Source: Blasia pusilla
Lineage: Eukaryota
Direction of reading: 5' to 3'
Assembly (NCBI GenBank): GCA_050084515.1
Contig: CM114271.1
Span: 19,654,001 to 19,718,000 of the forward strand
DNA length: 64,000 nt
In this document: piece after piece, positions 1-64,000 of the stretch
Layout of the letters: each line of letters starts with the position of its first letter
Numbering within the stretch: position 1 is the stretch's first letter
Translations under genes and position numbers: made by a program
The notes under the pieces: model-generated
Told to the model about the DNA's origin: nothing
Database searches by the model: none
What the model saw: only the letters and a program-made list of their open reading frames with translations

Positions 1-2220
1 CCCACCATAGGATGGTGATGAAACCTGGCACACACCAAGGCCTTAAATCCCTCCACATCTTGAACGGTTCAGATCTTCCAGTTAGCTCTTCGTGCTCAAA
101 CCAATAATGAAAGATTGCATTTAGGGTTTATAATTTTTAATTCCATGTGTGTGTTCATTTGAAGTTTTTTTCTTTTTCCCTCTAGTCAAGGGTAAAGGAT
201 TGACAAGTAGGAATATTCTCTTGATTTTTGGGCCCCATGTGGAGGGTGGAGGGTACAAAAAGCGACGCCAAGAAGGAGGAAGAGGGCGTTGAGTAGGATT
301 GTTTCGAGTCCTGATGATATTTTCATTGTATCATGAAGTTAAATTTTTCTCCCACCATTGGATGGTGACAAAACCTGGCACACACCAAGGTCTTCCATCC
401 CTTCAAATGTGCCAGTTAGCTCTCCGTGCTCAAACCAATAATGAAAGATTGCATTTAGGGCTTACAATTTTTAATTCCATGTGTGAGTGTTCATTTGAAG
501 TTTTTTCTTTTTCCTTCTGTTCCTGGGTTAGGGTTTCCATCTAGGAGAAAGTTTTATGATTTTTTGGCCCAATATGGAGGGTGGAGGGTACAAAAAGCGA
601 CACCAAGAAGGAGGAAGAGGGCGTTGAGTAGGATTGTTTCAAGTCCTGATGGCATTTTCATTGTATTATGAAGTTAAATTTTTCTCCCACCATTGGATGG
701 TGATGAAACCTGGTACACACCAAGGCCTTACATCCCTTCAAATCTTGAACGGTTTAGATCTGCCAGTTAGCTCTCCGTACTCAAACCATTAATGAAAGAT
801 TGGATTTAGGGTTTACAATTTTCAATTTCATGTGTGAGTGTTCATTTGAAGTTTTTTCTTTTTCACTCTGTTCCTGGGTTAGGTTTTCCATCTAGGAGAA
901 AGTTTTATGATTTTTTGGCCCCATGTGGAGGGTGGAGGGTACAAAAAGCGACACCAAGAAGGAGGAAGAGGGCGTTGAGTAAGATTGTTTCGAGTCTTTG
1001 TGGCATTTTCATTGTATCATGAAGTTAACTTTTCCTCCCACTATTGGATGGTGATGAAACCTGGCACACACAAGGCTTGAAATCCTTCCACATCTTGAAC
1101 GGTTCAGATCTGCCAGTTAGCTCTTTGTGCTCAAACCAATAATGAAAGATTGGATTTAGGGTTTACAATTTTCAATTCCATGTGTGAGTGGTCATTTGAA
1201 GTTTTTTTTCCTTTTCCCTCTATTTTTGGGTTAGGATTACCATCATGGAGAAAGTTTCATGATTTTTGGGCCCATGTGGAGGGTGGAGGGTACAAAAGGC
1301 AAGGCCAAGAAGGAGGAAGGGGGCGTTTAGGGTTATTTTTGTTTCGAGTCCTTGTGGCATTTTCATTGTATCATGGAGTTAACATTTTCTACCACCATTC
1401 GATGGTGATGAAACTTGGCAAACACAAAGACCTTCAATCCCTCCACATCTTGAACGGTTCAGATTCACCAGTTAGCTCTCCATACTCAAATGAAAAATGA
1501 AAGATTTGTTTTAGGGTTTATGATTTTTAATTCCATGTGTGAGTGGTCATTTGAGGTTTTTTCTTTTTTCCTCTGTTCCTAGGTTAGGTTTGCCATCTAG
1601 GAGAAAGTTTTATGATTTTTGGGGTCCATCTGGAAGGTGGAGGCTATAAAAAGCAAGGCCAAGAAGGAGGAAGAAGACGTTGAGTAGGATTCTTTCGAGT
1701 CTTTGTGGCATTTTCATTGTATCATGAAGTTAACTTTTTCTCCCACCATTGGATGACAATGAAACCTGGTAAACACCAAGGCCTTAAATCCCTCCATATC
1801 TTGAACAGTTTAGATCTGCCAATTAGCTCTCTGTGCTCAAACCAATAATGAAAGATTGGATTAAGGGATTACGATTTTTAATTCCATGTGTGAGTGTTCA
1901 TTTGAAGTTTTTTCTTTTTCATTCTGTTCTTGGGTTAGTTCGCCATCCTCGAGAAAGTTTCATGATTTTTGGGTCCCATGTGGAGGGTGGAGGGTACAAA
2001 AAGCAAGGCCAAGAAGGAGGAAGAAGGTGTTTAGGGTTATTTTTGTTTAGAGTCCTTGTGGCATTTTCATTGTATTATGGAGTTAACTTTGGTCCCACCA
2101 TTGGATGGTGATGAAACAAGGCACACACGAAGGCCTTAAATTTCTCCATAACTTCAACGGTCCAGATCTGCCCGTCAGCTTTCCATGCTCAAACTAAAAA
2201 TGGAAGATGGGTTTTAGGGG
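1..2220. repeat. Tandem array of ~350-bp units (6 full units plus a partial), running off the window start; probably internal or 5' region of the CACTA element
   Basis: The motif cccaccattggatggtgatgaaacctggcac recurs at about 1, 351, 686, 1037, 1392, 1742 and 2094 (period 335-355 bp). Confidence 0.9.
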
Positions 2221-2764
2221 ACCAAGATAAAATGAGTCGAATGATCTTCGATTTTGTGGGTCAAAATAGACGTGAGGATGGTCATGGGGCAAAAGTTATT
2301 AAAAAAATTTCCATGTCAGGAAAAGGAATGTTGATGTGGCATGGAAGAGAATGAGGATGTGGCATGGAACGTTTAGGGTCCGACTCGTTGTTTCGTCCCG
2401 AAGTGTGTGTATGGTGGGAGAGAGTGAGCAGAGAGTGCATTGGAGTCTGGGACCTTCGGAACGTTCAGAGTTCTCCAGGCGGGAGTGGAGAGTTCGGAGG
2501 TTGGGAGTGGGAAGTTTGAAGAGGGATGGGAGTGGGGCGGTCGAAGTGGAGAAGTCGAATCAAGTGGGACGTTTGAGTCCTTTCACGACAAGTGTGCAAA
2601 TTTTGAACGGCGTTTTGCAAACAAGAGTTGCAAAGTGCAACATTCTTGGCCGCAGTTAGTTCTCACTCTCTCTGAAATGAAAGCTATGAATCAATCGCGC
2701 TCAAGCTGGATCAAACCGTCTCTCACCTCTCTCTTTTCCTTCATCGCCCTCTCTAGCATTCTCC

Positions 2765-2921
2765 AACTCTCTCATGGTCGGGCTATGAATCGAGCCGATA
2801 TTTTCAAACTCTCTCATTGCCGAGCTATGAATTGAGCCGATATTTTTAAACTCTCTGATGTCTGGGCTATGAATCAAGCCAATATTTTCAAACTCTCTCA
2901 TGGTCGGGCTATGAATCGAGC
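2765..2921. repeat. 42-bp minisatellite, about 4 copies
   Basis: ctatgaat recurs at 2783, 2825, 2867 and 2909 within the unit ctctctcatggtcgggctatgaatcgagccgatattttcaaa. Confidence 0.85.
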
Positions 2922-3624
2922 GGACAGATGCATGAAAACGTCTCTCACCCTTCATATGGTGCTATCTGCATTCTTGCTTATCTGACAAGATATCCTTTTG
3001 CTTCTCAAATGTTCCATGGTACCAAGTCTCTTTCTTTCTCTCTAAACTTGACGCACCTGGAATCGTAATAGGACGAGTGGTATCCTTTATGGAGAATCTT
3101 GATTAGATTTTCTTTCTATCATTGTACCCGCAAGCTCATCTGTGTCTATTCCCAGGATCTTGCCTTCGTCGTTTGTCATTGGAAAAATTACAACGACCAA
3201 TGAATTTTGTTTCTGAGATTGGTATGTGGAAAGAGGCATGTAGGAATCCGTGTTGGAGAAACTCAACAAGGTATGAATCTCCACGGAGATGGTCATGATT
3301 TTCCTGATTAAATGAGTGCGAGCCTTGTAGAAATCAGTGTTAGTTAAAATTGGAGCAAGCAGTGAATTTCCACACATATGAAGAGTGCCTAATTTTCTTT
3401 TGTGGTTTCCTTCTCTATGTTTATGCTTGTTTATATGCGCTTGTACGCATTTTGATGGTTAGGGATGGGGGATGACAAGCTCTCCGTGAGGCACACACCT
3501 CCTTATGACAGACACTGTTGAAGATAGGAAATTGGATGAGTGAGTTCTTGATCCCTAGCAAGCATTCTCAAATTTTGATCGCACCCTTTTGGTTTGTTGG
3601 AGATTTTGAGTGAGCTGATTGTTG

Positions 3625-3625
<1 letters not shown>

Positions 3626-3665
<40 letters not shown>
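3626..3665. repeat. (CT)n microsatellite
   Basis: Read directly. Confidence 0.95.
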
Positions 3666-3667
<2 letters not shown>

Positions 3668-4566
3668 GTAGGAGCATGGTTAGGTGAGCAAGACTCAGAG
3701 TAAACCGTCTGGCCTGGATTCGAATCCAACATACTGTCAACATCAACTTTCCAGTTGATCTGAAAGATCACTGGGCAAAAAATGGATCAAATCATTACGT
3801 GACTCTAAGATAGGAACGTCCGAGGAGTTGACGGCAGTCAAGTGAGTTTCAGCAAAACTTATTTCAAACGGCAAGGAAGATCTTGGTAAGGAGCAAGTAG
3901 ATTCTTGAATGTGAGTTTCAACAGACCGTATTTCAGACGGTAAGTAAGATCTTGGTAAGGAGCAAGTAGATGGCTCAATATGGATGAATTGCATTTTGGG
4001 AACTTCTACATCCCCTTCTATCGTAGTTTATGTCGTTAATTCTGCACTTTAGTGTACTTTTTTTCCTGGCAGAGCACTTCCTTGCTTGCCATAACTAGAA
4101 CTTTTTCTTTGTGAGAAAGGTGCTACAGTTATGTTTACTTTGCGATATGGACGGTATCTATTTTCGGTAGCGTTTCCAAAAGAATAATGGGCCTTGGAAA
4201 AAAAATACTCATAAAGTAACGAGATTTCTTTAAATATTCTATTAGGCAACTAACAAGATTTCTTGTAGTACCGAGAAATGCTAAAGCACCAAAGGGAGTG
4301 CAGAAGTAATACGTGTTGCATGAGGCATGCTTCAAGGACTTGGATTTCCTTCGCCATATCTAAAGTTGTTACATCTAAATAAAATAAATGTGAACTGTCT
4401 TCAGAGATCCTCTCAAACGTTTCCAAGACATGGATAAGTATGTATTTTGAGGCATTGGAAATGGGAGCAATGTAGACATTGATCGTGCGGGAGAGTTTAG
4501 AGTTGAACCAATACTTGTTCGGAGGACAATTCTCAGGGAACAGCTACTTCTCAGGGCATCGTGCCT

Positions 4567-4568
4567 TA

Positions 4569-4652
<84 letters not shown>
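4567..4652. repeat. (TA)n microsatellite
   Basis: Read directly. Confidence 0.95.
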
Positions 4653-4657
<5 letters not shown>

Positions 4658-5269
4658 CGCGCCAACAATGGAATTGGTTGAATTTGGCTCAACTGGTGTT
4701 GTGTATCAAGTACAAGAGCAAAGGAAGACTCAAATATCACGGAGGGGACCAAGACATTCACTCCTTGACCTACCAAGTACTTACTTGTACGTCACTCTTC
4801 TCCTTGTTCTCCTTGCGCCTTCACATAGGTTAGTCACTTGCTTTAGTGGTTAATTTGATGTGAGTGTAAGGTGAAGTACTATGGTCACTCACAACAGATT
4901 AGCTTTATAGTTTGTTTGCATAGATCTTCGCTGGAAACATTTATTAGACCAGGGCCATGATGAAGTGTACATATCAAAGGATTGAGTCATTATCTAAAGC
5001 TGGGTGTGTTACATTTGTCATTCAAGAATGTATTTGGACCACATCAGTGAGGATTGTTAGTGACGATTGAAATTTCCATTGAGATAAGTCCCAGGTTAGG
5101 TATATGTGCCTTATCATACTTGTCTAAACTTCATGTGGGTATGCATTCATCTAAGATGATAGCTTGTCTAGCTGTGGTTTATGGAATTGGTTATGGAGGC
5201 AAGATGTCATGGTTTTGGATGTGTTTGGAATGTTTCAGTTCACAGTTTGCGGGAATTCACTTATAATCC

Positions 5270-8200
5270 CCTTAGAATGGATTTGAACCACCCAATTAGA
5301 GTAAAGGCACACGATTCCAAATTGTGGAGCGGGAAAGCACACGAGCTAGTATACTGGGCTGTAAAAGATTGCGATGCCCGTGCAATGACTATAAGGGTGG
5401 GTCTAGGTTGTCCATCGGCAAGGTGGAAGCACATTTGAGAAAAAATGGACGCTCAACGCTTTGTCGAGTGCCAAAATCTAGGGATGGATGGGACGCTTCA
5501 CATGAGGATCTTGCTGAAAAAAGAAGCCAAGAGGATAAGACAATGGAGTCAACCCCCACCTTCCATGTGGATGGAAGTGAGAGATCTTCCATGGTAGATA
5601 TAGACGAGCACATTGACGTTCATAAAATGCTCAATGATATTTTCCAAAAATACGACCATATACATGAGGATGAAACTGAAGAGATGTCTCTCCCATCTGA
5701 TGAATTACCAGAACCGAGAATGTCAAACAAAGAACCACTATTCAATCATGGAGATGAATATGAGGAGCTTGCTGGAGCTTGCAAACCTTTGTTCCCTACA
5801 GCAAAAACATATGTTTTGGATTTTTCCATGTTACTATTCAACATTCAAACCACCCATGCGTCCTAAATGTAGCTATTGATGAATTTTTGAAACTCCTTTG
5901 TAAGTTAGTCCTACCAACAGGGAACTTGGCGCCACCGAGTTATTATGTAGCAAAAAAACCTCATTGGTAAACTAGGCTTAGGTTACAACAGTATCCATGC
6001 GTGTCCGGCTGGATGTGTTTTATTCCGGGGTGATTTGGTTGAAGCTGAGATCTGTCCATTATGTGGGAAACCAAGGTTCTAGAAAGTGGGTAGAACGTTG
6101 GTACCATGTAAGGTACTAAGGCATTTTCCTGTCATACCTCGGATGAGACGTGTGTTTAGATGTAGGATGTTGTTTGAATTATTAACCTAGGCCTCCTTGA
6201 ACCAGAGCAAGGATGGCTTAGTAAGGCATACAGCTGATTGCAAGGCATGGCGCCACATGGACAACTTAAATCCAGACTTTGCCGAGGAGAAGAGGAATTG
6301 CAGGTTTGGGCTAGCTTTGGACGGAGTGAATCCATTTTCCGACAAGTCGAGTTCGTGGTCAACATGCCCTGTGCTTCTTGTTAATTATAACTTGCCTCCC
6401 TCGCTCCAATTTGTTTTTTGGTGATGCTCTCTTTGATCATACCAGGAAAGGAGAGTGTAAATGGGAAAAACATAGACACATACTTGCTTCCTCTAGTAGA
6501 AGAGTTCTAGGAAATGTGGAAAGGGGTTCAATTTCATGACGTTCGGAAGGTAGGCGGAAGTTGGAACTTCATGTTCAGGGCTACCTTTCTATGGACCATA
6601 AATGATTGCCCGACATACAGAACTGTAGCTCGGCAGAGCCATGGTGGAAAACTTGGATGTACTATATGCGGGCCTCGTGTGGATTCTGATTTTTCAAAGT
6701 CTTGTGGCAAGCCCATATACGGTTGTCATCGTCGATATCTCCCATTGAGCCATCCATGGAGGATCCGTAGGTATGGATCTCATTTCAATGGGAATGCAGA
6801 ACTTAGACCACGCGTGCCTAGACTACTTTCCAGAGAGATAATTGGATGGGCAAATGAAAAACATACATATGATCAGAGTGGGGGTCGAGAAGACGGCCCC
6901 ACTGATCCCTACAAGAGAACTGGGGTGAAAAGGCTGAGTATATTATATTCATTGCCTTACTGGCCAGTATCCTGCTTCCTCTCTATATTATCTATTATGA
7001 AATAGTGGCTATAGAGGAAGATAGCTTTTGTTTGATTTGATTATGGATATTAGCTATTATGTTCAAGTCGTGAGATGTGCATGCTTCCTTGACGATACAA
7101 TCAGAATTTTCTTATACGTCATATGTTAGATGTAATGCACATTGAGAAGAATATTGTTGAGAATCTAGTCAAGACCTTATTTGGAGTGAAAGATACTGTG
7201 AAAGTAAAGAGAGATTTGGAGGCCCGTGGGATTCGATCCCATTTGTGGTTGCAACCCCATCCTAGTAGACCCCAAGTTTTTGCTTAAACTAGTTTCCGAT
7301 TATTGTCTATCTCCCCATAACTTGAACACTTTCCTTTTGAGGATTCATAACTTGAAGTTGCCATCTGGATATTGTGGAGAACTCTCCAAGCATGTGGTTA
7401 ATCGAAAATTGGGCAATATGAAATCACGTGATTACCATGTCTTCATTCAGCAAGTCCTTCCTTACTGCATCCGTGGTCTTCTGAAGGACCATGTGAGAAT
7501 GGTGGTTATTAGATTATCCAGAATTTTTAGAATGGTGTGTATAAAGGTGTATGATCCAGCTTCATTCGACAAACTCCAGGAAGAGACTGCCATAACCCTT
7601 CGTCTCTTTGAAATGCATTTCCCTCCATCTTTCTGCGACGTGATGATACATTTTTTGATTCATGTTGTAGAAGAATTGGACATGTATGGGCCAATAGCAT
7701 GTCGGTAGATGTATCCAATGGGGCAGTATATGGGGTACATGAAGAAATATGTACAGTCTAAAGCTAGGCCAGAGGGGTGTATGGCAGAAGGGTATGTGAA
7801 GGATGAGGCATTAGGGTTTGTGACATAGTATATGAAAAGGTTCGAAGACGTGCAGACGCGAGTGTGGGATGATGGGGAGGAAGAGGGGGTCGCTCGTGAG
7901 GAGGTAGAAGGTGCGGGCACTCCAGTTTGACTTTCGCGAGAAATGATCAACTTAGCACATCATTATGTGTTGCATAATATAGAGGTCATGGTTGATTGGC
8001 AAAGGTAAAACTCTACAATATATGCTTTTCAAGGTTATAGTTATGTTAATTACGGTCCGGACTCTCAAAGTGTATATTATTTTGGTATTGACATATGAAA
8101 TACAAAAGAATGTACTAATACCATTAAGATTATTATTGAAAAGGAAATATCAGTCATGTTTAAGAGACATTCCTTTTGAAAAGTGGATTCGCCCTGCCAT

Positions 8201-8930
8201 TACACAGGATGCAATTGACAACTCAAAATATCATGATGCTCACCTACTATCGTTAGCTATACCTCCTAATAGTAGGGCATTGTCATTCAAGAGTATGAAA
8301 GCCTACGGAAACCACTACAAGGTAGAAGGGCCAAGTGGTACAACACCCTTCTCCTTTGATGATAGTGGAATAGATGCAGTATTTGTTGATGAAAAAAGTT
8401 CCAACCAAAATTGTTTATACTCGTATGTTGGGGTGTTGGTTGATATTCTCTTACTTGATTATGGGATTGTAGAACAACTCATAATACTAATGCGAGGGCG
8501 ATGGGTTAAAGCATATTGGGATTCGAGAGTATGGTCCATGAAATTGGATAAGGAGGGGTTTCTGTTGGCCAACTTGAGGTCATGGTAGCCATTAGATCAC
8601 CAACCATTTGTTTTCCCATCATAAGTGCAACAAGTGTTTTATGGAGATGCTGATGAGGGTGGAGGATGGAAAGTGGTAATGAGGAAGGAAGCTAGAGCTC
8701 AGAGAGTTTATTTTGATGACTTAGAGTCACTAGATGGAGCTTGTAATGCTTCACCCACCTTCCATGCCACATGCATGGAACCAGGGAATTTACCAGATGC
8801 AAGTACCTTAGGAGCTAGAGTCCTAAGTGATGCAGAAATGGAAGCTGCTACGGTGGATGTGCAACATGTGCCAATAATCCATGTATGTGATATGATAGAA
8901 GGCCTTGATTCAGACTCTAATAACTCATAA
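5270..8930 (+). pseudogene. CACTA transposase (TnpD/Tnp2, Transposase_21 + DUF4218 + DUF4216), with stops and frameshifts
   Basis: Motifs RCPCND, IHACPAGCVLFRG, RHTADCKAWRHMD, GLALDGVNPFS, RHMLDVMHIEKN, GNMKSRDYHV, FPPSFCDVMIHFLIH and QQVFY across several frames. Confidence 0.92.
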
Positions 8931-9129
8931 TCATATTAGATTAATTCATAGTTGTATCTTTGGTACTCACCATTGTGTTTTTTTTGGTATGATTCAAATA
9001 ATTGACTTCTGTTACAAGGATGTAAGTGAATTCTGGTGTTGTTGGGCATAATGGATGAAACTCTGTGGCAGCAAGTGGAACTCTCAAATTTCCGTCAAGT
9101 TAGGTGTTATTCTTGCTAACTTGTCGTCT

Positions 9130-12100
9130 ACAGAAGGAGGGAGACACTTGGAACGGTGTACCTGATATGACTGATGAGAACGTGGAATCCAATCAGAGTT
9201 CATCCTGGGATGGTGTAGATAATGTTCAACAAAGTCCTAATCCATACAAAGAAGAAAGGAATCGTAGAGTGAGAGAGAGAAATGCAAGAGAGGCGGAGTT
9301 GTTTGGTGGGTTGAGGGATTGGTAAGTATGATCTTGGATAACCTTTATCTTTTGCTTTATTTGGTCAAGTGTATCATGTTCATATAGTGGTTGTACATTA
9401 GGAAATATGATAGAATTTGTATGATCATATTTTGATGGTTTGTTGCTCCAAGGATTGTGAAGGACCGCAAGCCTTTGCCATTTTGGAATCCTTCTCTTCC
9501 ACAAAGATGCAGCTTGCGGTTGGAGGAGAAGGCCACTAACCAAAGTGTAATCCCTGAGGAGACTCAAAAAGATTTTTCAGATAGTGATTCCAAAGACCCC
9601 TATTATAATCCACTCCTTGAGATGAACTTCTTGGAGGCTGAAGAGGATGACGACTTGTGGCTGTAGGATGGGAGGGTACTTTCTCTTCACATCTTGTTGT
9701 TTTGTTACTCTCTTCAGATTTCAGAATTATGAATATTGTGTTAACTCACAATGAGATGTCTGTTTTGAATAGCCTCATGCAAAGGAGCGTCTAGTTAGAC
9801 CATCCAAACAGGGAAGTGTACAAAATTCCACAATACAAACGATGGGGTAATGTAATTGTAGATATGGACGAATATTCAACTATCTCTATATGTATGATTG
9901 GTATGTAATAAATTGAGTGGTAGAAACGTGTCATTATGACTTCACTAATATTTATTCATCAAATGCTCTCTATTTTAGTTTACTGACAAATTTACTTACA
10001 TGTGCAGCCGATGGACGGAACTCCATCACAACCCATAAAGCCTTTGCAACCATATGCCCCTCCTCCACCCCCATGGTTACAAAGCCAGATGCCGTGGTGG
10101 GTACCTATGATGATGCAATCACTGATGGGTTATGGAAGTCAATTTCAGCCACCATGGACCAATGGAGCTCAATCATCCATGACCATCCCATCCCCATGGG
10201 TAAGTGGGCTTACTATTCTGCCCTTTCTTGTTTTGCACAGGGGAATTCAATTAATTGGAAGTCTAACTAGCTAATTGTATTTCTTTTGTGGACACAAGGG
10301 ACATGGGCCATCCCAACTGCCGCCCCCAACACCGTTGGCACCTCCATTGGCAAGCAGGAATACGGACGACCAATTATATCGTAGTAGGTCTCAATCTTCC
10401 GCAAGACCAAGCCCATCAGAAAATTTAACCCCGCAAGCAAGTGCATCTACAGGTTACTTCTCACTTGGTTCCGAGTTTGCAAATTTATATTGAATAGGTT
10501 GTTGTATTCTTGCACGCGATGACCTCAATTATAGAGTGATGAAAATGTGGTACTTTTGAGACCTATGTTCATGTGGCTACTCAATTCTTGAGTCTATGTT
10601 TTGGAAGTTATTAAGAATGATATGATATGATACGGAATTCATGCCTAGAGAAATTTATTTTATAGTTTACATATTTCTAGGTCATCTGATTTTTTTATAG
10701 ATGATGTGGTTTTTTTCAAAGTTTTCAGAGTTTAGCGGTTATAGTTAGGGTAGAATTCACCACACTTATGCTATTTGCTGATATATATTCCTCGATTGTT
10801 CATGATACATATGACTTTTGAGAATTGACATAATGGTTCTGAGTTTCATGATTCTTGTTAAAGTGTTTGCTGAATTCTTGAATGGTCTCTTTGATTTATG
10901 GAAATGTGGTAGTCTCCACATTCATAGTCATTTGGCCATTATATTCTAGAACTTAAGTTTCTAAACTTTAGAAATGATATGATGGTAGAATGGGTCCACA
11001 TTTGCTAGGCTTAATGGGAGAGTATAATTGTTCTAAATTACATGGTTGGGTGGATTATAAAAGGTGTGAAATTGTTACTAGTATAAGTTGGTCTTATAGT
11101 TAATATAGTTCAACATAATTCTGATTTGGTGAGTTTATAATCGTCGGCCCTACATTTTCGACATCGGAGAATTGGGATGGTGGTATATTTGTAGGAGAAC
11201 GGCAGAGTCGCACAAAGCGTGATTTGTGGACTCGTGATGTCTCCATTAGGAAGGAGCAGAACTTAAAACCTAGATGTGAGCTCATGCCAAATGGTATTCC
11301 GTCGCCTAGAGTTCCAGGTTATGAGCCTTGGCTAAATGAATTGAAGATATGGGTGATGAGGTACTTGGACTTATCATGCATTGAGATTAGTAAATAGAAT
11401 TCTATCAGCATGGCTGCTGTTCAGAATCACATCCTTGAGGCATACACATATGTGGATGCATCATCTCGTTCGCTTGATTTCATGAAGAAAAAAATAGCAC
11501 AACTATTGAAAATTGAACGATCCAATGTCAAGAACTATTGGACATTATATGGGGCTCATCGCGCACTCCCGTGTGACCCTGACATTGATGAGGAGTCATG
11601 GAATCAATTAGTAGATTATTGGCTCTCCGAGGAGGGCAAAATGAAGGCCAAAAAGATGGCTCGAGTAAGGGCCAAGGTCCAGACTTTAAATTTCTCTGGC
11701 CATGCACGTTTAGATAGACTTGATGTAAGTCATCTTGGCATTCCCTAGTTTTCTTGCTAAAGTTACATAATGGTTGAAAACTTCCATTATTGCTTCATTT
11801 CCATATTTGTATTGAAACCTTTCACATGCATGAAATTAATAATCTATGTATTTAAGGAGCATTTGCAGGTGCAACAACGTACCTCAAAGGAGTCCTTGGG
11901 CACGGGGCTAGAATCTATGGAGAGAGACGAGTTTCCTAAACAACCAGGTTTCACACAATTGAGTTCATCGGTAAATGTAAATGCATAACTCTTTTCTTAC
12001 CCGTTGGCTTGACATGGCTAGTATCATGACCTTCATCTGATTGGGTCATGGAGTTAGTATCATATCCTTAATCAGGTTGAATTATGGAGTTAGTATCATG

Positions 12101-13545
12101 GTTGTATCTGGATGTATAATTGCAAAACCATTGTTTTTTTGTACCTAATTGATTGTTGGATTATATGTGCAGAGTGTGGAATCCAGAGTCACTATTCAAT
12201 TGGAAGAAGTGGAAAAGAAGTAGAGCGCAGATTTGGATGATATGAAGTTGCATATGGAACGGCAGAACAAAGCATTAAGTGTACTCATGGAAATGGTGTC
12301 CAAGCTTACTTCAAAGGATGTGTCTTCAACACCACACCAGATTTCTAGTTCCCCGCCATCCAATTCTCAACCAAATGCAACAAGGGATGAGAAGCTCACA
12401 TCAAGTAGCCCATGCTCATTCTTCCGCCCTTGATTTTCAATGGTTATAACTACTTGTCCTTTCCAGCATGAGTATTTCAGAACTGACTTTCTTTGTTTTT
12501 AAAGTCATTGTTGAACCTATACCAACGTCTGAAGCCGGACAATTAGGGAAGAGGAATATCCCCACACAAAAAGAGGCAATGGCGACTAAACAATTTGGTG
12601 GTAAGGAGTGAGTTTAGCTTCACTAGATGTAGGGTCTTCTAATATAATTACTTGTTGAAGTGAAGAATCTGGTTGTACAATTCATTTCTCAATACTTGGG
12701 TTGTTTGTAGAAGTGCTAGAATGGAGCAACAAAAGGAGAAGTTCCACAAAAAGTGCACATGGTGATATTCGAATCACTCGTAAGTATGTCATTCTTGGCA
12801 TAATGAATTTTCTTTGGTGTAGTTTTCAACCTATCCACAAAACAAAAGTCTTTTCTTCCTACAACGTTCAATGTACTTTGGCGTGCATAATGTGCAGAAA
12901 ACTTGAGTATGGACAACCAAGCCAAATCATCACCAGTCAAAAGACAAAAGTCGAGGCTACAATCTGATGGTTTGAATGAGCAGGAAAGTGAAATCAGATC
13001 AGGCTTGTCTAAGAAAAGAACTAAGGTAATTTCTCTCATCTATAGTGGCCTCTTCTATTCAAGGTTTATATGACGACACTAATATTTCTTGTTGTGGACA
13101 GTCAAATGGTCATCTAGGACTTGTGAACTTTTCGCATCATCTTCTGAAATGGGGATGGTCTTTCAAACAGGTATATCATAGCAGTTTTTTATTTTCAGGT
13201 TAATGGTGCAAATGCATGTGGGAAGAATTTGGATTGATACTAACTAAATGCCTGTGTATTTTTTTAGCTATGAATTGGTGATCATGTATTACTCATCAAG
13301 CCAAATTTGAGTAGGATGGTGCTTGGGTCAGGAGTTATATAAGGTTTTGGTGGAAGAGACAAGTTCCATGCCAAAGACATCCCCTTAGGCATGGTGAGGG
13401 TTGATCTAAACGAGGTGTTCGAACCAGAACATGCTTTGTGGATGCCGAATTGGATAGACGAACCTGCACAAAAAATATTTGGTGATGCTCTTGGCTCAAG
13501 CATGCTCTGGCCAGAGATGCATATGAGAAAGGTGATTCAATAGAG
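9130..13545 (+). pseudogene. Multi-exon CACTA TnpA-like second gene remnant
   Basis: PDIDEESWNQLVDYWLSEEGKMKAKKMARVRAK (11410-11748) resembles the PTTA/Transposase_24 domain; last exon ...KFHAKDIPLGMVRVDLNEVFEP (13270-13545); position downstream of TnpD; GT-AG introns. Confidence 0.6.
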
Positions 13546-14641
13546 TAGTCTTTACTTTTGGCACCCAACTATCTAAGGTGCACTAACTTTATTTTCATGG
13601 ATGACATGATCTCTCTTGCTCTTTCAAGATGAGATCATAAACCCTACTATATTTGATCTTCATTTTTTTTATCTATTTGGATTATAAGCCCATGTATTAG
13701 TGATTTATTTTGTAATTTGGTGTATGGAAGCTACTCTTTGGTGATACTCCATCCCTTAAAATCTGTTTTCAAGAGTATGTTTTCATTATTTTCTTGGTTA
13801 ATTGCTTGCGTATGTTTTGTTTGTAGCAAGACATTATTATTACATCTCTTTCTAAACTCTGAGAAAAAAATACATGTAGTTTCTTGATTACTTCAAGATG
13901 CCACTACTCAATGTAACAACATAGTGCTCATGCGCTACTTCCATGTAGTTGAGTTGACATGTTTGTGGATATATGATGTTGTTTTGTTATGTGAACTTTT
14001 TTCAAAATTATACTATGTGCTAAGGTGAACGCTTAAGTGTTCACCATATAAATGGAAAAGAGGATTTCAATAATTCAAATCCATTAATTCTTGCACCATT
14101 CAAAAGGCATAATAAACATTCCAAAATATCCAAAATATATATTCCCACTAGTCATATCCATATAAGTAGTACAGTATGGTTCAAAAACTAAAGTAGTAAG
14201 CTTCAAGTTCTCTCTAGTCATAATTGTATGACTCATGCAGTAGTTATGTTGCAATGACTATATAATTTCCGCAACTCACATAGTCATATCTTCGTGACTA
14301 AACCAATTGTGTCCACTTCTATAGTAGTCATGGAACTCTACTCTTCTAGTCATAGTACATGATTACATGAGTCCATACCAACATTTCAATAAAATAAAAT
14401 GACTACATGAGTTGCCAACTATATCTGAATGGAGTACACTTGGTGCATTTTGATAGTATATTTTGAACTTTTGCACACCAACCATGACTAAAGGAGTCGT
14501 TTGTGGTAACTAGAAAAATATACACATATGACTAGATGAGTTGTACTCAAGTCCACATCATCATTGACATGTCATAACGATAGTCCATGTTATCAGTGAC
14601 ACATCACACTAAATAGTCCATGTCATTGATGATATGTCATT

Positions 14642-15270
14642 TGTCATGACTCTCAGGATAGATCGGTGGGATCTAGCATAACGTCTACACGAGTAGTGGA
14701 GGACATGCCCAAGAGGTCTAGGATGACCTTTTGAGGCCCCGGGAAACCTAAGAGGGTAAGTTTCCCCTTTGTTTCGGCTCATTTGGAGCCATATTGAGGA
14801 ACTTACTATTTTAGGTAAGTACAATTTTGAGTAAATGATCGATTTTCTATTTTTGGTAAGTGTCCCTTGACCTCCTACATCAGGTTAAGAGCCAAGGAGG
14901 TGACTTGGGAGAATAGGTTACCATGGAGAGAGCTTGGGAGAGGGGAGGGGTATACCTCAAGGAGAGAGAGCTTGAGAGCTCATTCTCTCTTTGTTGAATC
15001 TCTTGGCATAAGGCGGCGGAGCTATGGTCCCTTGCCTTGTGAGTGTAACCCAAGCCTCTCATTAGGAGAGTGGATTTGGTTTGACATGAGAGAGAGTGCA
15101 CACCTTTGAGAGCTATGGTGTGAGATGCTGTAGAGAGAGATTGGATCTTACTTTATTGGAGATATTTTGGTACTTCTCGCCTCTGTGTATGGATGCCATG
15201 AGTTAACATGGGATCGTGTGTGTTCGATAACAACGATGTATGTTGTGTAGCGATGTGTATGCGCACGACA
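14642..15270 (+). mobile_element. Solo terminal repeat (A 14642-15154 + B 15155-15270) of the DNMT-Gypsy family, inserted in the CACTA subterminal region
   Basis: Starts TGTCA, ends GACA, flanked by CATT on both sides (14638-14641 and 15271-15274); homologous to 45771-46405 and, in reverse, 34142-34752. Confidence 0.9.
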
Positions 15271-15515
15271 CATTATTCCATGTCATCTAAGTGACGCGTC
15301 AGTCATGGCCTCATGACTACACCCTTGAGTCATATACTAACCTCCACCTAAGCTGACCATCCTAGTTAGCCTAGTCGCCAAAAAAATATGACTTGGATTT
15401 TATGTCTAAAGTAGTTTTCAGTCATTGTTAGTTGTGGTATGTAAAGTATGACTCATATGAGTCTTATAACCTAGTCATAAAACCAAGGATTTCATCTAGT
15501 GGCGGAACTCTGTAC

Positions 15516-16140
15516 CTTGGTCTGTCAACACCTCAGTTGGTGCGCCGTAATGACTCAACACTAGAACTAGGAAGGCATACGCTACTCCCTCACTTGCTTT
15601 GTCAAGCAATGCAACCAACTCTATCCACTTTGAGAAGTGCTCGACCATCACCAACACATATCGACCATACAACTTGGCCCAGATTCAATAATGGTGGCGA
15701 GGCATGCAGACTGACATTCAGTAGTTTGTTGCCTGATGCATGGTATGTGATCAAGTCTGAGCATTGTTCAATGCTCCGACTCCACAGTTGCATCCACTTC
15801 CGATCATGGGTTTAGGTTATAGATGGAGTTTGGATTTTGCAAGACCTTTGCCTTTAACGGAGTGTCATAGTCGATATGTGTTGGTGATGGTCGAGCACTT
15901 CTTGATCACACACCATGCATCAGGCAACAAACTACTGAATGTCAGTCTGCATGCCTCGCCACCATTACTGAATCTGGAGCAAGCTGTATGGTCAATATGT
16001 GTTGGTGATGGTCGAGCACTTCTCAAAGTGGATAGAGTTGGTTGCATTGCCTGACAAAGCAAGTGAGGGAGTAGCGTATGCCTTCCTAGTTCCAGTGTTG
16101 AGTCATTACGGCGCACCAACTGAGGTGTTGACAGAACAAG
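15516..16140. repeat. Inverted repeat with 240-bp arms (15516-15755 and 15901-16140) built from integrase sequence
   Basis: Arms are near-exact reverse complements; the same peptide appears in ORFs 15432+ and 15865-. Confidence 0.88.
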
Positions 16141-18329
16141 CTTTACTCCAAAATGACCCAACTCCTCGTGGGCATGATGCACCAAACGTGCACTCTACGA
16201 AGGATGAGGCACTACATGCACTCTACCATCCTCCCACACTTGCAACACATGTGTCCTCTCCCACCATAACCGTCTGGCCCGCTGTAGGATCCGATCTCGC
16301 CCTCTAGCATCCCACTGTGCTTGCGACGTTGCCAATACGCAAGTAATCCAAGACAACTCCATCGTCGTGAATATCTCAACCACCTCTCATCTCCTCACCG
16401 ACCTCTAGATCTAAGGACTCTCCATCAGATCTCACCATCAAAGTCTCAACAATCTAGCTCTCCATACCGAACAAGCCCAAATAGGTTGACGCATGCCATC
16501 TTGGCACCAACTCCTCATCACTCTCACCATGCCAACGAGCTCCAATCGCATCTTGCTGACTCAGGCATGAGTTACGGCTCAAACCATCTGTATCGTGGTT
16601 GAGTGTCCTATGTCTATGCACCACTTGGAAGTCATACTCTAGCAACAAAAGAGCCCACCTCGCAAGCTTCCCTGTAAGCTTGTCGGACTCCATCAACCAC
16701 TTGAGTGGCTGATGATCAGTAATGATGGTAAAGGGATTGCTAAATAGATAACATCTGAAATGTGCAACAACCCACACTGCAGCCAAGCACTCACACTCAT
16801 ACGAGCTATACTTTTCCTCTGCAACATTGTTCAAGTGACTAGCGTAAGTCACCACGAACTCTCTACCATCATAGTCATGCTGGGTGAGCACGGCTCCAAG
16901 CCCAACATGCTCTAATCGGTATGCAACTGGAAAGGACGCCCCCTGATCGGTCTCCTCAATATGGGCGCGGATGTCAATCTATCCTTGAGCATCTAAAATG
17001 CTCTCTCTTGCTCATCCTCCCTGTGCCACTCCTGATCCACCTTGGCCAGCAAGGTCAGCGGCTTCGCAATCGAGCTGAAATCCTTGACGTATTGTCGATA
17101 GAAGTTTGCCAATCCCATGAATACACGAACTCGACTCTTATTGTAGGGCATGGAATGCGTGAAATAGCCTCTACCTTTGTCTGCTGCACACCAAGGGCAC
17201 CTGGGTACATCGTATGACCCAAGTACTCAATCTGTTCGTAGAAGAACTTGCACTTGCCTAGATGTAGCTTCAGCCCATGTAAGTGCAATCGTCGAAACAC
17301 CTCCTCTAGATGTCGCTCATGCTCCTCAACCGTGGCGCTAAAGACTACGATGTCATCAATATAACATCTAGCAAAATCCAGACCTATCAAGATCCTATCC
17401 ATGACCCTCTGAAACTTAGTCGGGGCGTTCTTTAACCCAAATGGTAAGAACCGCCACTAGTACAAGCAATCCTTCCCGTGAGGATCGATGCCCCAAAATG
17501 TCCTCTTCTGTTTGTCCTCCAATCTGATAGGCAATTGATGGTATCCGGCTTGTAGATCTAACGAATTGAAGACCGTTGCATGCCCAATAGCATCAAAGAT
17601 TTCCTCAGGAGTGGGCATGGCATACCTATCGAACTTCATCTGCCGGTTGATAGGTCGATAATCTCCACACATTCGCCTATCCGTTCAGTTGCCATGCATA
17701 TCCTTCTTGGTGAGCATGATAGTGACAGATGCATACTCTCCATGCGACATCTCCACTAGTCCTGCTCCAACCAAGTCTTGGATCCTACTCTGAATCAGAG
17801 CCCTCTCCATGTCACTGTACGTGTAGGGTCGTCGGAAGATCGGCGTGTCACTCGACAACTCAATGCAGATCCCTGGACCCTTGAGCGTACCCAAATCATG
17901 CATACTAAATGTAAAATAGTTCCTATAACTCCTAAGGAACTGGTATATCTGGCGCCGCTCTCCTCTTGTCAACTTAGGGCCCATATCTGGCTCCTCAAGT
18001 CTCCATATGACTACGGTAGGACTCTCCGGCGTGGATATTGGTGGTTGCTATGGTGCAACCCCATCTCAGACAACAAAACTCGACTTCTCACGACAGTCAG
18101 CTGCAAAATCGGATCTCCATGTGCAATACCCAAAACCACGCTCGATGGTGTGGCTACCATCTCCTAGTGTAGCAAAACATCCCAAGAAGTCCAAGGGTGT
18201 CTCTCTGGATCACTCCTAGTGTGTTGATCTCCTCGGGTCTCATCCCCAGCCATTGCCTCAACCGTCTCGGTAGGGATGGGGCTCACCAACGCAACTTTTG
18301 TGATCTATCACATCCTCAAACGAGGTTAC

Positions 18330-19300
18330 TCAACTACTCCTAAGCTGAAAATCCATGTCAAGCAGTTCATGTCCATTGCCTGACCCAAGACATAATGTCG
18401 TGATGCCTCTGATAGTGACGGTACTGCCGTCACCTCTGTGGGGAATCCCATCGCTCGCTCTCGCTCATCGCCGTTGGGCTCCACCAACCTCTATACCTGG
18501 TCATCCCAAACCAAGCCAAGTCCGGGCTTCTTGAATGCATAGGAAGCGGGAAAACTCACCAATGTGGAAAAGGGTGTTCGTGGCATGCCAATCATGTTGA
18601 CCATAGTCAATGGCAGTCGATCATCGTGCCTCACTGCCTATGATCGACGGCCCAGATCCAATATAGAATCCACTAACAAATCGGAGGGACGCTCCACTCT
18701 CGCATAAGCTGTCCGCAACATCTCATGTGGTACCAAGTTGGTCCACCAAAGACGCGGATGGTGTGCTCTAGAACCTACACTCGCCCCATCTAACAAAACT
18801 GCTGGGCCGATCCATGCGCGCACCAGATTGTGCACTCATCACCACGCGAGACCTTGAATCGCCCAAAATCGGCACATTCTCCAAAATGTATGTTGGAGAA
18901 CGAGGCTAATGCTCTTGTCAATGTCGCAAGATCCACATCATCTCCCAAAACAATGTGGACTGAGTGCCAGCTAACCTGCTACCTCGTCCAACACTCGATT
19001 GGCCCTGCCACGGCCAACCAGCAATGACCAAGTCTATGGTCCCTACCCGCTCCAAGTCCTGCGCCCCCAACAATGAAATGTCCCTTGGTAGGGAACTCTG
19101 GCAACCCTGAATGGCGGACGCAGAAAAAAAGTCGGGAAAACTGAAGGTGTACTTGCGCCATATGGTGAATTGAAGCGCGCCTTGCAACATCATCAATCTC
19201 CACATACACGTACTACTACACGCGCACTCCAGCGTACAAAAAAATAGTTAACCCAATGCTGATCCCTCCAAAGAGATCCAACACTCGAATACCCTCCTCT
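18330..19300 (-). pseudogene. C5 cytosine DNA methyltransferase domain (DNMT3-like) inside the Gypsy pol region; full motif set but degenerate
   Basis: Hand translation: I IRVLDLFGGISIG; II YVEIDDVARR; III PRDI; IV IDLVIAGWP(W)QG; LFWEMM; VI YILENV (18873-18890); VIII SRAHHPRLWWTNL; IX ERERAMGFP; X RHYVLGQAMD. Contains stops and 2 frameshifts. Confidence 0.92.
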
Positions 19301-22297
19301 AGGATTCACCACACAATCGAGGTGGTGTCCAAAGGGGTCATAGTAGCACTCCTGCCTGCGTGGGTTTCTTCTGACCCATCACACTCTAGTGCAAACGTCT
19401 TGCTCCACGGGGTCTGGACATGCTTAGTGGCTAAGCGTCGAAGCTCCTCAGTCGAGATCCAAAGCGACACCTCTCCTCCACGAATTGATGCGGCTACCAT
19501 GACACTCTTCTCCATAGAAATTTCAAGAATGGGAGTATCCTCTACATGGACATGTCCCTAAATCAAATCACTAGGCCAAGTGATGGCATTGCTAAATGCT
19601 GCTAAGGTCGCCATCTCTCTTGGCCGTCGCTCAATCACTCCACATGTGAATCAAACGGGTAATGAGCTAAGGCGCTCATCATCTGACTGCCATCTTGGTC
19701 TATAGGAAATTGACTCCTCCCAATAATCTAGGTAAAACCCCATTGGGTATAACACTGTTCCACCAACCAAGACGTCGTAGGACTCTGTATCAGTCACTAT
19801 CGCCTTGGCTCGCACCACGAACGCATCTGTAGGATGGCCTGGGCGAATCCTCATGACGACCTCTTGTCGGGTGATATACTATGTGATACTCGCTCCACCC
19901 AAGGATGTATGTATCCAAAATGGACAACGCTCCATATCGGCTCTCGTCAAGCCCAATCCTCTAAATGACGCTTTCCCCAACATCAAGGGTTGCGCTTCTA
20001 AATCCAACAAGACGCGGTGCGGACTAAAAGCTCTACCTCTGGAACTCACCAATTGGAAGACATCTCCCCAGTTATCCAACAACACAACACCAGGAGAAGC
20101 CATGGCACGCTCTATCGCGGATCTAGCGGGCATCTCCGCCATCCTAGCAGCCGCAACGTGCCATGAATCTGACGTGGACGGCCCAAGCATAAGCTCCAAG
20201 GGCAAGTCCATCACCTCCTCTACCTCAGGAGAAGTGCACCTTTGAATGTGATGCAGGAACTCCAACTCCACGCTCACACAGCGTAGCGGCCAACCAGAAC
20301 ACCTCGGCGGGCGTACTCCCACTGTCATAACATCAAAAGCAAAAAATAGCGGAGCATGGTACACCATCGTGGCCGTCCCCAACATCATACTCGACACATG
20401 CTCCTCCTGAGCATCAATAATAGGAGTCATCACACTCGTTTCTCCCATTGCCTTCCGTGCCTGCATACCAATAGCATCACCAAATCTCCGGGAACTCTGA
20501 TCAGGATCCATCAATGGGGTCCTCAACAGTTGATCAACCGTTGATCATCCGGCACAAGCGAGTGTAAGCATCATGCAAACTCTCACCTGGGCATCTCTGG
20601 AAGTCATGGATGCTCCACAACTTCTCTGTCCGTACCCCTTGGTAGTTCGCCCTCAACTTAGCAAAGAACTCAACCATGGGGTTGAACTTGGGATGTACCC
20701 TACTAGACGGTGCAACTGCTGCAGTGCGAGTGACCCCTCCTAAAACATCACTAGTGGAAGAGGAAGTAGCCTCTCCTGACTCCTCCTCCTCATCTAGGAA
20801 CGGCTCCGTCCATGACACATAGTGTGGGTCATAGTAGAGTTGCCATGCCTCAATCTCTTGGGCATATCTGTGCGAGAACTCATGGTAATCGTCCATGGGC
20901 GCCCCCTCTAAATGCTGGAACATACCATTCCATGTTGTAAACGGGTTGAACTCTCTAGAGTTCTTAGCCCGCTTTGAATCACACCAACTCCTAAACTCCG
21001 CAATGAAGTCGTGTAGCTCTATAGTGCCTAAAACACCCGAAAACCTATGCGGTCCTCTACCCGGGTCGTCCATCTCGTACGCCCAACTGGTAGGACCACT
21101 CAATGTGTACGGTGGATCACTAACACACTCCTCTACATGCTCCCCCTCATCTAGAGATGACACAGAAGGAGATCGAGGTGGTCTCTCACATGGAGACCCT
21201 TGAAACCTTGCACCACTCCGGGTAAACCCTCCAAAGTTACTCTCAGGTCCACTACCTTGCCTCTCAAAATCCCAAAAGGACGCCGTGATGGCCCTTGTGC
21301 CCCTCTCACACGATCACTCTCAATCTCGCAAGTATTCCCTCAATCACTAAAACTAAACATGCGGCACTCAATCTACACTCTCTCACTCAGATGTGTGTTG
21401 TGCGGAAACAAGCGGCACGGTCCGGGAAATCAAACCTCCTCGATGTGCGGTGCAGGTCCAGCGGTCCGGTGCGGCAATGGCGGCACGGAACGTCTACAAA
21501 TAGCACGGCACTCGGGAATGGGGTGTGGGACTCAGTGGCATACCCTCCTCAATCAGAAATTCACACGCTCTACTCCTTAGTGAAGGAGCGACTCCGCGAT
21601 CGAGACGGTGCTGTACGGCCACAAGCCGCATGGCACGACAATCGGCGGCGCGTTGCGGCTACAGGCGGCTACGGGCATCACGGCACAGTACTTGATCGTC
21701 ATCGAGCGGCTACCAATCACAACATAGCAACATGCAATGAAAACTCAAACGCCATAATCCGAGGTCACATTCTCTCTTTGTAAATCAAGATCCAATCTCT
21801 CTCAACTCCATAACTCTGAAATGTGTGCATTCTCACATGTCTCTCTGAATGTCAAACCAAACCCACTCTCCTAATGAGAGGCTTGGGTTACACACACAAG
21901 GCAAGCAAGACCATAGCTTAGTCGTATCATGCCAAGAGGTTTCAACAAAGAGAGAATGAGCTCTCAAGCTCTCTCTCCTTGAGATATATCCCTCCCCTCT
22001 CCCAAGCTCTCTCCATGGTAACCTATGCTCCCAAGTCACCTTGTTGGCTCTTGACCTGATGTAGGAGGTCAAGGGCCTTTTACCAAAAATAAAAATTTGA
22101 TCATATACTCAAAATGGCACTTACCTAAAATAGTAAGTTTCTCAATATGGCTCCAAATGAGCCGAAACGAAGGGGAAACCTGCTCTCTTAGGTTTCTCGG
22201 GGCCTGAACACGTCATCCTGGACCTCTTGAGCCTCTCCTCCACTACTCGTGAAGGCGCTCTACTAGATCTCACCGATCTATCCAAAAAGACATGACA

Positions 22298-22529
22298 TAG
22301 GTAATCCAAATGGGAGTCATCCATTTTAAGTCCCAACCATTTAAAACTCTTGACTAGACGTCACAAATATTTTCATGACTCAATGTACCTTCTATGACTA
22401 AATGAATGACTCTCTAAGAATCAAAAGGAATAGCAATGACTCCAAGAGTCAAAGTTATGATCATCTAGTCATGAAACGCTTACGAGTCGTTAGCTCTTGA
22501 GTCATAAAATTGGGTATTTCCTTCTAGTG
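22298..22529 (+). mobile_element. Right end of a second CACTA element (subterminal repeats and terminus)
   Basis: ATGACT/AGTCAT motifs, ending gtcataaaattgggtatttccttcTAGTG, paralleling the terminus at 15501. Confidence 0.75.
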
Positions 22530-25166
22530 ATATTGGCCGAAAATGAGTGTACGGGGAGTTGGATTGAGGGCCAAAAAGAGGGGCCCCATTGTCTTTTCTC
22601 CAAAGTTAGGGGGATGGAAGAGATCCCCAAAAGTACTAGTAAGGGGAAGTATCTCCAAGTATGCTTGGGACTCAAACCCCGCCTTGGAGCGCCATAGGGC
22701 AGCTCAAGGGCACGGAATGAAGTGAGAGTTTGGTGGTGGGACTCGGAACCCAAACCTGGTCCAAGGGAGTGGATTTTGAAAGCCAAACTTGGATTCCAAC
22801 CCGTGACTCATTTACGTGAGTCTCGATTAGGGACTCATTCGAGGTCCATTGAACAATTGGGACCGCCATGTGTGCAAACGCCGTTTGAGGTCTCTGGACT
22901 AACCAAAAAGTATGTCCCAAGTCTTGAGAGACTTGCCTATGTTGTAAAGCAAGAAACTAGGAAGGTTGAGCTTGATGAGAGGCCAAGTCGAGAGCTCGGT
23001 GAGTTGGAACGCTTATTGATCCAGACCCGACTAACGTGAGTGTATGTTTCGGTGTAGATCAGTAGTGAGAGCTTGTCCTATAGAATGCACGCTTCCGCAA
23101 CACTAAAGATTGACCTTGAAGGAGAGTAGGCATATGACATGTGGTATGAGAGCTAATCCTTGGTGAGTGTGAACTTGGGTTTGTGGGAGATTTGGATGTT
23201 TGAGAAGAACTCAAGGTAGCAAGGAGACCTAGACACTCGGGGAGGAACGCAAGAAACAAGGAGGAGATTTGAGTAGGCGAGGACTCGAGAATGACGACCA
23301 AGGGCGAAGAACCAAGGAAGCTATGAGTCAAGAAATTTTTTTTTGAGAGACATACCAATGACTAACCGCAAGTCACAGGAGGAGATAGCGACTCCCAAAG
23401 CTCCGAGCCCTAGACATGAGGATGTCCTAGACATAAATCTTTCCACAGGGCCTTTGGTTCCAAACTCAAATGACCCGGCCCTCTATGTCTAGATGATGGA
23501 CTTGATGAAGTTGATGACTGAGCAAATGACCCAACAGAGTAAGCGGATTGTTGAGCTTGAGTTAGACAAAGCTTCTAGTTTCAGCAAGAAGCTTTGTAAG
23601 GCAAATCTGCATACGCCATTCACAAGAATGGGACGGTCTCGAAAAGTGAACGAGTCCTGACGGAGCCGGAACTTTACTTCAGGGCGTGAAGGGCAAAGGA
23701 GCAAGACAAGATGACCATGGCGGTCACGTTCCTTAAGAATCACGCACTCCAGTAGTGGATGACTCATCGCAACAACCATCTAGGCCGTGGAATAGCTTTG
23801 GGTTGGGAGGAGTTCTTGGCGACCAATTCACTCCGGAGTACCAGGAGTTTTGTGATGGTGTGGAGTTTGTATGGTTGCAACAAAGTGGATCCCTTAGCGC
23901 TTATGTGCTAGAGTTCAATGCAATAATGAACTCGATCCCAAAGATGGATATAGGAGTTTGCAAAGAGGGTCATCTTCTTAAGTAGACTTAAGCCAAGCGC
24001 AAAGAAGGCCCTCTTCCGGATGCTTGAGCTACCAAAGACTTCTATCAAACTTTTGAAGCTGGCGGAGCGGATAGGGGACGATGAAGTTCAAGTCCAAAGA
24101 CCCTTTAAGTAAAAAAGTTTTTTGTGGTTTCCGAAAAAGCAAGGGGGCGTCCAAGAGGGTTTGGAGTGGGGTGGGCGCAACCATGGAGGGTCTCTTATCC
24201 CAGCATCAAAATGAGTGGAACTCAACACAAAGCCAAAAGGGGCGCCGTACCCAAAGTCAATGAACACCAAAGTGATTTGCTACAATTGTGGTGAACTCGG
24301 GCACAAGGCTAAGCAATGCTCAAAGCCCAAGTTTAGTAATCCCAAGGTTAGTAATCCAAGGCCAATTAGTATGATTGCGTTTGCTGCTAAACACTTATTG
24401 GTGGGAGGTCTAGAGACATCTCTCCAAGTCACCAAGAGGACGCCCACTTTGGTTTACATAAGATCCAAGATCAATGATTACGATGTGATGTTGCTGGTTG
24501 ATACAGGTGCTTCACACTCCTTGAGCACGAGAATCGTGAAGGCGTTGGGGTTTTTGACCTCTAAGGCGGACGAACCCATTAGGGTGTGTTCCGCGGGAGG
24601 CAAGGCCCACAAGACCTCAGAGTTGGTTTTAGGGCTAACTGCAGGATTCGGAGTATTCGAGTTGAAGGAGAACTTCACGGTGTGCGATAGAGACAGAATC
24701 GCTGGACTCTTGAGGAACACGTTCTTAGAGGCATACGAGGTGGAACTGAGTTGAAGACCTTTGACGTTGAGAATCTTGGTAAAAGGCAACCAGTTGTAGG
24801 TCAGGTTGGTTCGTGAGGTTCCTATGAAGATAGAGTTGGTGAATGCCATTAGGAGGACGAGTTTGACCAAGTTAGAGGATGGATTTCTTATCTGGATGTT
24901 TGAGACAAGTAGAGGACGATGAGATGCAGAGATCAGGATTCAACTTGAAGGGGAATCCTTGAAACACTCAAGAGAGTAGTGAAGGAATTTAGTGATGTCT
25001 TGACGAAGGAGCTTCCGATTGAGTTGCCACCACATAAGGCAGTCAATCATAAGATAGAGGTGATATGAGGGTCTCAACCGCTTTCAAAGGCGCCATACAA
25101 GTTGAATCAAGAGGAACTTGTGGAGTTGAAGAAACAGTTAGGTGAACTCCTAGAAAGGGGTTACAA
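22530..25166 (+). mobile_element. Truncated chromovirus-type Ty3/Gypsy element: partial 5' LTR, PBS, gag, protease, start of RT
   Basis: LTR ends GACA at 23139; PBS tggtatgagagc at 23142-23153 (tRNA-iMet type); zinc knuckle CYNCGELGHKAKQC; protease LVDTGASHS; KAPYKLNQEELVELKKQLGELLERG. Confidence 0.88.
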
Positions 25167-25169
25167 GAG

Positions 25170-25950
25170 TTCATTGTGTAGCTCATAGGACTAATCTCGC
25201 TTCACTTGCAACAAAAAAAATTCTTCATGTGAGGAGTTTAGTGATGAGGTGGATCGTGTTTTCAATTTAATTGCAAATTATTATAGGAAGAGCACCAACC
25301 GGAAGTCATCATTTTCTTTTTTGCAAGTGGAATTAAATAATGCCAAAAAGAGCATGAAATGATACCTGAAGGCTAGGTGGCTTAGTAGATGACAAGTTGT
25401 TACTACTATGTGTGAAAATTTAGAATATGTATTAGTTTATCTCCAAGGTTTTAATCCTAGAGATGATGATGGGGTTAAAGTTGAAGTTCTTTAAGATGAT
25501 ATACTCCATTCGATTCCTTAAGCTTTTCTGATGATGTCTATGATGAGTAAAATATTTCAGCTAAAATATGTAGATATTTTGTGTCTTGCTTCTATTGTTA
25601 ACATTCAGATTGCCCATATTTGGATTAATTAAATTCATGAAAGTGTAGATATGAACAGACAATTGTTACCCTCCTCAAACGCAGATTATATTCTCGTGAA
25701 GTATCGGCATGTTGATGGGTATGCGAAATTTTTACAATTTGAAACCAAAGGTTCGCTATTCCATTCCATTCAAATGGAGAGAGCCAAAACATGTAAAGAT
25801 CTCAAGATCGAAAGCTATAAGCTTTCAAAGTAATTTTTCTCAAGCACCTTATGTAGCATTGTATGAAAGATTTGAAGACAATTTTTTGGTCGAAGGATTA
25901 ATGATTCTCAATCCATCTAACTTATCCATATGTCCTACACAAGTGTTTTA
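25170..25950 (+). pseudogene. Decayed hAT-type (ZNF862-like) transposase fragment
   Basis: VHCVAHRTNL at about 25170-25200 and ARWLSR at about 25371-25390; many stops. Confidence 0.6.
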
Positions 25951-27940
25951 TAATTACATTCTCCCCACCCTGGAGAAAGGTCCCCATAGTTAAAAGTTCC
26001 TAAAAAGAAAACTTTCAGCAAACAAAAATCCTTGAAATCGGATGGGGGATCTTATGACTCATCCGGGATAGAGGATGGGATTTGAGGAAACCCTCTTCGG
26101 GTTGATACCTTTCCTCCAAAGGCTCTTATGGTGTCGCCACATGTCACTTTGAGAAAGGAAATTGAATTAAAAAGAGATAATAAAAAAAATAAGCATCACC
26201 CTCGCACAGCACCAGCTAGATCATAGCACTCTCACTCAAAAAAAATCGGTTTTGTGAATCAGTGGTCACCCCAAAAATCCTTGGCGAGTACTGGGGATGG
26301 CTATGATAGTATTTTTTTCTCCTTGCCTCGTTAGTAGCCCTCTCCCGACCCATAGGGAGAACGGGAGTCCGAGACGTGGCCGCCCACTTTTTATTACATG
26401 TGGCTCTTGTCGAGTAAACGGGAGGCGCACTTTACACAATTGATGGCAGTCCAGACACTTGTGAGAAACCGATGTCGGAGATTCCTGGAAAGCCTGAGGA
26501 AAGCGGTGCAGATCTCTCCATCAATCGATCGGGGCCTTCCTCGGCTGGAAGAGGAAGGGAGCGGAGGGAAGCGTGATGGAGATTTAGCTGTGAGGGCTGG
26601 CGTCGCGGAATTTGGCGTGATGAAAACAGGGAAATGACAGCAGATTGAGGCACTGAATTCACGTGTTTGTCCGTTGTGTGTGCATGTATGTGTCTGTGAC
26701 TCTGAGTGTCTGTGTCCCACGAGCGCGGAAGAGAAGCTGGAGTTGGAGTCGGGTGATGAGCCGGTGTAGTTCGAGTGAGTGTACGGTATCTTCCTCTCCT
26801 GCCTCAGCTTTTCATAGGTCTTCCTTTTGCCACAATTGACCAACCAGCCCAGCCAATCAAGCAAGCAATCAATCTGTCTATCGCCTTTTGGCCCATGCGC
26901 AATCGCGCAACGTCAGCGGAATTGTGCGTTTCACGAAACCAGGCCTCTGCTCAGCTCTCCTCCGCTTACATTGCCCGCTTTTTAAAGCCGTAGTAGTGGT
27001 TCGAGTGAGTGTACGGCTTCTTCTTCCTGTCATTCAATTTTCTCGCTCCTATTGGGCCCAACAATCGACCTGCGTCTCTTCTCCACTTGCTCGTCTTCCT
27101 ACTTTGTCTGATGATACCACTACTTCCATGATGTCCTCTGACTGGACGGCTTGGCTTCTTTTAAAGTCGGAGTATCAACCGATATAGACAGAGCAAGTGT
27201 ACGGTCACTTCTTCCGCTGCTGCTGTGCTATTTCTTCTTGTGTTCTTCCCTCTTCCTTGCTCCTCCCAGCATTCCGGCCCTTGCGCAATTTTGCAGCACC
27301 AGAATTCTGCGTTGTGTTGATCCGTACTTCCTCCGCTCCCCGCCTTATTTCTTATCTACCCCTTTTCCAGATTGCGTCGCATCGCCTCGTCTTTGGTCAC
27401 ATTGTTTGTTGTTTGGCGAACTGCGTCGTCTTCTGGTCCGGGCGTCGGTGGAGGTGCATCATAGAGTTGTGCTTCTTACGAACCCCTCCCTCTCTCAGTA
27501 TAGTCCCATGGAGCTCTGGAGTCCCCGAGGACAATAAATTTATCCATTCGATCTCCTCTGCTTCTGCTCGTGATCCCCTGTGATCACATTGATTGTTGTT
27601 CTGCTGGCCGCTTTGTCTTCGCGACGGGCGCCAACAATTGTGATGCTTGTGAACCCCCCTCTCTCCTCCTTCTACTCCTGATCGCCCGTGATCAAATTAA
27701 TTGTTTTCTATGCTGGGCTGCTTGACCTATCACTACGTGCACCTGTCAAAGTGCCGCTTCCAATCCCTGTTTCGTCTGATGTGAACACCACTTCCTTCTG
27801 TATCTGGTTGTCTACTGAAAGCTGGTTGGCCTTGGGAATCGGTGGTCCTAAGCGTGTTGCAGTTGATTGTGTGGTTTGCTGGGTTGGGTTGTACTCTCAA
27901 CTTGCTTGAGGCGGTGTCGTGCGATCCTAAGCACCAGCCA

Positions 27941-30900
27941 ATGCAGCAAGTGTTGGGGAGTTACCAGCTGTTTCGTCCTGGGTCGGCTAATTTTCGATAC
28001 TCTGTGTCGCCTTCAGCTCCACAGATTCGGAAACTGGCAGTCATGCCGGGCGGCACCGCAACGAAAGCGCCGAGTTTGCTATTCCGTCAGCTCTTCGAGA
28101 AAGAATCGTGCACCTACACTTACCTCCTGGCCGATATGAGTGATGCAGAGAAGCCCGCAGTGGTGAGTCTAAAAGATATTCTCTCCATTCTCCAAACTTC
28201 AAAGAAGAGAACTGCCACTCTTTAGGGAGCAAAGAGAGCCTATCTGTGAGCGATGTTACAGAGACCAGAGGCTCTTGGTCGAGGATTTCACGCATCCAGA
28301 CAGCTGCCATTTCACACATAGTTATGACTGAATCATCCATTAGCTCACCCGATGATAATCTCGAAGATCTCTTACGTGCCGTGGTGCTTCTTTTCAATAT
28401 CCGTCGGTGTCGATGATTGAATCGGAAACGTAGACTGGATGTACCAGATGCATTATATGGAGCACTGGGTGGAACCAGCTGTGAAAGTCTCGCAAGAAGA
28501 TATCAAGCCTTTTTGACTCGCGTTGTAATTGTTAATGACAACTCTGATTTCAGGGTTCTGTTCAAGCAGTAACTGTTTTCTTTCAGACTTGCTTGGGCTA
28601 ATCCCACAGGTTAATCTGTCTAGGTAGTTCGCAATCCTAGCCTTGAAGCCGAATGCTGTGGAGTAAATAAATGAGATGCTCGTGTCGTTGCTAGAACACT
28701 TTTAACGCAAGACTTTGCTCAGAGGGGCATGGCAATCGAGGCGATCTTCAGACCATGGAACATGTGGCATGAGAGGTTAGGACCGTGAAATTAGGACCTT
28801 CTCTCCATGCATCAGGCTCCCTCGAAACGCCTGAATCCTACCACATTCTCTCAATTGCACTCATAGTCCTTGAAGTGAAGCCTGATGTACATGACTTTAA
28901 AACCTGAGACAATTGGTGGTTACTTGTGGGGTGAATTTAGGAGTATATTTGAAAGAGAAGTGGGAAATGTAAGGTCGACAGTTCATGTCTCATGAATGGT
29001 TTTTGTGGTCCATGTGCAGCTCGTTGATCCTGTGGATCGTACTGTGGATAGGGATTCAAATCTTGTGAGAGAATTGGGCCTGAAGTTGATCTACGCTGTA
29101 AATACCCATGTGCATGCAGATCATGTCACAGGAACAGGTCTTTTGAAGGTATGCTTCTTGTAACTGGGAAGTCTTAGTAGTTAGAGGGAAGTCTTAGTAG
29201 TTAGACTGGTCATATGCAGACCTTCGTCTCATAAAACTTAGCAGAAGGATTGGTTGGCATGGAGTGGTAAAGCTGTTTGCTTTCATTCTCATGATCCCAG
29301 TGACATTCATGGTATTTTTTTCAAGAAGGCCATGCGGCTTGTGAAGTTCAGATGCATCATATTTGTTGGTCAGTTATTTCGAAATTATGTGCTCTGCAGA
29401 GTAAAATACCTGGAGTCAAATCTTTGATATCCAAAGCGAGTGGTGCAAAAGCTGATGAGTATGTGTCTCATGGAGACAAGATTCAGTTTGGTAGCTTATA
29501 TCTGGAGGTGGGTATGAACACGGTCTGTTGTGCCGGATGCTAATCTTGAATTTCTGCAAGATTTATTTTGGAGAGTGTAAGTTTGCATCATGTCAGACAG
29601 CACTTCACTGAAAAGAATTGAATGCCAGAGTAATGATTTGGGCTTGAAAGTTGTGTGAGAAAAAGGAGATGGTTGAGGTATGGCACTGATGCATCACAAG
29701 TGGTTATGACACCTGGGTGTGCAGGTCAGAGCGACTCCGGGTCACACTGAAGGATGTGTAACATACGTGACAGGAGAAGGGCCTGGTCAGGTCTCCCCAC
29801 GATTGGCATTTACTGGTGATGCTCTTCTGATTCGTGGATGTGGACGAACAGACTTTCAAGTAAGCTTGCAATATTTTAGAAAACGGCGTCAGGTCCGTTA
29901 CCTTGTCTGATTCCAAGCGGTCACTAACCCGTCACTCACTAATTGTCTATCCATAACAGCAGTCAAAAACCATAACAATGGTCATGGAAATAGTTCGGGA
30001 ATACTTCTTGCTTTCAGTATTTTGTGGTTATCCAAAGGATGTCCTTCCATTGTCGGGTCTTATCATCAGTGTCTGGAGGGATTGCAAATCTCACTTTAGC
30101 TTTTTCCTTTGGTGGTACCAATGAAGAATCCCAATCTGAGTGCCAAGTGCAGGAAATGTTTTTGTGTTAAGCTCTGAATCTAATTTCGGTATTTTGATGG
30201 ATCATCAATTTTGTCAGGGAGGAGATACAGCAGAGCTTTACAAGTCTGTGCATACACAGGTAGTCCTTTGTGTTTGAAAATTTCAGCCACTTTGTGTTTT
30301 ATACCTCCAAATTTCATTCAGGACAGGAAGCGTACATGATCTTAGGTTTCGAAGCTCCCATGGTTCCAGGGCGTGGAGAGGAGAGTGAAACTGATGGTTG
30401 GGGCCTAAAACTCTGTTTTTCCTGTAATAATTCCTGCTTCTCATACTATGTCTACTTCTCTGTAATAATTGAATCCAATTTCTTTCTTGCACTTGTGACG
30501 ATCAGTAGACTTCTCTACTGCTAGATTTTGCTTAATGCAGCTGCATGACCTGTCCTGCATTAGAAGGTGTAGGGGTGTAATAGGGAATGGACTTTAGTGT
30601 GCTTGCATGTCCTTAAGTGTCAACAAGCTTACTAATCATTCATTTATCTTGTGTTGGGCCATCAGATATTCTCTTTGCCATCAGAAACGTTTTTGTACCC
30701 TGCGCACGATTACAAAGGTCAAACGGTAAGTTATCTTCTAGTCTTATACTTGATATTTCTCATGCATGAAATTCTTCTGAAATAGTAATCTTCCCTTCCT
30801 CCCATGTCAGTGAAATTTGGTTCCAACAAATGCACCCATGACCGGGGGACTAGAGGGCCTGATAAGCATTTGTAGTTTGAGTAAGCTGCATTGTTAGTTA

Positions 30901-31442
30901 AGTACTTGAGATACAGAGTTTCTGATCAATTTGCAGGTAACTACTGTTGGTGAGGAATTGGTGTTCAACCCACGGCTTACCAAAGACTTGGTAGGTAGAC
31001 TCTACCCATTGAGATGAATAGATTGATTCCTTCATATCCTATTTAGCTTGGAATAGACCATCAATTTTCAGAAAGGAGTATGGTTGGTGTTGTAACCTGA
31101 ATAAACGAGTGGCTTCTTTTTGTGGACCTTCAAATTGGGCTTCAATGACACTAACAGAAAAGTTCTGTTTTGGTACAGGAGGATTTCAAGACCATCATGG
31201 CGAGTAAGTGTCTCCTCTGTGAGCTCCATCTTTGTGGTAGACTTGTCAATAAATTTCCAAGTGGTTCTTTGAATAAATTGTGTTGGTTGTCTTCTACCAA
31301 ATGTCGTAAAGTTGAGACTGCTGTGCTGCTTGTGTGGGTAGATCTGAACCTGGCATACCCGAAGATGATAGATGTTGCCGTTCCAGCAAACATGAAGTGT
31401 GGGTTCCAAGATGAGGAGGTGACAGGGAATACTTCGCTGTGA
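27941..31442 (+). CDS. ETHE1: Persulfide dioxygenase ETHE1 / glyoxalase II-3 (metallo-beta-lactamase fold). Exons 27941-28162, 29020-29148, 29400-29507, 29725-29859, 30218-30259, 30666-30725, 30937-30990, 31179-31203, 31342-31442
   Basis: Spliced reading is open with all introns [96 protein letters not shown]. The start codon is uncertain (27941 or 28043). Confidence 0.95.
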
Positions 31443-32350
31443 AGCCTAGCTCTGGTGAATTCCAATCTAATGTTAAGCATTTGAATGAATATCAGATCTA
31501 TCTTGTCTGTGGCTTCATAGCACTCGGTAATTCATTACTGTAAACCTTTCAACACATCGTCCTCATATATCAACTAGTGTGACCACTCGAAATTAATGCA
31601 ATGTGGAAATGCACAAGGGCCTACTCAAACACCTGAAGTAAAATGAAAGTGTGGTGGTACCATAGAAGTCAAGTGTGGAGATTTGTGCCCTGATATGCAA
31701 CCACACAGATCAGGAATTAGAAGTGGAGGCATCTCACACTAAAGCAGCACTTCGGCCGGCCTGGGTGAGTAAGGCACTTAAAAGCATATGCCCATGATAC
31801 ATGACAACCCTAAAACTTAGAAATTCCTCCACATTTGAAACAAACTTTGGGTTGATTTGTGGATATGGAGATGCCCCTTAAAGATGGCTATTTCCAAAAC
31901 TCAAGTTTTCACTTGCTTTTCAAACCAAAGATCTGTTTCTTAGAGTGGGAGCGAAGATGATAGTAGAGTTTGCAAAATTAGCTTGTAGCATGATTTGAAT
32001 AGGTTTCCTCTTTCTGAGAATTTGAAGAAGTAAAGATGTTTGTATACTCACTAAACATTCAAACAAAGTCACCGGAATATGATGATTTAAATGCAGGATG
32101 TCTACAAATGTCATTCGACTGGTAATGGCCTTTCTTTAATTTAGTATCAAAGCTCTCTAAATTAATCTTCATTTGAATAATATTTTCCATTCATTTCGGA
32201 TCTTCTAAAGAACCTTGCATTAAGATCGGAGATTGGGGAAATATCTTTTGGGATAAAGAGTGTTTAGCCTTGTCTCACAAGTGATGGCCCTATCGATAGA
32301 AAAAGGATGCGACGCACACAGCATAAAAGTTGACATTAGGTTCATAGAGT

Positions 32351-32755
32351 TGTCACGCTTTTAAGGATAGATCGATGAGTTTATAGTAGATTTCTTTTGA
32401 GGATACTGAAGGATAGTCTCAAGAGATCGAGGATGACCTAATGAGGCCATAGGTGATCCGAGAGAGCAGGTCTCCCCTTCGCTTTGGCTGATTTGGACCT
32501 ATATAAAGACACTCACTATTTTGGGTCAATTATCGTTACGAGTAGAGTCAACTTATCACTTTGGGGAGCGGCCCTTGACTTTTTACAATAGGTCAAGAGC
32601 CAAGGAGGTGACATGCAAGCATAGTTACCACAGAGAGAGCTTGGGAGAGAAAAGGGGGTATATCCGAGGACAGAGTTTTGGAACTCATTCTCTCTTTGTT
32701 GAACTTCTTGGCATGATGCGGCGGAGCCATGGTCCTCCTTGCCTTGTGAGTAACC
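32351..32755 (+). mobile_element. Truncated, diverged A repeat of the DNMT-Gypsy family
   Basis: Starts TGTCA; shares ggtcaagagccaaggaggtgac and ctcattctctctttgttgaac with the other A copies. Confidence 0.8.
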
Positions 32756-33285
32756 ATGGTTGCACACGGACAAAGTTCGTGTCCACTGACATATCCATGC
32801 TCGGGGACTTGTGCGGGCTCAAGTATTCGCGATTTGCACCTGATCCCGCCCGGAGCCTTTTGCGTAGATCCGGGGCTAACAGAGCCCGCATCCGTTGCGT
32901 GGTCCGTAATCAAGCCCATAAGGAGGGCTTCCTCCCCATTGGGCAAGCTCAAGCCCGTGCAGGGCTTGCATGGCTAGTTTGGGGTGGGCTGGGAGCCAAC
33001 ATAGGGCCAGCACATCCAGTTAGGGGCCCGAGCAGGGCCCCTGTGGCAAGCTCGTGGTAAGCGGGGAGCCCGTCCCCAGCCCGCCAGGTGGGCCCTATGC
33101 AAGGTCCTAGCCCGCCATGCAAGCATGAGCTCGCCCAATGGCGAAAAAGCCCGCCCTACGGGCCCGGTTGTAGGCCACGCAACGGGTGCGGGCTCGTCAG
33201 CCCGAGTCTATGCAGTGGGCTCTGGGTGGGCTCAGATGCGAGCAACAAACATATATGTCGACATATCTGTTTCCGTGCAACCTCG
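32755..33285. mobile_element. GC-rich MITE-like element with imperfect terminal inverted repeats
   Basis: Begins catGGTTGCACacgga and ends tttccGTGCAACCtcg; interior rich in GGGCC/GGCCC/AGCCC motifs; no TSD confirmed. Confidence 0.5.
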
Positions 33286-33287
33286 TG

Positions 33288-34140
33288 TGTCGTGCGCCTA
33301 CTCTCCTAATATGTAAATCTTTAGTGTTACGGAAGCGTGCGTTCAATAAGACACACTCTCATTGTTGATCGACATCCAAACACGCATTCACGTTAGTCGG
33401 GTGTGCGTCAATGAGCGTTCCATCTCACCTATCTCTCGACTCGGCCTCTCGTCAAGCTCAACCTTCCTTGTTTCTCACTTTATCACACGGCCAAATCTCT
33501 CAAGACTTGAGACATAATTTCTAGTCGCTCCTAGAACCTCAAACGGGTTTGCACGCCTCGCGGTCCCAATTGTCCAATGGACTTCCACTTAGTCCCTAAT
33601 CGAGACTGACTTAAAATGAGTCACAAGTTGGAATCCAAGTGTGGCTTTTGAAATCCACTCCCTTTGATCAGTTTTGGGTTTTAAATCTCAATACCAAACC
33701 CTCGTTCTATTCGGTGCCCTTGAGCTGCCGTATGGCGTCCCAAGGTGGGGTTTGGGTCCCAAGAATCCTTGGAGACACTCCCCCTTACTAGTTCTTCTGG
33801 GGAACTCCTCCCTCCCTCTAACTTTGGGGAAAAGACAATCGTTCTTCTCATTTTGGCCCTCAATCTAACTCCCTATATAGTCATTTTTGGCCAATATCTC
33901 AGCCTCTGTTGGTGTATTTCCTAAGTTTTTTGTGAGTTCAAACCGGATTTGCATAAGCTTTCTAACGCCATCTTATTTATCCCAAATCCATCTTTGTACT
34001 TAACGTTATGGTTCAAAATACAATCAAAACTCCAAACGCTAATCGTGTTCTAGATCTGATTCTTTGGCAACCAACCTTCCTAGACTCTATTCATCTCAAG
34101 TCTTGGTTCACATTTGATCCAGGTCTCCTAATCATGACCA
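33288..34140 (-). mobile_element. LTR of the same chromovirus-type family as 22530-23139, reverse orientation
   Basis: 33288-33899 is the reverse-complement homologue of 22530-23139; extension to 34140 is inferred. Confidence 0.8.
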
Positions 34141-34141
34141 T

Positions 34142-35908
34142 TGTTGTGCGAATATACATCGCTATTATCGAACACATACTATCCCATGCTAACTCATGGC
34201 ATCCTTACACAGAGGCAAGAAATACCAAAATATCTCCAATAAAGTAAGATCCAATCTCTCTCTACACCATCTTACACCATAGATCTCAAAGGTGTGCACT
34301 CTCTCTCATGTCAAACCAAACCCACTCTCCTAATGAGAGGCTTGGGTTACACTCAGAAGGCAAGGGACCATAGCTCCGCCGCCTTATGCCAAGAGGTTCA
34401 ATAAAGAGAGAATGAGCTCTCAAGCTCTGTCTCTTGGAGGTATACCCCCTTCCCTCTCCCAAGCCCTCTCAACGGTAAACTATGCTTGCAGGTCATCTCC
34501 TTGGCTCTTGATCTGGTGTAGCGGATCAAGAGTCAATTCCCAAAGTGGAAAGTCAACTATCCCTAATATGGAAACTTACCCGAAATAGTAAGTTTCTCTA
34601 TACGGCTCCAAATGAGCCGAAACGAAGGGAAAATCTGTTCTCTCAGGTTTCCCGCGGCCTCAACAGATCATCCTCGACCTCTTGGGCATGTCCTCCACTA
34701 CTCGTGCAGACGCTCTGCTAGATCCCACCGATCTATCTTAACAGTCGTGACAATTTTCGTGCGCATACACATCGCTACACAACATACATTGTTGTCATCG
34801 AAGACACACACAAACACAAACGATCCCATGCTAACTCATTGCATCCATACACAGAGGCGAGAAGTACCAAAATATCTCCAATCGCCCTCCTAGCTGGTGG
34901 TTAGGTCCCTCTAACTCCAAATAGCCCTCTATCCCTACCTACCACGATATACATCTCTAGGACGCTAAGAGCAGAAAGGCCGGGTGCTCATGTGGCCCCA
35001 TCGTTAGTCGCCTTCCTATCATCCACGTCACAGAAAAAGTTGGAATCAAAACCTACCTAGTATCTCCTCTATGTACATCTGGGACACATCCATCGTCCCC
35101 AAGGAACCCTAGTGAGAGGTGGCGTCAGACATGCCATATGCCAACCTCTCGAACATCCATCACAGACTAGCATCGTGGCCGCACCAGGAGCAGAACCACA
35201 CAACATACAATGCAAACCTGTAGGAACTACTGCTAAGCTTGGATCTACTGCACCATCAATATTAGGAAGGTGACATGGCGCACAATTACGCACATGGTCC
35301 TTCGATACCATACCATTGCGTCCCTCCAGCAAGAGAACACCGGATGGCAAAACATCACGCACTCTCAAGATAGTGCGCCCTGTAGTCACATCCAACATCT
35401 TCGGTGTCGTCTGCTGCAAGTAGACATAATCTCCTTGATGAAACTTCCGGGTAGTTGGTCGATAACCACCACCCCGAATAGTTGCATACCTCAACGTATC
35501 CCGATGCTGCGCAATCGCCAAGTTCTCGAACGACATGGGCATCACTCTCCAAAACAACTCAGCCCTCTGAGAACATGCTCACATCCATACATCTGGGTCA
35601 TCAAGATCCAGCACCTGACTAGCATCTTGACAAATGGCTGCAGCTAAATTTGGCTCACGGCCATGAAGTAGCAAGTACGGTGAAAAAGACGCTAAGGATT
35701 CCTGCCCGCTGAATCTATATCCCATCGCCAACCACGGCAATTGGAGGTCCCAATCTCCTAGGTGACCTCTCTGCAAGCCATACTTGCGTAAACCCCTCTT
35801 CACCGTCTGCACAACTCTCTCCGCTAATCCATCTGCCTCGGGATGATCTTGCAAAGTCGTGCGGTGGTCGATCAACGCCTGATCACACAAGACTTGGAAC
35901 TCACCGCG
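34142..35908 (-). mobile_element. 3' part of a DNMT-Gypsy family copy: INT-PHD, 3' UTR, B1 (34755-34882), A2 (34241-34752), B2 (34142-34240)
   Basis: Integrase HPEADGLAERVVQTVK; intact PHD CMLC...CDGC...H..C...WMCPRC (35069-35210); repeat boundaries read directly. Confidence 0.9.
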
Positions 35909-35909
35909 A

Positions 35910-36835
35910 ATGTATGTGGTTTAGGAGACATAGACCTGTGTGGGATGTCGGGAGTTGAGGGTAGGTTGTTGATGAGATGATAGCCTGGTCGATTTTCCGC
36001 ACCACGCCGCGTGTTGCCGCACGTTACACGTCTGGGGGAGGGAGAGTGTAGATCGAGTGTCGCATGTTTGGGATGAGAGATTGAGGGATTACTCACGAGA
36101 TTGAGAGTGATTGTGTGAGAGGGGCACGAGGGCCATCACGGCGTCCTTTTGGGATTTTGAGAGGCGAGGTGGTGAACCCGAGAGTAGCTGTGGAGGGTTT
36201 ACCCGAAGTGGTGCAAGGTTTCGAGGGTCTCAACGTGAGGGACCACCTCAACCTCCTTGTGTGTCATCGTCACACAAGAGGGAGGGTGTAGAGGAGTTTG
36301 TGAGCACATCGCCACACATTGTGAGTGGTCCTACCAGTTGGGCGTACAAGATGGACGACCAGGGTAGAGGACCGCATAGGTTTTCAGGTGCAGTAGGCAC
36401 GATTCAATTTCACGATTTCATGGCAGAGTTTAGGAGTAGGTGCAACTCCTAGCGGGCCAGAAACTCTAGAGAGTTCAACCGTTTACATCATGGAATGGTA
36501 TGTTTTAGCATTTAGAGAGGGCGCCCATGGACGATTTCCATGAGTTCTCCCACAGATATGCCCAGGAGATTGAGGCATGGCGACTCTACTATGACCCACA
36601 CTATGTGTCATGGACGGAGCCGTTCCCAGATGAGGAGGAGGAGTCAAGAGAGGCTACTTCCTCTTCCACTAGTGATGTTTTAGGAGGGGTCACTCACACT
36701 GGAGTTGTTGCACCATCTAGTCGAGTTCGTCCCAGGTTCAACGCCGTGGTTGAGTTCTTCGCTGAGTTGAGGGCCAACTACCAAGGGATACGCACGGAGA
36801 AGTTGCGGAGCATCCACGACTTCCAGAGCCGAACC
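35910..36835 (+). mobile_element. Inverted 5' UTR/gag fragment of the same family
   Basis: GPTSWAYKMDDQGRGPHRFSG and MDDFHEFSHRYAQEIEAWRLYYDP match the gag at 20534-21163. Confidence 0.85.
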
Positions 36836-37031
36836 TAAGCTTCTCCGATTGCAGGGTTTTGGAGTTAGGGTCCATTTTTGGATCCCATCCAAAGATGTCC
36901 ATCTTACATTCACATATTTTCTCTAGCTACGATGACCGTAAATTGAGTTATTCAAATTATTCACAAAAATCCCTTTGGTATAGATTTTTATGGATATGTT
37001 GAAAGATCTACTATATCATACAGATCTACTA

Positions 37032-37183
37032 TATCATGCGCATATATATCGTTGTCACTGAATACACACACAAAGTTAACACAAAAGATACCATACTAAC
37101 TCACGGCATCTAAACATCTTGTACCAAAATATCTCCAATAAATCATGATCTCTCAAATACCTCTCTTAATGTGCATACAACTA

Positions 37184-37276
<93 letters not shown>

Positions 37277-38510
37277 ATGAGAGTATTGGGTTACTCGTAA
37301 CGTAAGGAGGACCATAGCTCTCCCGCCTCATGCCAGGAAGTTCAAAAAAGAGATAATGAGTTCAAAAAGTGCTCCCTCCTTGGTTATACCCCCTATCCTC
37401 TCCCAAGCACTCTCCATGGTAACCTATGCTTGCATGTCACCCTCGACCTCCTCGATTAGGTTTTCCTCCAATATCCTCAAAGACGATCTACTATAAACTC
37501 GTCTATCTATCCTAAAAGACATGACATCTGTCGTGCGCATACACATCGTAGTCAACGAATATGCATACAGACACACAAGATACCATACTAACTCATGACA
37601 TCTAAACATCAAGACGATAAAGTACCAAAAAATCTCCAATCTCACCCTAGCTGGTGGTTAGATCCCTCTAACTCCATATAGTCTTCTATCCCTACCTAAC
37701 TCGACACACATCTCTAGGATGTGACTAAAGGACGCACCATCTTGAGAGTGCAAGATGTCTTTTCATCTGGTATTCTCCTATTGGAGGGACGCGATGGTAT
37801 GGTTTGGAAGAACTATTTGAGTAAATGTGCGTCATGTCATCTCCGTAATATTGATGGTATAGTTGACTTGAGCTTAGTAGTAGTTCTTGCATGCTTACAT
37901 TTCATGTCGTGTGATTTTTCCCGTGATGCAAATGTGATGGATGTTTGAGAGGATGGTACATGGCATGTTTGACGCTACCTCTCATTTCCCTAGATAAACA
38001 TATAGTAGATACTAAGTAGTTCTAGATCTCGGTGTATGTTTCTGACATGGATGACAAGAAAGAGACTAACGATGGAGCCACATGAGTACCAAACCTTTTT
38101 TCTTGTCTGCTACAAGTAGACCTTGTCTTCCTGATGAAACCTTTGAATTCTCGATCAATAACCATCTCCCCAAATAGTCGAATAACCACCTCCTTGAATA
38201 AGTTCTCAAACACCATGAGCATAACCCTCTAGAACACCTCAGCTCTCTAAGAACATGCATATGCTCATATCCATACACCATGATCATTGAGATTCAACAT
38301 CTCACTCGCATTGTGATGAATGATTATAGGTAAATCATGCTCTCAACCATAAAGCAACAAATATGATGAGAAAGATAACAAAGATGCATGCCTACTATAG
38401 CTAGCATCTGTATCCCATCGCCAACCATGGCAAGTGTAGGTCCCAATATCCTATGTGACCTCTTCGTAAGCCATACTTACGTAAACCTCTCTTCACCGTC
38501 TGCACAACTC
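37032..38510. mobile_element. Rearranged 3' end of another copy: B2 37032-37139, A2 37140-37526 (with a CT tract), B1 37529-37640 on minus; inverted PHD/3' UTR piece 37721-38090; integrase piece to 38510
   Basis: Homology to 34142-35908; the B1/A2 junction reads gcgcacGACA-ga-TGTCA on the minus strand. Confidence 0.82.
37186..37273. repeat. (CT)n microsatellite expanded inside the A repeat
   Basis: Read directly. Confidence 0.95.
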
Positions 38511-38780
38511 TATCATGTCTTTTAAGATGGATCAATGAGTTTATAGTAGAGTGCCTTTGAGAGTTTTAGAGGAAAACCTCAAGAGGTCAAGGATGATGTA
38601 TATGCTAAGGCCATGGGAAATCTAAGAGAGCATGTTTTCCCTTCGTTTCGACTCATTTGGAGCTATATAGAGAAAAATACTATTTTGGTAAGCTAACGTT
38701 ATGAGTAGCGCTTTGGGAAGTGGTCCTTGATCCCTTACAATAGATCAAGAGCCAAGGAGGTGACCTATGAACATAGGCTA
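38511..38780 (+). mobile_element. 5' part of an A repeat interrupted by a Copia LTR
   Basis: tatcatgtcttttaagatggatc...gatcaagagccaaggaggtgac matches the A repeat up to 38780. Confidence 0.75.
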
Positions 38781-40106
38781 TGTTGGAAATCAAGAGTTTG
38801 GGATGATGTTCCCCATTCAGTGGCTCATGGAAGTACTCACGGGAGCAAGAGCTGCTTGTTAGGATGTTTTGTAGTACAATTTTTTATACGGAAGAGTGGC
38901 GTGTGGAAGGGTTGCCCAATTGCTTTTGGAGGATTTGAGTATGGGGATGGATTTCTCCACGCTTGTACTCTCAAGATCATCTTGTATCTTTTTTGTGTAG
39001 GTTGCATGATTTCTTAGTTTTTTGGGTGGAAGAAATGAGGGGGGAAGTGCTGCCTGATTTTTCATAGGAGAGGAGGCCATGGGTTGTATGAGAGTTGTCG
39101 CCAGTTTCTAATGGAAGGTCAAATGAGTATCAAGAAGTTGTGCATATTGTCAAAGATAAAACGTACGATTTGGACATCTAAGCACGAAGTTTTGAGTATT
39201 TCCAACTTTCCATGGCTGCCTTAGCCAACTTTTGAAGGAAGGAGCAATTTCAAAAAATTTGGTTAAATTCTTAGTTGAGAGGTAGAAAAAAAAAGTAAAA
39301 ATTGGTTTCATCTTAGTGCATAGGATAAGGGGAAAAAGTGATTTGAGTTTAAAGTCAAGTGGAAACTTTATTTAGTGGATGATGATCCAAGATTTATGGG
39401 ACTTTATGGAGTATTAGCCAAAAGTGAGATAATTTTAGTGAGTTGATGTAACCATCTGTTGTTAGTCATAGTTAAGTTAGAGTCTATGACATGTAGCGCA
39501 TAAGTGGGAAAGAACAAGTCAAAAAGAAAGAAGACAAAGAACATGAGATAAAGATGAGAGTAGGGTCATATGTAGGTGGAAAGTAAGATAAGGATGAGGT
39601 TGGAGGTAGATGTGATAAGATGAGATAGGAATATCAGAGTCCAAATAAGATCCTCTAATAATATGAGAATATGACACGTGGTATAAGGATGGGTAGAACT
39701 ATTTTTTCTTCATTGTTCCTATCTCTAAGTATATAAAGGAAGAGAAGACTTGGGAGAGGCCTTAAGGGGCATTCTACCTTTGAGGAATTCTAGAGCGATC
39801 TTATGAGATTGAGAGTTACAATGGTATCAAAGTAAGGTTGCTCTTTTGACAAGAATGGATTACCCCTCTTGGAAGAATAATCAAGTAATGTATATTATTG
39901 AGAGTTAAATAGGCTTGTTAGAGATTGGTAGTGCCTCTAACAAGCCTATCAAACACTAAAACCTAAACCCTAAACTCTTTACTTAGAGTGTTTGGATGCC
40001 CTATTTATGTTCATATTCAAGAAGATGAGAGGTCTAAGTTAGATCCAAAGGCTAGAAAGTGCATCTTTCTAGGATATTAAAAGGGAGTGAAAGGATATAG
40101 ATTGTG
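38781..40106 (+). mobile_element. Ty1/Copia remnant: 5' LTR 38781-39820, PBS, internally deleted pol fragment
   Basis: TGTTGG...TTACA; PBS tggtatcaaag at 39822; LRVFGC..YVHI...[23 protein letters not shown] at 39980-40106. Confidence 0.8.
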
Positions 40107-43100
40107 CGGGAGGGGGTGCTTGTTATGAACAACTCCCCTACGTTGAGAGATGTAACATGGCGGAGGAGAGCGTAGCCACCATGGATTCTGGGCAAGAGCA
40201 GTCACGATTGGTTGCACCACCTGTGCAGCAATGTGGACTCCGAGATAGATCGATTGTGGCACCACAAGCTCAAGGAGCATACCGGGAGGTTGTGCCACAG
40301 AGACCTGCGCCTTCATATGCGGCTCAGCAGCAGCCGCCTACGATTACTTGTTGCTCATGTGGTGGAGCCCATCATAAGCGCGATTTCACTCGTCAGGGTC
40401 ATGGACGTGTGCCTTAGCATGGAGGAGGAGATGGTGTTGCACCAGGAGATTATCAGTGTGACTATTGTCAGAGGTATGGTCATACACGCGCTAGGGATTT
40501 CAGTTTATATCCTGAGTTACATCCAGATTGAGGGCCAAAGAGGGCACCGAAGCGAGTAGCCGGTCCGGGTGGGCCTAGTGATCTTGCACCAGGTGGTCCC
40601 GTTGGAGGATGAGGAGGTGGAGTTGCCCGCCAGGGTGGTAAAGCTGCCCATGGAGGAGGAAGAGTCCCACCACCTAGACGCGTCAAGGGAGACGCCGGTT
40701 GTGAAGCTGGGATGGCTGCTCAGATAGAGCAGCTACAAGAGCAAATTGCCGTTATAGCATTGAGGTTACCCGATGCCGGATCCGTGGCATCGACATTATA
40801 CGGAGCAACCAGAGATATGGAGGATCCAGGTTTGATGTGCGGGGTTGCCTAGATGGAGGCCGCCATAGCTATGACACGTGGAGCAGCCGCAGAATTGGAT
40901 CCATAGCGAGGGAAGCCAGGAAACATACTAGGCTTCCTCAGTCTTTCACGTTGTTCGAAGCGATGAGGACCCCATGGATGGGTCCTGATCAAAGTTCTTA
41001 GAGAGTTGGTGATGTTGTTGGTGTGCAAGCAGGGAGGGCGATGAGAGAAGTGAGTGTGACGACCCCTATTGCTGATGCTCAGGAGGGGCATGTGTCGAGC
41101 ACGTTGTTGGGGGTGGCCATCATCGTGTACCGCACTCTTTATTTTCTGCTTTCAATGTTATGAAGTTGGGGGGTACGCCCGCCGAGGTTTTTCGGCTGGC
41201 CGCTACACTCTGTGAGCGTGGAGTTGGAGTTCTTGCATCACGTTCATAGGTGATTGCAGAGGAGGTGATGAACCTACCCTTGGAGCGGATGCTCGGGCCG
41301 TCCATATCAGATTCATGGCAGGCTGCGGATGCTAGAATGGCGGAGATGCCCGCTAGACCCGCGATAGAGTGTGCCATGGCTTCTCCTGATGTTGTGTTGC
41401 TGGATAACCAAGCAGAGGTCTTCCAGTTGGTGAGTCCCGCAGGTAGAGCTTTTAGTCTGCACCACGTCTTGTTGGATTCAAGAGCGCAACACCTGATGTT
41501 GGGGAAAGCGTGATTCAGAGGATTGGGCTTGACGAGAGCCGATGTGGAGTGTTTTCCATTCCGGATACAAATATCCTTGGGTGGAGCGAGTACCACACAG
41601 TATATCACCCGACATGAGGTCGTGGTGAGGATTCACTTGGGACATCCTACAGATGAGTCCGCGGTGCGAGCCAAGGTGATAGGGACTGATGTAGAGTCCT
41701 GCGACGTCTTGGTTGGTGGAGCAGTGTTATACCCCATGGGGTTTTCGTGGATTATTGGGAGTAGTCAGTATCCTACAGACTAGGATGGCAGTCAGGTGAT
41801 GGGCGCCTTAGCTCATTACCCGTTTGATTCACAGATGTAGTGATCGAGCGACGGCCAGAAGAGATGGCGACCTTAGCAGCATTTAGCAGTGCTATCACTT
41901 GGCCTAGTGATTTGATTGAGGGACATGTCCATGCAAAGGATACTTCCAATCCTGACATTTCTATGCAAAGGAGTTTCATGGTAGCCGCATCAGTGCGTGG
42001 AGGAGAGATGCCGCTTTGGGGCTCGACTGAGGAGCTTCAACGCTTAGCCATTGAGCATATGCAAACCGCGTGGAACGAGACGTTTGCACCTGAGAGTGAT
42101 GGGTTAGAGGAACCCCAAGTATGCAATAGTGCTGCTATGAACCCTTTGGATACCACCCCGATTGCGTGGTGCATCCCAGAGAAGGGTATTCGGGTGTTGG
42201 ATCTCTTTGGAGGGATCATCACTAGGTTAGCTAATATTTTGGATGCGGGAGTGCGCGTGCAGCAGTTCCTGTATGTGGAGATTGCTAATGTTGCAAGGCG
42301 CGCTTCACTTCACCATGTGGGGCTGTTACGCCTACGTTTTCCCGACTTGTTGTCTGCGTCCGCCATTCAGGGTTACCAAAGTTCCCTACCGAGGGACATT
42401 TCATTGTTAGGGGCCCTAAGTTAACAGGAGGAGAGTGGTACCGGATACACCAGTTCCTTAGGAGTTATAGGAGCTATTTTGCATTTAGTATGCATGATTT
42501 GGGTACGCTAAAGGGTCCAGGAATCCGCATTGAGTTGTCGAGTGACACGCCGATCTTCCGATGATCCTACAGGTACAGTGAGATGGAGAGGGCTCTGATT
42601 CAGAGTAGGAGCCAAGACTTGCTTGGAGTAGAACTAGTGGAGATGTCCATAGAGAGTATGCATCTACCATTGTCATGCCCTCCGAGAAGGATGTGCATGG
42701 CAACTGGACGGATAGGCAGATGTGTGGAGATTACCAACCTATCAATCGGCAGACAAAGTCCGATAGGTATGCCATGCCCACCCGTGAGGAGATCTTTGAT
42801 GCGATTGGGCATGCAAAGGTCTTCACTTCTTTGGATTTGCAAGCCAGATACCATCAACTGCCTATCAGATTGGAGGACAAGCATAAGACAGCATTTTGGG
42901 GCATAGATCCTCACGGGAAGGATTGTTTGTACCAGTGGCGGTTCTTACCATTCAGGTTAAAGAATGCCCCGGCTGAGTTTCAAAGGGTCATGGATAGGAT
43001 CTTTGCAGGTCTGGAGTTTGCTAGGTGTTATATTGATGACATCGTAGCTAGTCTTTAGCGCCACGGTTGAGAAGCATGAGCGACATCTAGAGGAGGTTTT

Positions 43101-46100
43101 TCGATGATTGCAGTTACATGGGCTAAAGCTACATCCAGGCAAGTGCAAGTTCTTCTATGGCCAGATTGAGTACGTGGGTCATATGATATACCCAAGGGGC
43201 CTTGGTGTGCAACATAAAAAGGTAGAGGCTATTTCACGCATTCCACGCCCTACAGATGTGAGTCGAGTTCGTGCATTGATGGGATTAGCGAGCTTCTATC
43301 GACGGTACGTCAAGGCTTCAGTTCGATTGCAAAGCTGCTAACCTTGATGACCAAGAAGGATCAAGAGTGGCACTGGGGGGATGAGCAAGAGAGAGCATTT
43401 CAGATGCTCAAGGACAGATTGATATCCGCGCCCATATTGAGGAGATCGATGAGGGGGTGTCCTTTCCAGTTGCATACCGATTGGAGCATGTTGGGGCTTG
43501 GAGCCGTGCTCACCCAGCATGACGATGATGGTAGAGAGTTTGTGGTGGCTTACGTTAGTTGCTTGAACAATGGTGCACAGGCGAAGTATAGCTCGTATGA
43601 GGGTGAGTGCTTGGCTGCAGTGTGGGCTGTCGCACATTTTAGATGTTATCTATTCGGCAATCCCTTTACCATCATTGCTGATCATCAGCCACTTAAGTGG
43701 TTGATGGAGTCCAACAAGCTTATAGGGAAGCTTGCCAGGTGGGCTCTTTTGTTGCAAGAGTATGTCTTCTAGGTGGTGCATAGACCTGAGACGCTCAACC
43801 AAGATGCAGATGGTTTGAGCCGTAACCCATGCCCGAGTCAACGAGATACGATTGGAGCTCGTTGGCATGGTGAGAGTGATGAGGAGTTGGTGCCAGGATG
43901 GCACGCGTCAGCCTATTTGGGCTTGTTGGCTATGGAGAGCTAGATTGCTGAGACTTCCATGGCGAGGTCTGATGGAGAGTCCTTAGATCTAGAGGCCGGT
44001 GAGGAGGAAACAAGTGGCCGAGATATTCACGATGATGGAGTGGTCTTGGAGTACCTACGTACTGGCAGCATCGCGAGCACAGTGGGTGCTAGAGAGCGGG
44101 ATTGGATCCTACAGCGAGCCATACGGTTCCGATGGGAGGGCACACATGTGTTGCGAGTGTGGGAGGATGGTAGAGTGCATGTAGTGCCTCATCCTTTGTA
44201 GAGAGCACGTTTGGTGCATCATGCCCACAAGGAGTTGGGTCATTTTGGAGTGAAGCACACGTACAGCTTGGTCCAGATTCAGTATTGGTGGCGAGGCATG
44301 CAGACTGACGTTCAGCAATTTGTTGCTGGATGCATAGTGTGTGATCAAGTCCGAGCATTGTTCAATGCTCTCCAAAGTTGCATCCACTTCCAATCATGGG
44401 TTTAGGTTATAGATGGAGTTTGGATTTTGCAAGACCTTTGCCTATGACGGAGCGTGATAGTCGTTATGTGTTGGTGATGGTCGAGCACTTCTCGAAGTGG
44501 ATAGAGTTGGTTGCATTCCCTGACAAAGCAAGTGAGGGAGTAGCGTATGCCTTCCTAGATTGAGTGTTGAGCAATTATGGCACACCAGCTGAGGTGTTGA
44601 CAGACCAGGGTACACAATTTCGAGGGGAGTTTCAGGCCTTGTGTGATTAGGCACTAATCAACCACTGCACTACTTCGCGAGATCATCTTGAGGCGGATGG
44701 ACTAGCAGAGCAAGTTGTGCACACGGTGAAGAAAGGACTACGTACGTATCGCTTGCAGAGAGGTCACCTAGGAGATTGGGACCTTCAATTGCCGTGATTG
44801 GCGATGTGATACAGATTCACCAGGCGGGCATCCTTAGCGTCTTTCTCACCGTACTTGTTACTTTATGGCCGAGAGCCAAATTTACCTATTGCCATTGGTC
44901 AAGATTTTGGTGAGGTGTTGACCCTTGATGACCTTGATGTATGGATGTGAACATGTTCTCACAGGGCTGAGTTGTTTTGGAGAGTGATGCCAATGGCGTT
45001 TGAGAACTTGGCGATTGCGCAACATCGGGATACGTTGAGGTATGCGACTATTCGGGGAGGTGGTTATCGACCCACTATCCGGAGGTTTCATCAGGGAGAC
45101 TATGTTTACTTGCAGCAGACAGCACCCACGATGTTGGATGTAACTATAGGGCGCACCATCTTGAGAGTGCATGAGGTTTTACCATCCGATGTTCTCTTAT
45201 TGGAGGAACACAATGGTATGGTTTGGAAGGACCATGTGCGTAACTATGCGCCATGTAATCTTCCGAACATTGACGGTATAGTTGATCCCAACTTAGCAAT
45301 AGTTCATGTTGGCTTGCGGTGTATGTTGTGTGGTTTCGCCCATAGTGCATCCACTATGCTAGTCTGTGATGCGTGTTCAAGAGGATGGCATATGGCATAT
45401 TTGATGCCACCTCTCACTAGGGTTCCTCAGGGACGATGGATGTGTCCCAGATGTACATAGAGTAGGTAGTTCTACATTCCGACCTGTGTCTATGATATGG
45501 ATGACAGTAAGACGACTAAAGATGGGGCCATATAAGCACCCGGCATTCTTGCTCTTAGCGTCCCAGAGATATATGTCATGGTAGGTAGGGATAGATGGCT
45601 ATCTGGAGTTAGAGGGACCTAACCACCAGCTAGGGGGGCGATTGGAGATATTATGGTACTTCTTGTCTTGTTTTTTGAATGCCATGAGTTAGTATGGGAT
45701 CGTGCGTGCTTGTGTGTGTATTCGGTGACAACAATGTATGTTGTGTAGCGATGTATATACGCATGAAAACTGTCACGTCTTTTAGGATATATCAATGAGA
45801 TCTAGTAGAGCGCCTTTATGAGTAGTGGAGGACAGGCTCAGTAGGTCGATGATGACTTGCTAAGGCCCCGAAAAACTTGAGAGATTAGTTTTCCCTTTCG
45901 TTTCGGCTCATTTGGAGCCATATTGAGGAACTTACTATTTTAGATAAGTACCATTTTGAGTATATGATAGACTTTCTATTTTTGGTAAGTGGCCCTTGAC
46001 CTCTTACATTAGGTCAAGAGCCAAGGAGGTGACTTGGGAGCATAGGTTACCATGGAGAGAGCTTGGGAGAGGGGAGGGGTATACCTCAAGGAGAGAGAGC

Positions 46101-46405
46101 TTGAGAGCTCATTCTCTCTTTGTTGAACCTCTTGGCAAGAGGCGATGGAGCTATGGTCTTGCTTGCCTTGTGTGTGTAACCCAAGCCTCTCATTAGGAGA
46201 GTGGGTTTGGTTTCACATTGAGAGAGACATGTGAGAGTGTTCACATGTGAGAACTATAGTGTTGTGAGAGAGATTGTATCTTATTTGATTGGAGATATTT
46301 TGGTACTTCTTGTCTCGTTGTTTGGATGCCATGAGTTAGCATGGAATCGTGTGTGTGTTCGGTGACAGCAATGTATGTTGTGTAGCAATGTGTATGCGCA
46401 TAAGA
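40107..46405 (+). mobile_element. DNMT-Gypsy copy 2: partial gag-PR-DNMT(N-half)-RT-RH-INT-PHD-B1 (45641-45768)-A2 (45771-46287)-B2 (46288-46405)
   Basis: Protease VLLDSRAQ; IRVLDLFGG; RT CYIDD near 43030; RNase H HTDWS...DHQPL; integrase WSLDFA; PHD 45316-45460. Confidence 0.92.
42187..42414 (+). pseudogene. DNMT motifs I-III; the rest of the domain is deleted
   Basis: IRVLDLFGGIIT...FLYVEIANVARR...LPRDISLLG, followed directly by the pre-RT linker. Confidence 0.88.
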
Positions 46406-46439
46406 AGCATCATCACATGTTTGCAAGTCATGAAGACAA

Positions 46440-48480
46440 GCTTGCACTCCTCTACTTGTAACTCTATGTGCAGAGGCCCAATTCTGTCTGCCCCTTCTTC
46501 TTGTATCATCAAATGTTAGATGATGGTGCTTGTTAGGATAAAGGTTTTACACCAATTTTATGTGTTCTAAAGATGCTATGTAAGGACCTAACATAATTGG
46601 ATGGTTTGCTCTATCTAATGGGTTGAACAATTTCTTCCCACAATGAGGAGGATCACCAAACCCTCCATAATCCCCATTAGGATATTCATGTACTGTGAAT
46701 CCCCACCCTGCCCAATTCAGACCCTTACGAGGATGATCCCCTTATGGTCCTCTATCCATATAATCTTCAAGCATGAGATTACGCCTTCGTGCATCACCAT
46801 CAGAAGCATTCCCAATAACAAGGCCTACCGATTTCCTACAATATGCATCCCACATGGTTTTCATATCCTCCCAATGAGCCCTTACCCAATCTGCTGTAAA
46901 CCCATTACATGTGTAGGTGGCACAAATAACTCATTTGGGAAGTCTCTCATGTAGAGGGTTTACAACAATTACACGAGCATAAACACCAATTATATGACTC
47001 TCAAATGTGGACATGATTTTCTTATATCCCTCATCTCCCTCTCCGACCACAATTTCCAAGCCTAAAATACATTAATGGTTTTCAGACGGACCATAAAAAC
47101 CCAACAGAGTATCCCACTTTGATTTCCACCTGCCACAAGGAGAAAAAGAAACCTGAGATTATCTTCAAAAGGCAGTACAAAGCAACTTAAAAAACAGGGT
47201 ATGCTCTACCATTCAAGACATCAAATAGTTCAATGTAAAGGAGCATGTATTTAATAAAATACCTCACACGACCTTTCACCCTGATTTCGTCTTTAGCAAA
47301 CACCACAGGGACATCCCCAGTGATGCCATTTCTCTCCTTTTCTGCAATCAGTATCCGTCCCACTTCTTTAAACACGTCTAATCTAATGCCGCATCGAAAG
47401 GGAACAAAATTTCTTCTTTCTCTTTTTTATGTACTTAAACTTGGGCCCATAAGATTCAATGCTAGGCATCTTGTTGTAGGTCGACCGCCAAATTGCAAAA
47501 GTGCCTGGGCAATGGCTTTTGTCCTTTTTGAAAATTTGTGCCCCTTCTCTTTCCTATTCAGTTTTTTCCTAGATCTTGGAGATAGTCCCAAAGGGCTTCT
47601 TTTCCTCCAAAGGATCCACTCCTATGTGCCATTATAATGTTTCGAAGGAAAGAAAGAAAATCTTGCCTATCGGCTCCCCGATCTAACAAGAAGTCTAGTT
47701 TATGTTTCTTTGTTTGGAGTGCACATACCCTCTTCCTCAAGCCAAAATTGATCAAGCGCAATGTTCTCCTCTCACGAGCATAAGTACGAGCTTGCAACCA
47801 TACCTCAAGCTTAGTGAGATAATCCAATCTTATGTGCATAAAGGTCGATCTTGTCCTTCGCCGAGTCCCAGTCTTGTCTTCTCTGTCAACTCTCATCCTG
47901 AAATCCCCCTCTTTAGTCAGCTTGAAGCACTCATCACAAGTGAGGTGCTTAAAACCATCTCCCAATCTACTAGCATGCAGAACAATTAATTGATATGAAC
48001 AAACCCCTTATGTCCACCCAACACTTAGATGTGGGGTTGAATACCCTCTTCCTTACTGTGGCATCTGGTTCCCATGTTTTGCCTCCCTTCTGATCATGCA
48101 ATATTGCCTTGACTTCTTTCTGAATCCATAGACCTCCACAATGTCTCTCCAATAACTCCTATACAATTGAGATAACGGAAAGTCGGCAAGGTTTTCAGTA
48201 CGTGAAGCCTCACCTTCAAAACCCCCACCATGTTGAGACCCCCCAAGCCGAGAACATTTCACCAGCCACCTCTCAAGGGCATTGTTGGGATTAACGTTTC
48301 TATCCTAAGGCTTTGCAGGTCTTCCTGCCTTTCTTGTCCTTAGAGGTGCACAAGCATTTGCTCTACTCAGTTCCACACCTCTGAGATGGAACTTGCTAGT
48401 CAAATGCTGCTCTAGGTTCGTCTTCAAGTTCTTATGTGCAGGGGCTAAGTGGATGGTGTCTTTACAATTTTTGTGACCAA
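46440..48480 (-). pseudogene. P-element/THAP9-family-like DDE transposase, decayed, with an intron at about 47130-47262
   Basis: Hand translation: GHKFSKRTKAIAQALLQFGG...GPSLST (HTH-like); VVFAKDEIRVK...WDTLLGF; GNASDGDARRR; GDPPHCGKKLFN (DxxH); RQNWASA. Confidence 0.75.
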
Positions 48481-48481
48481 T

Positions 48482-51400
48482 TTGCCGTAGAAAGAATGTG
48501 AGAATCTCAGGTTTGCTGAAAACAGAGAGCGAAGAGGTGAAGAGTGTTGTCACCAAGTTCTTGGTTGATACACTTCATGTTCATAACCCGGACTTGGCTC
48601 AAGCTTTCCGTATTGGGAAAACGGGCACACAACCTCGTGTCATTCTAGTTAAGTTTGTTGATCAAACTCAACGTGATACTGCCATGGCGAACAAGGCCAT
48701 TCTCAAAGGACGGAGGATATGGTTGGATCGTGATCTCACACCTCTACAAGTCGAAGCTAGGAGAAAGGAGCTTGCAAAGGTCAAAGAGGCTCAAGAAGCA
48801 AGTTTTATTGCTTATCTACGCGATGGTTAAGAAATTGTTACCCAGAGAAAAAGAGAGTGATCAACCTAGCAATCCAAGAAGCTGAGAGTGTTGATGTGGA
48901 ATATACAAGGCCTTTCAACAACAAAGTATGTGAGTGCTCTACCAATTTGGGGGATGGCGAATATCATCAATATTGTGGAGACTTGGGAACATGAGAGCAA
49001 TAATATTGCAGAGGTGGAAGGGTTTACTTTGGTGGGATCGACATGGAATCAAAGAAGGCAACGGGCAGGAAGGGGTTATGGCGGTATTGCTACTTTCATC
49101 AGGTCTCAATTTCTACCTCTCATACATCTAGAAGATCAAGATATCGGGGGCCAATATCATTGGCTACGTCTTGGTTTGGTTGGAGGATCTTATTGTTATT
49201 TGGCAGTTTGTTATTTTGGACCACTCTCCATGTCTATCTACTCAACACGCACTCATAATCGAAGTCAACCGTTCCATCAACTTATTGGGGATGTTCTCAA
49301 ATATCAAAGCAAAGGTGAAGTCTTTCTAGTTGGAGATTTCAATGCTCGCACACGTACTCCTCAATTTACCCAATTCAGTGATTCCTTGATTTCTCCTCTT
49401 CTCGAAGAACATGAGGATGGTTTGTGGTCTAGAATCTCTTCAAATCTTTCTAGAAATCCTTTGACATAGCATTTTTTAACCTTCGGAGCCACTTGTAATT
49501 TGAAAGTTCTTAATGGAACCTCTCATTTTCCCAACTCTCACTCCAATACGTGTTTCTCCTCTACCGGCGCTAGCACCATCGATTATCTTCTATCCTCGCC
49601 CGCTAATAGCTCTCTTATCTCTACATTTGATATTCTAGAACCTCAGCCTGAATCAGATCATGCACCTCTTTTGTTTACTCTCTCACTGTCAAAGCCAACT
49701 CCTCTCTCGACATGTCAATCTATTTAAGCTTCTCCCAAGTTTCGCTTAGATCCTGGTAAAAAAGATCTTTATACGCTATATTTACAAGAACTCTTGACTC
49801 GCATTGTATGGAGCCCAGATCCAAACACGGCAAGTATGCAACTAACCGAATTGCTCAAAAATAGTGCATCTAAGTTCTTTTCGCGCCATAGGGATAGAAG
49901 TGCTAGGAGGCTGCCTTGTAATGGATGGTTTGACTCTGAATGCAAGCAAGCAAGGGCACGATGAGTTGATAAATCTTTGGATATCCCAAGTCGGCTTATT
50001 ATGACGAGCCTTTACAAATACTTGGTGAAATCTAAGAAACGAGCTTTCTTGCGGCGGAAACAAGAGTCCTTGACAAGGGAGCTGCATGAGGATCCCAAAT
50101 CATTTTGGAGACGGTTAGTAGTACGGTCTTCAAAACCTATTCTTGATCCCAAGTCTTTGATATCTTTTGCCGAAAAGCTCTATTTCTTCCCCGATGCTAC
50201 ATCTATGCCACGTTGTGAAGGAATACCTGGCTTATTCTCTGAAGGCGAGGTGATGACTCAACTAAGAAGATTGGCGAATGGTAAATGTGAGGATTTGGAT
50301 GGTCTTTCTATTGAACTTTTCTAGTGGGGAGGAGATTGTATTGGACCGATCCTCACCAAAGTATTGGATGATGCTGCTATCTATGGTTTTCCTCCAACGT
50401 GGTCGCTACGGGAGATTGTTCCTATTCACAAATCAGGAAGGAAGGACTTGATGAAAAACTATCGCACTATCATGGTGGGTAGTGTTTTTGCCAAGTTGTT
50501 TGGGAAATTGGTAGAGTCGAAGTTGAGCACATGGACAGAGACTTTCCAAAAGAGAGCACGGGTCCAATCTGGTTTTCGCCCAACATACAACACCATCGAC
50601 CATATCTTGGCCTTGCGTGTTTTATGGGAGAAATCTAAGGGCAATGGAAAAGCTTTGTTTTGCGGCTTCATCGATTTCAAGAAAGCTTTTGATATTGTAC
50701 CTCGTAAGCTCTTATGGGAAAGGTTGCAAGCCATTGGAGTACCACCAAATCTCCTAGCAACCGTGGCCACGTTATACCATTCCGTTCGGGCCAAGATCAA
50801 AGGTTCAAAAACTCAAGAGATCTTGAGTACCATTGGAGTCATTCAAGGTTGCCCTCTCTCCCCTAAACTTTTTGGAGTTTTCATAGATGATATCGAAAAG
50901 TGGTTGGAGGAATGTGATAGTGAAGGTGTCAAGCTTGGGGACTTTGTCATCAAAGCTCTATTGTATGCAGATGATATCATATTACTAGCACGTGATGGCA
51001 TTAGTTTACAAAAGCACCTCGACACTTTGGCAAGGTTTTGTACCCAGAATCACATGGAGGTTAATATGGAGAAGTCTAAAGTCATTATAGTGGGTACTAG
51101 ATCCAAATTCTCGTTCTTTTACAAAGGTCTACAATTAGAACAAATGAAGAGTTATAAATATCTAGGCATCGATTTCTCTAATGACTATAGTTGGACACTT
51201 TGCATGCAAAAGAGAGTAGAAGCTGGTTACAAAGCTCTATATTCATTTTTAAACTGGTGTAGTAGAGCTCATCTTGTATCTTGGAGTCTTAGGAAATTCT
51301 TATTTAGGAGCTTAGTGTTGCCGGTGGTCTTATATGGGACCCAATTTTGGGGCCCTAGTTGTAAGAAGACAGGTTGGGAGCGCGTGGAGAGAGTGCAAAA

Positions 51401-52208
51401 GATCTTTCTACAAGAAGAATTGGGTGTAAGAAACCAAACTCCGTATGCTATTCTTCTTGCGGAAACAGGTTGTCTTCCTCTAGAAGCTGAAGCTCTTTAC
51501 TTGATCATCACTTACATTGCAAGGGTGAGATCTCTTGATCTTTCTCGCCTCCCTCATCAAGCTTTGCGAGCCACACATTCCATAGGATGGATGGCGGATG
51601 TGGTGACTTGGTCTTCAAAGTGGAATGTGGCAGAACGCGATTGGGACTTGAAACCAATGGCCCTCCGTGAGCATCTACAGAAGCAATTTCTCAATATTAT
51701 TTGGAGGAGCCGGGGCACCAAAATGGAGTTTTATCAACTTCATGTTAATCCTATGCTTGTATATTGTGAACAAGGATACCTACTTGCGGGGATCTCAACA
51801 TTTTAACGTCATATTATCGCACGACATAGAACTGGGTCTCATAGGCTAGGAATTGAGGAAGGACGATGGTTTAATATTGATAGAAGTGAACGAATTTGTA
51901 GGTTATGTGACGGAGAAAATATTGAGGATGAAGAGCATGTGTTTGTTACATGTCCAAGGTATGCAGAGATTAGACTAACTCATAAAATAGATGTGGAGAA
52001 TTTTTATTCTTTACTATAGCTAGTGCCTTATGATTTAGGTTGTTATATTAGGGACGTCATTATTTATCGCTCAAGTGCTCTAGGCTGTAGCTAGGAGAAG
52101 GTCTTAAGGATCTTTTCAGGGTCAGTGAATGAATGACTTGTAATGTGTTTTTCAGCCTTTTGACCCTTTGGGTCCCACCGGCTTGATCTATTTACCATTT
52201 ACCATTTA
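48482..52208 (+). mobile_element. 5'-truncated non-LTR retrotransposon (RTEX-like): ORF1 3' part, ORF2 APE-RT-CCHC, (TTTACCA)n tail
   Basis: ORF1 RRKNVRISGL...AFRIGK...PRVILVKF...DRDLT; endonuclease WNIQG, ETW, GDFNA, IDY, SDH; RT QGCPLSP, LLYADD; RICRLC...EDEEHVFVTC near 51890-51955; tail at 52190-52208; possible TSD CAAT. Confidence 0.9.
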
Positions 52209-52319
52209 CAATACACACACTGAGCTTAAAAGTTGAAAGCCACAATTGGCTCCACAGCAAGGTCTCCACTCCAATGGATAGAAGGTGATTTCTCTAAACC
52301 TGAGGTGGAGTTCACCTCC

Positions 52320-53245
52320 TCCATGATTCTAAGCCCTTCCTCCAATGCAAGTCTTGGATCCACAGGTTGAGGCCTGCGCATTTCAAACTTGGTTCTCTTT
52401 GTGACAGGTAAGTTATTTCTCTTTGCCCATCGCCTCTCATGCTGAACTGTTAGAATATGCTTTCTCCAATTATTGAATGTATTATCTATGCATTTCTTGT
52501 CCTCAAAGCTATCTGCAGTGTCGTACTCTTCAACACACTCCTCAGAGACAAATCTACCCTAAGGTTCCCCATGTTTATCAAAGGTTCGCACAGACCATCA
52601 ATATCTATGGTCTAATTTTAGGTCCTTCATCAACCTATCTAATCCCCTGGTCTTACTTTTCCAGTACGACGTGTAGAAGGGTTTCATCAACGCTAAACCC
52701 CATGTACCCCTCACATCAACAATATCAAGGGATTGATGTAAGCTACCACCTACCAAACCAGAGATTGAATTATCCCCTCCTTCTCCCAAATTGGGATTGG
52801 GCCCACATGGGAATGGAGTAGTGTTAGATCCCCAAGAACTAGCCTCTATCGATAGGTCTACAATATGTATGCAATTAGGAGTCATGTCTTCATTATTTGA
52901 AAGGCTTGCAATGAATGAGTTAGGCTCTGTGGTCAGTTCCCTACTATTTTTCCCTCCCTCCTCCTTTTCATAAAATGTACCCCTCTCAGTCCTACTATCT
53001 ATCAAATAAACTTCCTCTCCCATATCCTCTAGTATATTACAATCTTCCATGTCCTTATCTACAATTCCAAGTATTCTCTTATCCCAAAAACTGAACTCAA
53101 CATCTTTCCACTTCTTCGATTTGTTAAGTTTATCCCTCAAATTCTCTAAGGTTTCCTCATCCTTATAGGCATATATCATTAGTGGTTTTGTTTTGTCAAC
53201 CCCAATCATTGGTAAATAAAGGACCTTAATTTTGTGTGACATTGT
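52320..53245 (-). pseudogene. Upstream coding remnant, probably the N-terminal exons of the P-like transposase gene
   Basis: 223-aa ORF 52598-53269 on the same strand as the transposase, separated from it only by the LINE; no family recognised. Confidence 0.4.
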
Positions 53246-54017
53246 GAGCAATACTGCAGCATAGTACAAGCTATCACATTACATTCACAAAGAGAGAGGT
53301 GAAGGTTAGGACACATCCACTCACATGATGTTAGTGAGAAACATCCATTGCAATCACAAGAATGAATGAAACACATACACAAACTATACAAAATTTACAC
53401 GAGGGGTGATCATGGTCCAAAAAACAAATCCCCATGGGTGTCTGATACATACTCTGTGTCAATCACCTTCTCTGCCAAAAACCTAAATTAATGTCCTCGA
53501 GTGCAAAATTCAATCATTCCCCAAAAAATTAGAGGCCTCGTAACAGCCATTGGAAAACCCCTACTCATCTACAACATGGGCAAAAACCTCCTCTCAACTG
53601 CTGCCTACGATACCGTCTAGCCGAGCAAATTCTTGCAGGTGGCAGCAATCCCTCTTGCATGTAGTAATACTCAAAGCGGAGGCGCACAATACAACCATAG
53701 AAGGTAATAGCCTCGTGGATCATAGCTACAGCTTTCCTCACGTGAGGGGAGTTGTCCTCACTAACCAAAAACCCATTCTGGTCATGGAAAATGTGGACTG
53801 TAATCCAATTTGCCACTCCCAACATCAACCACGCCAAAATGGAGTATGGATCCTCATGCAACAACACAAAATCAGCCATCTTCACATAGAATTGACGGCT
53901 TTGTTCATGAAACCACCAGCATGCAGTCCTCTGCACAAGGTCCCATTCCCAATAGTGCATGGTTGCATAACCACAAATCTTCAATTGACATAGAAGTGGC
54001 AATGCAACTATGCACTC

Positions 54018-57000
54018 TGTCACATCTGAGTAGCCGATAGGGCGAGATCTATCGTGGATAGGGCGTAGGAGCCAGCGGACTATCTTGAGTGTAACTTTTT
54101 CCCACGGTGTCGGATGAGGTTGAGGATAGGTCCATTGTGTCAGGAATGTCGTTTCTGAAAACTTTCATGTTGAGGTCTTTTACAGCCGGGTGACTTGTTG
54201 ACAGTCACCCCTGGTAACCTGTCTTGCGCTTGAGTTACCAAGGGGAGGGCTATTTTTAGGGGAAGAGCCTTTTGGTTCTTCCCAACCCTATATAAGAGAG
54301 GAAGATGGCTTTCCTAAGCCATCTTTCTCATGTTGGGCCGTTAGAGCACCTCCCTTGTACGGGTCTATCATCCCGTTTTAGGTGGTGACACGGGATGATA
54401 AACCACCGTTGGCCATGGCCAATAGGGTGGGGGAGTTGAGGGCAGCCTTACCTACGTTGGTGAGCTTCCCAGCATCCCATGCCTTTCGTCAGGGAGGGCC
54501 AGGCATGATTTGGGATGAGGTGACCGGAGCATTGGAGGAGCCTATAGCAAATGAGCGCGAACGCGCCATGGGGTTCGCTACCGGTACTACGGCGGTGACA
54601 GGGATGACTGAGGCATCCCGGAGACAGGTGTTGGGGCAGGTGATGGACCTCAACTGTCTCACATGGATAGTCAGCCTATGTATGGCTGAGCAGAGACGGA
54701 TGTGAGTGTCCTCCATGCCGTCACGTCCACGAGTTGGACCATTGCCTACAGGGTCTGTACAGGCATTGGCTGGGGGCGAGAGGAGGAGAGATAGGCACCC
54801 ATGGACTTCCTGGGACGTTGTTCGAGCACAGAGTGCAAAGGCGGCTAGAGTAGCACATGTTCATTTTTTGGATGTGGAGCATGGTGTAGGAGGTTAGAGT
54901 GGAGTGGTTGTTGCGGAGGTGGCTAGGGTTGCTACATAGCAACCAAAGCCGAAGGTTGCGTCCTCTCCGAGTGAGGTCACAATGGAGACTTGGGAGCGTG
55001 TGATAGGTCTCAAGTTGATAGGAGGAGAGCGATGGCAAGTTCATAGGTTTTTGAGAGGGCATGTCAGTTGTTTTGCCTTCAGTATGAGAGACTTGGATAC
55101 GCTGAAGGGTCCTGGGATACGGATTGAGTTGGCTAGTGATACGCCGATCTTTCGTCGACCCTACAAGTATTCTGATATGGAGCGAGCCTTGATTCAGAGC
55201 AAGAGTCAGGACTTGTTGGAGGCAGGACTTGTGGAGTTATCACATGGGGAGTATGCATCTGCCACAGTCATGCCGGCGAAGAAGGATATGTATGGCAATT
55301 GGACGGATAGGCGGATGTGTGAAGATTACCGTCCTATCAACCGACAGACGAGGTCAGATCGGTACGCCATGCCTACTCTTGAAGAGATCTTTGATGCGGT
55401 AGGGCATGCAAAGATCTTCAGTACTTCAGATCTCCATGTTGGCTATCATCACCTTCCTATCAGGTTGGAGGACAGGGAGAAGATAGCATTCTGGGGGATA
55501 GATCGGTTCGGGAGAGATTACTTGTATTAGTGGCGGTTCTTACCATTTGGGTTGAAGAACGCGACTATAGAGTTTCAGAGAGTGATGGATAGGACTCTGG
55601 CTGGCTTGGATTTTGTACGATGTTACATAGATGATATTCTTATATTTAGTTCCACGGTTGAGGAGCATGAGCGACACTTGGAGGAGGTGTTTCGGCGATT
55701 GCAGTTACATGGATTGAAGTTACATCCAAGCAAGTGCAGATTCTTTCAGGAGCAGATTGAGTACTTGGGACACACCATATACCCGAGTGGGTTAGGCGTT
55801 CAGCAGACGAAGGTAGAGGCTATTGCACAGATTCCACGCCCTATAGATGTGAGTCGAGTTCGAGCATTTCTTGGACTAGCAAACTTCTATCGACGGTATG
55901 TCAAGGGTTTTAGTGTGATCGCAAAGTCTTTGACCTTGTTGATGAGACTTGATCAGGTTTGGTTGTAGGGAGATGATCAGGAGCGAGCATTTCAGGAGCT
56001 CAAGGTCAGGTTGACGTCCTCACCTATTTTACAGAGACCGGTTATGGGTCCCCATTCCAGTTACATACGGAATGGAGCATGTTGGGTCTAGGAGCAGTGC
56101 TTACTCAGAGGGATGACGAGGAGAGGGAGTTCGTTGTGGCTTACGTGAGCAGATCAAACAACATTGCATAGGCGAAGTACAGCTCCTACGAGGGAGAGTG
56201 CTTGGCTGCAGTGTGGGCCGTGGCACATTTCAGGTGCTATTTATTCGGAAACCCTTTCACACTTATCACTGATCATCAGCCGTTGAGATGGTTGATGGAG
56301 TCCGACAAGCTTACGGGAAAGCTTGCCAGGTGGGCTCTATTACTACAGGAGTATGAGTTTGAGGTGGTTCATAGGCCAAGTCGGCTGAACCAAGATGCGG
56401 ATGGGTTGAGTTGTAACCCATGTCCGAGTCAGAGAGACGACACAGGAGCTCGATGGCACGGAGAGAGTGATGAGGAGATGGTGCCCGGTTGGCATGCATC
56501 TGCCTATCTTTGTTGGTTGACTATGGCAGGTAAGCCACAGGTGATGACTCCAGTGGTGGGTTTGGATGATGAGTCTTTGGATCCGGAGGTTAGTGAGGAG
56601 GCGACAGGTGGTCGTGATATCCATGACGACGTGGAGGTTGTGGAGTTCTTGCGCACTGGCGTCATTGCGAGTATAGTGAGTGCTAGGGAGCGGGATCGGA
56701 TCCTACAAAGAGCCAAGAGGTTCAGGTGAGAGGGGACTCACATTTTGCGGGTATGGGGAGAGGGTAGGATACGAGTGGTACCTCATCCTTCCCAGCGAGC
56801 ACGTGTAGTGCAACATGCCCATGAGGAGTTGGGACATTTCGGAGTAAAGCGTACTTACAGCTTACTCCAGGTTCAGTATTGGTGGCGCGGCATGCATACA
56901 AGGGTACAGCAATTTGTGGCCAAATGTATGGTATGTGATAGAGTGTGAGCATCCTTCAATGCTCCTACTCCGCAGTTACATCCTTTGCCGATTATGGGTT

Positions 57001-58213
57001 TAGGTTATCGGTGGAGTTTAGACTTTGCGGGACCGTGTTGGCCATTTAGATCAAGTGGATAGAGTTAGTCACTTTGGTGCAGCGGCGAGGGCAGGTTATG
57101 CGTTTCTAGATCCTGTGCTTAGTCACTTTGGTGCACCCGGTGTTGGTGTGGTACCGAGTTCATGAGAGAGTTTCAGGCCTTGTGTGATCAAGCACTGATA
57201 GATCACCGCACCACGTCCAGAGATCATCGTGAGGCGGATGGGATGGCAGAGAGAGTGGTACAGACGGTGAAGAGAGGATTGCGTAAGTATGGCTTGCAGT
57301 GGGGACAGTTGAGGGAGTGGGACCTACAGTTGCCATGGTTGGCTATGGGTTATCGCTTTAGTCAACAAGCATCCTTGGTGTCATTTTCACCGTACTTTTT
57401 TCTCTTTGGGAGAGAGCCAGATTTACCTGCAGCGATTCGACGTGACATGGCGGAGGTGTTAGATCTTGATGATCCACATGTGTGGGTACAAGCATGTTCT
57501 CAGAGGACAGAAGTTTTTCGTAGAGTTATGCCTATGGCCTTTGAGAACTTAGCTATTGCCCAGCATAGAGATACATTGAGGTACGCGACCATTCGTGGAG
57601 GAGGTTATCGTCCAGGGATTAGGAGGTTTCATCCAGGAGATTACGTGTATTTACAGCAGGCGGCACCCACGACGCTAGATGTCACTGTAGGGCGACGATC
57701 CTATGTGTGCACAAGGTATTACCGACCGGAGTCCTCATGTTGGAGGGACGGGATGGTATGGTTTGGAAGGATCATGTGCGCAATTGTGCGCCATGTCATC
57801 TTCCGAACGTAGATGGGACGGTGGATCCGAGCTTGGTAGTGGTACCTGCAGGCTTGAGGTGTATGTTGTGCGGATCTGCGAGGGGTGGAGCCACCATGTT
57901 GGTATGTGATGGTTGTTCTCGAGGGTGGCATATGTCATGTCAGACCCCCCCTCTTGATGTGGTTTCCACGGGACAATGGATGTGTCCGAGATATGTATAG
58001 GGTAGTAGGTCATGTCAGAGAGATGTGATATTTTCTATCTGGAGTTGGGGGGGATCCAACTGCCAGCTAGGGGGGCGGTTGTGTGATCTCCATGTATATG
58101 TATGAGTTGATTTTTGTACATGTGTGGATCGACCCGTGTGTGGGGAAGATCGGTGTTGTGTGGTGTAGATGTGACCAGCGATGTATGTTGTGTAGCGATA
58201 TGTATCCACGACA
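54018..58213 (+). mobile_element. DNMT-Gypsy copy 3 (distinct subfamily): 5' terminal segment, large internal deletion, DNMT C-terminal part-RT-RH-INT-PHD-B
   Basis: Starts TGTCA and ends cacGACA; flanks ACTC / GCTC; RT CYIDD near 55624; PHD 57859-57995; the two flanks rejoin in one minus-strand reading frame. Confidence 0.9.
54382..54705 (+). pseudogene. DNMT target-recognition region and motifs IX-X
   Basis: PTLVSFPASHAF...EPIANERERAMGFATGTT...SRRQVLGQVMDLNCL, collinear with 18330-18640. Confidence 0.88.
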
Positions 58214-58429
58214 GCTCGAACAAGGAGATGGGTCAGACTTTGATGAAGATCACCTCCTTCATATCAAAGGGCAAGGTTTGAAGCCTTGCTTGGAAATAGA
58301 AAGCGTCTGAAGGGGACCCAATCAGCGTTTCTTACCATTTCTGAGTTAAAGATCAACGCAAATGAGTTCACATTCATTTGCAATTCATAACACTGGCACA
58401 ACCTAGGACAAGGCAAGTTTCTCTCTTAT

Positions 58430-58960
58430 GAGAGAAACCTGATAGAGGGGAAAGAGGGTGGGAAAGTTTCAGGGAGAGAGTGAGGGAGAGGTAGTGATCC
58501 CCCCTCTCTCCCCAATTCCAGGTTTTTTTATTATTATAGAAACTTGAGAAGCAGGGGAAGAATTTGAGGGAGAGAGGGGGGATCCCACCTGAGGTTTCTG
58601 TCATAAGACAGAAACCTGAGAAGCAAGGGGGAAAGAATTTAAGGGAGAGAGGGGGATCCCCCCTCAAGTTTCTGTCTTATGACAGCACTTGAGAAGCAAG
58701 GAGGAGAATTTGAGGGAGAGGGGAAGAGGTGGGATCCCACTTGAGGTTTCAGGTTTCTGTCATAAGACAAAAACCTCTCTCAGGTTTGTGTCTTATAACA
58801 TAAACATGAGAAGCAGGGGGAGAGAATTTGAGGGAGGGGGAGGTAGTGATCCCCCCTCCCCAATTCCAGGTTTCTGTCTTATGATAGAAACCTGAGAAGC
58901 AGGGGGAGAATTTGAGGGAGAGAGGGGGGATCCCCCCTGAGGTTTCTATCTTATGACAAA
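58430..58960. repeat. Tandem ~55-65-bp purine-rich repeats with internal palindromes
   Basis: Recurring gaaacctgagaagcagggg...aatttgagggagagagggggatcccc...aggtttctgtc. Confidence 0.85.
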
Positions 58961-60851
58961 ATCCCCTTCAAACACAATCTAGGGGGAGAGGGAGAGGAGA
59001 GAGAGAATACCCTCCTTGGAGAAATGGCAGCAGTAGCTTTGTGGGTCTGAGGTTGAAGAAGCCTCTACAACAACCACCACCCCTACTTGATCTTGGAGCA
59101 GCAACAACAACAACAAAACAATACTACAGTCACCAAGAGCTGCAATAGGTGACAATGCAGCAAATGAAGTGTGGTTCTGGAACTTGCAACAGTTGAAGAA
59201 GAGTACGAGGATGGAACCTGCAAAAGCTATTGCAAAAACAATATTAGGAGTGAGTAAAGGCCATTGCAGAAGTGGCAATGCAGCAATTGGAGGATTAGCA
59301 AGAGTGAGCAAGAGTGAGCAAGTCGGAGGCTGCCTAGGATACAGTAGAGTGAGGACAATACCTGTTTTGCAGCATGAGCTTTAGCAACAACAACAATCGG
59401 GCAAAGAGCATCAACAATAGCAGAGGCGGAATGAGCTTGGACTATGCACCAACAATCCAAGAGCTCCCACTAGCAGCAGCCCCCAAAGTGTGAGCTTGGA
59501 ACCTCAGAAAAATGTGAAGGAACCTTGAACAGAACCAAGTGCCTGAGATCTCCTTGAGCTACAACAGACCTGAAGGGGGGAGCTTGTTCTCACAATCACA
59601 AGAAACAACAGCAGCAGAAAGGAGGAAATCTTTCCAAAGGGTCAGGGCTTCGCCTTCAAAGAGAACTCTCACCTCTTCCAACTCTCCAACTCGAAAAATG
59701 TGCGGAGGAATGGCATTGGGGTCCGACTACCCCTTCAAGATTTTTAATTTTGGACATCCATCTTGTTCCTCATGAGCTGGAAAATTCAGATCTTCATTTT
59801 CATGTTGCAATTTCAAAATAAAAATCCCAAAACTGTGTCTTCATGACCTCACTAAAATTATATCAACATAGGTACTAATGGGAGTTGTGGAGGGGTTGAA
59901 TTAATTTTCTTCTCCAAAAGCAAAAGGCATACTTTTGACCGTTAGATGACCCTAAAATTTATAGAAAAGACTTATGAAATGATTTATCATGAACTAGATG
60001 GTTTAGATCTTCATTTTAATGTTGCAATTTCAACATTAAAATCCCAAAAGATATATCATCTTTGGTTTTTAATTCCCTATTCCCAAGTCCAAAACATATG
60101 AAACTTCCCAGATTGGTTTCAAATGTGCCAACCCATGCCCATGCCAAGTTTTAGTTCTAGAATATGAGCTAAAAGAAAGTTGTGCTCTCCAGCTTATGAA
60201 CACGCATGTCCCATGTTGGAGGGTATGTAACATACAATTGGACCATTGGATCTAGATGAGACTTTTAGAGAAGGTGTGGCATGCAACCAGAAAAGATTTT
60301 AATGGTTCAGATCATGATAGTTGGCTTATGAAAAGCCTCCAAAATCGCCCTTTGTTTTTTAGGGTTTGGAATTTTAACTTTTTTTTGGGAAGTCATTTGG
60401 TTGTGGAAAAAATCCAGCATCATAAAGATGCAGAGATACATTCCTTGACAAAGTTTCAGAGTTTTTGGAGGTATTTTGATGAGGTTGTGTCTACATGATC
60501 TCACCGGATACATGGCCCTAAGCCTCGCCCAAAGCATCTCTAGAAATATAGCTTTATGTACTTGAATATATTTCACCAAGGTATACACTTTAAGATATTC
60601 AACCAAGGAAAGATTTATGTTATTCAAATTTTTAAGGAAGGTATTTTTTTCCTTGAGGATTATATATATATGTAAAATATAATTTTTTCTGCATTTAGTC
60701 ACTTGTACCCCTTGCTTTTTCCTACTTGGATTTTGGATTGTATCACCCATTGCTTACGTACCAGCGCAGAATTGGAAAAAAAAAAACCCTATCTTAGCGG
60801 TCAGTACTTCCAAAATTTGACCATTTTTTAGTAAAAGTGCCCCTATCTTTG

Positions 60852-62075
60852 CTCACACAAGGGCAAGTAATCCAATGAAGAGTAAAGTCCCCGAGGAGAT
60901 AAGACATGAGAGTCCAATGTTTGAGGCTATAAAGGTGGAGGTAGACATTAGTGATAAGAGAGTCTCATAATCAGAGCCGTAGAGTCCTGTTGAAGTTTAG
61001 ATTGCACATCTTTGCAGATCAGATAGACCTAGGAGACTTCCCAAATGTTTGGGTTTTTGGAGTTCATATGCAATTTCCTTTGCCCTTCTTATAGAGAATG
61101 GCGAGCCTTCATGTTAGAAAGAGGCCTTAGAGGACCTAGACCGGTCAATGTGGATGCTTGCCATGGAGGAAGAGATGGAGTCTCTTCAATACAATCACAC
61201 TTGGGACCTAGTGCGGTTGCGTAAGAACAAGAAATTAATTAGATGCAGATGGGTGTATCGGAGGAAGGAAGCACTTCCTGATACTGGTGGAGATAGACCC
61301 AAAAAAAAAGACTTGTGGCAAAAGGAAATACGCAAAGGGAAGGTATTGACTTCAATGAGATTTTCTCACCAGTAGTAAAGATTGCATCCATTTGTGTATT
61401 TCTAGGCATAGTGGCTTTATATGACCTACAATTGGAGCAACTTGATGTTACAATTGCCTTCTTGCATGGAGATATCGAGGAGATGTACATGCAATAACCA
61501 TAGGGATTTGAAGTATAGGGGGGAGAGAACTTGGTGTGCAAATTGAAGAAGTCCTTGTGCGGATTGAAGTAGAGTCCGACGCAATGGTACATTTATGAGA
61601 ATACATAGGTATACTCGTAGTGAGTATGATTGTTGTGTGTATCTGAAGAAGACAGAGAGGTGTTCATTTTGGTTATATTGTCTTGGTGCTATATGTTGAT
61701 GATATGCTCATTAATATTGTCGTTGAGCACATGAAAGATATTGCTCAACTGAAGAGAAAATTGAGCAAGGAGTTTAGCATGAAGGACTTGGGTCCTTCAA
61801 AGAGGATTCTTGAGATAGATATCCACAGAGATCGGAAAAATAGACGCTCGTGGACGTCCCAGAGGAAGTACCTTGAGAAGGTACTTGAACGGTTTGGCCT
61901 GGGGATGCTAAATCTATGAGCACCCCTTTAGGCAGTCATTTTAGACTCTCTGCAATTGACTGTCTTGATACTAAAGGTGAAAGGAGAGCAATTTTGGAGA
62001 TCCCTCATGAAAGTGCGGTCGGAGGTTTGATGTATGCGATGACATGCACTTGACCAGATATCTTATATGCTTTTG
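60852..62075 (+). mobile_element. Decayed Ty1/Copia reverse transcriptase fragment
   Basis: AMEEEMESLQYNHTWDLV, QREGIDFNEIFSPVVK, QLDVTIAFLHG, LYVDDMLI, MKDLG. Confidence 0.9.
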
Positions 62076-62630
62076 TGGACATGTATTCCCATGATAACTT
62101 TATCTACTCCCTGGGGCACCAGGCAACTATTTTACAAGGGAAGACAAGAACCCACTGGAACTGAGGGATGCCATCAATACAATGGGTCAACTTATTTTCA
62201 AGGATAGAAGAAATACATTGGTGGACGAAGAAGTCTTCAGGAGATTGCAATTAATCTTGTCACACTTCATATGGCAAGATATTCCTTTAAGGAAAGAAGG
62301 GGAATATCCACGGTGGTATCAATACCCTCTTTGAATGCATGATCAACTCCTAAGATTATGGGACAGAGAGTGAGAAGTGTTCTTAATCAATCCCATATAG
62401 ACGACTCAAGGAGCAAAAGAAGATGCAAAAGCCGATGAGGGGCTTGAGAGAACACTTTGACGAGGATTACAAAGGCCATTAATTAATGCTAGGGGAAGAC
62501 ATGGTGAGACATATGAATCAATGTTATGTTTGTCCAAAGATGAAAATATGGTGTATTTAATGGATCTTGCATGTCCATCGAAGATGAACTTCGTCAAGTC
62601 AAAAGCATATACCAAATTTTGTGGCAATTT
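62076..62630 (+). pseudogene. Possible decayed DNA-transposase C-terminal fragment (hAT-like)
   Basis: Coding-like composition after an abrupt break from Copia, with a WWYQYP...PK motif near 62311; weak. Confidence 0.25.
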
Positions 62631-64000
62631 GAATTAATATTTTTTTGAAGTAGTTAAGATTATAAAATTGTAAAAATCAAGATAATATCCTGAATAGATA
62701 ATGCCTTATTTATGTTTTAAAATAGTGGTGAAGATTTCACATAGAACTTGTAAGTATCTTCGTTTTTCCTCCAATTTCCTTTCCTCCAATTAAAAGATTT
62801 CTCTCCCCTTTGCTCCCAAAGAGTATAAGAAATTTTATTTTTTTTAATATAGCCTGGAGTATAAGAATGCCACATTGCGTATAAGATCAAAGCTAAATTT
62901 GTTCATTTTCAATTTTTCCTAACCTCCTCCCAAATCTTAGGAAAGATTTGGGAGGAGGAAACACCCCAAAGTACAAAACTCCCAACATCATTAAGAAGAC
63001 CCACCAGCAACACTTTATACCAAAAGTTGAGATTGACATTTCTCCCCACCACCAAAACAATCCATTTCAAATTAAACATAATAAACAGACCCATTTTATT
63101 ATATCAAACCTTCCTAAGAAGTTTTAGTGACGAGGACTAAACACCCAAAACTATAAATAGCCCAAGGTCATTTCAAATACTTGCGAGCATACCTATAAAT
63201 GCAAAATGAGACTGAGATTTTTCACTTGAACTAACAACAATCATTTTGGCTTAAACTTGATAGGGATGTCCATTCTAGAACATCATATTTTTCTAAGAAG
63301 TTATGGGGAAGAGGACAACACCCAAAATGCCAAAATTTCCAACCGTCATGATCATACTTATAAATTGAGGTTGAGACATTTCACTCGAACAGAAAACATG
63401 CATATTGGCTCAAACTTGATAAGAATGCCCATTTCATTACATCATACTTTCCTACAAAGTTTTAGAGAAGAGGACTTAACAACCTCACCAACAAGAATCT
63501 CAAATACTGTAGCGCACTCACGTTGGAGTCTACCAAAGAAGATTAGGTTGGCAAACTTTCAGCTCTCTTTCCATTTACCTTTTCAAGTCATCTACAACAT
63601 ATTTTCTAAAATCTACTTCCATCTGCATTTGCATGTAGTGTTTTTCATTACAAATTCTTCTCTTCTTCCCGCTCCTACTTCCTCGAAGACTAATCTCACT
63701 CCCCTCCAATCAAACTTGGCTCAGAGGATTTCCAAGTTTGGGATCTTCCGTCATACTAATTACCCTTGCAACGGTTAGTGTCCTCCCGGAAACAACCCCA
63801 GCCAATCTGTTCAAATCCTCTTGGGCGGCACTTCAATTGGAACATCGCCGTTTTTTAGCATGTGAATGGGTTTAATAGTAGAAATCAAGCACCCCAGGCC
63901 ACACGTGTGATGGGCCTTGCATCCAGATTGACAGAATCATCAAATTGTCATTGCATCTATTTAAGAAAAAACTCTAACAAACTTTGTGGAAACAATTATA

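Follow-up and report, generated by a model that had tools for sequence, protein, structure and literature searches.

Does the cytosine methyltransferase sequence lying beside Gypsy-type reverse transcriptase (RT) in a 64,000-nucleotide stretch of Blasia pusilla DNA (contig CM114271.1; hereafter, the window) belong to the retrotransposon, and if so, what kind of element carries it and what might the enzyme do there? A sequence-only reading of this DNA had proposed a Ty3/Gypsy family with its own DNMT3-like enzyme. Here we describe the insertions, their relatives, and their abundance and transcription in the host.

Four decayed insertions and a solo terminal repeat

One Ty3/Gypsy-type family accounts for four decayed insertions in the window and for a solo terminal repeat. 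Copy 1, on the minus strand, begins with a 5' terminal repeat, A, at 21787 to 22297 (delimited from sequence and by self-BLAST against the other A copies), which starts with TGTCATG at 22297 and is followed by no B segment; loose ends of reads at 15155 carry an A-to-5' untranslated region junction. The gag-like open reading frame (ORF) of copy 1 (259 residues, 20537 to 21313) had no match in a Pfam scan and is 44 to 49% identical to the N-terminal parts of P0071, P0012, P0008, P0010, and P0006, which are relatives from Marchantia and metagenomes. The next ORF (221 residues, 19882 to 20544) was assigned to the protease region by BLASTP. It aligns with residues 711 to 793 of the relative P0058 (46% over 83 residues), which overlap a Pfam Asp_protease_2 match at 753 to 837 of that protein; no Pfam match to a protease was found anywhere in the window, this ORF included, and the active-site triplet of copy 1 is degenerate. 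There follow the methyltransferase domain (18329 to 19305; motifs I to X in order, PF00145, and tiling with a hidden Markov model [HMM]) and six frame pieces of RT and RNase H (16457 to 18047; Pfam RVT_1, 1.1e-21; RT_RNaseH, 5e-30; HMM tiling of positions 2 to 412). The copy ends in an integrase remnant (15503 to 16456, assigned to no single strand), rearranged as judged from self-BLAST orientations relative to copy 2, with a 240-bp inverted duplication (15516 to 15755 versus 16140 to 15901, 96%). Self-BLAST against copy 2 also shows that the integrase C terminus, the PHD finger, and the 3' repeats are missing.

The solo repeat (14642 to 15270, plus strand) consists of A (14642 to 15154) and B (15155 to 15270) with TG...CA termini. 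It is flanked by a 4-bp target duplication, CATT, and there are DNA reads that jump from 14637 to 15271, leaving out 633 bases.

Copy 2, on the plus strand, is 5' truncated and starts with the protease region and the beginning of the methyltransferase (40964 to 42414; self-BLAST, translation, and HMM). It continues with RT and RNase H (42609 to 43769; RVT_1, 3.2e-12; RT_RNaseH, 3.8e-34), the zinc-binding domain and catalytic core of integrase (44202 to 44950; Integrase_H2C2, 1.1e-16, and an rve match of 2.8e-4, weaker than the curated cutoff), the integrase C-terminal region with a PHD finger (44951 to 45457; translation and Pfam PHD PF00628, 1.3e-8), and 3' repeats at 45641 to 46400 (B', 45641 to 45766; A, 45771 to 46286; B, 46288 to 46400; BLAST and sequence). 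Its positions 42414 to 40964 and 44256 to 42408 correspond in self-BLAST to 19063 to 20525 and 16140 to 17985 of copy 1. Copy 3, also on the plus strand, represents a diverged subfamily that matches the first two copies at 74 to 75% of nucleotides; it comprises the end of the methyltransferase (54382 to 54702), RT and RNase H (54940 to 56726; HMM tiling and RT_RNaseH, 2e-20), integrase with a terminal PHD finger (56730 to 57997; Integrase_H2C2, 1.4e-17; PHD, 8.8e-10; translated PHD ORF at 57623 to 57997), and a remnant of the B segment (58176 to 58213; 87.5% over 40 nucleotides in a BLAST search with B), with which the interval marked by the sequence-only reading closes. The fourth copy (34151 to 36828, minus strand; self-BLAST, translation, and BLAST of A and B) is internally deleted: gag (36828 to 35991) is fused to the integrase C terminus (35920 to 35582), followed by a PHD ORF (35578 to 35072) and 3' repeats (B', 34882 to 34757; A, 34753 to 34241; B, 34240 to 34151), with neither methyltransferase nor RT.

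The methyltransferase belongs to the element

When the full 64,000 nucleotides were scanned in six frames, methyltransferase pieces turned up at three places only. All eight motif strings that had been read in canonical order in copy 1 were located at 18371 to 19284 on the minus strand, spread over three reading frames. A family HMM, built in this analysis and used to tile the window copies, matched copy 1 in seven colinear pieces at profile positions 35 to 356. The Pfam family PF00145 (DNA_methylase) matched the middle piece (18771 to 19247; E = 7.7e-7, 29.3 bits against a cutoff of 22); no Pfam match was obtained with the N- or C-terminal pieces on their own. The best database relative of the domain is P0001 of Calypogeia fissa (70%). 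Two frameshifts and six in-frame stops break the copy 1 domain, and its motif IV, GWPWQG, has Trp where the catalytic Cys should stand.

The partial domains described in the other two copies were likewise recovered. The ORF at 41828 to 42421 of copy 2 covers profile positions 10 to 113, with motifs I to III at about 42173 to 42414, and a deletion of about 1.08 kb has taken out motifs IV to X; since the counterpart of copy 1 positions 17985 to 19063 is gone, the frame passes from methyltransferase directly into RT. In copy 3, an open 107-residue frame covers positions 255 to 361 with motifs IX and X (translation; HMM, 1.8e-51), and no further methyltransferase sequence lies upstream of 54382, the copy being cut off at its 5' side. 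All copies in the window are dead, and none could encode an active enzyme.

On another reading, the methyltransferase would be foreign to the element: the debris of a host DNMT3 gene or pseudogene hit by Gypsy insertions, or an assembly chimera. All that speaks for this is the incomplete state of each copy in the window, and it is improbable to the point of being negligible. The domain lies directly upstream of RT-RNase H in all three RT-bearing copies, three copies from two subfamilies show the same joins with the protease region and with RT, and single ORFs span protease, methyltransferase, and RT in relatives. RT occurs within 1.5 kb downstream in 63 of 80 metagenome methyltransferase loci, the other 17 having no room for it (these loci, like all database matches, were collected with a methyltransferase query, and relatives lacking the domain are not counted). 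Finally, DNA read depth over the domain is 147 to 228, against 3 to 7 in the flank at 23276 to 24000, so the domain is repeated along with the element. The earlier description of a fixed, intronless part of pol on the protease side of RT, common to two subfamilies, thus stands.

The domain resembles DNMT3

Sequence and predicted fold agree, as anticipated, in indicating a DNMT3-like domain that is not permuted. When the relative P0007 was searched against the PDB with phmmer, DNMT3A ranked first (3.6e-11), followed by DNMT3C and DNMT3B, with DRM (1.2e-6), HaeIII, and HhaI behind the DNMT3 chains, and motifs I to VIII and IX to X aligned in DNMT3A order. A structure search with an AlphaFold model of the relative P0020 (pLDDT 72.3, pTM 0.75) returned only DNMT3A/B/C chains among the best 50 listed (E 1.3e-17; TM by target, 0.42 to 0.79). 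The cellular enzymes DNMT3A, 3B, and 3C are thus the closest solved structures and share catalytic fold and motif order, although the element domain is about 22% identical to DNMT3A by structural alignment and is embedded in a retrotransposon polyprotein. Plant DRM, a DNMT3 relative, supplied the next-best PDB chains (E 1.2e-6 and 0.004), but its motif order is permuted, whereas motifs I to X of the element run in standard order. P-C-Q is unchanged in 21 of 21 aligned domains, in which the N of the ENV motif is also invariant (E and V occur in at least 90% of rows) and the motif I glycines and motif IX are conserved; PCQ is present in 40 of the 56 matches of the first database search.

Architecture of the family

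A complete element would span about 8 to 9 kb and encode a single polyprotein in the order gag, aspartic protease, DNMT3-type methyltransferase, RT, RNase H, DDE integrase, and C-terminal PHD finger. Protease through PHD finger lie in one ORF in intact relatives from Marchantia, Calypogeia, Riccia, Sphagnum, and many metagenome contigs; P0057 (2,240 residues), for instance, joins protease, methyltransferase, RT, RNase H, and integrase in a single frame that closes with a PHD pattern. The nearest database relatives of every element protein are from liverworts. The supposed rarity of such elements in land plants did not hold up, as public protein sets contain dozens from the same four genera. 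There they are annotated merely as "hypothetical protein."

The terminal repeats are split direct repeats, A-internal-B-A-B, with TG...CA termini: copy 2 and the deleted fourth copy both finish with B-A-B on their 3' side, and copy 1 opens on its 5' side with A alone. Five of six full-length metagenome relatives have the same arrangement, and the 4-bp target duplication is perfect in three of five relatives. The copy 2 ORF ends immediately after the PHD finger. A PDB search with the PHD finger of the fourth copy found CHD4, PHF12, KDM5, KAT6A/DPF, PHF21A, AIRE, and UHRF1 as nearest solved PHD fingers; no PWWP or ADD domains were found in the polyproteins scanned. Neither the terminal PHD finger nor the repeat arrangement featured in the sequence-only reading.

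Co-descent and selection

Elements from Haematococcus lacustris and metagenomes (P0053, P0055, P0077 to P0121, P0116, and P0118), for which no name was found in the literature searched, share the methyltransferase subfamily (35 to 40% identity, same motifs), the RT lineage, and the C-terminal PHD finger. They differ in order (RT, RNase H, methyltransferase, integrase, PHD), the methyltransferase lying between RNase H and integrase rather than between protease and RT. The two placements split cleanly on both trees: the eight rows with methyltransferase before RT fall on one side of a branch in the RT-RNase H tree (52 rows; SH-aLRT 99), and the 46 rows with RT before methyltransferase fall on one side in the methyltransferase tree (74 rows; SH-aLRT 99). 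The methyltransferase and RT of the element have a long history of co-descent.

Deeper comparisons, among them one between the two subfamilies in the window, show purifying selection on the domain, with omega about 0.1 to 0.2: between copies 1 and 3, motifs IX and X gave about 0.11 (102 codons; pN 0.264, pS 0.736), with 0.22 in RT, 0.06 in RNase H, and 0.21 in the PHD finger, and pairs of metagenome relatives gave 0.16 (L012/L015, 363 codons), 0.10 (L028/L035), and 0.10 (L062/L035). Within subfamilies, omega is near neutral (RNase H of copies 1 and 2, 0.84; methyltransferase motifs I and II, 1.66 over 51 codons; L002/L003, 0.88).

Purifying selection implies a function without saying which, and the domain could have been kept as a DNA- or nucleosome-binding or oligomerizing module, like the inactive partner DNMT3L. 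The enzyme of an element of this kind, KnitGypsy-Dnmt3 of Klebsormidium, produced no de novo methylation in yeast (PMC5890265). Human DNMT3B failed in the same assay, however, for which reason the authors called the result inconclusive (PMC5890265). The conserved positions include residues specific to catalysis and cofactor binding (P-C-Q, the ENV asparagine, the motif I glycines, and motif IX), and we consider a purely noncatalytic role unlikely.

Abundance and transcription in the host

The family is abundant in the host species and is transcribed in sense. DNA depth reaches about 1,050 in the best RT bin. RNA first mates fell almost exclusively on the plus strand in three runs, the orientation expected for sense transcripts of the element; RNA depth was 12 to 53 over RT and RNase H (bins at 16303 to 18137), 10 to 25 in three of four protease bins (19239 to 20339) and 0.6 to 2.0 in the fourth (20340 to 20706), and 0.5 to 4 in the methyltransferase bins. 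Because most reads are just 90 to 95% similar to the locus (1,558 of 1,841 in X18), they report on the family and not on copy 1. Relative to the best RT bin, the methyltransferase bins are three to seven times lower in DNA depth and about 10 times lower in RNA depth, which could reflect faster divergence there or many members lacking the domain, as in copy 2.

The family might also be extinct in this host, with only fossil copies left and the RNA reflecting read-through into them or what transcription they retain. In the window, none of the four insertions is whole, private changes are mostly C to T and G to A (copy 1, 52 of 88; copy 2, 46 of 81), and few RNA reads are at least 99% like the locus (13 of 1,841 in X18, 24 of 2,190 in X19, and 15 of 1,921 in X20). 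RNA over the element interior is, however, strand specific and sense in all three runs, and at several copy 1 frame breaks most genomic reads differ by a one-base indel, indicating that other copies lack those breaks. Copy number is also high. Together, these observations fall short of proving current mobility. On balance, we lean against extinction while regarding it as a serious possibility.

Relation to known elements

A Gypsy element with a Dnmt3 in pol has already been published, KnitGypsy-Dnmt3 of the charophyte alga Klebsormidium nitens (de Mendoza et al. 2018, PMC5890265), and later papers use the phrase "streptophytes (Gypsy-DNMT3)" for such elements; the kind is therefore not new. 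KnitGypsy-Dnmt3 shares with the window family a Gypsy-type pol, an intronless, nonpermuted Dnmt3-type domain within the polyprotein, retained catalytic residues, domain Ka/Ks below about 0.2, and repeats in the order A-coding-B-A-B (Fig. 4c legend, PMC5890265). It differs in host, the window family being from a liverwort, and in having few copies in K. nitens, against read depths here that exceed the flank tens to hundreds of times over; the place of the domain in pol and the PHD finger may or may not set the two apart. Because the repeat arrangement and a Gypsy-type pol with a Dnmt3-type domain match, we assign the window family to this known kind, extended to bryophytes; the kinship is one of shared anatomy, compared by description only.

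Convergence, in which bryophyte elements gained their DNMT3 domain independently of the Klebsormidium elements and form a new kind, would fit the recurrent capture of methyltransferases by retrotransposons (PMC5890265; preprint 10.64898/2026.05.21.726589). No Klebsormidium-named protein appeared among matches from up to 8,000 word-index candidates, which is weak evidence. Yet the unusual repeats on a Gypsy-type pol recur in the published description, and the methyltransferase tree (74 rows) and the RT tree (52 rows), both with chlorophyte (Haematococcus) elements, are congruent. This indicates a single ancient acquisition in an element lineage that spans the Viridiplantae. Independent gain is in our judgment improbable.

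Other elements offer partial parallels. SymbioDIRS-Dnmt3 of Symbiodinium and the "EpiLTRs" also carry a DNA methyltransferase in retrotransposon pol. The former, a DIRS element with a tyrosine recombinase and hence of a different class, was shown to methylate CG de novo in yeast (PMC5890265). EpiLTRs pair methyltransferases with a chromatin reader, but their DNMT is sister to DNMT4, and they carry an adenine methyltransferase and a chromodomain (preprint 10.64898/2026.05.21.726589).

A proposed role in integration

Our best explanation of the whole, which we consider probable, is a Gypsy family with a DNMT3-type methyltransferase, of the KnitGypsy-Dnmt3 kind, in which the enzyme would act at integration. 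Chromoviruses also bear a small histone-reader module on the integrase C terminus, presumed to steer integration, although theirs is a chromodomain and not a PHD finger. Chromoviruses have ordinary long terminal repeats and are not known to carry a methyltransferase. Cellular DNMT3 couples catalysis to a histone H3-reading zinc finger, the ADD domain. In the window family, the methyltransferase would be made within Gag-Pol and travel with the integration machinery, and the PHD finger would tether integrase to nucleosomes in a particular histone H3 state. Judging from its closest solved relatives, which we take to bind unmethylated H3K4, that state may be unmethylated H3K4. The methyltransferase would then methylate de novo the element's own new DNA or adjacent DNA. 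If this is true, the epigenetic state of a new insertion would be decided by the element itself and not by the host.

RESULTS

Four insertions of one Gypsy-type family in a transposon nest

Self-comparison and six-frame translation of the window revealed a transposon nest with no evident host gene. Within it, a single Ty3/Gypsy-type family accounts for four insertions and a solo terminal repeat. These are copy 1 (~15503-22297, minus strand), copy 2 (40964-46400, plus strand), copy 3 (54382-58213, plus strand; 74 to 75% nucleotide identity to the other copies), an internally deleted fourth copy (34151-36828, minus strand), and the solo repeat (segments A+B) at 14642-15270. Diverged (70 to 80%) repeat and integrase-PHD pieces of the same family, in both orientations, adjoin the deleted copy at 37078-38780 and may represent a fifth insertion of greater age. 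Within the integrase remnant of copy 1 lies a 240-bp inverted duplication (15516-15755 and 15901-16140; 96% identical), and neighboring pieces face both ways when compared with copy 2, indicating local rearrangement.

A tandem array with a period of ~350 bp occupies 1-2219 (copies 79 to 85% alike; self-BLAST offsets of 350, 686, 1037, 1392, and 1742), followed on the plus strand by CACTA/En-Spm-like DNA transposon remains at 5300-8585, with Pfam matches to Transposase_21 (6511-7002; 5.5e-15) and DUF4218 (7208-7705; 7.7e-11). Part of an unrelated long terminal repeat (LTR) retrotransposon lies at 24215-24751 (plus strand), where one open reading frame (ORF) encodes a zinc knuckle (4.1e-7) and an aspartic protease (6.2e-7). 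Between copies 2 and 3 is a LINE-type element (48870-51803, plus strand) with an endonuclease/exonuclease/phosphatase domain (48870-49466) and an open 493-amino-acid (aa) reverse transcriptase (RT) frame (50325-51803; RVT_1, 1e-31). Directly beyond copy 3, short tandem repeats with units of ~70 to 190 bp, 76 to 78% alike, extend over 58519-58958.

A methyltransferase domain resides in pol

The sequence-only reading had described a cytosine methyltransferase between protease and RT in this family, quoting eight motifs for copy 1, motifs I to III for copy 2, and motifs IX and X for copy 3. The observation is real and its essentials were correctly read. All eight motifs of copy 1 were found at 18371-19284, spread over three frames. 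The middle piece matches the Pfam DNA_methylase family (PF00145; E = 7.7e-7, 29.3 bits against a cut-off of 22), and the N- and C-terminal pieces, each alone, have no Pfam match. A family profile resolved the copy 1 domain into seven colinear pieces (profile positions 35 to 356) interrupted by six in-frame stops and two frameshifts. Copy 2 retains motifs I to III in an open 198-aa frame, after which the counterpart of copy 1 17985-19063 is missing, and copy 3, cut off upstream, retains motifs IX and X in an open 107-aa frame. In a six-frame scan of the window, methyltransferase pieces were detected at these three places only, each directly upstream of one of three RT-RNase H regions.

The surrounding domains are those of a Gypsy-type pol. 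Pfam places RVT_1 and RT_RNaseH downstream of the methyltransferase in all three copies; copies 2 and 3 also match the integrase zinc domain, and copy 2 alone shows the integrase core (rve), as a match under the curated cut-off. No Pfam match was obtained for the window ORFs of gag and protease, which were assigned by homology to relatives. The copy 1 ORF at 19882-20544, upstream of the methyltransferase, aligns to the Pfam-supported protease of the database protein P0058, its active-site triplet being degenerate. A second database protein, P0057, is a single 2,240-aa product with protease, methyltransferase, RVT, RNase H, and integrase in order and a PHD pattern at its end. The order protease, RT, RNase H, DDE integrase is therefore present, based on Pfam matches to the window ORFs, homology to P0058 for the protease, and P0057. 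Among 80 metagenome loci, RT lies within 1.5 kb downstream of the domain in 63, the remaining 17 offer no room for it, and none has RT upstream; having been picked by similarity to the bryophyte-type domain, these loci are uninformative on members without it. Window copies, the single ORF of P0057, and the metagenome loci agree that the methyltransferase belongs to the element, as an intronless domain within the pol ORF, between protease and RT.

A second layout, RT-RNase H-methyltransferase-integrase-PHD, was found in the chlorophyte alga Haematococcus lacustris (P0116, P0118, P0125, and P0127) and in ~45 metagenome polyproteins, with some products reaching 2,700 to 3,600 aa; no paper naming this layout was found in the literature searched. 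In a 52-row RT-RNase H tree, the eight rows with the methyltransferase before RT (five database rows and the three window copies) form one side of a branch with an SH-aLRT of 99, and the window copies adjoin Marchantia P0046. In a 74-row methyltransferase tree, the 46 rows with RT before the methyltransferase form one side of a branch with support of 99, and copy 1 falls in a 10-row group with Marchantia and Calypogeia rows, also with support of 99. Thus, the domain has long descended together with its element and has moved within pol once.

The domain is DNMT3-like and under purifying selection

When a protein collection was searched using the C-terminal methyltransferase piece of copy 1, 56 longer proteins were among the matches listed. 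Best among them were a Calypogeia fissa sequence (70% identity) and, at 62 to 64%, many "hypothetical proteins" of Marchantia polymorpha, followed by Riccia sorocarpa, Sphagnum fallax, and metagenome proteins. The nearest named relatives of every element protein are liverworts, so that the host is probably a liverwort. Twenty aligned relatives make up one coherent family in which the distances between motifs I, II, IV (AGWPCQG), VI (ENV), VIII, IX, and X are the same from member to member. A HMMER search with the domain profile recovered 582 cluster representatives at E ≤ 1e-30, 2,739 at E ≤ 1e-10, and 13,885 at E ≤ 1e-3, the last set surely including ordinary methyltransferases.

When one relative, P0007, was compared with all Protein Data Bank (PDB) sequences, DNMT3A was closest (3.6e-11), then DNMT3C and DNMT3B, and behind these came tobacco DRM (1.2e-6), HaeIII (4.5e-5), Arabidopsis DRM2 (0.004), and HhaI (0.012). 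In the P0007 alignment, motifs I to VIII and IX to X follow the DNMT3A order. An AlphaFold model of another relative, P0020 (mean pLDDT 72.3, pTM 0.75), was searched against PDB folds, and only chains of DNMT3A, 3B, and 3C were among the matches listed to rank 50 (E from 1.3e-17; TM by target length 0.42 to 0.79). Sequence ranking, motif order, and fold search together indicate a DNMT3-like, nonpermuted domain, upholding the earlier call on both points. A bacterial origin was considered and rejected, as bacterial enzymes score far below DNMT3 in the P0007 search. Cellular DNMT3 proteins carry N-terminal PWWP and/or ADD readers, whereas Pfam scans of 14 relatives detected neither, and the element has instead a PHD finger far downstream, past the integrase.

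Between the window subfamilies, motifs IX and X gave a pN of 0.264 and a pS of 0.736 (omega ~0.11 over 102 codons, with synonymous sites near saturation), comparable to the omega values of RT (0.22), RNase H (0.06), and the PHD region (0.21). Comparisons inside one subfamily were near neutral (omega for RNase H, 0.84; methyltransferase motifs I and II, 1.66 over 51 codons only), as expected for copies decaying after insertion. Open frames of metagenome relatives were compared in 21 pairs, of which 11 gave no dS and 4 had a dS of 2.3 to 3.1; saturated pairs were left out. Omega was 0.16 for L012/L015 (363 codons), 0.10 each for L028/L035 and L062/L035, 0.35 for L028/L062 at a dS of 0.05, and 0.88 for L002/L003 at a dS of 0.06. 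The dN/dS comparisons indicate purifying selection on the domain both between subfamilies and in the three unsaturated relative pairs at 0.10 to 0.16, recently separated pairs being near neutral.

The main alternative on function is that the methyltransferase domain is retained for a noncatalytic role. No window copy keeps the catalytic Cys: motif IV of copy 1 has Trp in its place, and copies 2 and 3 lack the motif. Among relatives, P-C-Q is invariant in the domains of alignment A1 (21/21) and PCQ is present in 40 of the 56 longer proteins, at least 5 of the others being fragments that begin downstream of motif IV. We consider a noncatalytic role improbable; intact members of the family would encode an active enzyme.

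A PHD finger and split direct repeats

Two features absent from the sequence-only reading make the finding richer than first described. One is a PHD finger that follows the integrase without a gap and closes the polyprotein, the frame stopping immediately past the finger. Matches to PF00628 were obtained in copy 2 (1.3e-8) and copy 3 (8.8e-10), and the deleted copy has the same PHD sequence. The nearest solved fingers are those of CHD4 (9.8e-17), PHF12, KDM5A/B, Lid, KAT6A, DPF2/3, PHF21A, AIRE, and UHRF1; most of these read the unmodified N terminus of histone H3 or unmethylated K4, a lead to what the finger of the element may bind. Chromoviruses carry a chromodomain at the integrase C terminus, whereas here a PHD finger stands there instead and no Pfam scan of the element matched a chromodomain. 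PHD fingers are described as common accessory domains of Chlamydomonas transposons in PMC8557442. A search of the main texts of openly accessible papers yielded nothing specific on a Gypsy integrase-PHD fusion, in general or for methyltransferase-carrying elements.

The other feature is that the terminal repeats differ from ordinary LTRs. At its 5' end, copy 1 has segment A (~511 nucleotides [nt]) followed by unique sequence, and both copy 2 and the deleted copy close on the 3' side with the order B-A-B, B being ~116 nt long. The solo A+B repeat starts with TG, ends with CA, and is flanked on both sides by CATT; genomic reads jump over precisely this insert, and the loose read ends located where A meets B include both types of junction. 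Of 12 long metagenome loci checked for flanking repeats, only the 6 with clear repeats of ~290 to 310 bp were analyzed further; of the others, two showed only weak matches (67 to 73%), two more had in common another repeat, of 919 bp, and the last two had none. Five of the six full-length metagenome relatives have the B-A-B end (B of ~175 nt, 87 to 95% identical), and the termini TGTCATG...CACGACA are conserved between these relatives and the window. Target duplications of 4 bp are perfect in three of five metagenome relatives, the other two matching at three of four bases. Five full-length relatives of ~9.3 kb (L028, L046, L047, L072, and L080) have A repeats 80 to 92% alike and mostly broken frames, so that their contigs look like eukaryotic genome fragments in environmental assemblies.

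The family is abundant and transcribed in the host

Raw reads of the host species, from one DNA run and three RNA runs, were mapped to 13000-24000 at ≥90% likeness. Summed DNA depth was ~1,050 in the best RT bin, 147 to 228 in the three methyltransferase bins, and ~2,585 in the repeat bin, versus 3 to 7 in the flank at 23276-24000, which points to tens to hundreds of related copies. Across the element interior, the first mate of RNA reads fell almost only on the plus strand; if the library is of the usual stranded type, this corresponds to minus-strand RNA, that is, sense for copy 1. RNA depth was 12 to 53 in the bins covering RT and RNase H (16303-18137) and 0.5 to 4 in the methyltransferase bins. 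Of the four protease bins, three (19239-20339) had a depth of 10 to 25 and the other (20340-20706) one of 0.6 to 2.0. The lower methyltransferase depth may reflect faster divergence there or members without the domain. Most reads (1,558 of 1,841 in the RNA run X18) were only 90 to 95% like the locus, indicating that they derive from other family copies. Separately, the region at 13000-13733 is moderately repeated (DNA depth of ~64) and expressed from the strand opposite to the element; RNA-only reads there skip 242 bases (13023-13266) with GT..AG ends, which indicates a spliced transcript.

As to status, the chief alternative is extinction of the family in the present host. All of the window copies are decayed, and C-to-T or G-to-A changes, at CG and elsewhere, account for 52 of 88 private substitutions in copy 1 and 46 of 81 in copy 2, a predominance that fits long-standing host cytosine methylation of dead copies. 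Sense RNA from copies elsewhere in the genome speaks for a family that is still expressed. Extinction is a serious possibility, somewhat short of probable.

DISCUSSION

By its anatomy, the family belongs to the published Gypsy-DNMT3 kind and is not a new category. According to PMC5890265 (de Mendoza et al. 2018), KnitGypsy-Dnmt3 of Klebsormidium nitens has an intronless Dnmt3 in a Gypsy pol, with key residues conserved and a Ka/Ks of <0.2; its repeats follow the DIRS-like order A-coding-B-A-B and its domains are of the Gypsy type (Fig. 4c legend), and its yeast assay was inconclusive. Measured against that published description, both elements share the Gypsy pol, the intronless nonpermuted Dnmt3-type domain, the A-coding-B-A-B arrangement, and purifying selection, and we make the assignment on these defining features, all present save the catalytic Cys in the window copies. 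Catalytic residues are conserved in the relatives (P-C-Q, 21/21) but not in the window copies. The plant-lineage case described there comes from a charophyte alga in which copies are few, whereas the family is abundant in the present host. No Klebsormidium protein was among the matches listed in protein-collection searches with the element domains. Later papers mention DNMT3 in retrotransposons of "streptophytes" (PMC12344493; preprint 10.64898/2026.05.21.726589). We found no report of Gypsy-DNMT3 elements from liverworts, mosses, or Marchantia in the main texts of openly accessible papers.

Beyond the anatomy, descent with the element, selection, abundance, and sense transcription that we observed, a working scheme can be proposed. 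The enzyme would be translated within Gag-Pol; the PHD finger might tether the integrase to a particular histone H3 state, by analogy with chromodomains in chromoviruses; and the DNMT3-type domain could then methylate the new DNA of the element or its surroundings de novo. Such methylation might conceal the element, curb the damage it does, or imitate gene-body methylation of the host. We tentatively suggest, regarding the proposal in its entirety as rather doubtful, that the family is the land-plant branch of one old Viridiplantae-wide Gypsy-type lineage that combines a DNMT3-type writer with an integrase-fused PHD reader and has split direct repeats rather than ordinary LTRs. The writer would have moved once in pol, between the RNase H/integrase site of the chlorophyte-type layout and the protease/RT site of the bryophyte-type layout, and the family would still be expressed in bryophytes, its enzyme adding de novo cytosine methylation apart from host DNMT3, DRM, and CMT.

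Retrotransposons carrying the enzyme that hosts use for silencing them turn the usual arms race around, and such cases are rare. Our results place the Gypsy-DNMT3 kind in land plants, namely, in bryophytes, including the genetic model Marchantia. The element bears a histone-reader finger on its integrase, and at least one host has it in abundance and transcribes it. Bryophyte "hypothetical proteins" with PF00145 may accordingly be transposon genes rather than host methyltransferases. The family offers a tractable setting for an in vivo test of methylation writing by a transposon-encoded DNMT3. If the proposal is true, what DNMTs carried by transposons do, a question standing since 2018, could be tested in a model such as Marchantia, and part of a liverwort methylome would be written by a transposon.

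Follow-up and report, generated by a model that had tools for sequence, protein, structure and literature searches.

Split direct repeats on a Ty3/Gypsy lineage with a DDE integrase in Blasia pusilla, and a candidate route for its replication

Introduction

Split direct repeats are usually tied to retroelements with a tyrosine recombinase, and identical long terminal repeats (LTRs) to those with an integrase. A stretch of 64,000 nt from Blasia pusilla (GCA_050084515.1 CM114271.1:19654001-19718000; hereafter, the window) raises the question of how the first kind of repeat came to stand on the second kind of element. The original prediction described repeats of the form A1...B1-nn-A2-B2 on a Gypsy element with a retroviral-type integrase. 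It suggested a non-canonical, possibly tRNA-independent, replication route. Here, we examine the layout, the coding regions, the related loci and the sequencing reads, and weigh the replication routes that might account for them.

Results

Layout of the repeats in the window

Sequence reading and self-BLAST revealed the same order, polypurine tract (PPT), B1, 2 nt, A2 and B2, at three 3′ ends in the window. In copy 1 (plus strand), the PPT ctagggggg (45630-45638, read in the sequence) stands one base ahead of B1 (45640-45768), which self-BLAST aligned to B2 with 84-90% identity. The spacer 'ac' (45769-45770) then separates the right-end from the left-end sequence. It is followed by A2 (45771-46286, putatively U3 plus R, starting TGTCACG) and by B2 (46287-46405), the 3′ terminus of the inserted element. 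Copies 2 and 3 lie on the minus strand. The 3′ end of copy 2 (34142-34882; self-BLAST and WGS reads) comprises B1 (34882-34755), 'at' (34754-34753), A2 (34752-34241) and B2 (34240-34142), and that of copy 3 (37032-37641; sequence reading and self-BLAST) comprises B1 (37641-37529), 'ga' (37528-37527), A2 (37526 to about 37141) and B2 (to about 37032). The A2 of copy 3 is shortened by an internal deletion and contains a (GA)n run. Within one window copy, B1 and B2 were 84-91% identical.

The B1/A2 junctions read GACA-ga-TGTCA in copy 3, GAAA-at-TGTCA in copy 2 and GAAA-ac-TGTCA in copy 1. The junction had been interpreted as the right end of the element joined to its left end, and it is indeed right end, 2 nt and left end, forming a perfect palindrome in most copies. 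Every window copy and every related locus inspected had a spacer of 2 nt. B1 is U5-like and GT-rich, and its integrase-type right end reads ..GAAA in copy 1 and ..CGACA in better copies.

Only one clear 5′ end was found in the window. It belongs to element X on the minus strand, in which A1 (22297 to 21782; self-BLAST) is a 5′ terminal repeat without B, and internal sequence follows directly. The three 3′ ends and this 5′ end had all been described correctly to the base. A solo A+B unit, absent from that description, was found at 14642-15270 (plus strand). It reads TGTCATG...CGCACGACA and has CATT on both flanks (14638-14641 and 15271-15274). A fourth, more distant copy (54385-58214, plus strand, about 75% identical; Pfam and tblastn) contains, in order, the end of the DNA methyltransferase, reverse transcriptase (RT), RNase H, integrase, PHD finger, the PPT gctagggggg and one B. 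This B ends ..CCACGACA at 58214 and is followed by sequence other than A. The region consists of nested, defunct copies that all belong to a single streptophyte Ty3/Gypsy lineage.

Coding regions and classification

The element is organized as gag, protease (PR), C5 DNA methyltransferase (DNMT), RT, RNase H, DDE integrase and a C-terminal PHD finger, which replaces the chromodomain at the integrase C-terminus. In the intact relative L034, one ORF carries Asp_protease_2 and DNA_methylase and the other RVT_1, RT_RNaseH, Integrase_H2C2, rve and PHD; the window copies matched both in tblastn searches. The internal region of copy 1 (40964-45457, plus strand, with PR and a truncated DNMT region; Pfam and tblastn with the L034 ORFs) includes RT (42609-43055), RNase H (43218-43769), integrase (about 43900-45300; a weak rve match at 44345-44560, and tblastn with the L034 ORFs) and the PHD finger (45320-45457; Pfam). 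It has many stops, and its 5′ part has been lost or replaced. In copy 2, the PPT and the integrase/PHD end of the internal region were identified at 34883-35944 (minus strand; PHD E 5.8e-11; tblastn). The internal region of element X (15505-21767, minus strand, 3′ end missing; Pfam and tblastn) contains gag-like sequence (21076-20549), PR and DNMT (20148-18341), RT-RNase H (18005-16469) and rearranged integrase pieces (16308-15505).

Ty3 Gag-Pol was the closest solved structure (E 4e-98), and PFV integrase was also matched (2e-21). Pfam revealed the Ty3/Gypsy order PR-RT-RNase H-integrase, with a Gypsy-type RT_RNaseH, in the window and in L034. The DDE integrase is represented in L034 and P0018 by PF17921 (H2C2 finger) and PF00665 (rve core); in the window, the rve match was weak (E 2.8e-4, under the Pfam cut-off) and the tblastn match to the L034 integrase was strong. 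PF00145 was found in L034 ORF1 (E 1.8e-13), L039 and P0018, and element X matched the L034 DNMT region at 18341-19139 (tblastn; the window's own Pfam match was weak, E 6e-4), the Pfam scores being those of the general DNA_methylase model.

The split direct repeats would suit a DIRS/Ngaro-type element moved by a tyrosine recombinase. However, a domain search found no tyrosine recombinase in the two long ORFs of L034, which has no other ORF of at least 170 aa. Moreover, the integrase is of the DDE type, with an H2C2 finger, and insertions bear 4-bp target site duplications (TSDs, see below). This identity is refuted for the copies seen, and we give it almost no credence. The window family is Ty3/Gypsy with a retroviral-type DDE integrase and without a tyrosine recombinase. 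The usual two identical LTRs were not found: A alone forms the 5′ repeat, and B1, not a TG start, comes after the PPT.

Survey of related loci

We surveyed 80 related loci from metagenome contigs of other genomes. B1-nn-A2-B2 was present in 27 of them (about 18-20 distinct insertions), and five more had B-nn-A and were then cut or interrupted. As the layout recurs in these 27 loci and in at least four A/B families unrelated in sequence, it is far beyond chance. The G-run of the PPT lies 0-3 nt before B1 in all related loci.

Could B1-nn-A2-B2 have arisen from independent insertions of solo units beside the element end, or be an assembly artefact of the window? The region is nested and rearranged, and nothing else favours this reading. 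Against it, the spacer has a constant length of 2 nt and lacks a separate TSD, 27 loci of other genomes share the arrangement, and the junctions were present in raw reads of an independent WGS run. These observations refute it, and its probability is close to nil.

All 11 distinct 5′ ends (10 loci and element X), which span four subfamilies, had the form flank-A-primer-binding site (PBS), with B on neither side. The A-only 5′ end is the rule and not a private deletion. An ordinary LTR element in which A+B is the LTR, the A-only end a private deletion and B1 a local duplication would explain why the solo unit resembles a classical LTR, with TGTCATG...CGACA ends and a TSD. However, the PBS abuts the A end in all 11 cases and B1 directly follows the PPT in all loci. 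The survey refuted this reading, which is highly improbable.

TSDs of 4 bp bounded the span from the A1 start to the B2 or B end. They were perfect in six of the eight evaluable cases (L012 ACTA, L016 TACA, L038 TTTG, L057 CATA, L070 TGTG and the window solo unit CATT) and matched at three of four positions in L004 and L027. The element termini are inverted, TGTCATG...CATGACA. Thus, the retroviral-type integrase and TG...CA ends of the original prediction both held, and short TSDs can be added to them. A1/A2 and B1/B2 were 91-93% and 94% identical in L057, and 87% and 87-91% identical in L038. The equal divergence of the two pairs within an element implies that both are renewed at each transposition.

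Predicted self-priming

The bases directly after A1 were complementary over 12-14 nt to a segment within A in four subfamilies. In element X (minus strand), the predicted PBS ACAAAGAGAGAATG (21768-21781) directly after A1 pairs at 14 of 14 positions with the putative self-primer segment CATTCTCTCTTTGT (21958-21945), which follows a TATA box at 21988-21984. The corresponding pairs are ACTCAAAGAACT/AGTTCTTTGAGT in family 1 (12 nt), AATCACCAAAAGT/ACTTTTGGTGATT in family 2 (13 nt) and TTGACAAGAATGTC/GACATTCTTGTCAA in L034 (14 nt). The A-internal complement covaries with its PBS partner and lies about 30 nt downstream of the TATA box (29-31 nt in three families). In the A2 of copy 1 (plus strand), a TATA-like tataCC (about 46074-46079) precedes the predicted transcript start and self-primer CATTCTCTCTTTG (about 46110-46122). 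Predicted leader folds paired the 5′ end with the PBS (z -3.1 to -5.4).

We infer the position of the RNA 5′ end from the TATA distance and the complementarity expected of a Tf1/sushi-like PBS. The PBS is complementary to this predicted 5′ end, and the two partners covary in four subfamilies. Priming without a tRNA, as had been suspected, is therefore very probable, and the pairing points to a Tf1-like mode.

Junctions and transcripts in sequencing reads

Raw WGS reads of the same species (an independent run) and three RNA runs were used. The element is abundant in the genome: with about 1% of one run sampled, read depth on A reached the thousands. In the WGS DNA, 199 joint reads linked the A end to the B start, and the other junctions were also present. 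In RNA, only two such joints were found in the three runs against about 32 expected from depth ratios, a depletion that counts split-mapped reads only, with contiguous reads on copy 2's own junction not separated out. The element RNA was sense-strand, and 38 and 27 loose-end reads crossed the A end into the PBS. Sense transcripts therefore cross from A to the PBS but rarely from A to B. The read-start table had no pile-up of read starts within the element that would mark a transcript start.

Discussion

A candidate replication route

The explanation that we favour, with a confidence slightly better than even, is that the normal LTR functions are split over A and B, that reverse transcription is self-primed, and that a B-nn-A cDNA is permuted before integration. 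A would be U3 plus R: it would open with TGTCATG, the integrase left end, contain a TATA box followed some 30 nt later by the transcript start, and stop precisely at the start of the PBS. B would be a U5-like piece with the right end CATGACA, moved behind the PPT instead of ahead of the PBS. The RNA would run from R in A1 to a putative poly(A) site at the end of A2, leaving out most of B2. Its first 12-14 nt would pair with the PBS and prime minus-strand synthesis as in Tf1. With B as the start of the plus strand and the end of A as that of the minus strand, ordinary strand transfers would yield cDNA LTRs of the form B-nn-A, each with the integrase ends back to back inside it as the palindrome CATGACA-nn-TGTCATG. 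Joining of the cDNA termini, by circularization or by an end-to-end plus-strand template jump, would give A-PBS-...-PPT-B-nn-A-B and create the A2/B2 junction. Integrase would then act on the TG terminus that adjoins the PBS and on the CA terminus of the B just gained, producing the 4-bp target duplication. Integrases can cut LTR-LTR junction palindromes (PMC1905944, PMC1180852).

One expectation speaks against this explanation. A 2-LTR circle opened at either att site should give A-B-nn-A-...-B equally often, and this form was found at none of the 11 distinct 5′ ends, so an asymmetric step must be assumed.

The second kind of 3′ end also has to be accommodated. PPT-B/flank ends without A2-B2 were found in 24 of the 80 loci, against 27 with B-nn-A-B, in contigs built from short reads in which near-identical repeats may have been collapsed; either a second genomic form exists or assembly creates one. 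This frequency fits direct integration of a unit-length A...B at least as well as the favoured route. A-...-PPT-B might then be the primary product, made when integrase cuts the internal palindromes of a linear B-nn-A...B-nn-A cDNA or of a 1-LTR circle, and A...B-nn-A-B a rarer by-product, e.g. from 2-LTR circles, and the only fertile form. Several observations agree with this. PPT-B/flank ends have perfect 4-bp TSDs in L012, L016 and L070, and the fourth copy in the window has such an end. About 1860 WGS reads are clipped where B ends and continue into diverse flanks, compared with a depth of about 3100 on B1, and 37 and 22 RNA reads likewise pass from B into varied flanks, as expected from copies without a terminator. 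However, identical ends would result from B1 x B2 recombination, or from short-read assemblers skipping the A2 loop. In addition, the assembly of the window itself has B-nn-A-B at three 3′ ends out of four, and it would be odd for the main product of a family to be unable to replicate again. We regard this alternative as rather unlikely.

A linear, possibly single-stranded cDNA that already has TG...CA ends would need neither circle nor end joining. Through extra template switches, B1 would serve as the template for B2, and A2 for the left part of A1; such a scheme has been put forward for DIRS, PAT and Ngaro elements. PAT/Ngaro elements have exactly this layout (PMC4157794, PMC7192593), linear and single-stranded molecules were found to predominate in DIRS-1 cDNA (PMC7192593), and B2, largely missing from the RNA, must somehow be copied from B1. 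Nevertheless, we found no homology of the A end or the PBS to the B start that could guide such a switch, and canonical priming would put the cDNA ends exactly where the PPT and the PBS lie, immediately ahead of B1 and immediately behind A1, respectively. This route, too, has a low probability in our opinion.

The stronger form of the favoured explanation is that the lineage obligatorily integrates permuted cDNA, with B-nn-A LTRs, joined ends and a DDE integrase that opens a genome-encoded circle-junction palindrome. We put this forward tentatively, and consider it doubtful. If true, the old circle-junction model of integration would be realized in nature in an inherited form, and split direct repeats would be a property of the reverse-transcription strategy, not of the recombinase. 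DIRS, PAT and Ngaro elements could then stem from such a Gypsy backbone, the integrase having been swapped for a tyrosine recombinase that acts on the same junction.

This streptophyte lineage, which protein matches place in Klebsormidium, Closterium, liverworts and mosses, breaks the link between split repeats and tyrosine recombinases. It is a possible bridge between Gypsy and DIRS-type elements. Standard LTR finders seek two identical terminal repeats with a tRNA PBS, and would therefore miss or mis-delimit such elements. With its DNA methyltransferase and PHD finger, the element may also be relevant to the interplay between transposons and host chromatin.

Comparison with known systems

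Tf1/sushi (Tcn1) elements resemble the window family in a PBS complementary to the element's own first transcript bases rather than to a tRNA, a feature that is predicted here; self-priming has likewise been predicted for plant Tcn1 elements (PMC6317226). They have ordinary identical LTRs and a chromodomain, whereas the window family has split repeats and a PHD finger. PAT-like and Ngaro elements share the A1...B1-A2-B2 repeats and a Gypsy-related RT/RNase H, and a methyltransferase domain is also present in DIRS/PAT elements. In contrast, PAT-like/Ngaro elements have a tyrosine recombinase, no TSD and a Dam-like methyltransferase, and the window family has a DDE integrase, TG...CA inverted ends, 4-bp TSDs and a C5-cytosine methylase.

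The 2-LTR circle junctions of HIV-1 and foamy virus form a similar palindrome of ..CA, a few bases and TG.., which integrase can recognize and cleave internally (PMC1905944, PMC1180852). The retroviral junction is a by-product arising after reverse transcription, whereas that of the window family is inherited inside every genomic copy.

Among the closest systems is KnitGypsy-Dnmt3 of Klebsormidium nitens, for which DIRS-like repeats (A-coding-B-A-B) and Gypsy domains were reported (de Mendoza et al. 2018, PMC5890265). The split layout on an integrase-bearing Gypsy element is thus not unprecedented. Both have a Gypsy-type Pol with an inserted C5 DNA methyltransferase together with A-coding-B-A-B repeats; element X keeps DNMT remnants, and copy 1 has lost most of that region. 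The hosts also differ, being a charophyte for KnitGypsy-Dnmt3 and bryophyte-like for the window family. P0070 of K. nitens (PF00145, RT, RNase H and rve) was 47% identical over 88% of the L034 Pol, and P0080 from the same species carries PHD. By these protein matches, the two belong to the same lineage, which gives the atypical elements of the window a named relative. The text on KnitGypsy-Dnmt3 in PMC5890265 does not describe its PBS, PPT, TSD, junction or mechanism. The window copies are new members of a known, barely studied kind, whose rare layout was noted once, in a green alga in 2018, and never explained. The self-priming PBS predicted here, the U5-like B behind the PPT, the palindromic att junction and the 4-bp TSDs turn that one-line remark into a testable replication model.

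Terminal repeats in the window

Sequence reading and self-comparison of the window confirmed the three 3′ ends of the original prediction, in which the split terminal repeats A and B follow each other as B1, two nucleotides, A2 and B2. All three had been described correctly. In copy 1 (+), the tract ctagggggg-c is followed by B1 at 45640-45768, the spacer ac, A2 at 45771-46286 and B2 at 46287-46405. Copy 2 (-) has B1 at 34882-34755, the spacer at, A2 at 34752-34241 and B2 at 34240-34142. In copy 3 (-), B1 lies at 37641-37529 and is followed by ga, an A2 that is shortened and contains a (GA)n run, and a B2 that extends to about 37032. The only 5′ end, that of element X (22297 to 21782, -), was also confirmed to carry A alone, with internal sequence directly after it. 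The predicted layout is real and was read correctly. In the window self-comparison, B1 and B2 of one copy were 84-91% identical, and A was 75-89% identical between copies. We also found a solo A+B unit that was absent from the original list, at 14642-15270 (+). It starts with TGTCATG, ends with CGCACGACA and has CATT on both flanks.

Several other features were seen in the window. Positions 1-2219 hold a tandem array whose units recur about every 350 bp and are 82-85% identical, and a perfect palindromic stretch of 90 bp lies at 4567-4657. At 26397-32051 (+) lies an expressed multi-exon host gene; according to RNA reads, its ten GT..AG introns fall within 26780-31342, and RNA read starts occur at 31827. 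On either side of it is one of two inverted 600-bp repeats (22529-23131 and 33296-33898), which are 82% identical and may represent either an inverted duplication or the two termini of a large DNA transposon. A LINE-type element at 48870-51803 (+) consists of an ORF with an Exo_endo_phos endonuclease (48870-49466) and a 493-aa ORF with RVT_1 (50325-51803).

Recurrence of the layout in related loci

We surveyed 80 metagenome-contig loci encoding relatives of the integrase-PHD end, with 47-75% protein identity to the window ORF. By automatic classification with correction, 27 of the 80 loci had a polypurine tract (PPT) followed by B1-nn-A2-B2. Of these, 24 were labelled by the script, and the other three (L072, L074 and L080) have a B split by a TA microsatellite. 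Five more loci had B1-nn-A2 and were cut or interrupted afterwards, and in 24 PPT-B was followed by unrelated sequence. B was truncated in six loci, reached the contig end in one and was not recognisable in 17, mostly with too little sequence 3′ of the match. When near-identical loci and loci sharing identical flanks were merged, about 18-20 distinct insertions had B-nn-A-B and about 19 had B directly at the flank. The A and B sequences fell into at least four mutually non-aligning families, namely that of the window, family 1, family 2 and the L071 group; the near-intact relative L034 adds another. All of them shared the same arrangement and the 2-nt spacer. The split layout is not confined to the window.

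An upstream A was found in 12 of the 80 loci, representing 10 distinct elements. Together with element X, there were 11 distinct 5′ ends, and all 11 consisted of unrelated flank, A and internal sequence, with B on neither side. The A-only end of the window is therefore not a private deletion. The mirror form, A-B-nn-A-...-B, occurred in none of these 11 elements. No terminal repeat pair was found on the contig of L034, where 8551-9317 reads PPT-B-gt-A-PBS-5′UTR (PBS, primer-binding site), the order of a 1-LTR circle. This order is either an assembler collapse of A1 and A2 or a real 1-LTR circle or tandem form.

Termini and target site duplications

A begins with TGTCATG (variants TGTCACG and TGTCAAG) and B ends with CATGACA (variant CACGACA), giving the element terminal inverted repeats of 7 nt. 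B1-nn-A2 thus reads as a palindrome of right end, two nucleotides and left end, which bears out the earlier reading of the B1/A2 junction as right end joined to left end.

In six of the eight cases with both ends readable, the four bases preceding A1 were the same as the four following the last B: ACTA (L012), TACA (L016), TTTG (L038), CATA (L057), TGTG (L070, taking a mutated TG start) and CATT (the solo A+B unit of the window). In L004 and L027, three of four positions matched. The inserted unit therefore begins with A1 and terminates with B2, or with B in copies that have no A2-B2. Judging from these flanks, the element was inserted by an enzyme making 4-bp staggered cuts. The A2|B2 junction had the variants CGA, CA and TA in family 1 and one dominant form in the whole-genome (WGS) reads. 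For these sequence variants, inherited mutation would fit as well as de novo joining.

A probable self-priming site

The bases directly after A1 did not match the 3′ end of a tRNA and were complementary to a segment inside A. In element X, the PBS ACAAAGAGAGAATG pairs with the A segment CATTCTCTCTTTGT at 14 of 14 positions. In family 1, ACTCAAAGAACT pairs with AGTTCTTTGAGT (12 positions in L004 and 9-10 in L012, L027 and L039), and the complement has decayed in L016, L057 and L070. The family 2 pair is AATCACCAAAAGT and ACTTTTGGTGATT (13 in L038 and L059, 11 in L048), and that of L034 is TTGACAAGAATGTC and GACATTCTTGTCAA (14). Because the four sequence pairs differ and each difference is compensated, they covary. 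This complement in four subfamilies supports the original suggestion of an element without a TGG-type PBS and possibly independent of tRNA.

A TATA box (TATAAA, TATAAT or TATATC) lies 29-31 nt upstream of the A segment in three families, and a transcript start at the A segment would be in the expected position relative to it. In folds from the predicted start to the PBS, the minimum-energy structure and the centroid both closed the 5′ end on the PBS (z = -3.1, -4.8 and -5.4), an end pairing that is partly built in by the choice of the folded segment. This pattern is the signature of Tf1-type self-priming. Among plant elements, the Tcn1 and TAR lineages have been predicted to prime in this way (excerpt of PMC6317226).

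In family 1 (L004, L027 and L039), the PBS sequence recurs in A as CTCAAAGAAC, about 35 to 5 nt ahead of the predicted start and immediately 5′ of the self-primer segment, with which it forms a DNA palindrome around that start. A similar local palindrome is present in family 2. Snap-back priming of the 3′ end through the 7-nt inverted ends was also considered and rejected: it predicts inverted repeats, and the conserved 5′ self-primer would have no function under it.

DNA and RNA reads

Reads from one WGS run and from three stranded RNA runs, all under the same species label, were mapped on 21300-35100. With the polarity of the RNA libraries set by the spliced plus-strand host gene and its GT..AG introns, the element RNA was sense-strand. 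DNA depth was about 2660 on A1 and about 680 on the adjoining internal region. As only roughly 1% of the WGS run was sampled, the depth on A1 indicates a very abundant family.

The junction of the A end with the B start was crossed by 199 split DNA reads (92 + 107). In the three RNA runs, it was crossed by 0, 2 and 0 reads, against about 32 predicted from the RNA/DNA depth ratios on A (0.047, 0.077 and 0.039), counting split-mapped reads only. RNA reads did continue past the A end, where 38 and 27 loose-end reads had the PBS as their consensus, and RNA reads also passed from the PPT region into B1. We take this to mean that transcripts begin in A1, include B1-nn-A2 and mostly end where A2 ends, so that B2 is made without an RNA copy of itself as template. 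No read-start pile-ups inside the element were listed in the WGS and RNA mapping on 21300-35100.

About 1860 DNA reads were clipped at the B end into diverse sequence, at a B1 depth of about 3100, which means that B|flank and B-nn-A junctions are both common in this genome. A few RNA reads (37 and 22) crossed B|flank as well. The PPT-B|flank form may result directly from cleavage at the two internal sites or from later B1×B2 recombination, and in metagenome contigs it may be an assembly short-cut.

Proteins of the element

A Pfam search of stop-to-stop ORFs in the window revealed RVT_1, RT_RNaseH, a weak rve match and a C-terminal PHD finger. Many degenerate stop-to-stop ORFs of the window and its relatives gave no Pfam match. 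Proteins combining integrase and PHD in Marchantia (77% identity), Calypogeia and Sphagnum matched the PHD-bearing ORF, as did many metagenome proteins, of which some carry a C5 DNA-methylase domain. L034 has two long ORFs, one with Asp_protease_2 and DNA_methylase and the other with RVT_1, RT_RNaseH, Integrase_H2C2, rve and PHD. It has no further ORF of at least 170 aa, which leaves no room for a tyrosine recombinase. The nearest solved structure to its Pol was the Ty3 Gag-Pol polyprotein (E = 4e-98), and its integrase part matched foamy-virus integrase (E = 2e-21). Pol relatives with the methylase domain include proteins of Klebsormidium nitens and Closterium; one methylase-bearing example, P0070, was 47% identical over 88% of the query.

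In tblastn searches with the L034 ORFs, element X (22297 to 15505, -) covered gag, PR, DNMT, RT and RNase H, copy 1 was without most of the DNMT part, and a fourth, more distant copy appeared at 54385-58214. Immediately 3′ of the single B of this fourth copy is a set of tandem repeats of about 90-180 bp (58478-58961). The C5 DNA-methyltransferase part is retained in element X at 18341-19139 (-), and copy 1 is short of about 1.1 kb at 42409-42412 (+), so versions with and without DNMT coexist in the window. Integrase/PHD pieces occur as short inverted duplications at 15505-16142 in element X and 37717-37992 in copy 3, and segments of them match copy 1 in both orientations.

A model of replication

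The replication route proposed here is a model and not a result. A G-run lay 0-3 nt before B1 in every locus. Under canonical priming, minus-strand DNA would begin from the A end and plus-strand DNA from the first base of B, and the finished cDNA would have LTRs of the form B-nn-A. The TG... and ...CA needed by integrase would then stand back to back inside each LTR and not at the tips. The genomic form, A-...-B-nn-A-B, would be a circular permutation of this cDNA, in which the A end has been joined to the B start to give the A2|B2 junction. The joining might occur through circularisation or through an end-to-end template jump of the plus strand. Integrase would act on the TG that lies toward the PBS and on the CA in the B that has been added; retroviral integrases can cut junction palindromes of this sort (excerpts of PMC1905944 and PMC1180852). 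A would then correspond to U3+R, and B to a U5 shifted from before the PBS to behind the PPT. A plain 2-LTR circle predicts the mirror form equally often, and this was seen in none of the 11 5′ ends; an asymmetric step is therefore needed. No homology of the PBS or the A end to the B start that might guide a template switch was seen.

Comparison with known elements

The layout is the same as that of PAT and Ngaro elements (excerpts of PMC4157794 and PMC7192593). As the recombinase is absent and target site duplications are present, the element lies outside the PAT/Ngaro order. By its proteins, termini and target site duplications, it is a member of Ty3/Gypsy; the two identical LTRs used as a Ty3/Gypsy criterion are lacking.

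Among the matches listed in our literature search, titles and opening lines of abstracts mentioned no integrase-bearing element with split direct repeats. The search, mostly of literature outside subscription journals, returned no paper taking KnitGypsy-Dnmt3, a Klebsormidium element with A-coding-B-A-B repeats, beyond PMC5890265, the only place where the name occurred. It also returned no paper on PHD-finger integrase retrotransposons of Marchantia and none joining DNMT3, Gypsy retrotransposon, Marchantia and Klebsormidium. As far as the search reaches, the self-priming PBS with covariation and the 4-bp target site duplications are new, and so are the palindromic att junction, the interpretation of B as a U5 in a displaced position and the evidence for a mostly untranscribed B2.

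The original prediction had left it to be asked whether the element belongs to an already named atypical Gypsy-like lineage. The nearest description in print is that of KnitGypsy-Dnmt3 (in the part of PMC5890265 consulted), which shares its domain set with the window's family and is clearly related to it. The element represents the bryophyte branch of a known, almost undescribed kind.

What the first reader, a model, noticed from the sequence alone, without database searches (positions are those of the whole stretch)
35069..58000. PHD finger fused to the integrase C-terminus, giving a chromatin reader and a DNA-methylation writer in one polyprotein
Seen: Cys4-His-Cys3 PHD (CMLC-x11-CDGC-x4-H-x2-C-x12-WMCPRC) ends pol in three copies (35069-35210, 45316-45460, 57859-57995) and is decayed in a fourth (about 37890-37990). 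It sits where chromoviruses have a chromodomain. The residue two before the His is Gly (RGWH), not the cage Trp of H3K4me3-binding ING-type PHDs. Inference: it reads unmethylated H3K4 and steers integration, and perhaps methylation, to gene-poor chromatin, echoing the ADD + MTase pairing of animal DNMT3. This fits the fact that the copies with readable flanks sit inside other transposons.
Basis: partly seen in the sequence, partly recalled or inferred. Interest (0 to 1): 0.75.

Follow-up and report, generated by a model that had tools for sequence, protein, structure and literature searches.

The report
PHD-tipped, methyltransferase-carrying plant retrotransposon
A very abundant jumping-gene family in what is probably a liverwort genome carries both a histone-binding-type zinc finger on its integrase and its own DNA methyltransferase, but a conserved leaky stop codon separates the two, so they probably do different jobs instead of acting as one reader-writer enzyme.

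Summary
The PHD finger is real: it ends the integrase of a Ty3/gypsy family covering about 10% of this genome and is under purifying selection (dN/dS 0.10-0.14). The DNMT3-like domain is real too. 'One polyprotein' needs correcting: an in-frame TAG-CAA-CCA (TMV-type readthrough context) lies between DNMT3 and RT in 24 of 25 copies and in most metagenomic relatives. The main product would be Gag-PR-DNMT3; IN-PHD would come only by readthrough, so the ADD analogy is weak. The finger keeps the H3 A1/R2 contacts of KDM5-type PHDs and lacks the K4me3 cage, but also lacks the acids that bind unmethylated K4. Flanks are not richer in repeats than random DNA (36/83 vs 46/120), and their lack of CpG-rich DNA is shared by a Copia control. 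The ends are split repeats with 4-bp TSDs, best read as a two-LTR circle opened at an internal palindrome. Gypsy+PHD (Chlamydomonas) and gypsy+DNMT3 with such repeats (Klebsormidium) are published; this scan noted the family before in other (moss-like) genomes. Verdict: new variant of a known kind.

The parts
35069..35209 (-). PHD finger with all 8 ligands plus stop, end of IN in copy A (5'-truncated)
35210..35944 (-). integrase core (from second Asp) and C-terminal region of copy A
34142..34894 (-). copy A 3' end: poly-G tract 34894-34883, B1, 2-nt spacer, A2 (from 34752), B2 ending 34142
45320..45460 (+). PHD finger of copy C (7 of 8 ligands) plus stop
40271..45319 (+). copy C coding region: gag 3' part, protease, DNMT3 motifs I-III only (about 1.1 kb deleted, including the TAG), RT, RNase H, DDE integrase; many stops and frameshifts
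45629..46405 (+). copy C 3' end: poly-G tract 45629-45640, B1 to 45768, 2-nt spacer, A2 45771-46286, B2 to 46405
57860..58000 (+). PHD finger of copy D, a second subfamily about 74% identical in DNA (7 of 8 ligands) plus stop
54382..57859 (+). copy D: DNMT3 C-terminal part (motif X), RT, RNase H, integrase
54937..54945 (+). in-frame TAG-CAA-CCA between DNMT3 and RT, copy D
18042..18050 (-). in-frame TAG-CAA-CCA between DNMT3 and RT, copy B
18300..19300 (-). full-length but broken DNMT3-like domain of copy B (frameshifts, stops, motif IV reads PW)
15346..22297 (-). copy B: A1 22297-21782, gag, protease, DNMT3, RT, RNase H, rearranged integrase, no PHD
37717..38098 (+). decayed fragment E with PHD remnant at about 37886-37990
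14642..15270 (+). solo A+B unit flanked by the 4-bp duplication CATT

Best explanation
A high-copy Ty3/gypsy family of the Klebsormidium KnitGypsy-Dnmt3 kind. SHOWN: one reading frame gag-PR-DNMT3-[TAG CAA CCA]-RT-RH-IN-PHD; PHD conserved as strongly as the integrase core; TGTC..GACA ends with 4-bp TSDs; split repeats A..B-A-B. INFERRED: most ribosomes stop at the TAG and make Gag-PR-DNMT3, so the methyltransferase is packed into particles in near-capsid amounts and most likely methylates the element's own cDNA; a minority read through and make RT-RH-IN-PHD; after protease cleavage the PHD stays on the integrase and tethers it to nucleosomes by the free H3 N-terminus (A1, R2). With no aromatic cage and no K4-binding acid, it would bind weakly and discriminate K4 states only mildly, giving at most a bias away from H3K4me3 promoters, not a homing to heterochromatin, and it would not steer the methyltransferase. 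Integration uses a two-LTR circle (true LTR = B+GC+A) opened at the palindrome GACA-GC-TGTC.
For: TAG in 24 of 25 copies with the anchor, CAACCA after it in 23, same context in subfamily 2; frames continuous on both sides; stop+CAR at the same place in 15 of 16 in-frame metagenomic relatives; Marchantia, Calypogeia and unnamed homologs end 75-185 aa after motif X; CAR YYA is the TMV readthrough signal, about 10% in vivo (PMC2754532 passages). PHD dN/dS 0.10-0.14 vs IN core 0.09-0.10. Gap-free match to KDM5B PHD1 keeps equivalents of L325, D328, P347, G349, W351; D at that place in 36 of 36 copies, 97 of 104 and 99 of 102 homologs. No acid in the loop in 36 of 36 copies against two or more in 88 of 104 algal-type homologs. 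Flank tests. TSD 12 of 20 exact vs 0.3% in control; poly-G tract before B1, 15-nt self-priming complement after A1 in 15 of 18; A2|B2 joint non-modal in 19 of 52 vs 4 of 61, 3 of 32, 0 of 18 at control joints.
Against: No binding, readthrough, methyltransferase or cleavage assay was run. Loss of the acidic residues could mean H3 is no longer the ligand. Nesting in own family is about twice random and flanks are far more repetitive than those of a young Copia family (27 of 57 vs 1 of 22), which could reflect real heterochromatin preference (or age). In 99 of 120 long homologs the DNMT lies upstream of IN and not before RT, with no stop between it and the PHD, so coupling may exist there. Eleven relatives have CAA-CCC, one base off the motif. 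A symmetric circle should also give A-B-A..B copies; none of 3 checked and at most 1 of 30 junction loci fit: unexplained.
Confidence: 0.5

Rival explanations
1. One reading: the PHD reads unmethylated H3K4 and steers both integration and DNA methylation to gene-poor chromatin, as ADD does for animal DNMT3.
For: Closest structures are unmodified-H3 binders; no cage Trp; CpG-rich pieces in 3 of 63 flanks vs 30 of 103 random; own-family nesting 16 of 57 vs 17 of 120; stop-free PR-DNMT-RT-RH-IN-PHD proteins exist elsewhere (P0121, P0004) and chlorophyte forms put DNMT next to IN.
Against: Conserved TAG and about 1,000 residues between DNMT3 and PHD; K4/T3-binding acids absent; Copia flanks equally lack CpG-rich DNA, 0 of 22; no overall repeat excess; copies spread evenly along C1, chi-square p=0.34.
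Confidence: 0.2
2. In this bryophyte-type branch the PHD no longer reads histones; the now basic finger serves integrase assembly, DNA or attachment-site binding, or a non-histone host factor.
For: Zero acidic residues in the loop in 36 of 36 copies, 0-1 in the nearest homologs including Marchantia and Klebsormidium; the linker before the PHD is as conserved as the PHD (dN/dS 0.09-0.11); no clear chromatin signal in flanks.
Against: The R2-binding Asp and the A1 pocket residues are kept almost without exception; alanine at the D308/D292 or E321/E305 positions lowers but does not abolish H3 binding in KDM5 PHD1 (6- to 12-fold).
Confidence: 0.25
3. The PHD is a functionless relic carried along at the end of pol.
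For: All fetched copies are broken; longest open frame 786 aa among 40; within-subfamily dN/dS 0.46-0.73.
Against: Between subfamilies dN/dS 0.10-0.14 at dS about 1.2; PHD present in 27 of 30 loci chosen without regard to it and in at least 103 of 120 long homologs.
Confidence: 0.05

Closest known systems
KnitGypsy-Dnmt3 of Klebsormidium nitens (de Mendoza et al. 2018, PMC5890265; passages, sections 9 and 11 read, 3 supplementary files searched, figures not seen)
   Same: Gypsy with a non-rearranged Dnmt3-like domain in pol; Fig. 4c legend says the repeats are arranged as in DIRS. K. nitens IN-PHD proteins (KFL_015960010, KFL_005000010) fall in the same integrase clade as this family.
   Different: The text and held supplements never mention a PHD (0 hits); the passages I read give no readthrough stop, TSD or circle model; described as a lineage-specific algal acquisition with few copies, whereas relatives occur in liverworts, Sphagnum and chlorophytes and here fill about 10% of the genome.
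Gypsy-7a_cRei of Chlamydomonas reinhardtii (bioRxiv 10.1101/2022.06.16.496473; passages read)
   Same: Gypsy Gag-Pol with a PHD finger; the authors propose it may reduce harmful insertions and saw intergenic insertions 2.6 times above chance.
   Different: No methyltransferase or split repeats in the passages read; position of its PHD relative to integrase not established from the text.
EpiLTRs of Cymbomonas and Euglena (bioRxiv 10.64898/2026.05.21.726589; passages read)
   Same: LTR elements that combine a chromatin reader with DNA methyltransferases.
   Different: Reader is a chromodomain, DNMT is sister to DNMT4, and an adenine methyltransferase is present; the authors call them distinct from streptophyte Gypsy-DNMT3.
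KDM5A/KDM5B PHD1, BAZ2A/B, ATXR5, UHRF1 PHD fingers (PMC4225485 passages and section 11; bioRxiv 10.1101/715474 abstract and section 13)
   Same: Gap-free alignment to KDM5B PHD1; model superposes at 0.5-1.5 A on most of these; A1 pocket and first R2-binding Asp kept.
   Different: Equivalents of D308, E321 and the second R2 Asp are non-acidic; stand-alone finger at the end of an integrase.
Chromoviruses (Neumann et al. 2019, PMC6317226; passages read)
   Same: Reader domain at the integrase C-terminus; self-priming as in Tcn1/Tf1-type elements.
   Different: No chromodomain; REXdb text has no PHD or methyltransferase (0 hits); its LTR-FINDER filter needs two full LTRs, which this family lacks.

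Membership tests
PHD finger (PF00628) | Cys4-His-Cys3 ligands, score above cut-off, PHD fold | tested here: met
   8 of 8 ligands in one window copy, 7 of 8 in two
H3K4me3-reading PHD (ING/BPTF/TAF3) | cage Trp two residues before the His (position recalled; cage residues named) | tested here: not met
   Gly in 36 of 36 copies; Trp in 0 of 104 and 0 of 102 homolog PHDs
H3K4me0-reading PHD (KDM5 PHD1, BHC80, AIRE) | H3A1 pocket (L325, P347, G349, W351) and R2-binding D328 | tested here: met
   gap-free alignment to 2mny with numbering
H3K4me0-reading PHD (KDM5 PHD1, BHC80, AIRE) | Asp/Glu that binds the unmethylated K4 amine (D308; E321/E305) | tested here: not met
   Ala/Thr and Ala at these places; no acid in the loop in 36 of 36 copies
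H3K4me0-reading PHD (KDM5 PHD1, BHC80, AIRE) | measured preference for K4me0 over K4me3 | not testable with these tools
DNMT3-type C5 methyltransferase | motifs I-X in non-rearranged order, catalytic Pro-Cys, best solved match DNMT3 | tested here: met
   PC in 27 of 29 motif IV matches; DNMT3A top hit E 7e-9; PF00145 43.9 bits
DNMT3-type C5 methyltransferase | methyltransferase activity | not testable with these tools
   no assay
ADD + MTase pairing of animal DNMT3 (recalled) | reader next to the catalytic domain in one mature protein | tested here: not met
   in-frame TAG plus RT, RH, IN in between
Ty3/gypsy LTR retrotransposon | PR-RT-RH-IN order, DDE integrase, TG..CA ends, TSD | tested here: met
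Ty3/gypsy LTR retrotransposon | complete direct repeat at both ends | tested here: not met
   A at the left, B-A-B at the right in 31 of 40 copies
Chromovirus | chromodomain after integrase | tested here: not met
   PHD, no chromodomain family in Pfam scans
KnitGypsy-Dnmt3 kind | Dnmt3 domain in a gypsy pol frame and DIRS-like repeat layout | tested here: met
KnitGypsy-Dnmt3 kind | common descent with the published K. nitens element | tested here: inconclusive
   K. nitens IN-PHD fragments share a clade (support 0.88) but I could not tie them to the published element
DIRS/Ngaro tyrosine-recombinase elements | tyrosine recombinase and no TSD (recalled) | tested here: not met
   DDE integrase and 4-bp TSD; no recombinase family in the ORFs scanned (not every frame was scanned)

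The most novel reading that the evidence does not exclude
A green-lineage retrotransposon group that works like a restriction-modification pair on its own cDNA: abundant particle-borne DNMT3 methylates the CAG/CTG cytosines of the palindrome GACAGCTGTC in one LTR copy of the two-LTR circle and so protects it, the integrase opens the other copy, and the PHD docks the complex on H3 tails. This would explain why the methyltransferase is kept, why it is made in excess through a leaky stop, and why only one of two identical palindromes is used.
Probability: 0.1. Interest if true: 0.9.

Novelty: new variant of a known kind. Interest (0 to 1): 0.55.

Why it matters
It extends a curiosity known from one alga to a lineage spanning chlorophytes, Klebsormidium, liverworts and Sphagnum, and shows it can become a tenth of a plant genome. 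The leaky stop gives the first structural hint at what a retrotransposon DNMT3 is for (made with Gag, so cDNA methylation in the particle), a question left open in PMC5890265. Marchantia polymorpha carries close relatives (IN-PHD 81% identical), so PHD-guided targeting and circle integration become testable against existing chromatin maps. The split ends also mean that standard LTR finders miss the family, and several Marchantia 'hypothetical' gene models are pieces of it.

Tried and rejected
Junction pattern with a 3-nt spacer: 2 matches; the spacer is 2 nt, 461 matches. Permuted A-B-A..B copies: not found in 3 copies checked upstream; 1 of 30 junction loci is unreadable on that point. tRNA-type primer site after A1: sequence does not start with TGG; self-priming fits instead. 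Repeat enrichment in flanks: none overall; the test uses a small library (240 kb random plus the window), pieces from one locus are not independent, and power is low. CpG-rich depletion as PHD evidence: rejected, Copia control shows the same (22 of 29 fetched flanks usable). Complex prediction of PHD with H3 tail: tool not available, no result. The look-up of sequencing runs: no RNA holder listed. Regex counts of catalytic motifs in homologs (65 of 159 PC) are too strict to use. The split-repeat check for subfamily 2 failed (anchors did not match). Host lineage was not tested with host genes. Paper searches with no description of PHD+DNMT3 gypsy, of the readthrough stop, or of circle opening in such elements in their listings; the library lacks most subscription papers, theses and Repbase reports, and figure 4c of PMC5890265 and all bioRxiv supplements were not seen and may show the PHD.
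Full report
OBSERVATION. Spacing and the Gly two before the His are as stated, but only the copy at 35075-35209 keeps all eight ligands. A model of the finger (pLDDT 87-92 over the domain) superposes on DPF3, BAZ2A/B, ATXR5, UHRF1 and MOZ PHDs. The methyltransferase is DNMT3-like (top solved match DNMT3A, E 7e-9; PF00145 43.9 bits). No window copy holds both a whole DNMT and a PHD, so the claim had to be tested on other copies.

THE FAMILY. The host genome is 390 Mb in 26 contigs; the IN-PHD piece gave 13,529 first-look candidates, and the family covers 10.5% of 240 kb drawn at random (15 of 40 loci). Of the 40 best-scoring copies after the window's own, 31 show the three DNMT probes, RT, RNase H, integrase and PHD in that order. 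All 40 are broken; the longest open frame is 786 aa. Repeat identity within copies is 93.1-99.8%, median 97.7% (18 copies). In 30 loci picked by an end motif and not by the PHD, 27 have an in-frame PHD and 15 keep all ligands. Nearest named relatives are liverwort (Calypogeia DNMT 70%, Marchantia IN-PHD 81%), then Sphagnum and Klebsormidium; with eight large contigs and one of 14 Mb I infer a liverwort host, untested with host genes. One RNA run of a related or identical organism laid 7,028 reads over all 30 bins of a copy, about ten to one on the strand expected for sense RNA in a stranded library; most reads were 85-95% alike, so this shows family expression in that organism only.

ONE POLYPROTEIN? 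Frames run on from gag through DNMT3 and from RT through PHD with no shared stop or shift. Between them, 116 codons after motif X, 24 of the 25 copies in which the anchors were found have an in-frame TAG, followed by CAACCA in 23; 17 of 42 sequences lacked an anchor. The second subfamily has the same TAGCAACCA at 54937. In metagenomic contigs, 23 of 49 loci examined had both anchors, 16 in frame, and 15 of these have a stop followed by CAA or CAG at that place (4 exact CAR-YYA, 11 CAA-CCC); in 5 it is the only stop. Many homologs end just after the DNMT or begin just before RT. CAR YYA is the TMV readthrough signal, about 10% efficient in vivo (PMC2754532, passages). I infer an abundant Gag-PR-DNMT3 and a rarer readthrough product carrying RT-RH-IN-PHD, then cut by the protease (established for gypsy polyproteins, PMC6317226 passage). 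Against generalising: P0121 and P0004 are stop-free PR-DNMT-RT-RH-IN-PHD proteins, and 99 of 120 long homologs, including Monoraphidium, Hariotina and Pleodorina proteins, carry the DNMT upstream of integrase and not before RT (mostly RT-RH-DNMT-IN-PHD), 7 before RT and 14 not at all. An integrase tree of 163 sequences puts this family, Calypogeia, Klebsormidium and all 8 DNMT-before-RT proteins in one clade (support 0.88, midpoint root, weak inner nodes) apart from all 101 DNMT-before-IN proteins.

WHAT THE FINGER CAN READ. It aligns without gaps to KDM5B PHD1. Using that paper's numbering (PMC4225485, passages and section 11), the A1 pocket (L325, P347, G349, W351) and the R2-binding D328 are kept. 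D308, which binds the unmethylated K4 amine, and E321 are not acidic here; the loop has no acid in 36 of 36 readable copies (of 40), against two or more in 88 of 104 homolog PHDs. In KDM5A/B such losses cost 6- to 12-fold and lessen the gap between K4 states. No PHD of 242 examined has the cage Trp. So 'not a K4me3 reader' is well founded, 'binds the H3 N-terminus' is likely, and 'selects K4me0' is open. The finger mattered to the active element: dN/dS between subfamilies is 0.10 (copies chosen by PHD score) and 0.14 (copies chosen by the end motif) against 0.09-0.10 for the integrase core, at dS 1.2-1.6, near saturation.

WHERE COPIES LAND. 36 of 83 flanks of 500 nt match a repeat, against 46 of 120 random pieces (p=0.56). 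CpG-rich, GC-rich pieces are rare in flanks (3 of 63 against 30 of 103), but also in flanks of a young Copia family (0 of 22), so selection or a general bias explains it as well. The 86 end motifs on C1 are spread evenly (p=0.34). TSD sequences show no obvious motif. These tests are small and neither show nor exclude targeting.

THE ENDS. Copies start TGTCACG and end CACGACA with a 4-bp TSD (12 of 20 exact, 6 more with one mismatch; control 0.3%). The layout is A..coding..B-A-B in 31 of 40, A..B in 7. The B-A joint is the palindrome GACA-GC-TGTC, also present in three metagenomic relatives. This fits a reverse-transcribed LTR of B+GC+A, end-joining to a two-LTR circle and opening at the palindrome; retroviral integrases can cut palindromes (PMC2884000, passage). 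Why only one palindrome is used is unexplained.

COMPARISON AND NOVELTY. Gypsy with Dnmt3 and DIRS-like repeats is published for Klebsormidium (PMC5890265, sections 9 and 11; PHD not in text or 3 held supplements; figure unseen). Gypsy with a PHD and a targeting proposal is published for Chlamydomonas, and reader-plus-methyltransferase EpiLTRs for Cymbomonas and Euglena. My searches (listings only) showed no account of the PHD+DNMT3 form in bryophytes or chlorophytes, of the leaky stop, or of the acid loss. This scan has noted the family in other genomes; those notes are unchecked and not counted as support.

VERDICT. Observation partly confirmed, interpretation partly supported. Real integrase-borne PHD in a DNMT3-carrying gypsy family; likely an H3-tail tether, uncoupled from the methyltransferase by a leaky stop. 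New variant of a known kind; interest 0.55.

Noticed in passing
window 48870-51803 (+): LINE (endonuclease + RT). Its 40 best genome matches cluster in narrow intervals (C1 29.5-32.1 Mb, C2 27.3-27.9, C6 19.2-20.8, C8 13.7-15.4), like a centromeric LINE; the gypsy end motif has no match on C1 between 29.6 and 33.2 Mb.
   Followed up: partly
P0102, P0130: Chlorophyte forms add a PTM/DIR17-like Tudor hit (below cut-off) after the PHD: possibly a second reader.
   Followed up: no
P0151-P0159, P0170, P0184, P0191: Marchantia polymorpha gene models (e.g. Mp_4g09160, Mp_8g17980, Mp_6g11220, Mp_7g09570) are gag-PR-DNMT3 or IN-PHD pieces of this element.
   Followed up: partly
B1|A2 joints in L011-L050: The GC spacer reads GC 10, AC 8, GT 5, other 3 of 26, the decay expected from methylated CAG/CTG.
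   Followed up: partly
L015:8569-9230 (element orientation): B1-GC-A runs on into the 5' leader, a head-to-tail tandem form.
   Followed up: no
L181-L209: Young Copia family (98.5-99.3% identical, about 680-nt LTR) whose flanks are nearly all non-repetitive and CpG-poor.
   Followed up: partly
window 33288-33898 and 22529-23139: Repeated 610-nt element (82% alike, inverted) ending in GCGCACGACA like this family's end; perhaps a related or non-autonomous family.
   Followed up: no
window 1-2220 and 2758-2924: Tandem arrays of about 351 nt and 42 nt.
   Followed up: no
window 5300-8600 (+): CACTA-type transposase remnant (PF02992).
   Followed up: no
window 15346-16142 and 35991-36828: Inverted rearrangements inside copies of the family.
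   Followed up: no
window 58519-58950: Five degenerate purine-rich units of about 63-74 nt.
   Followed up: no
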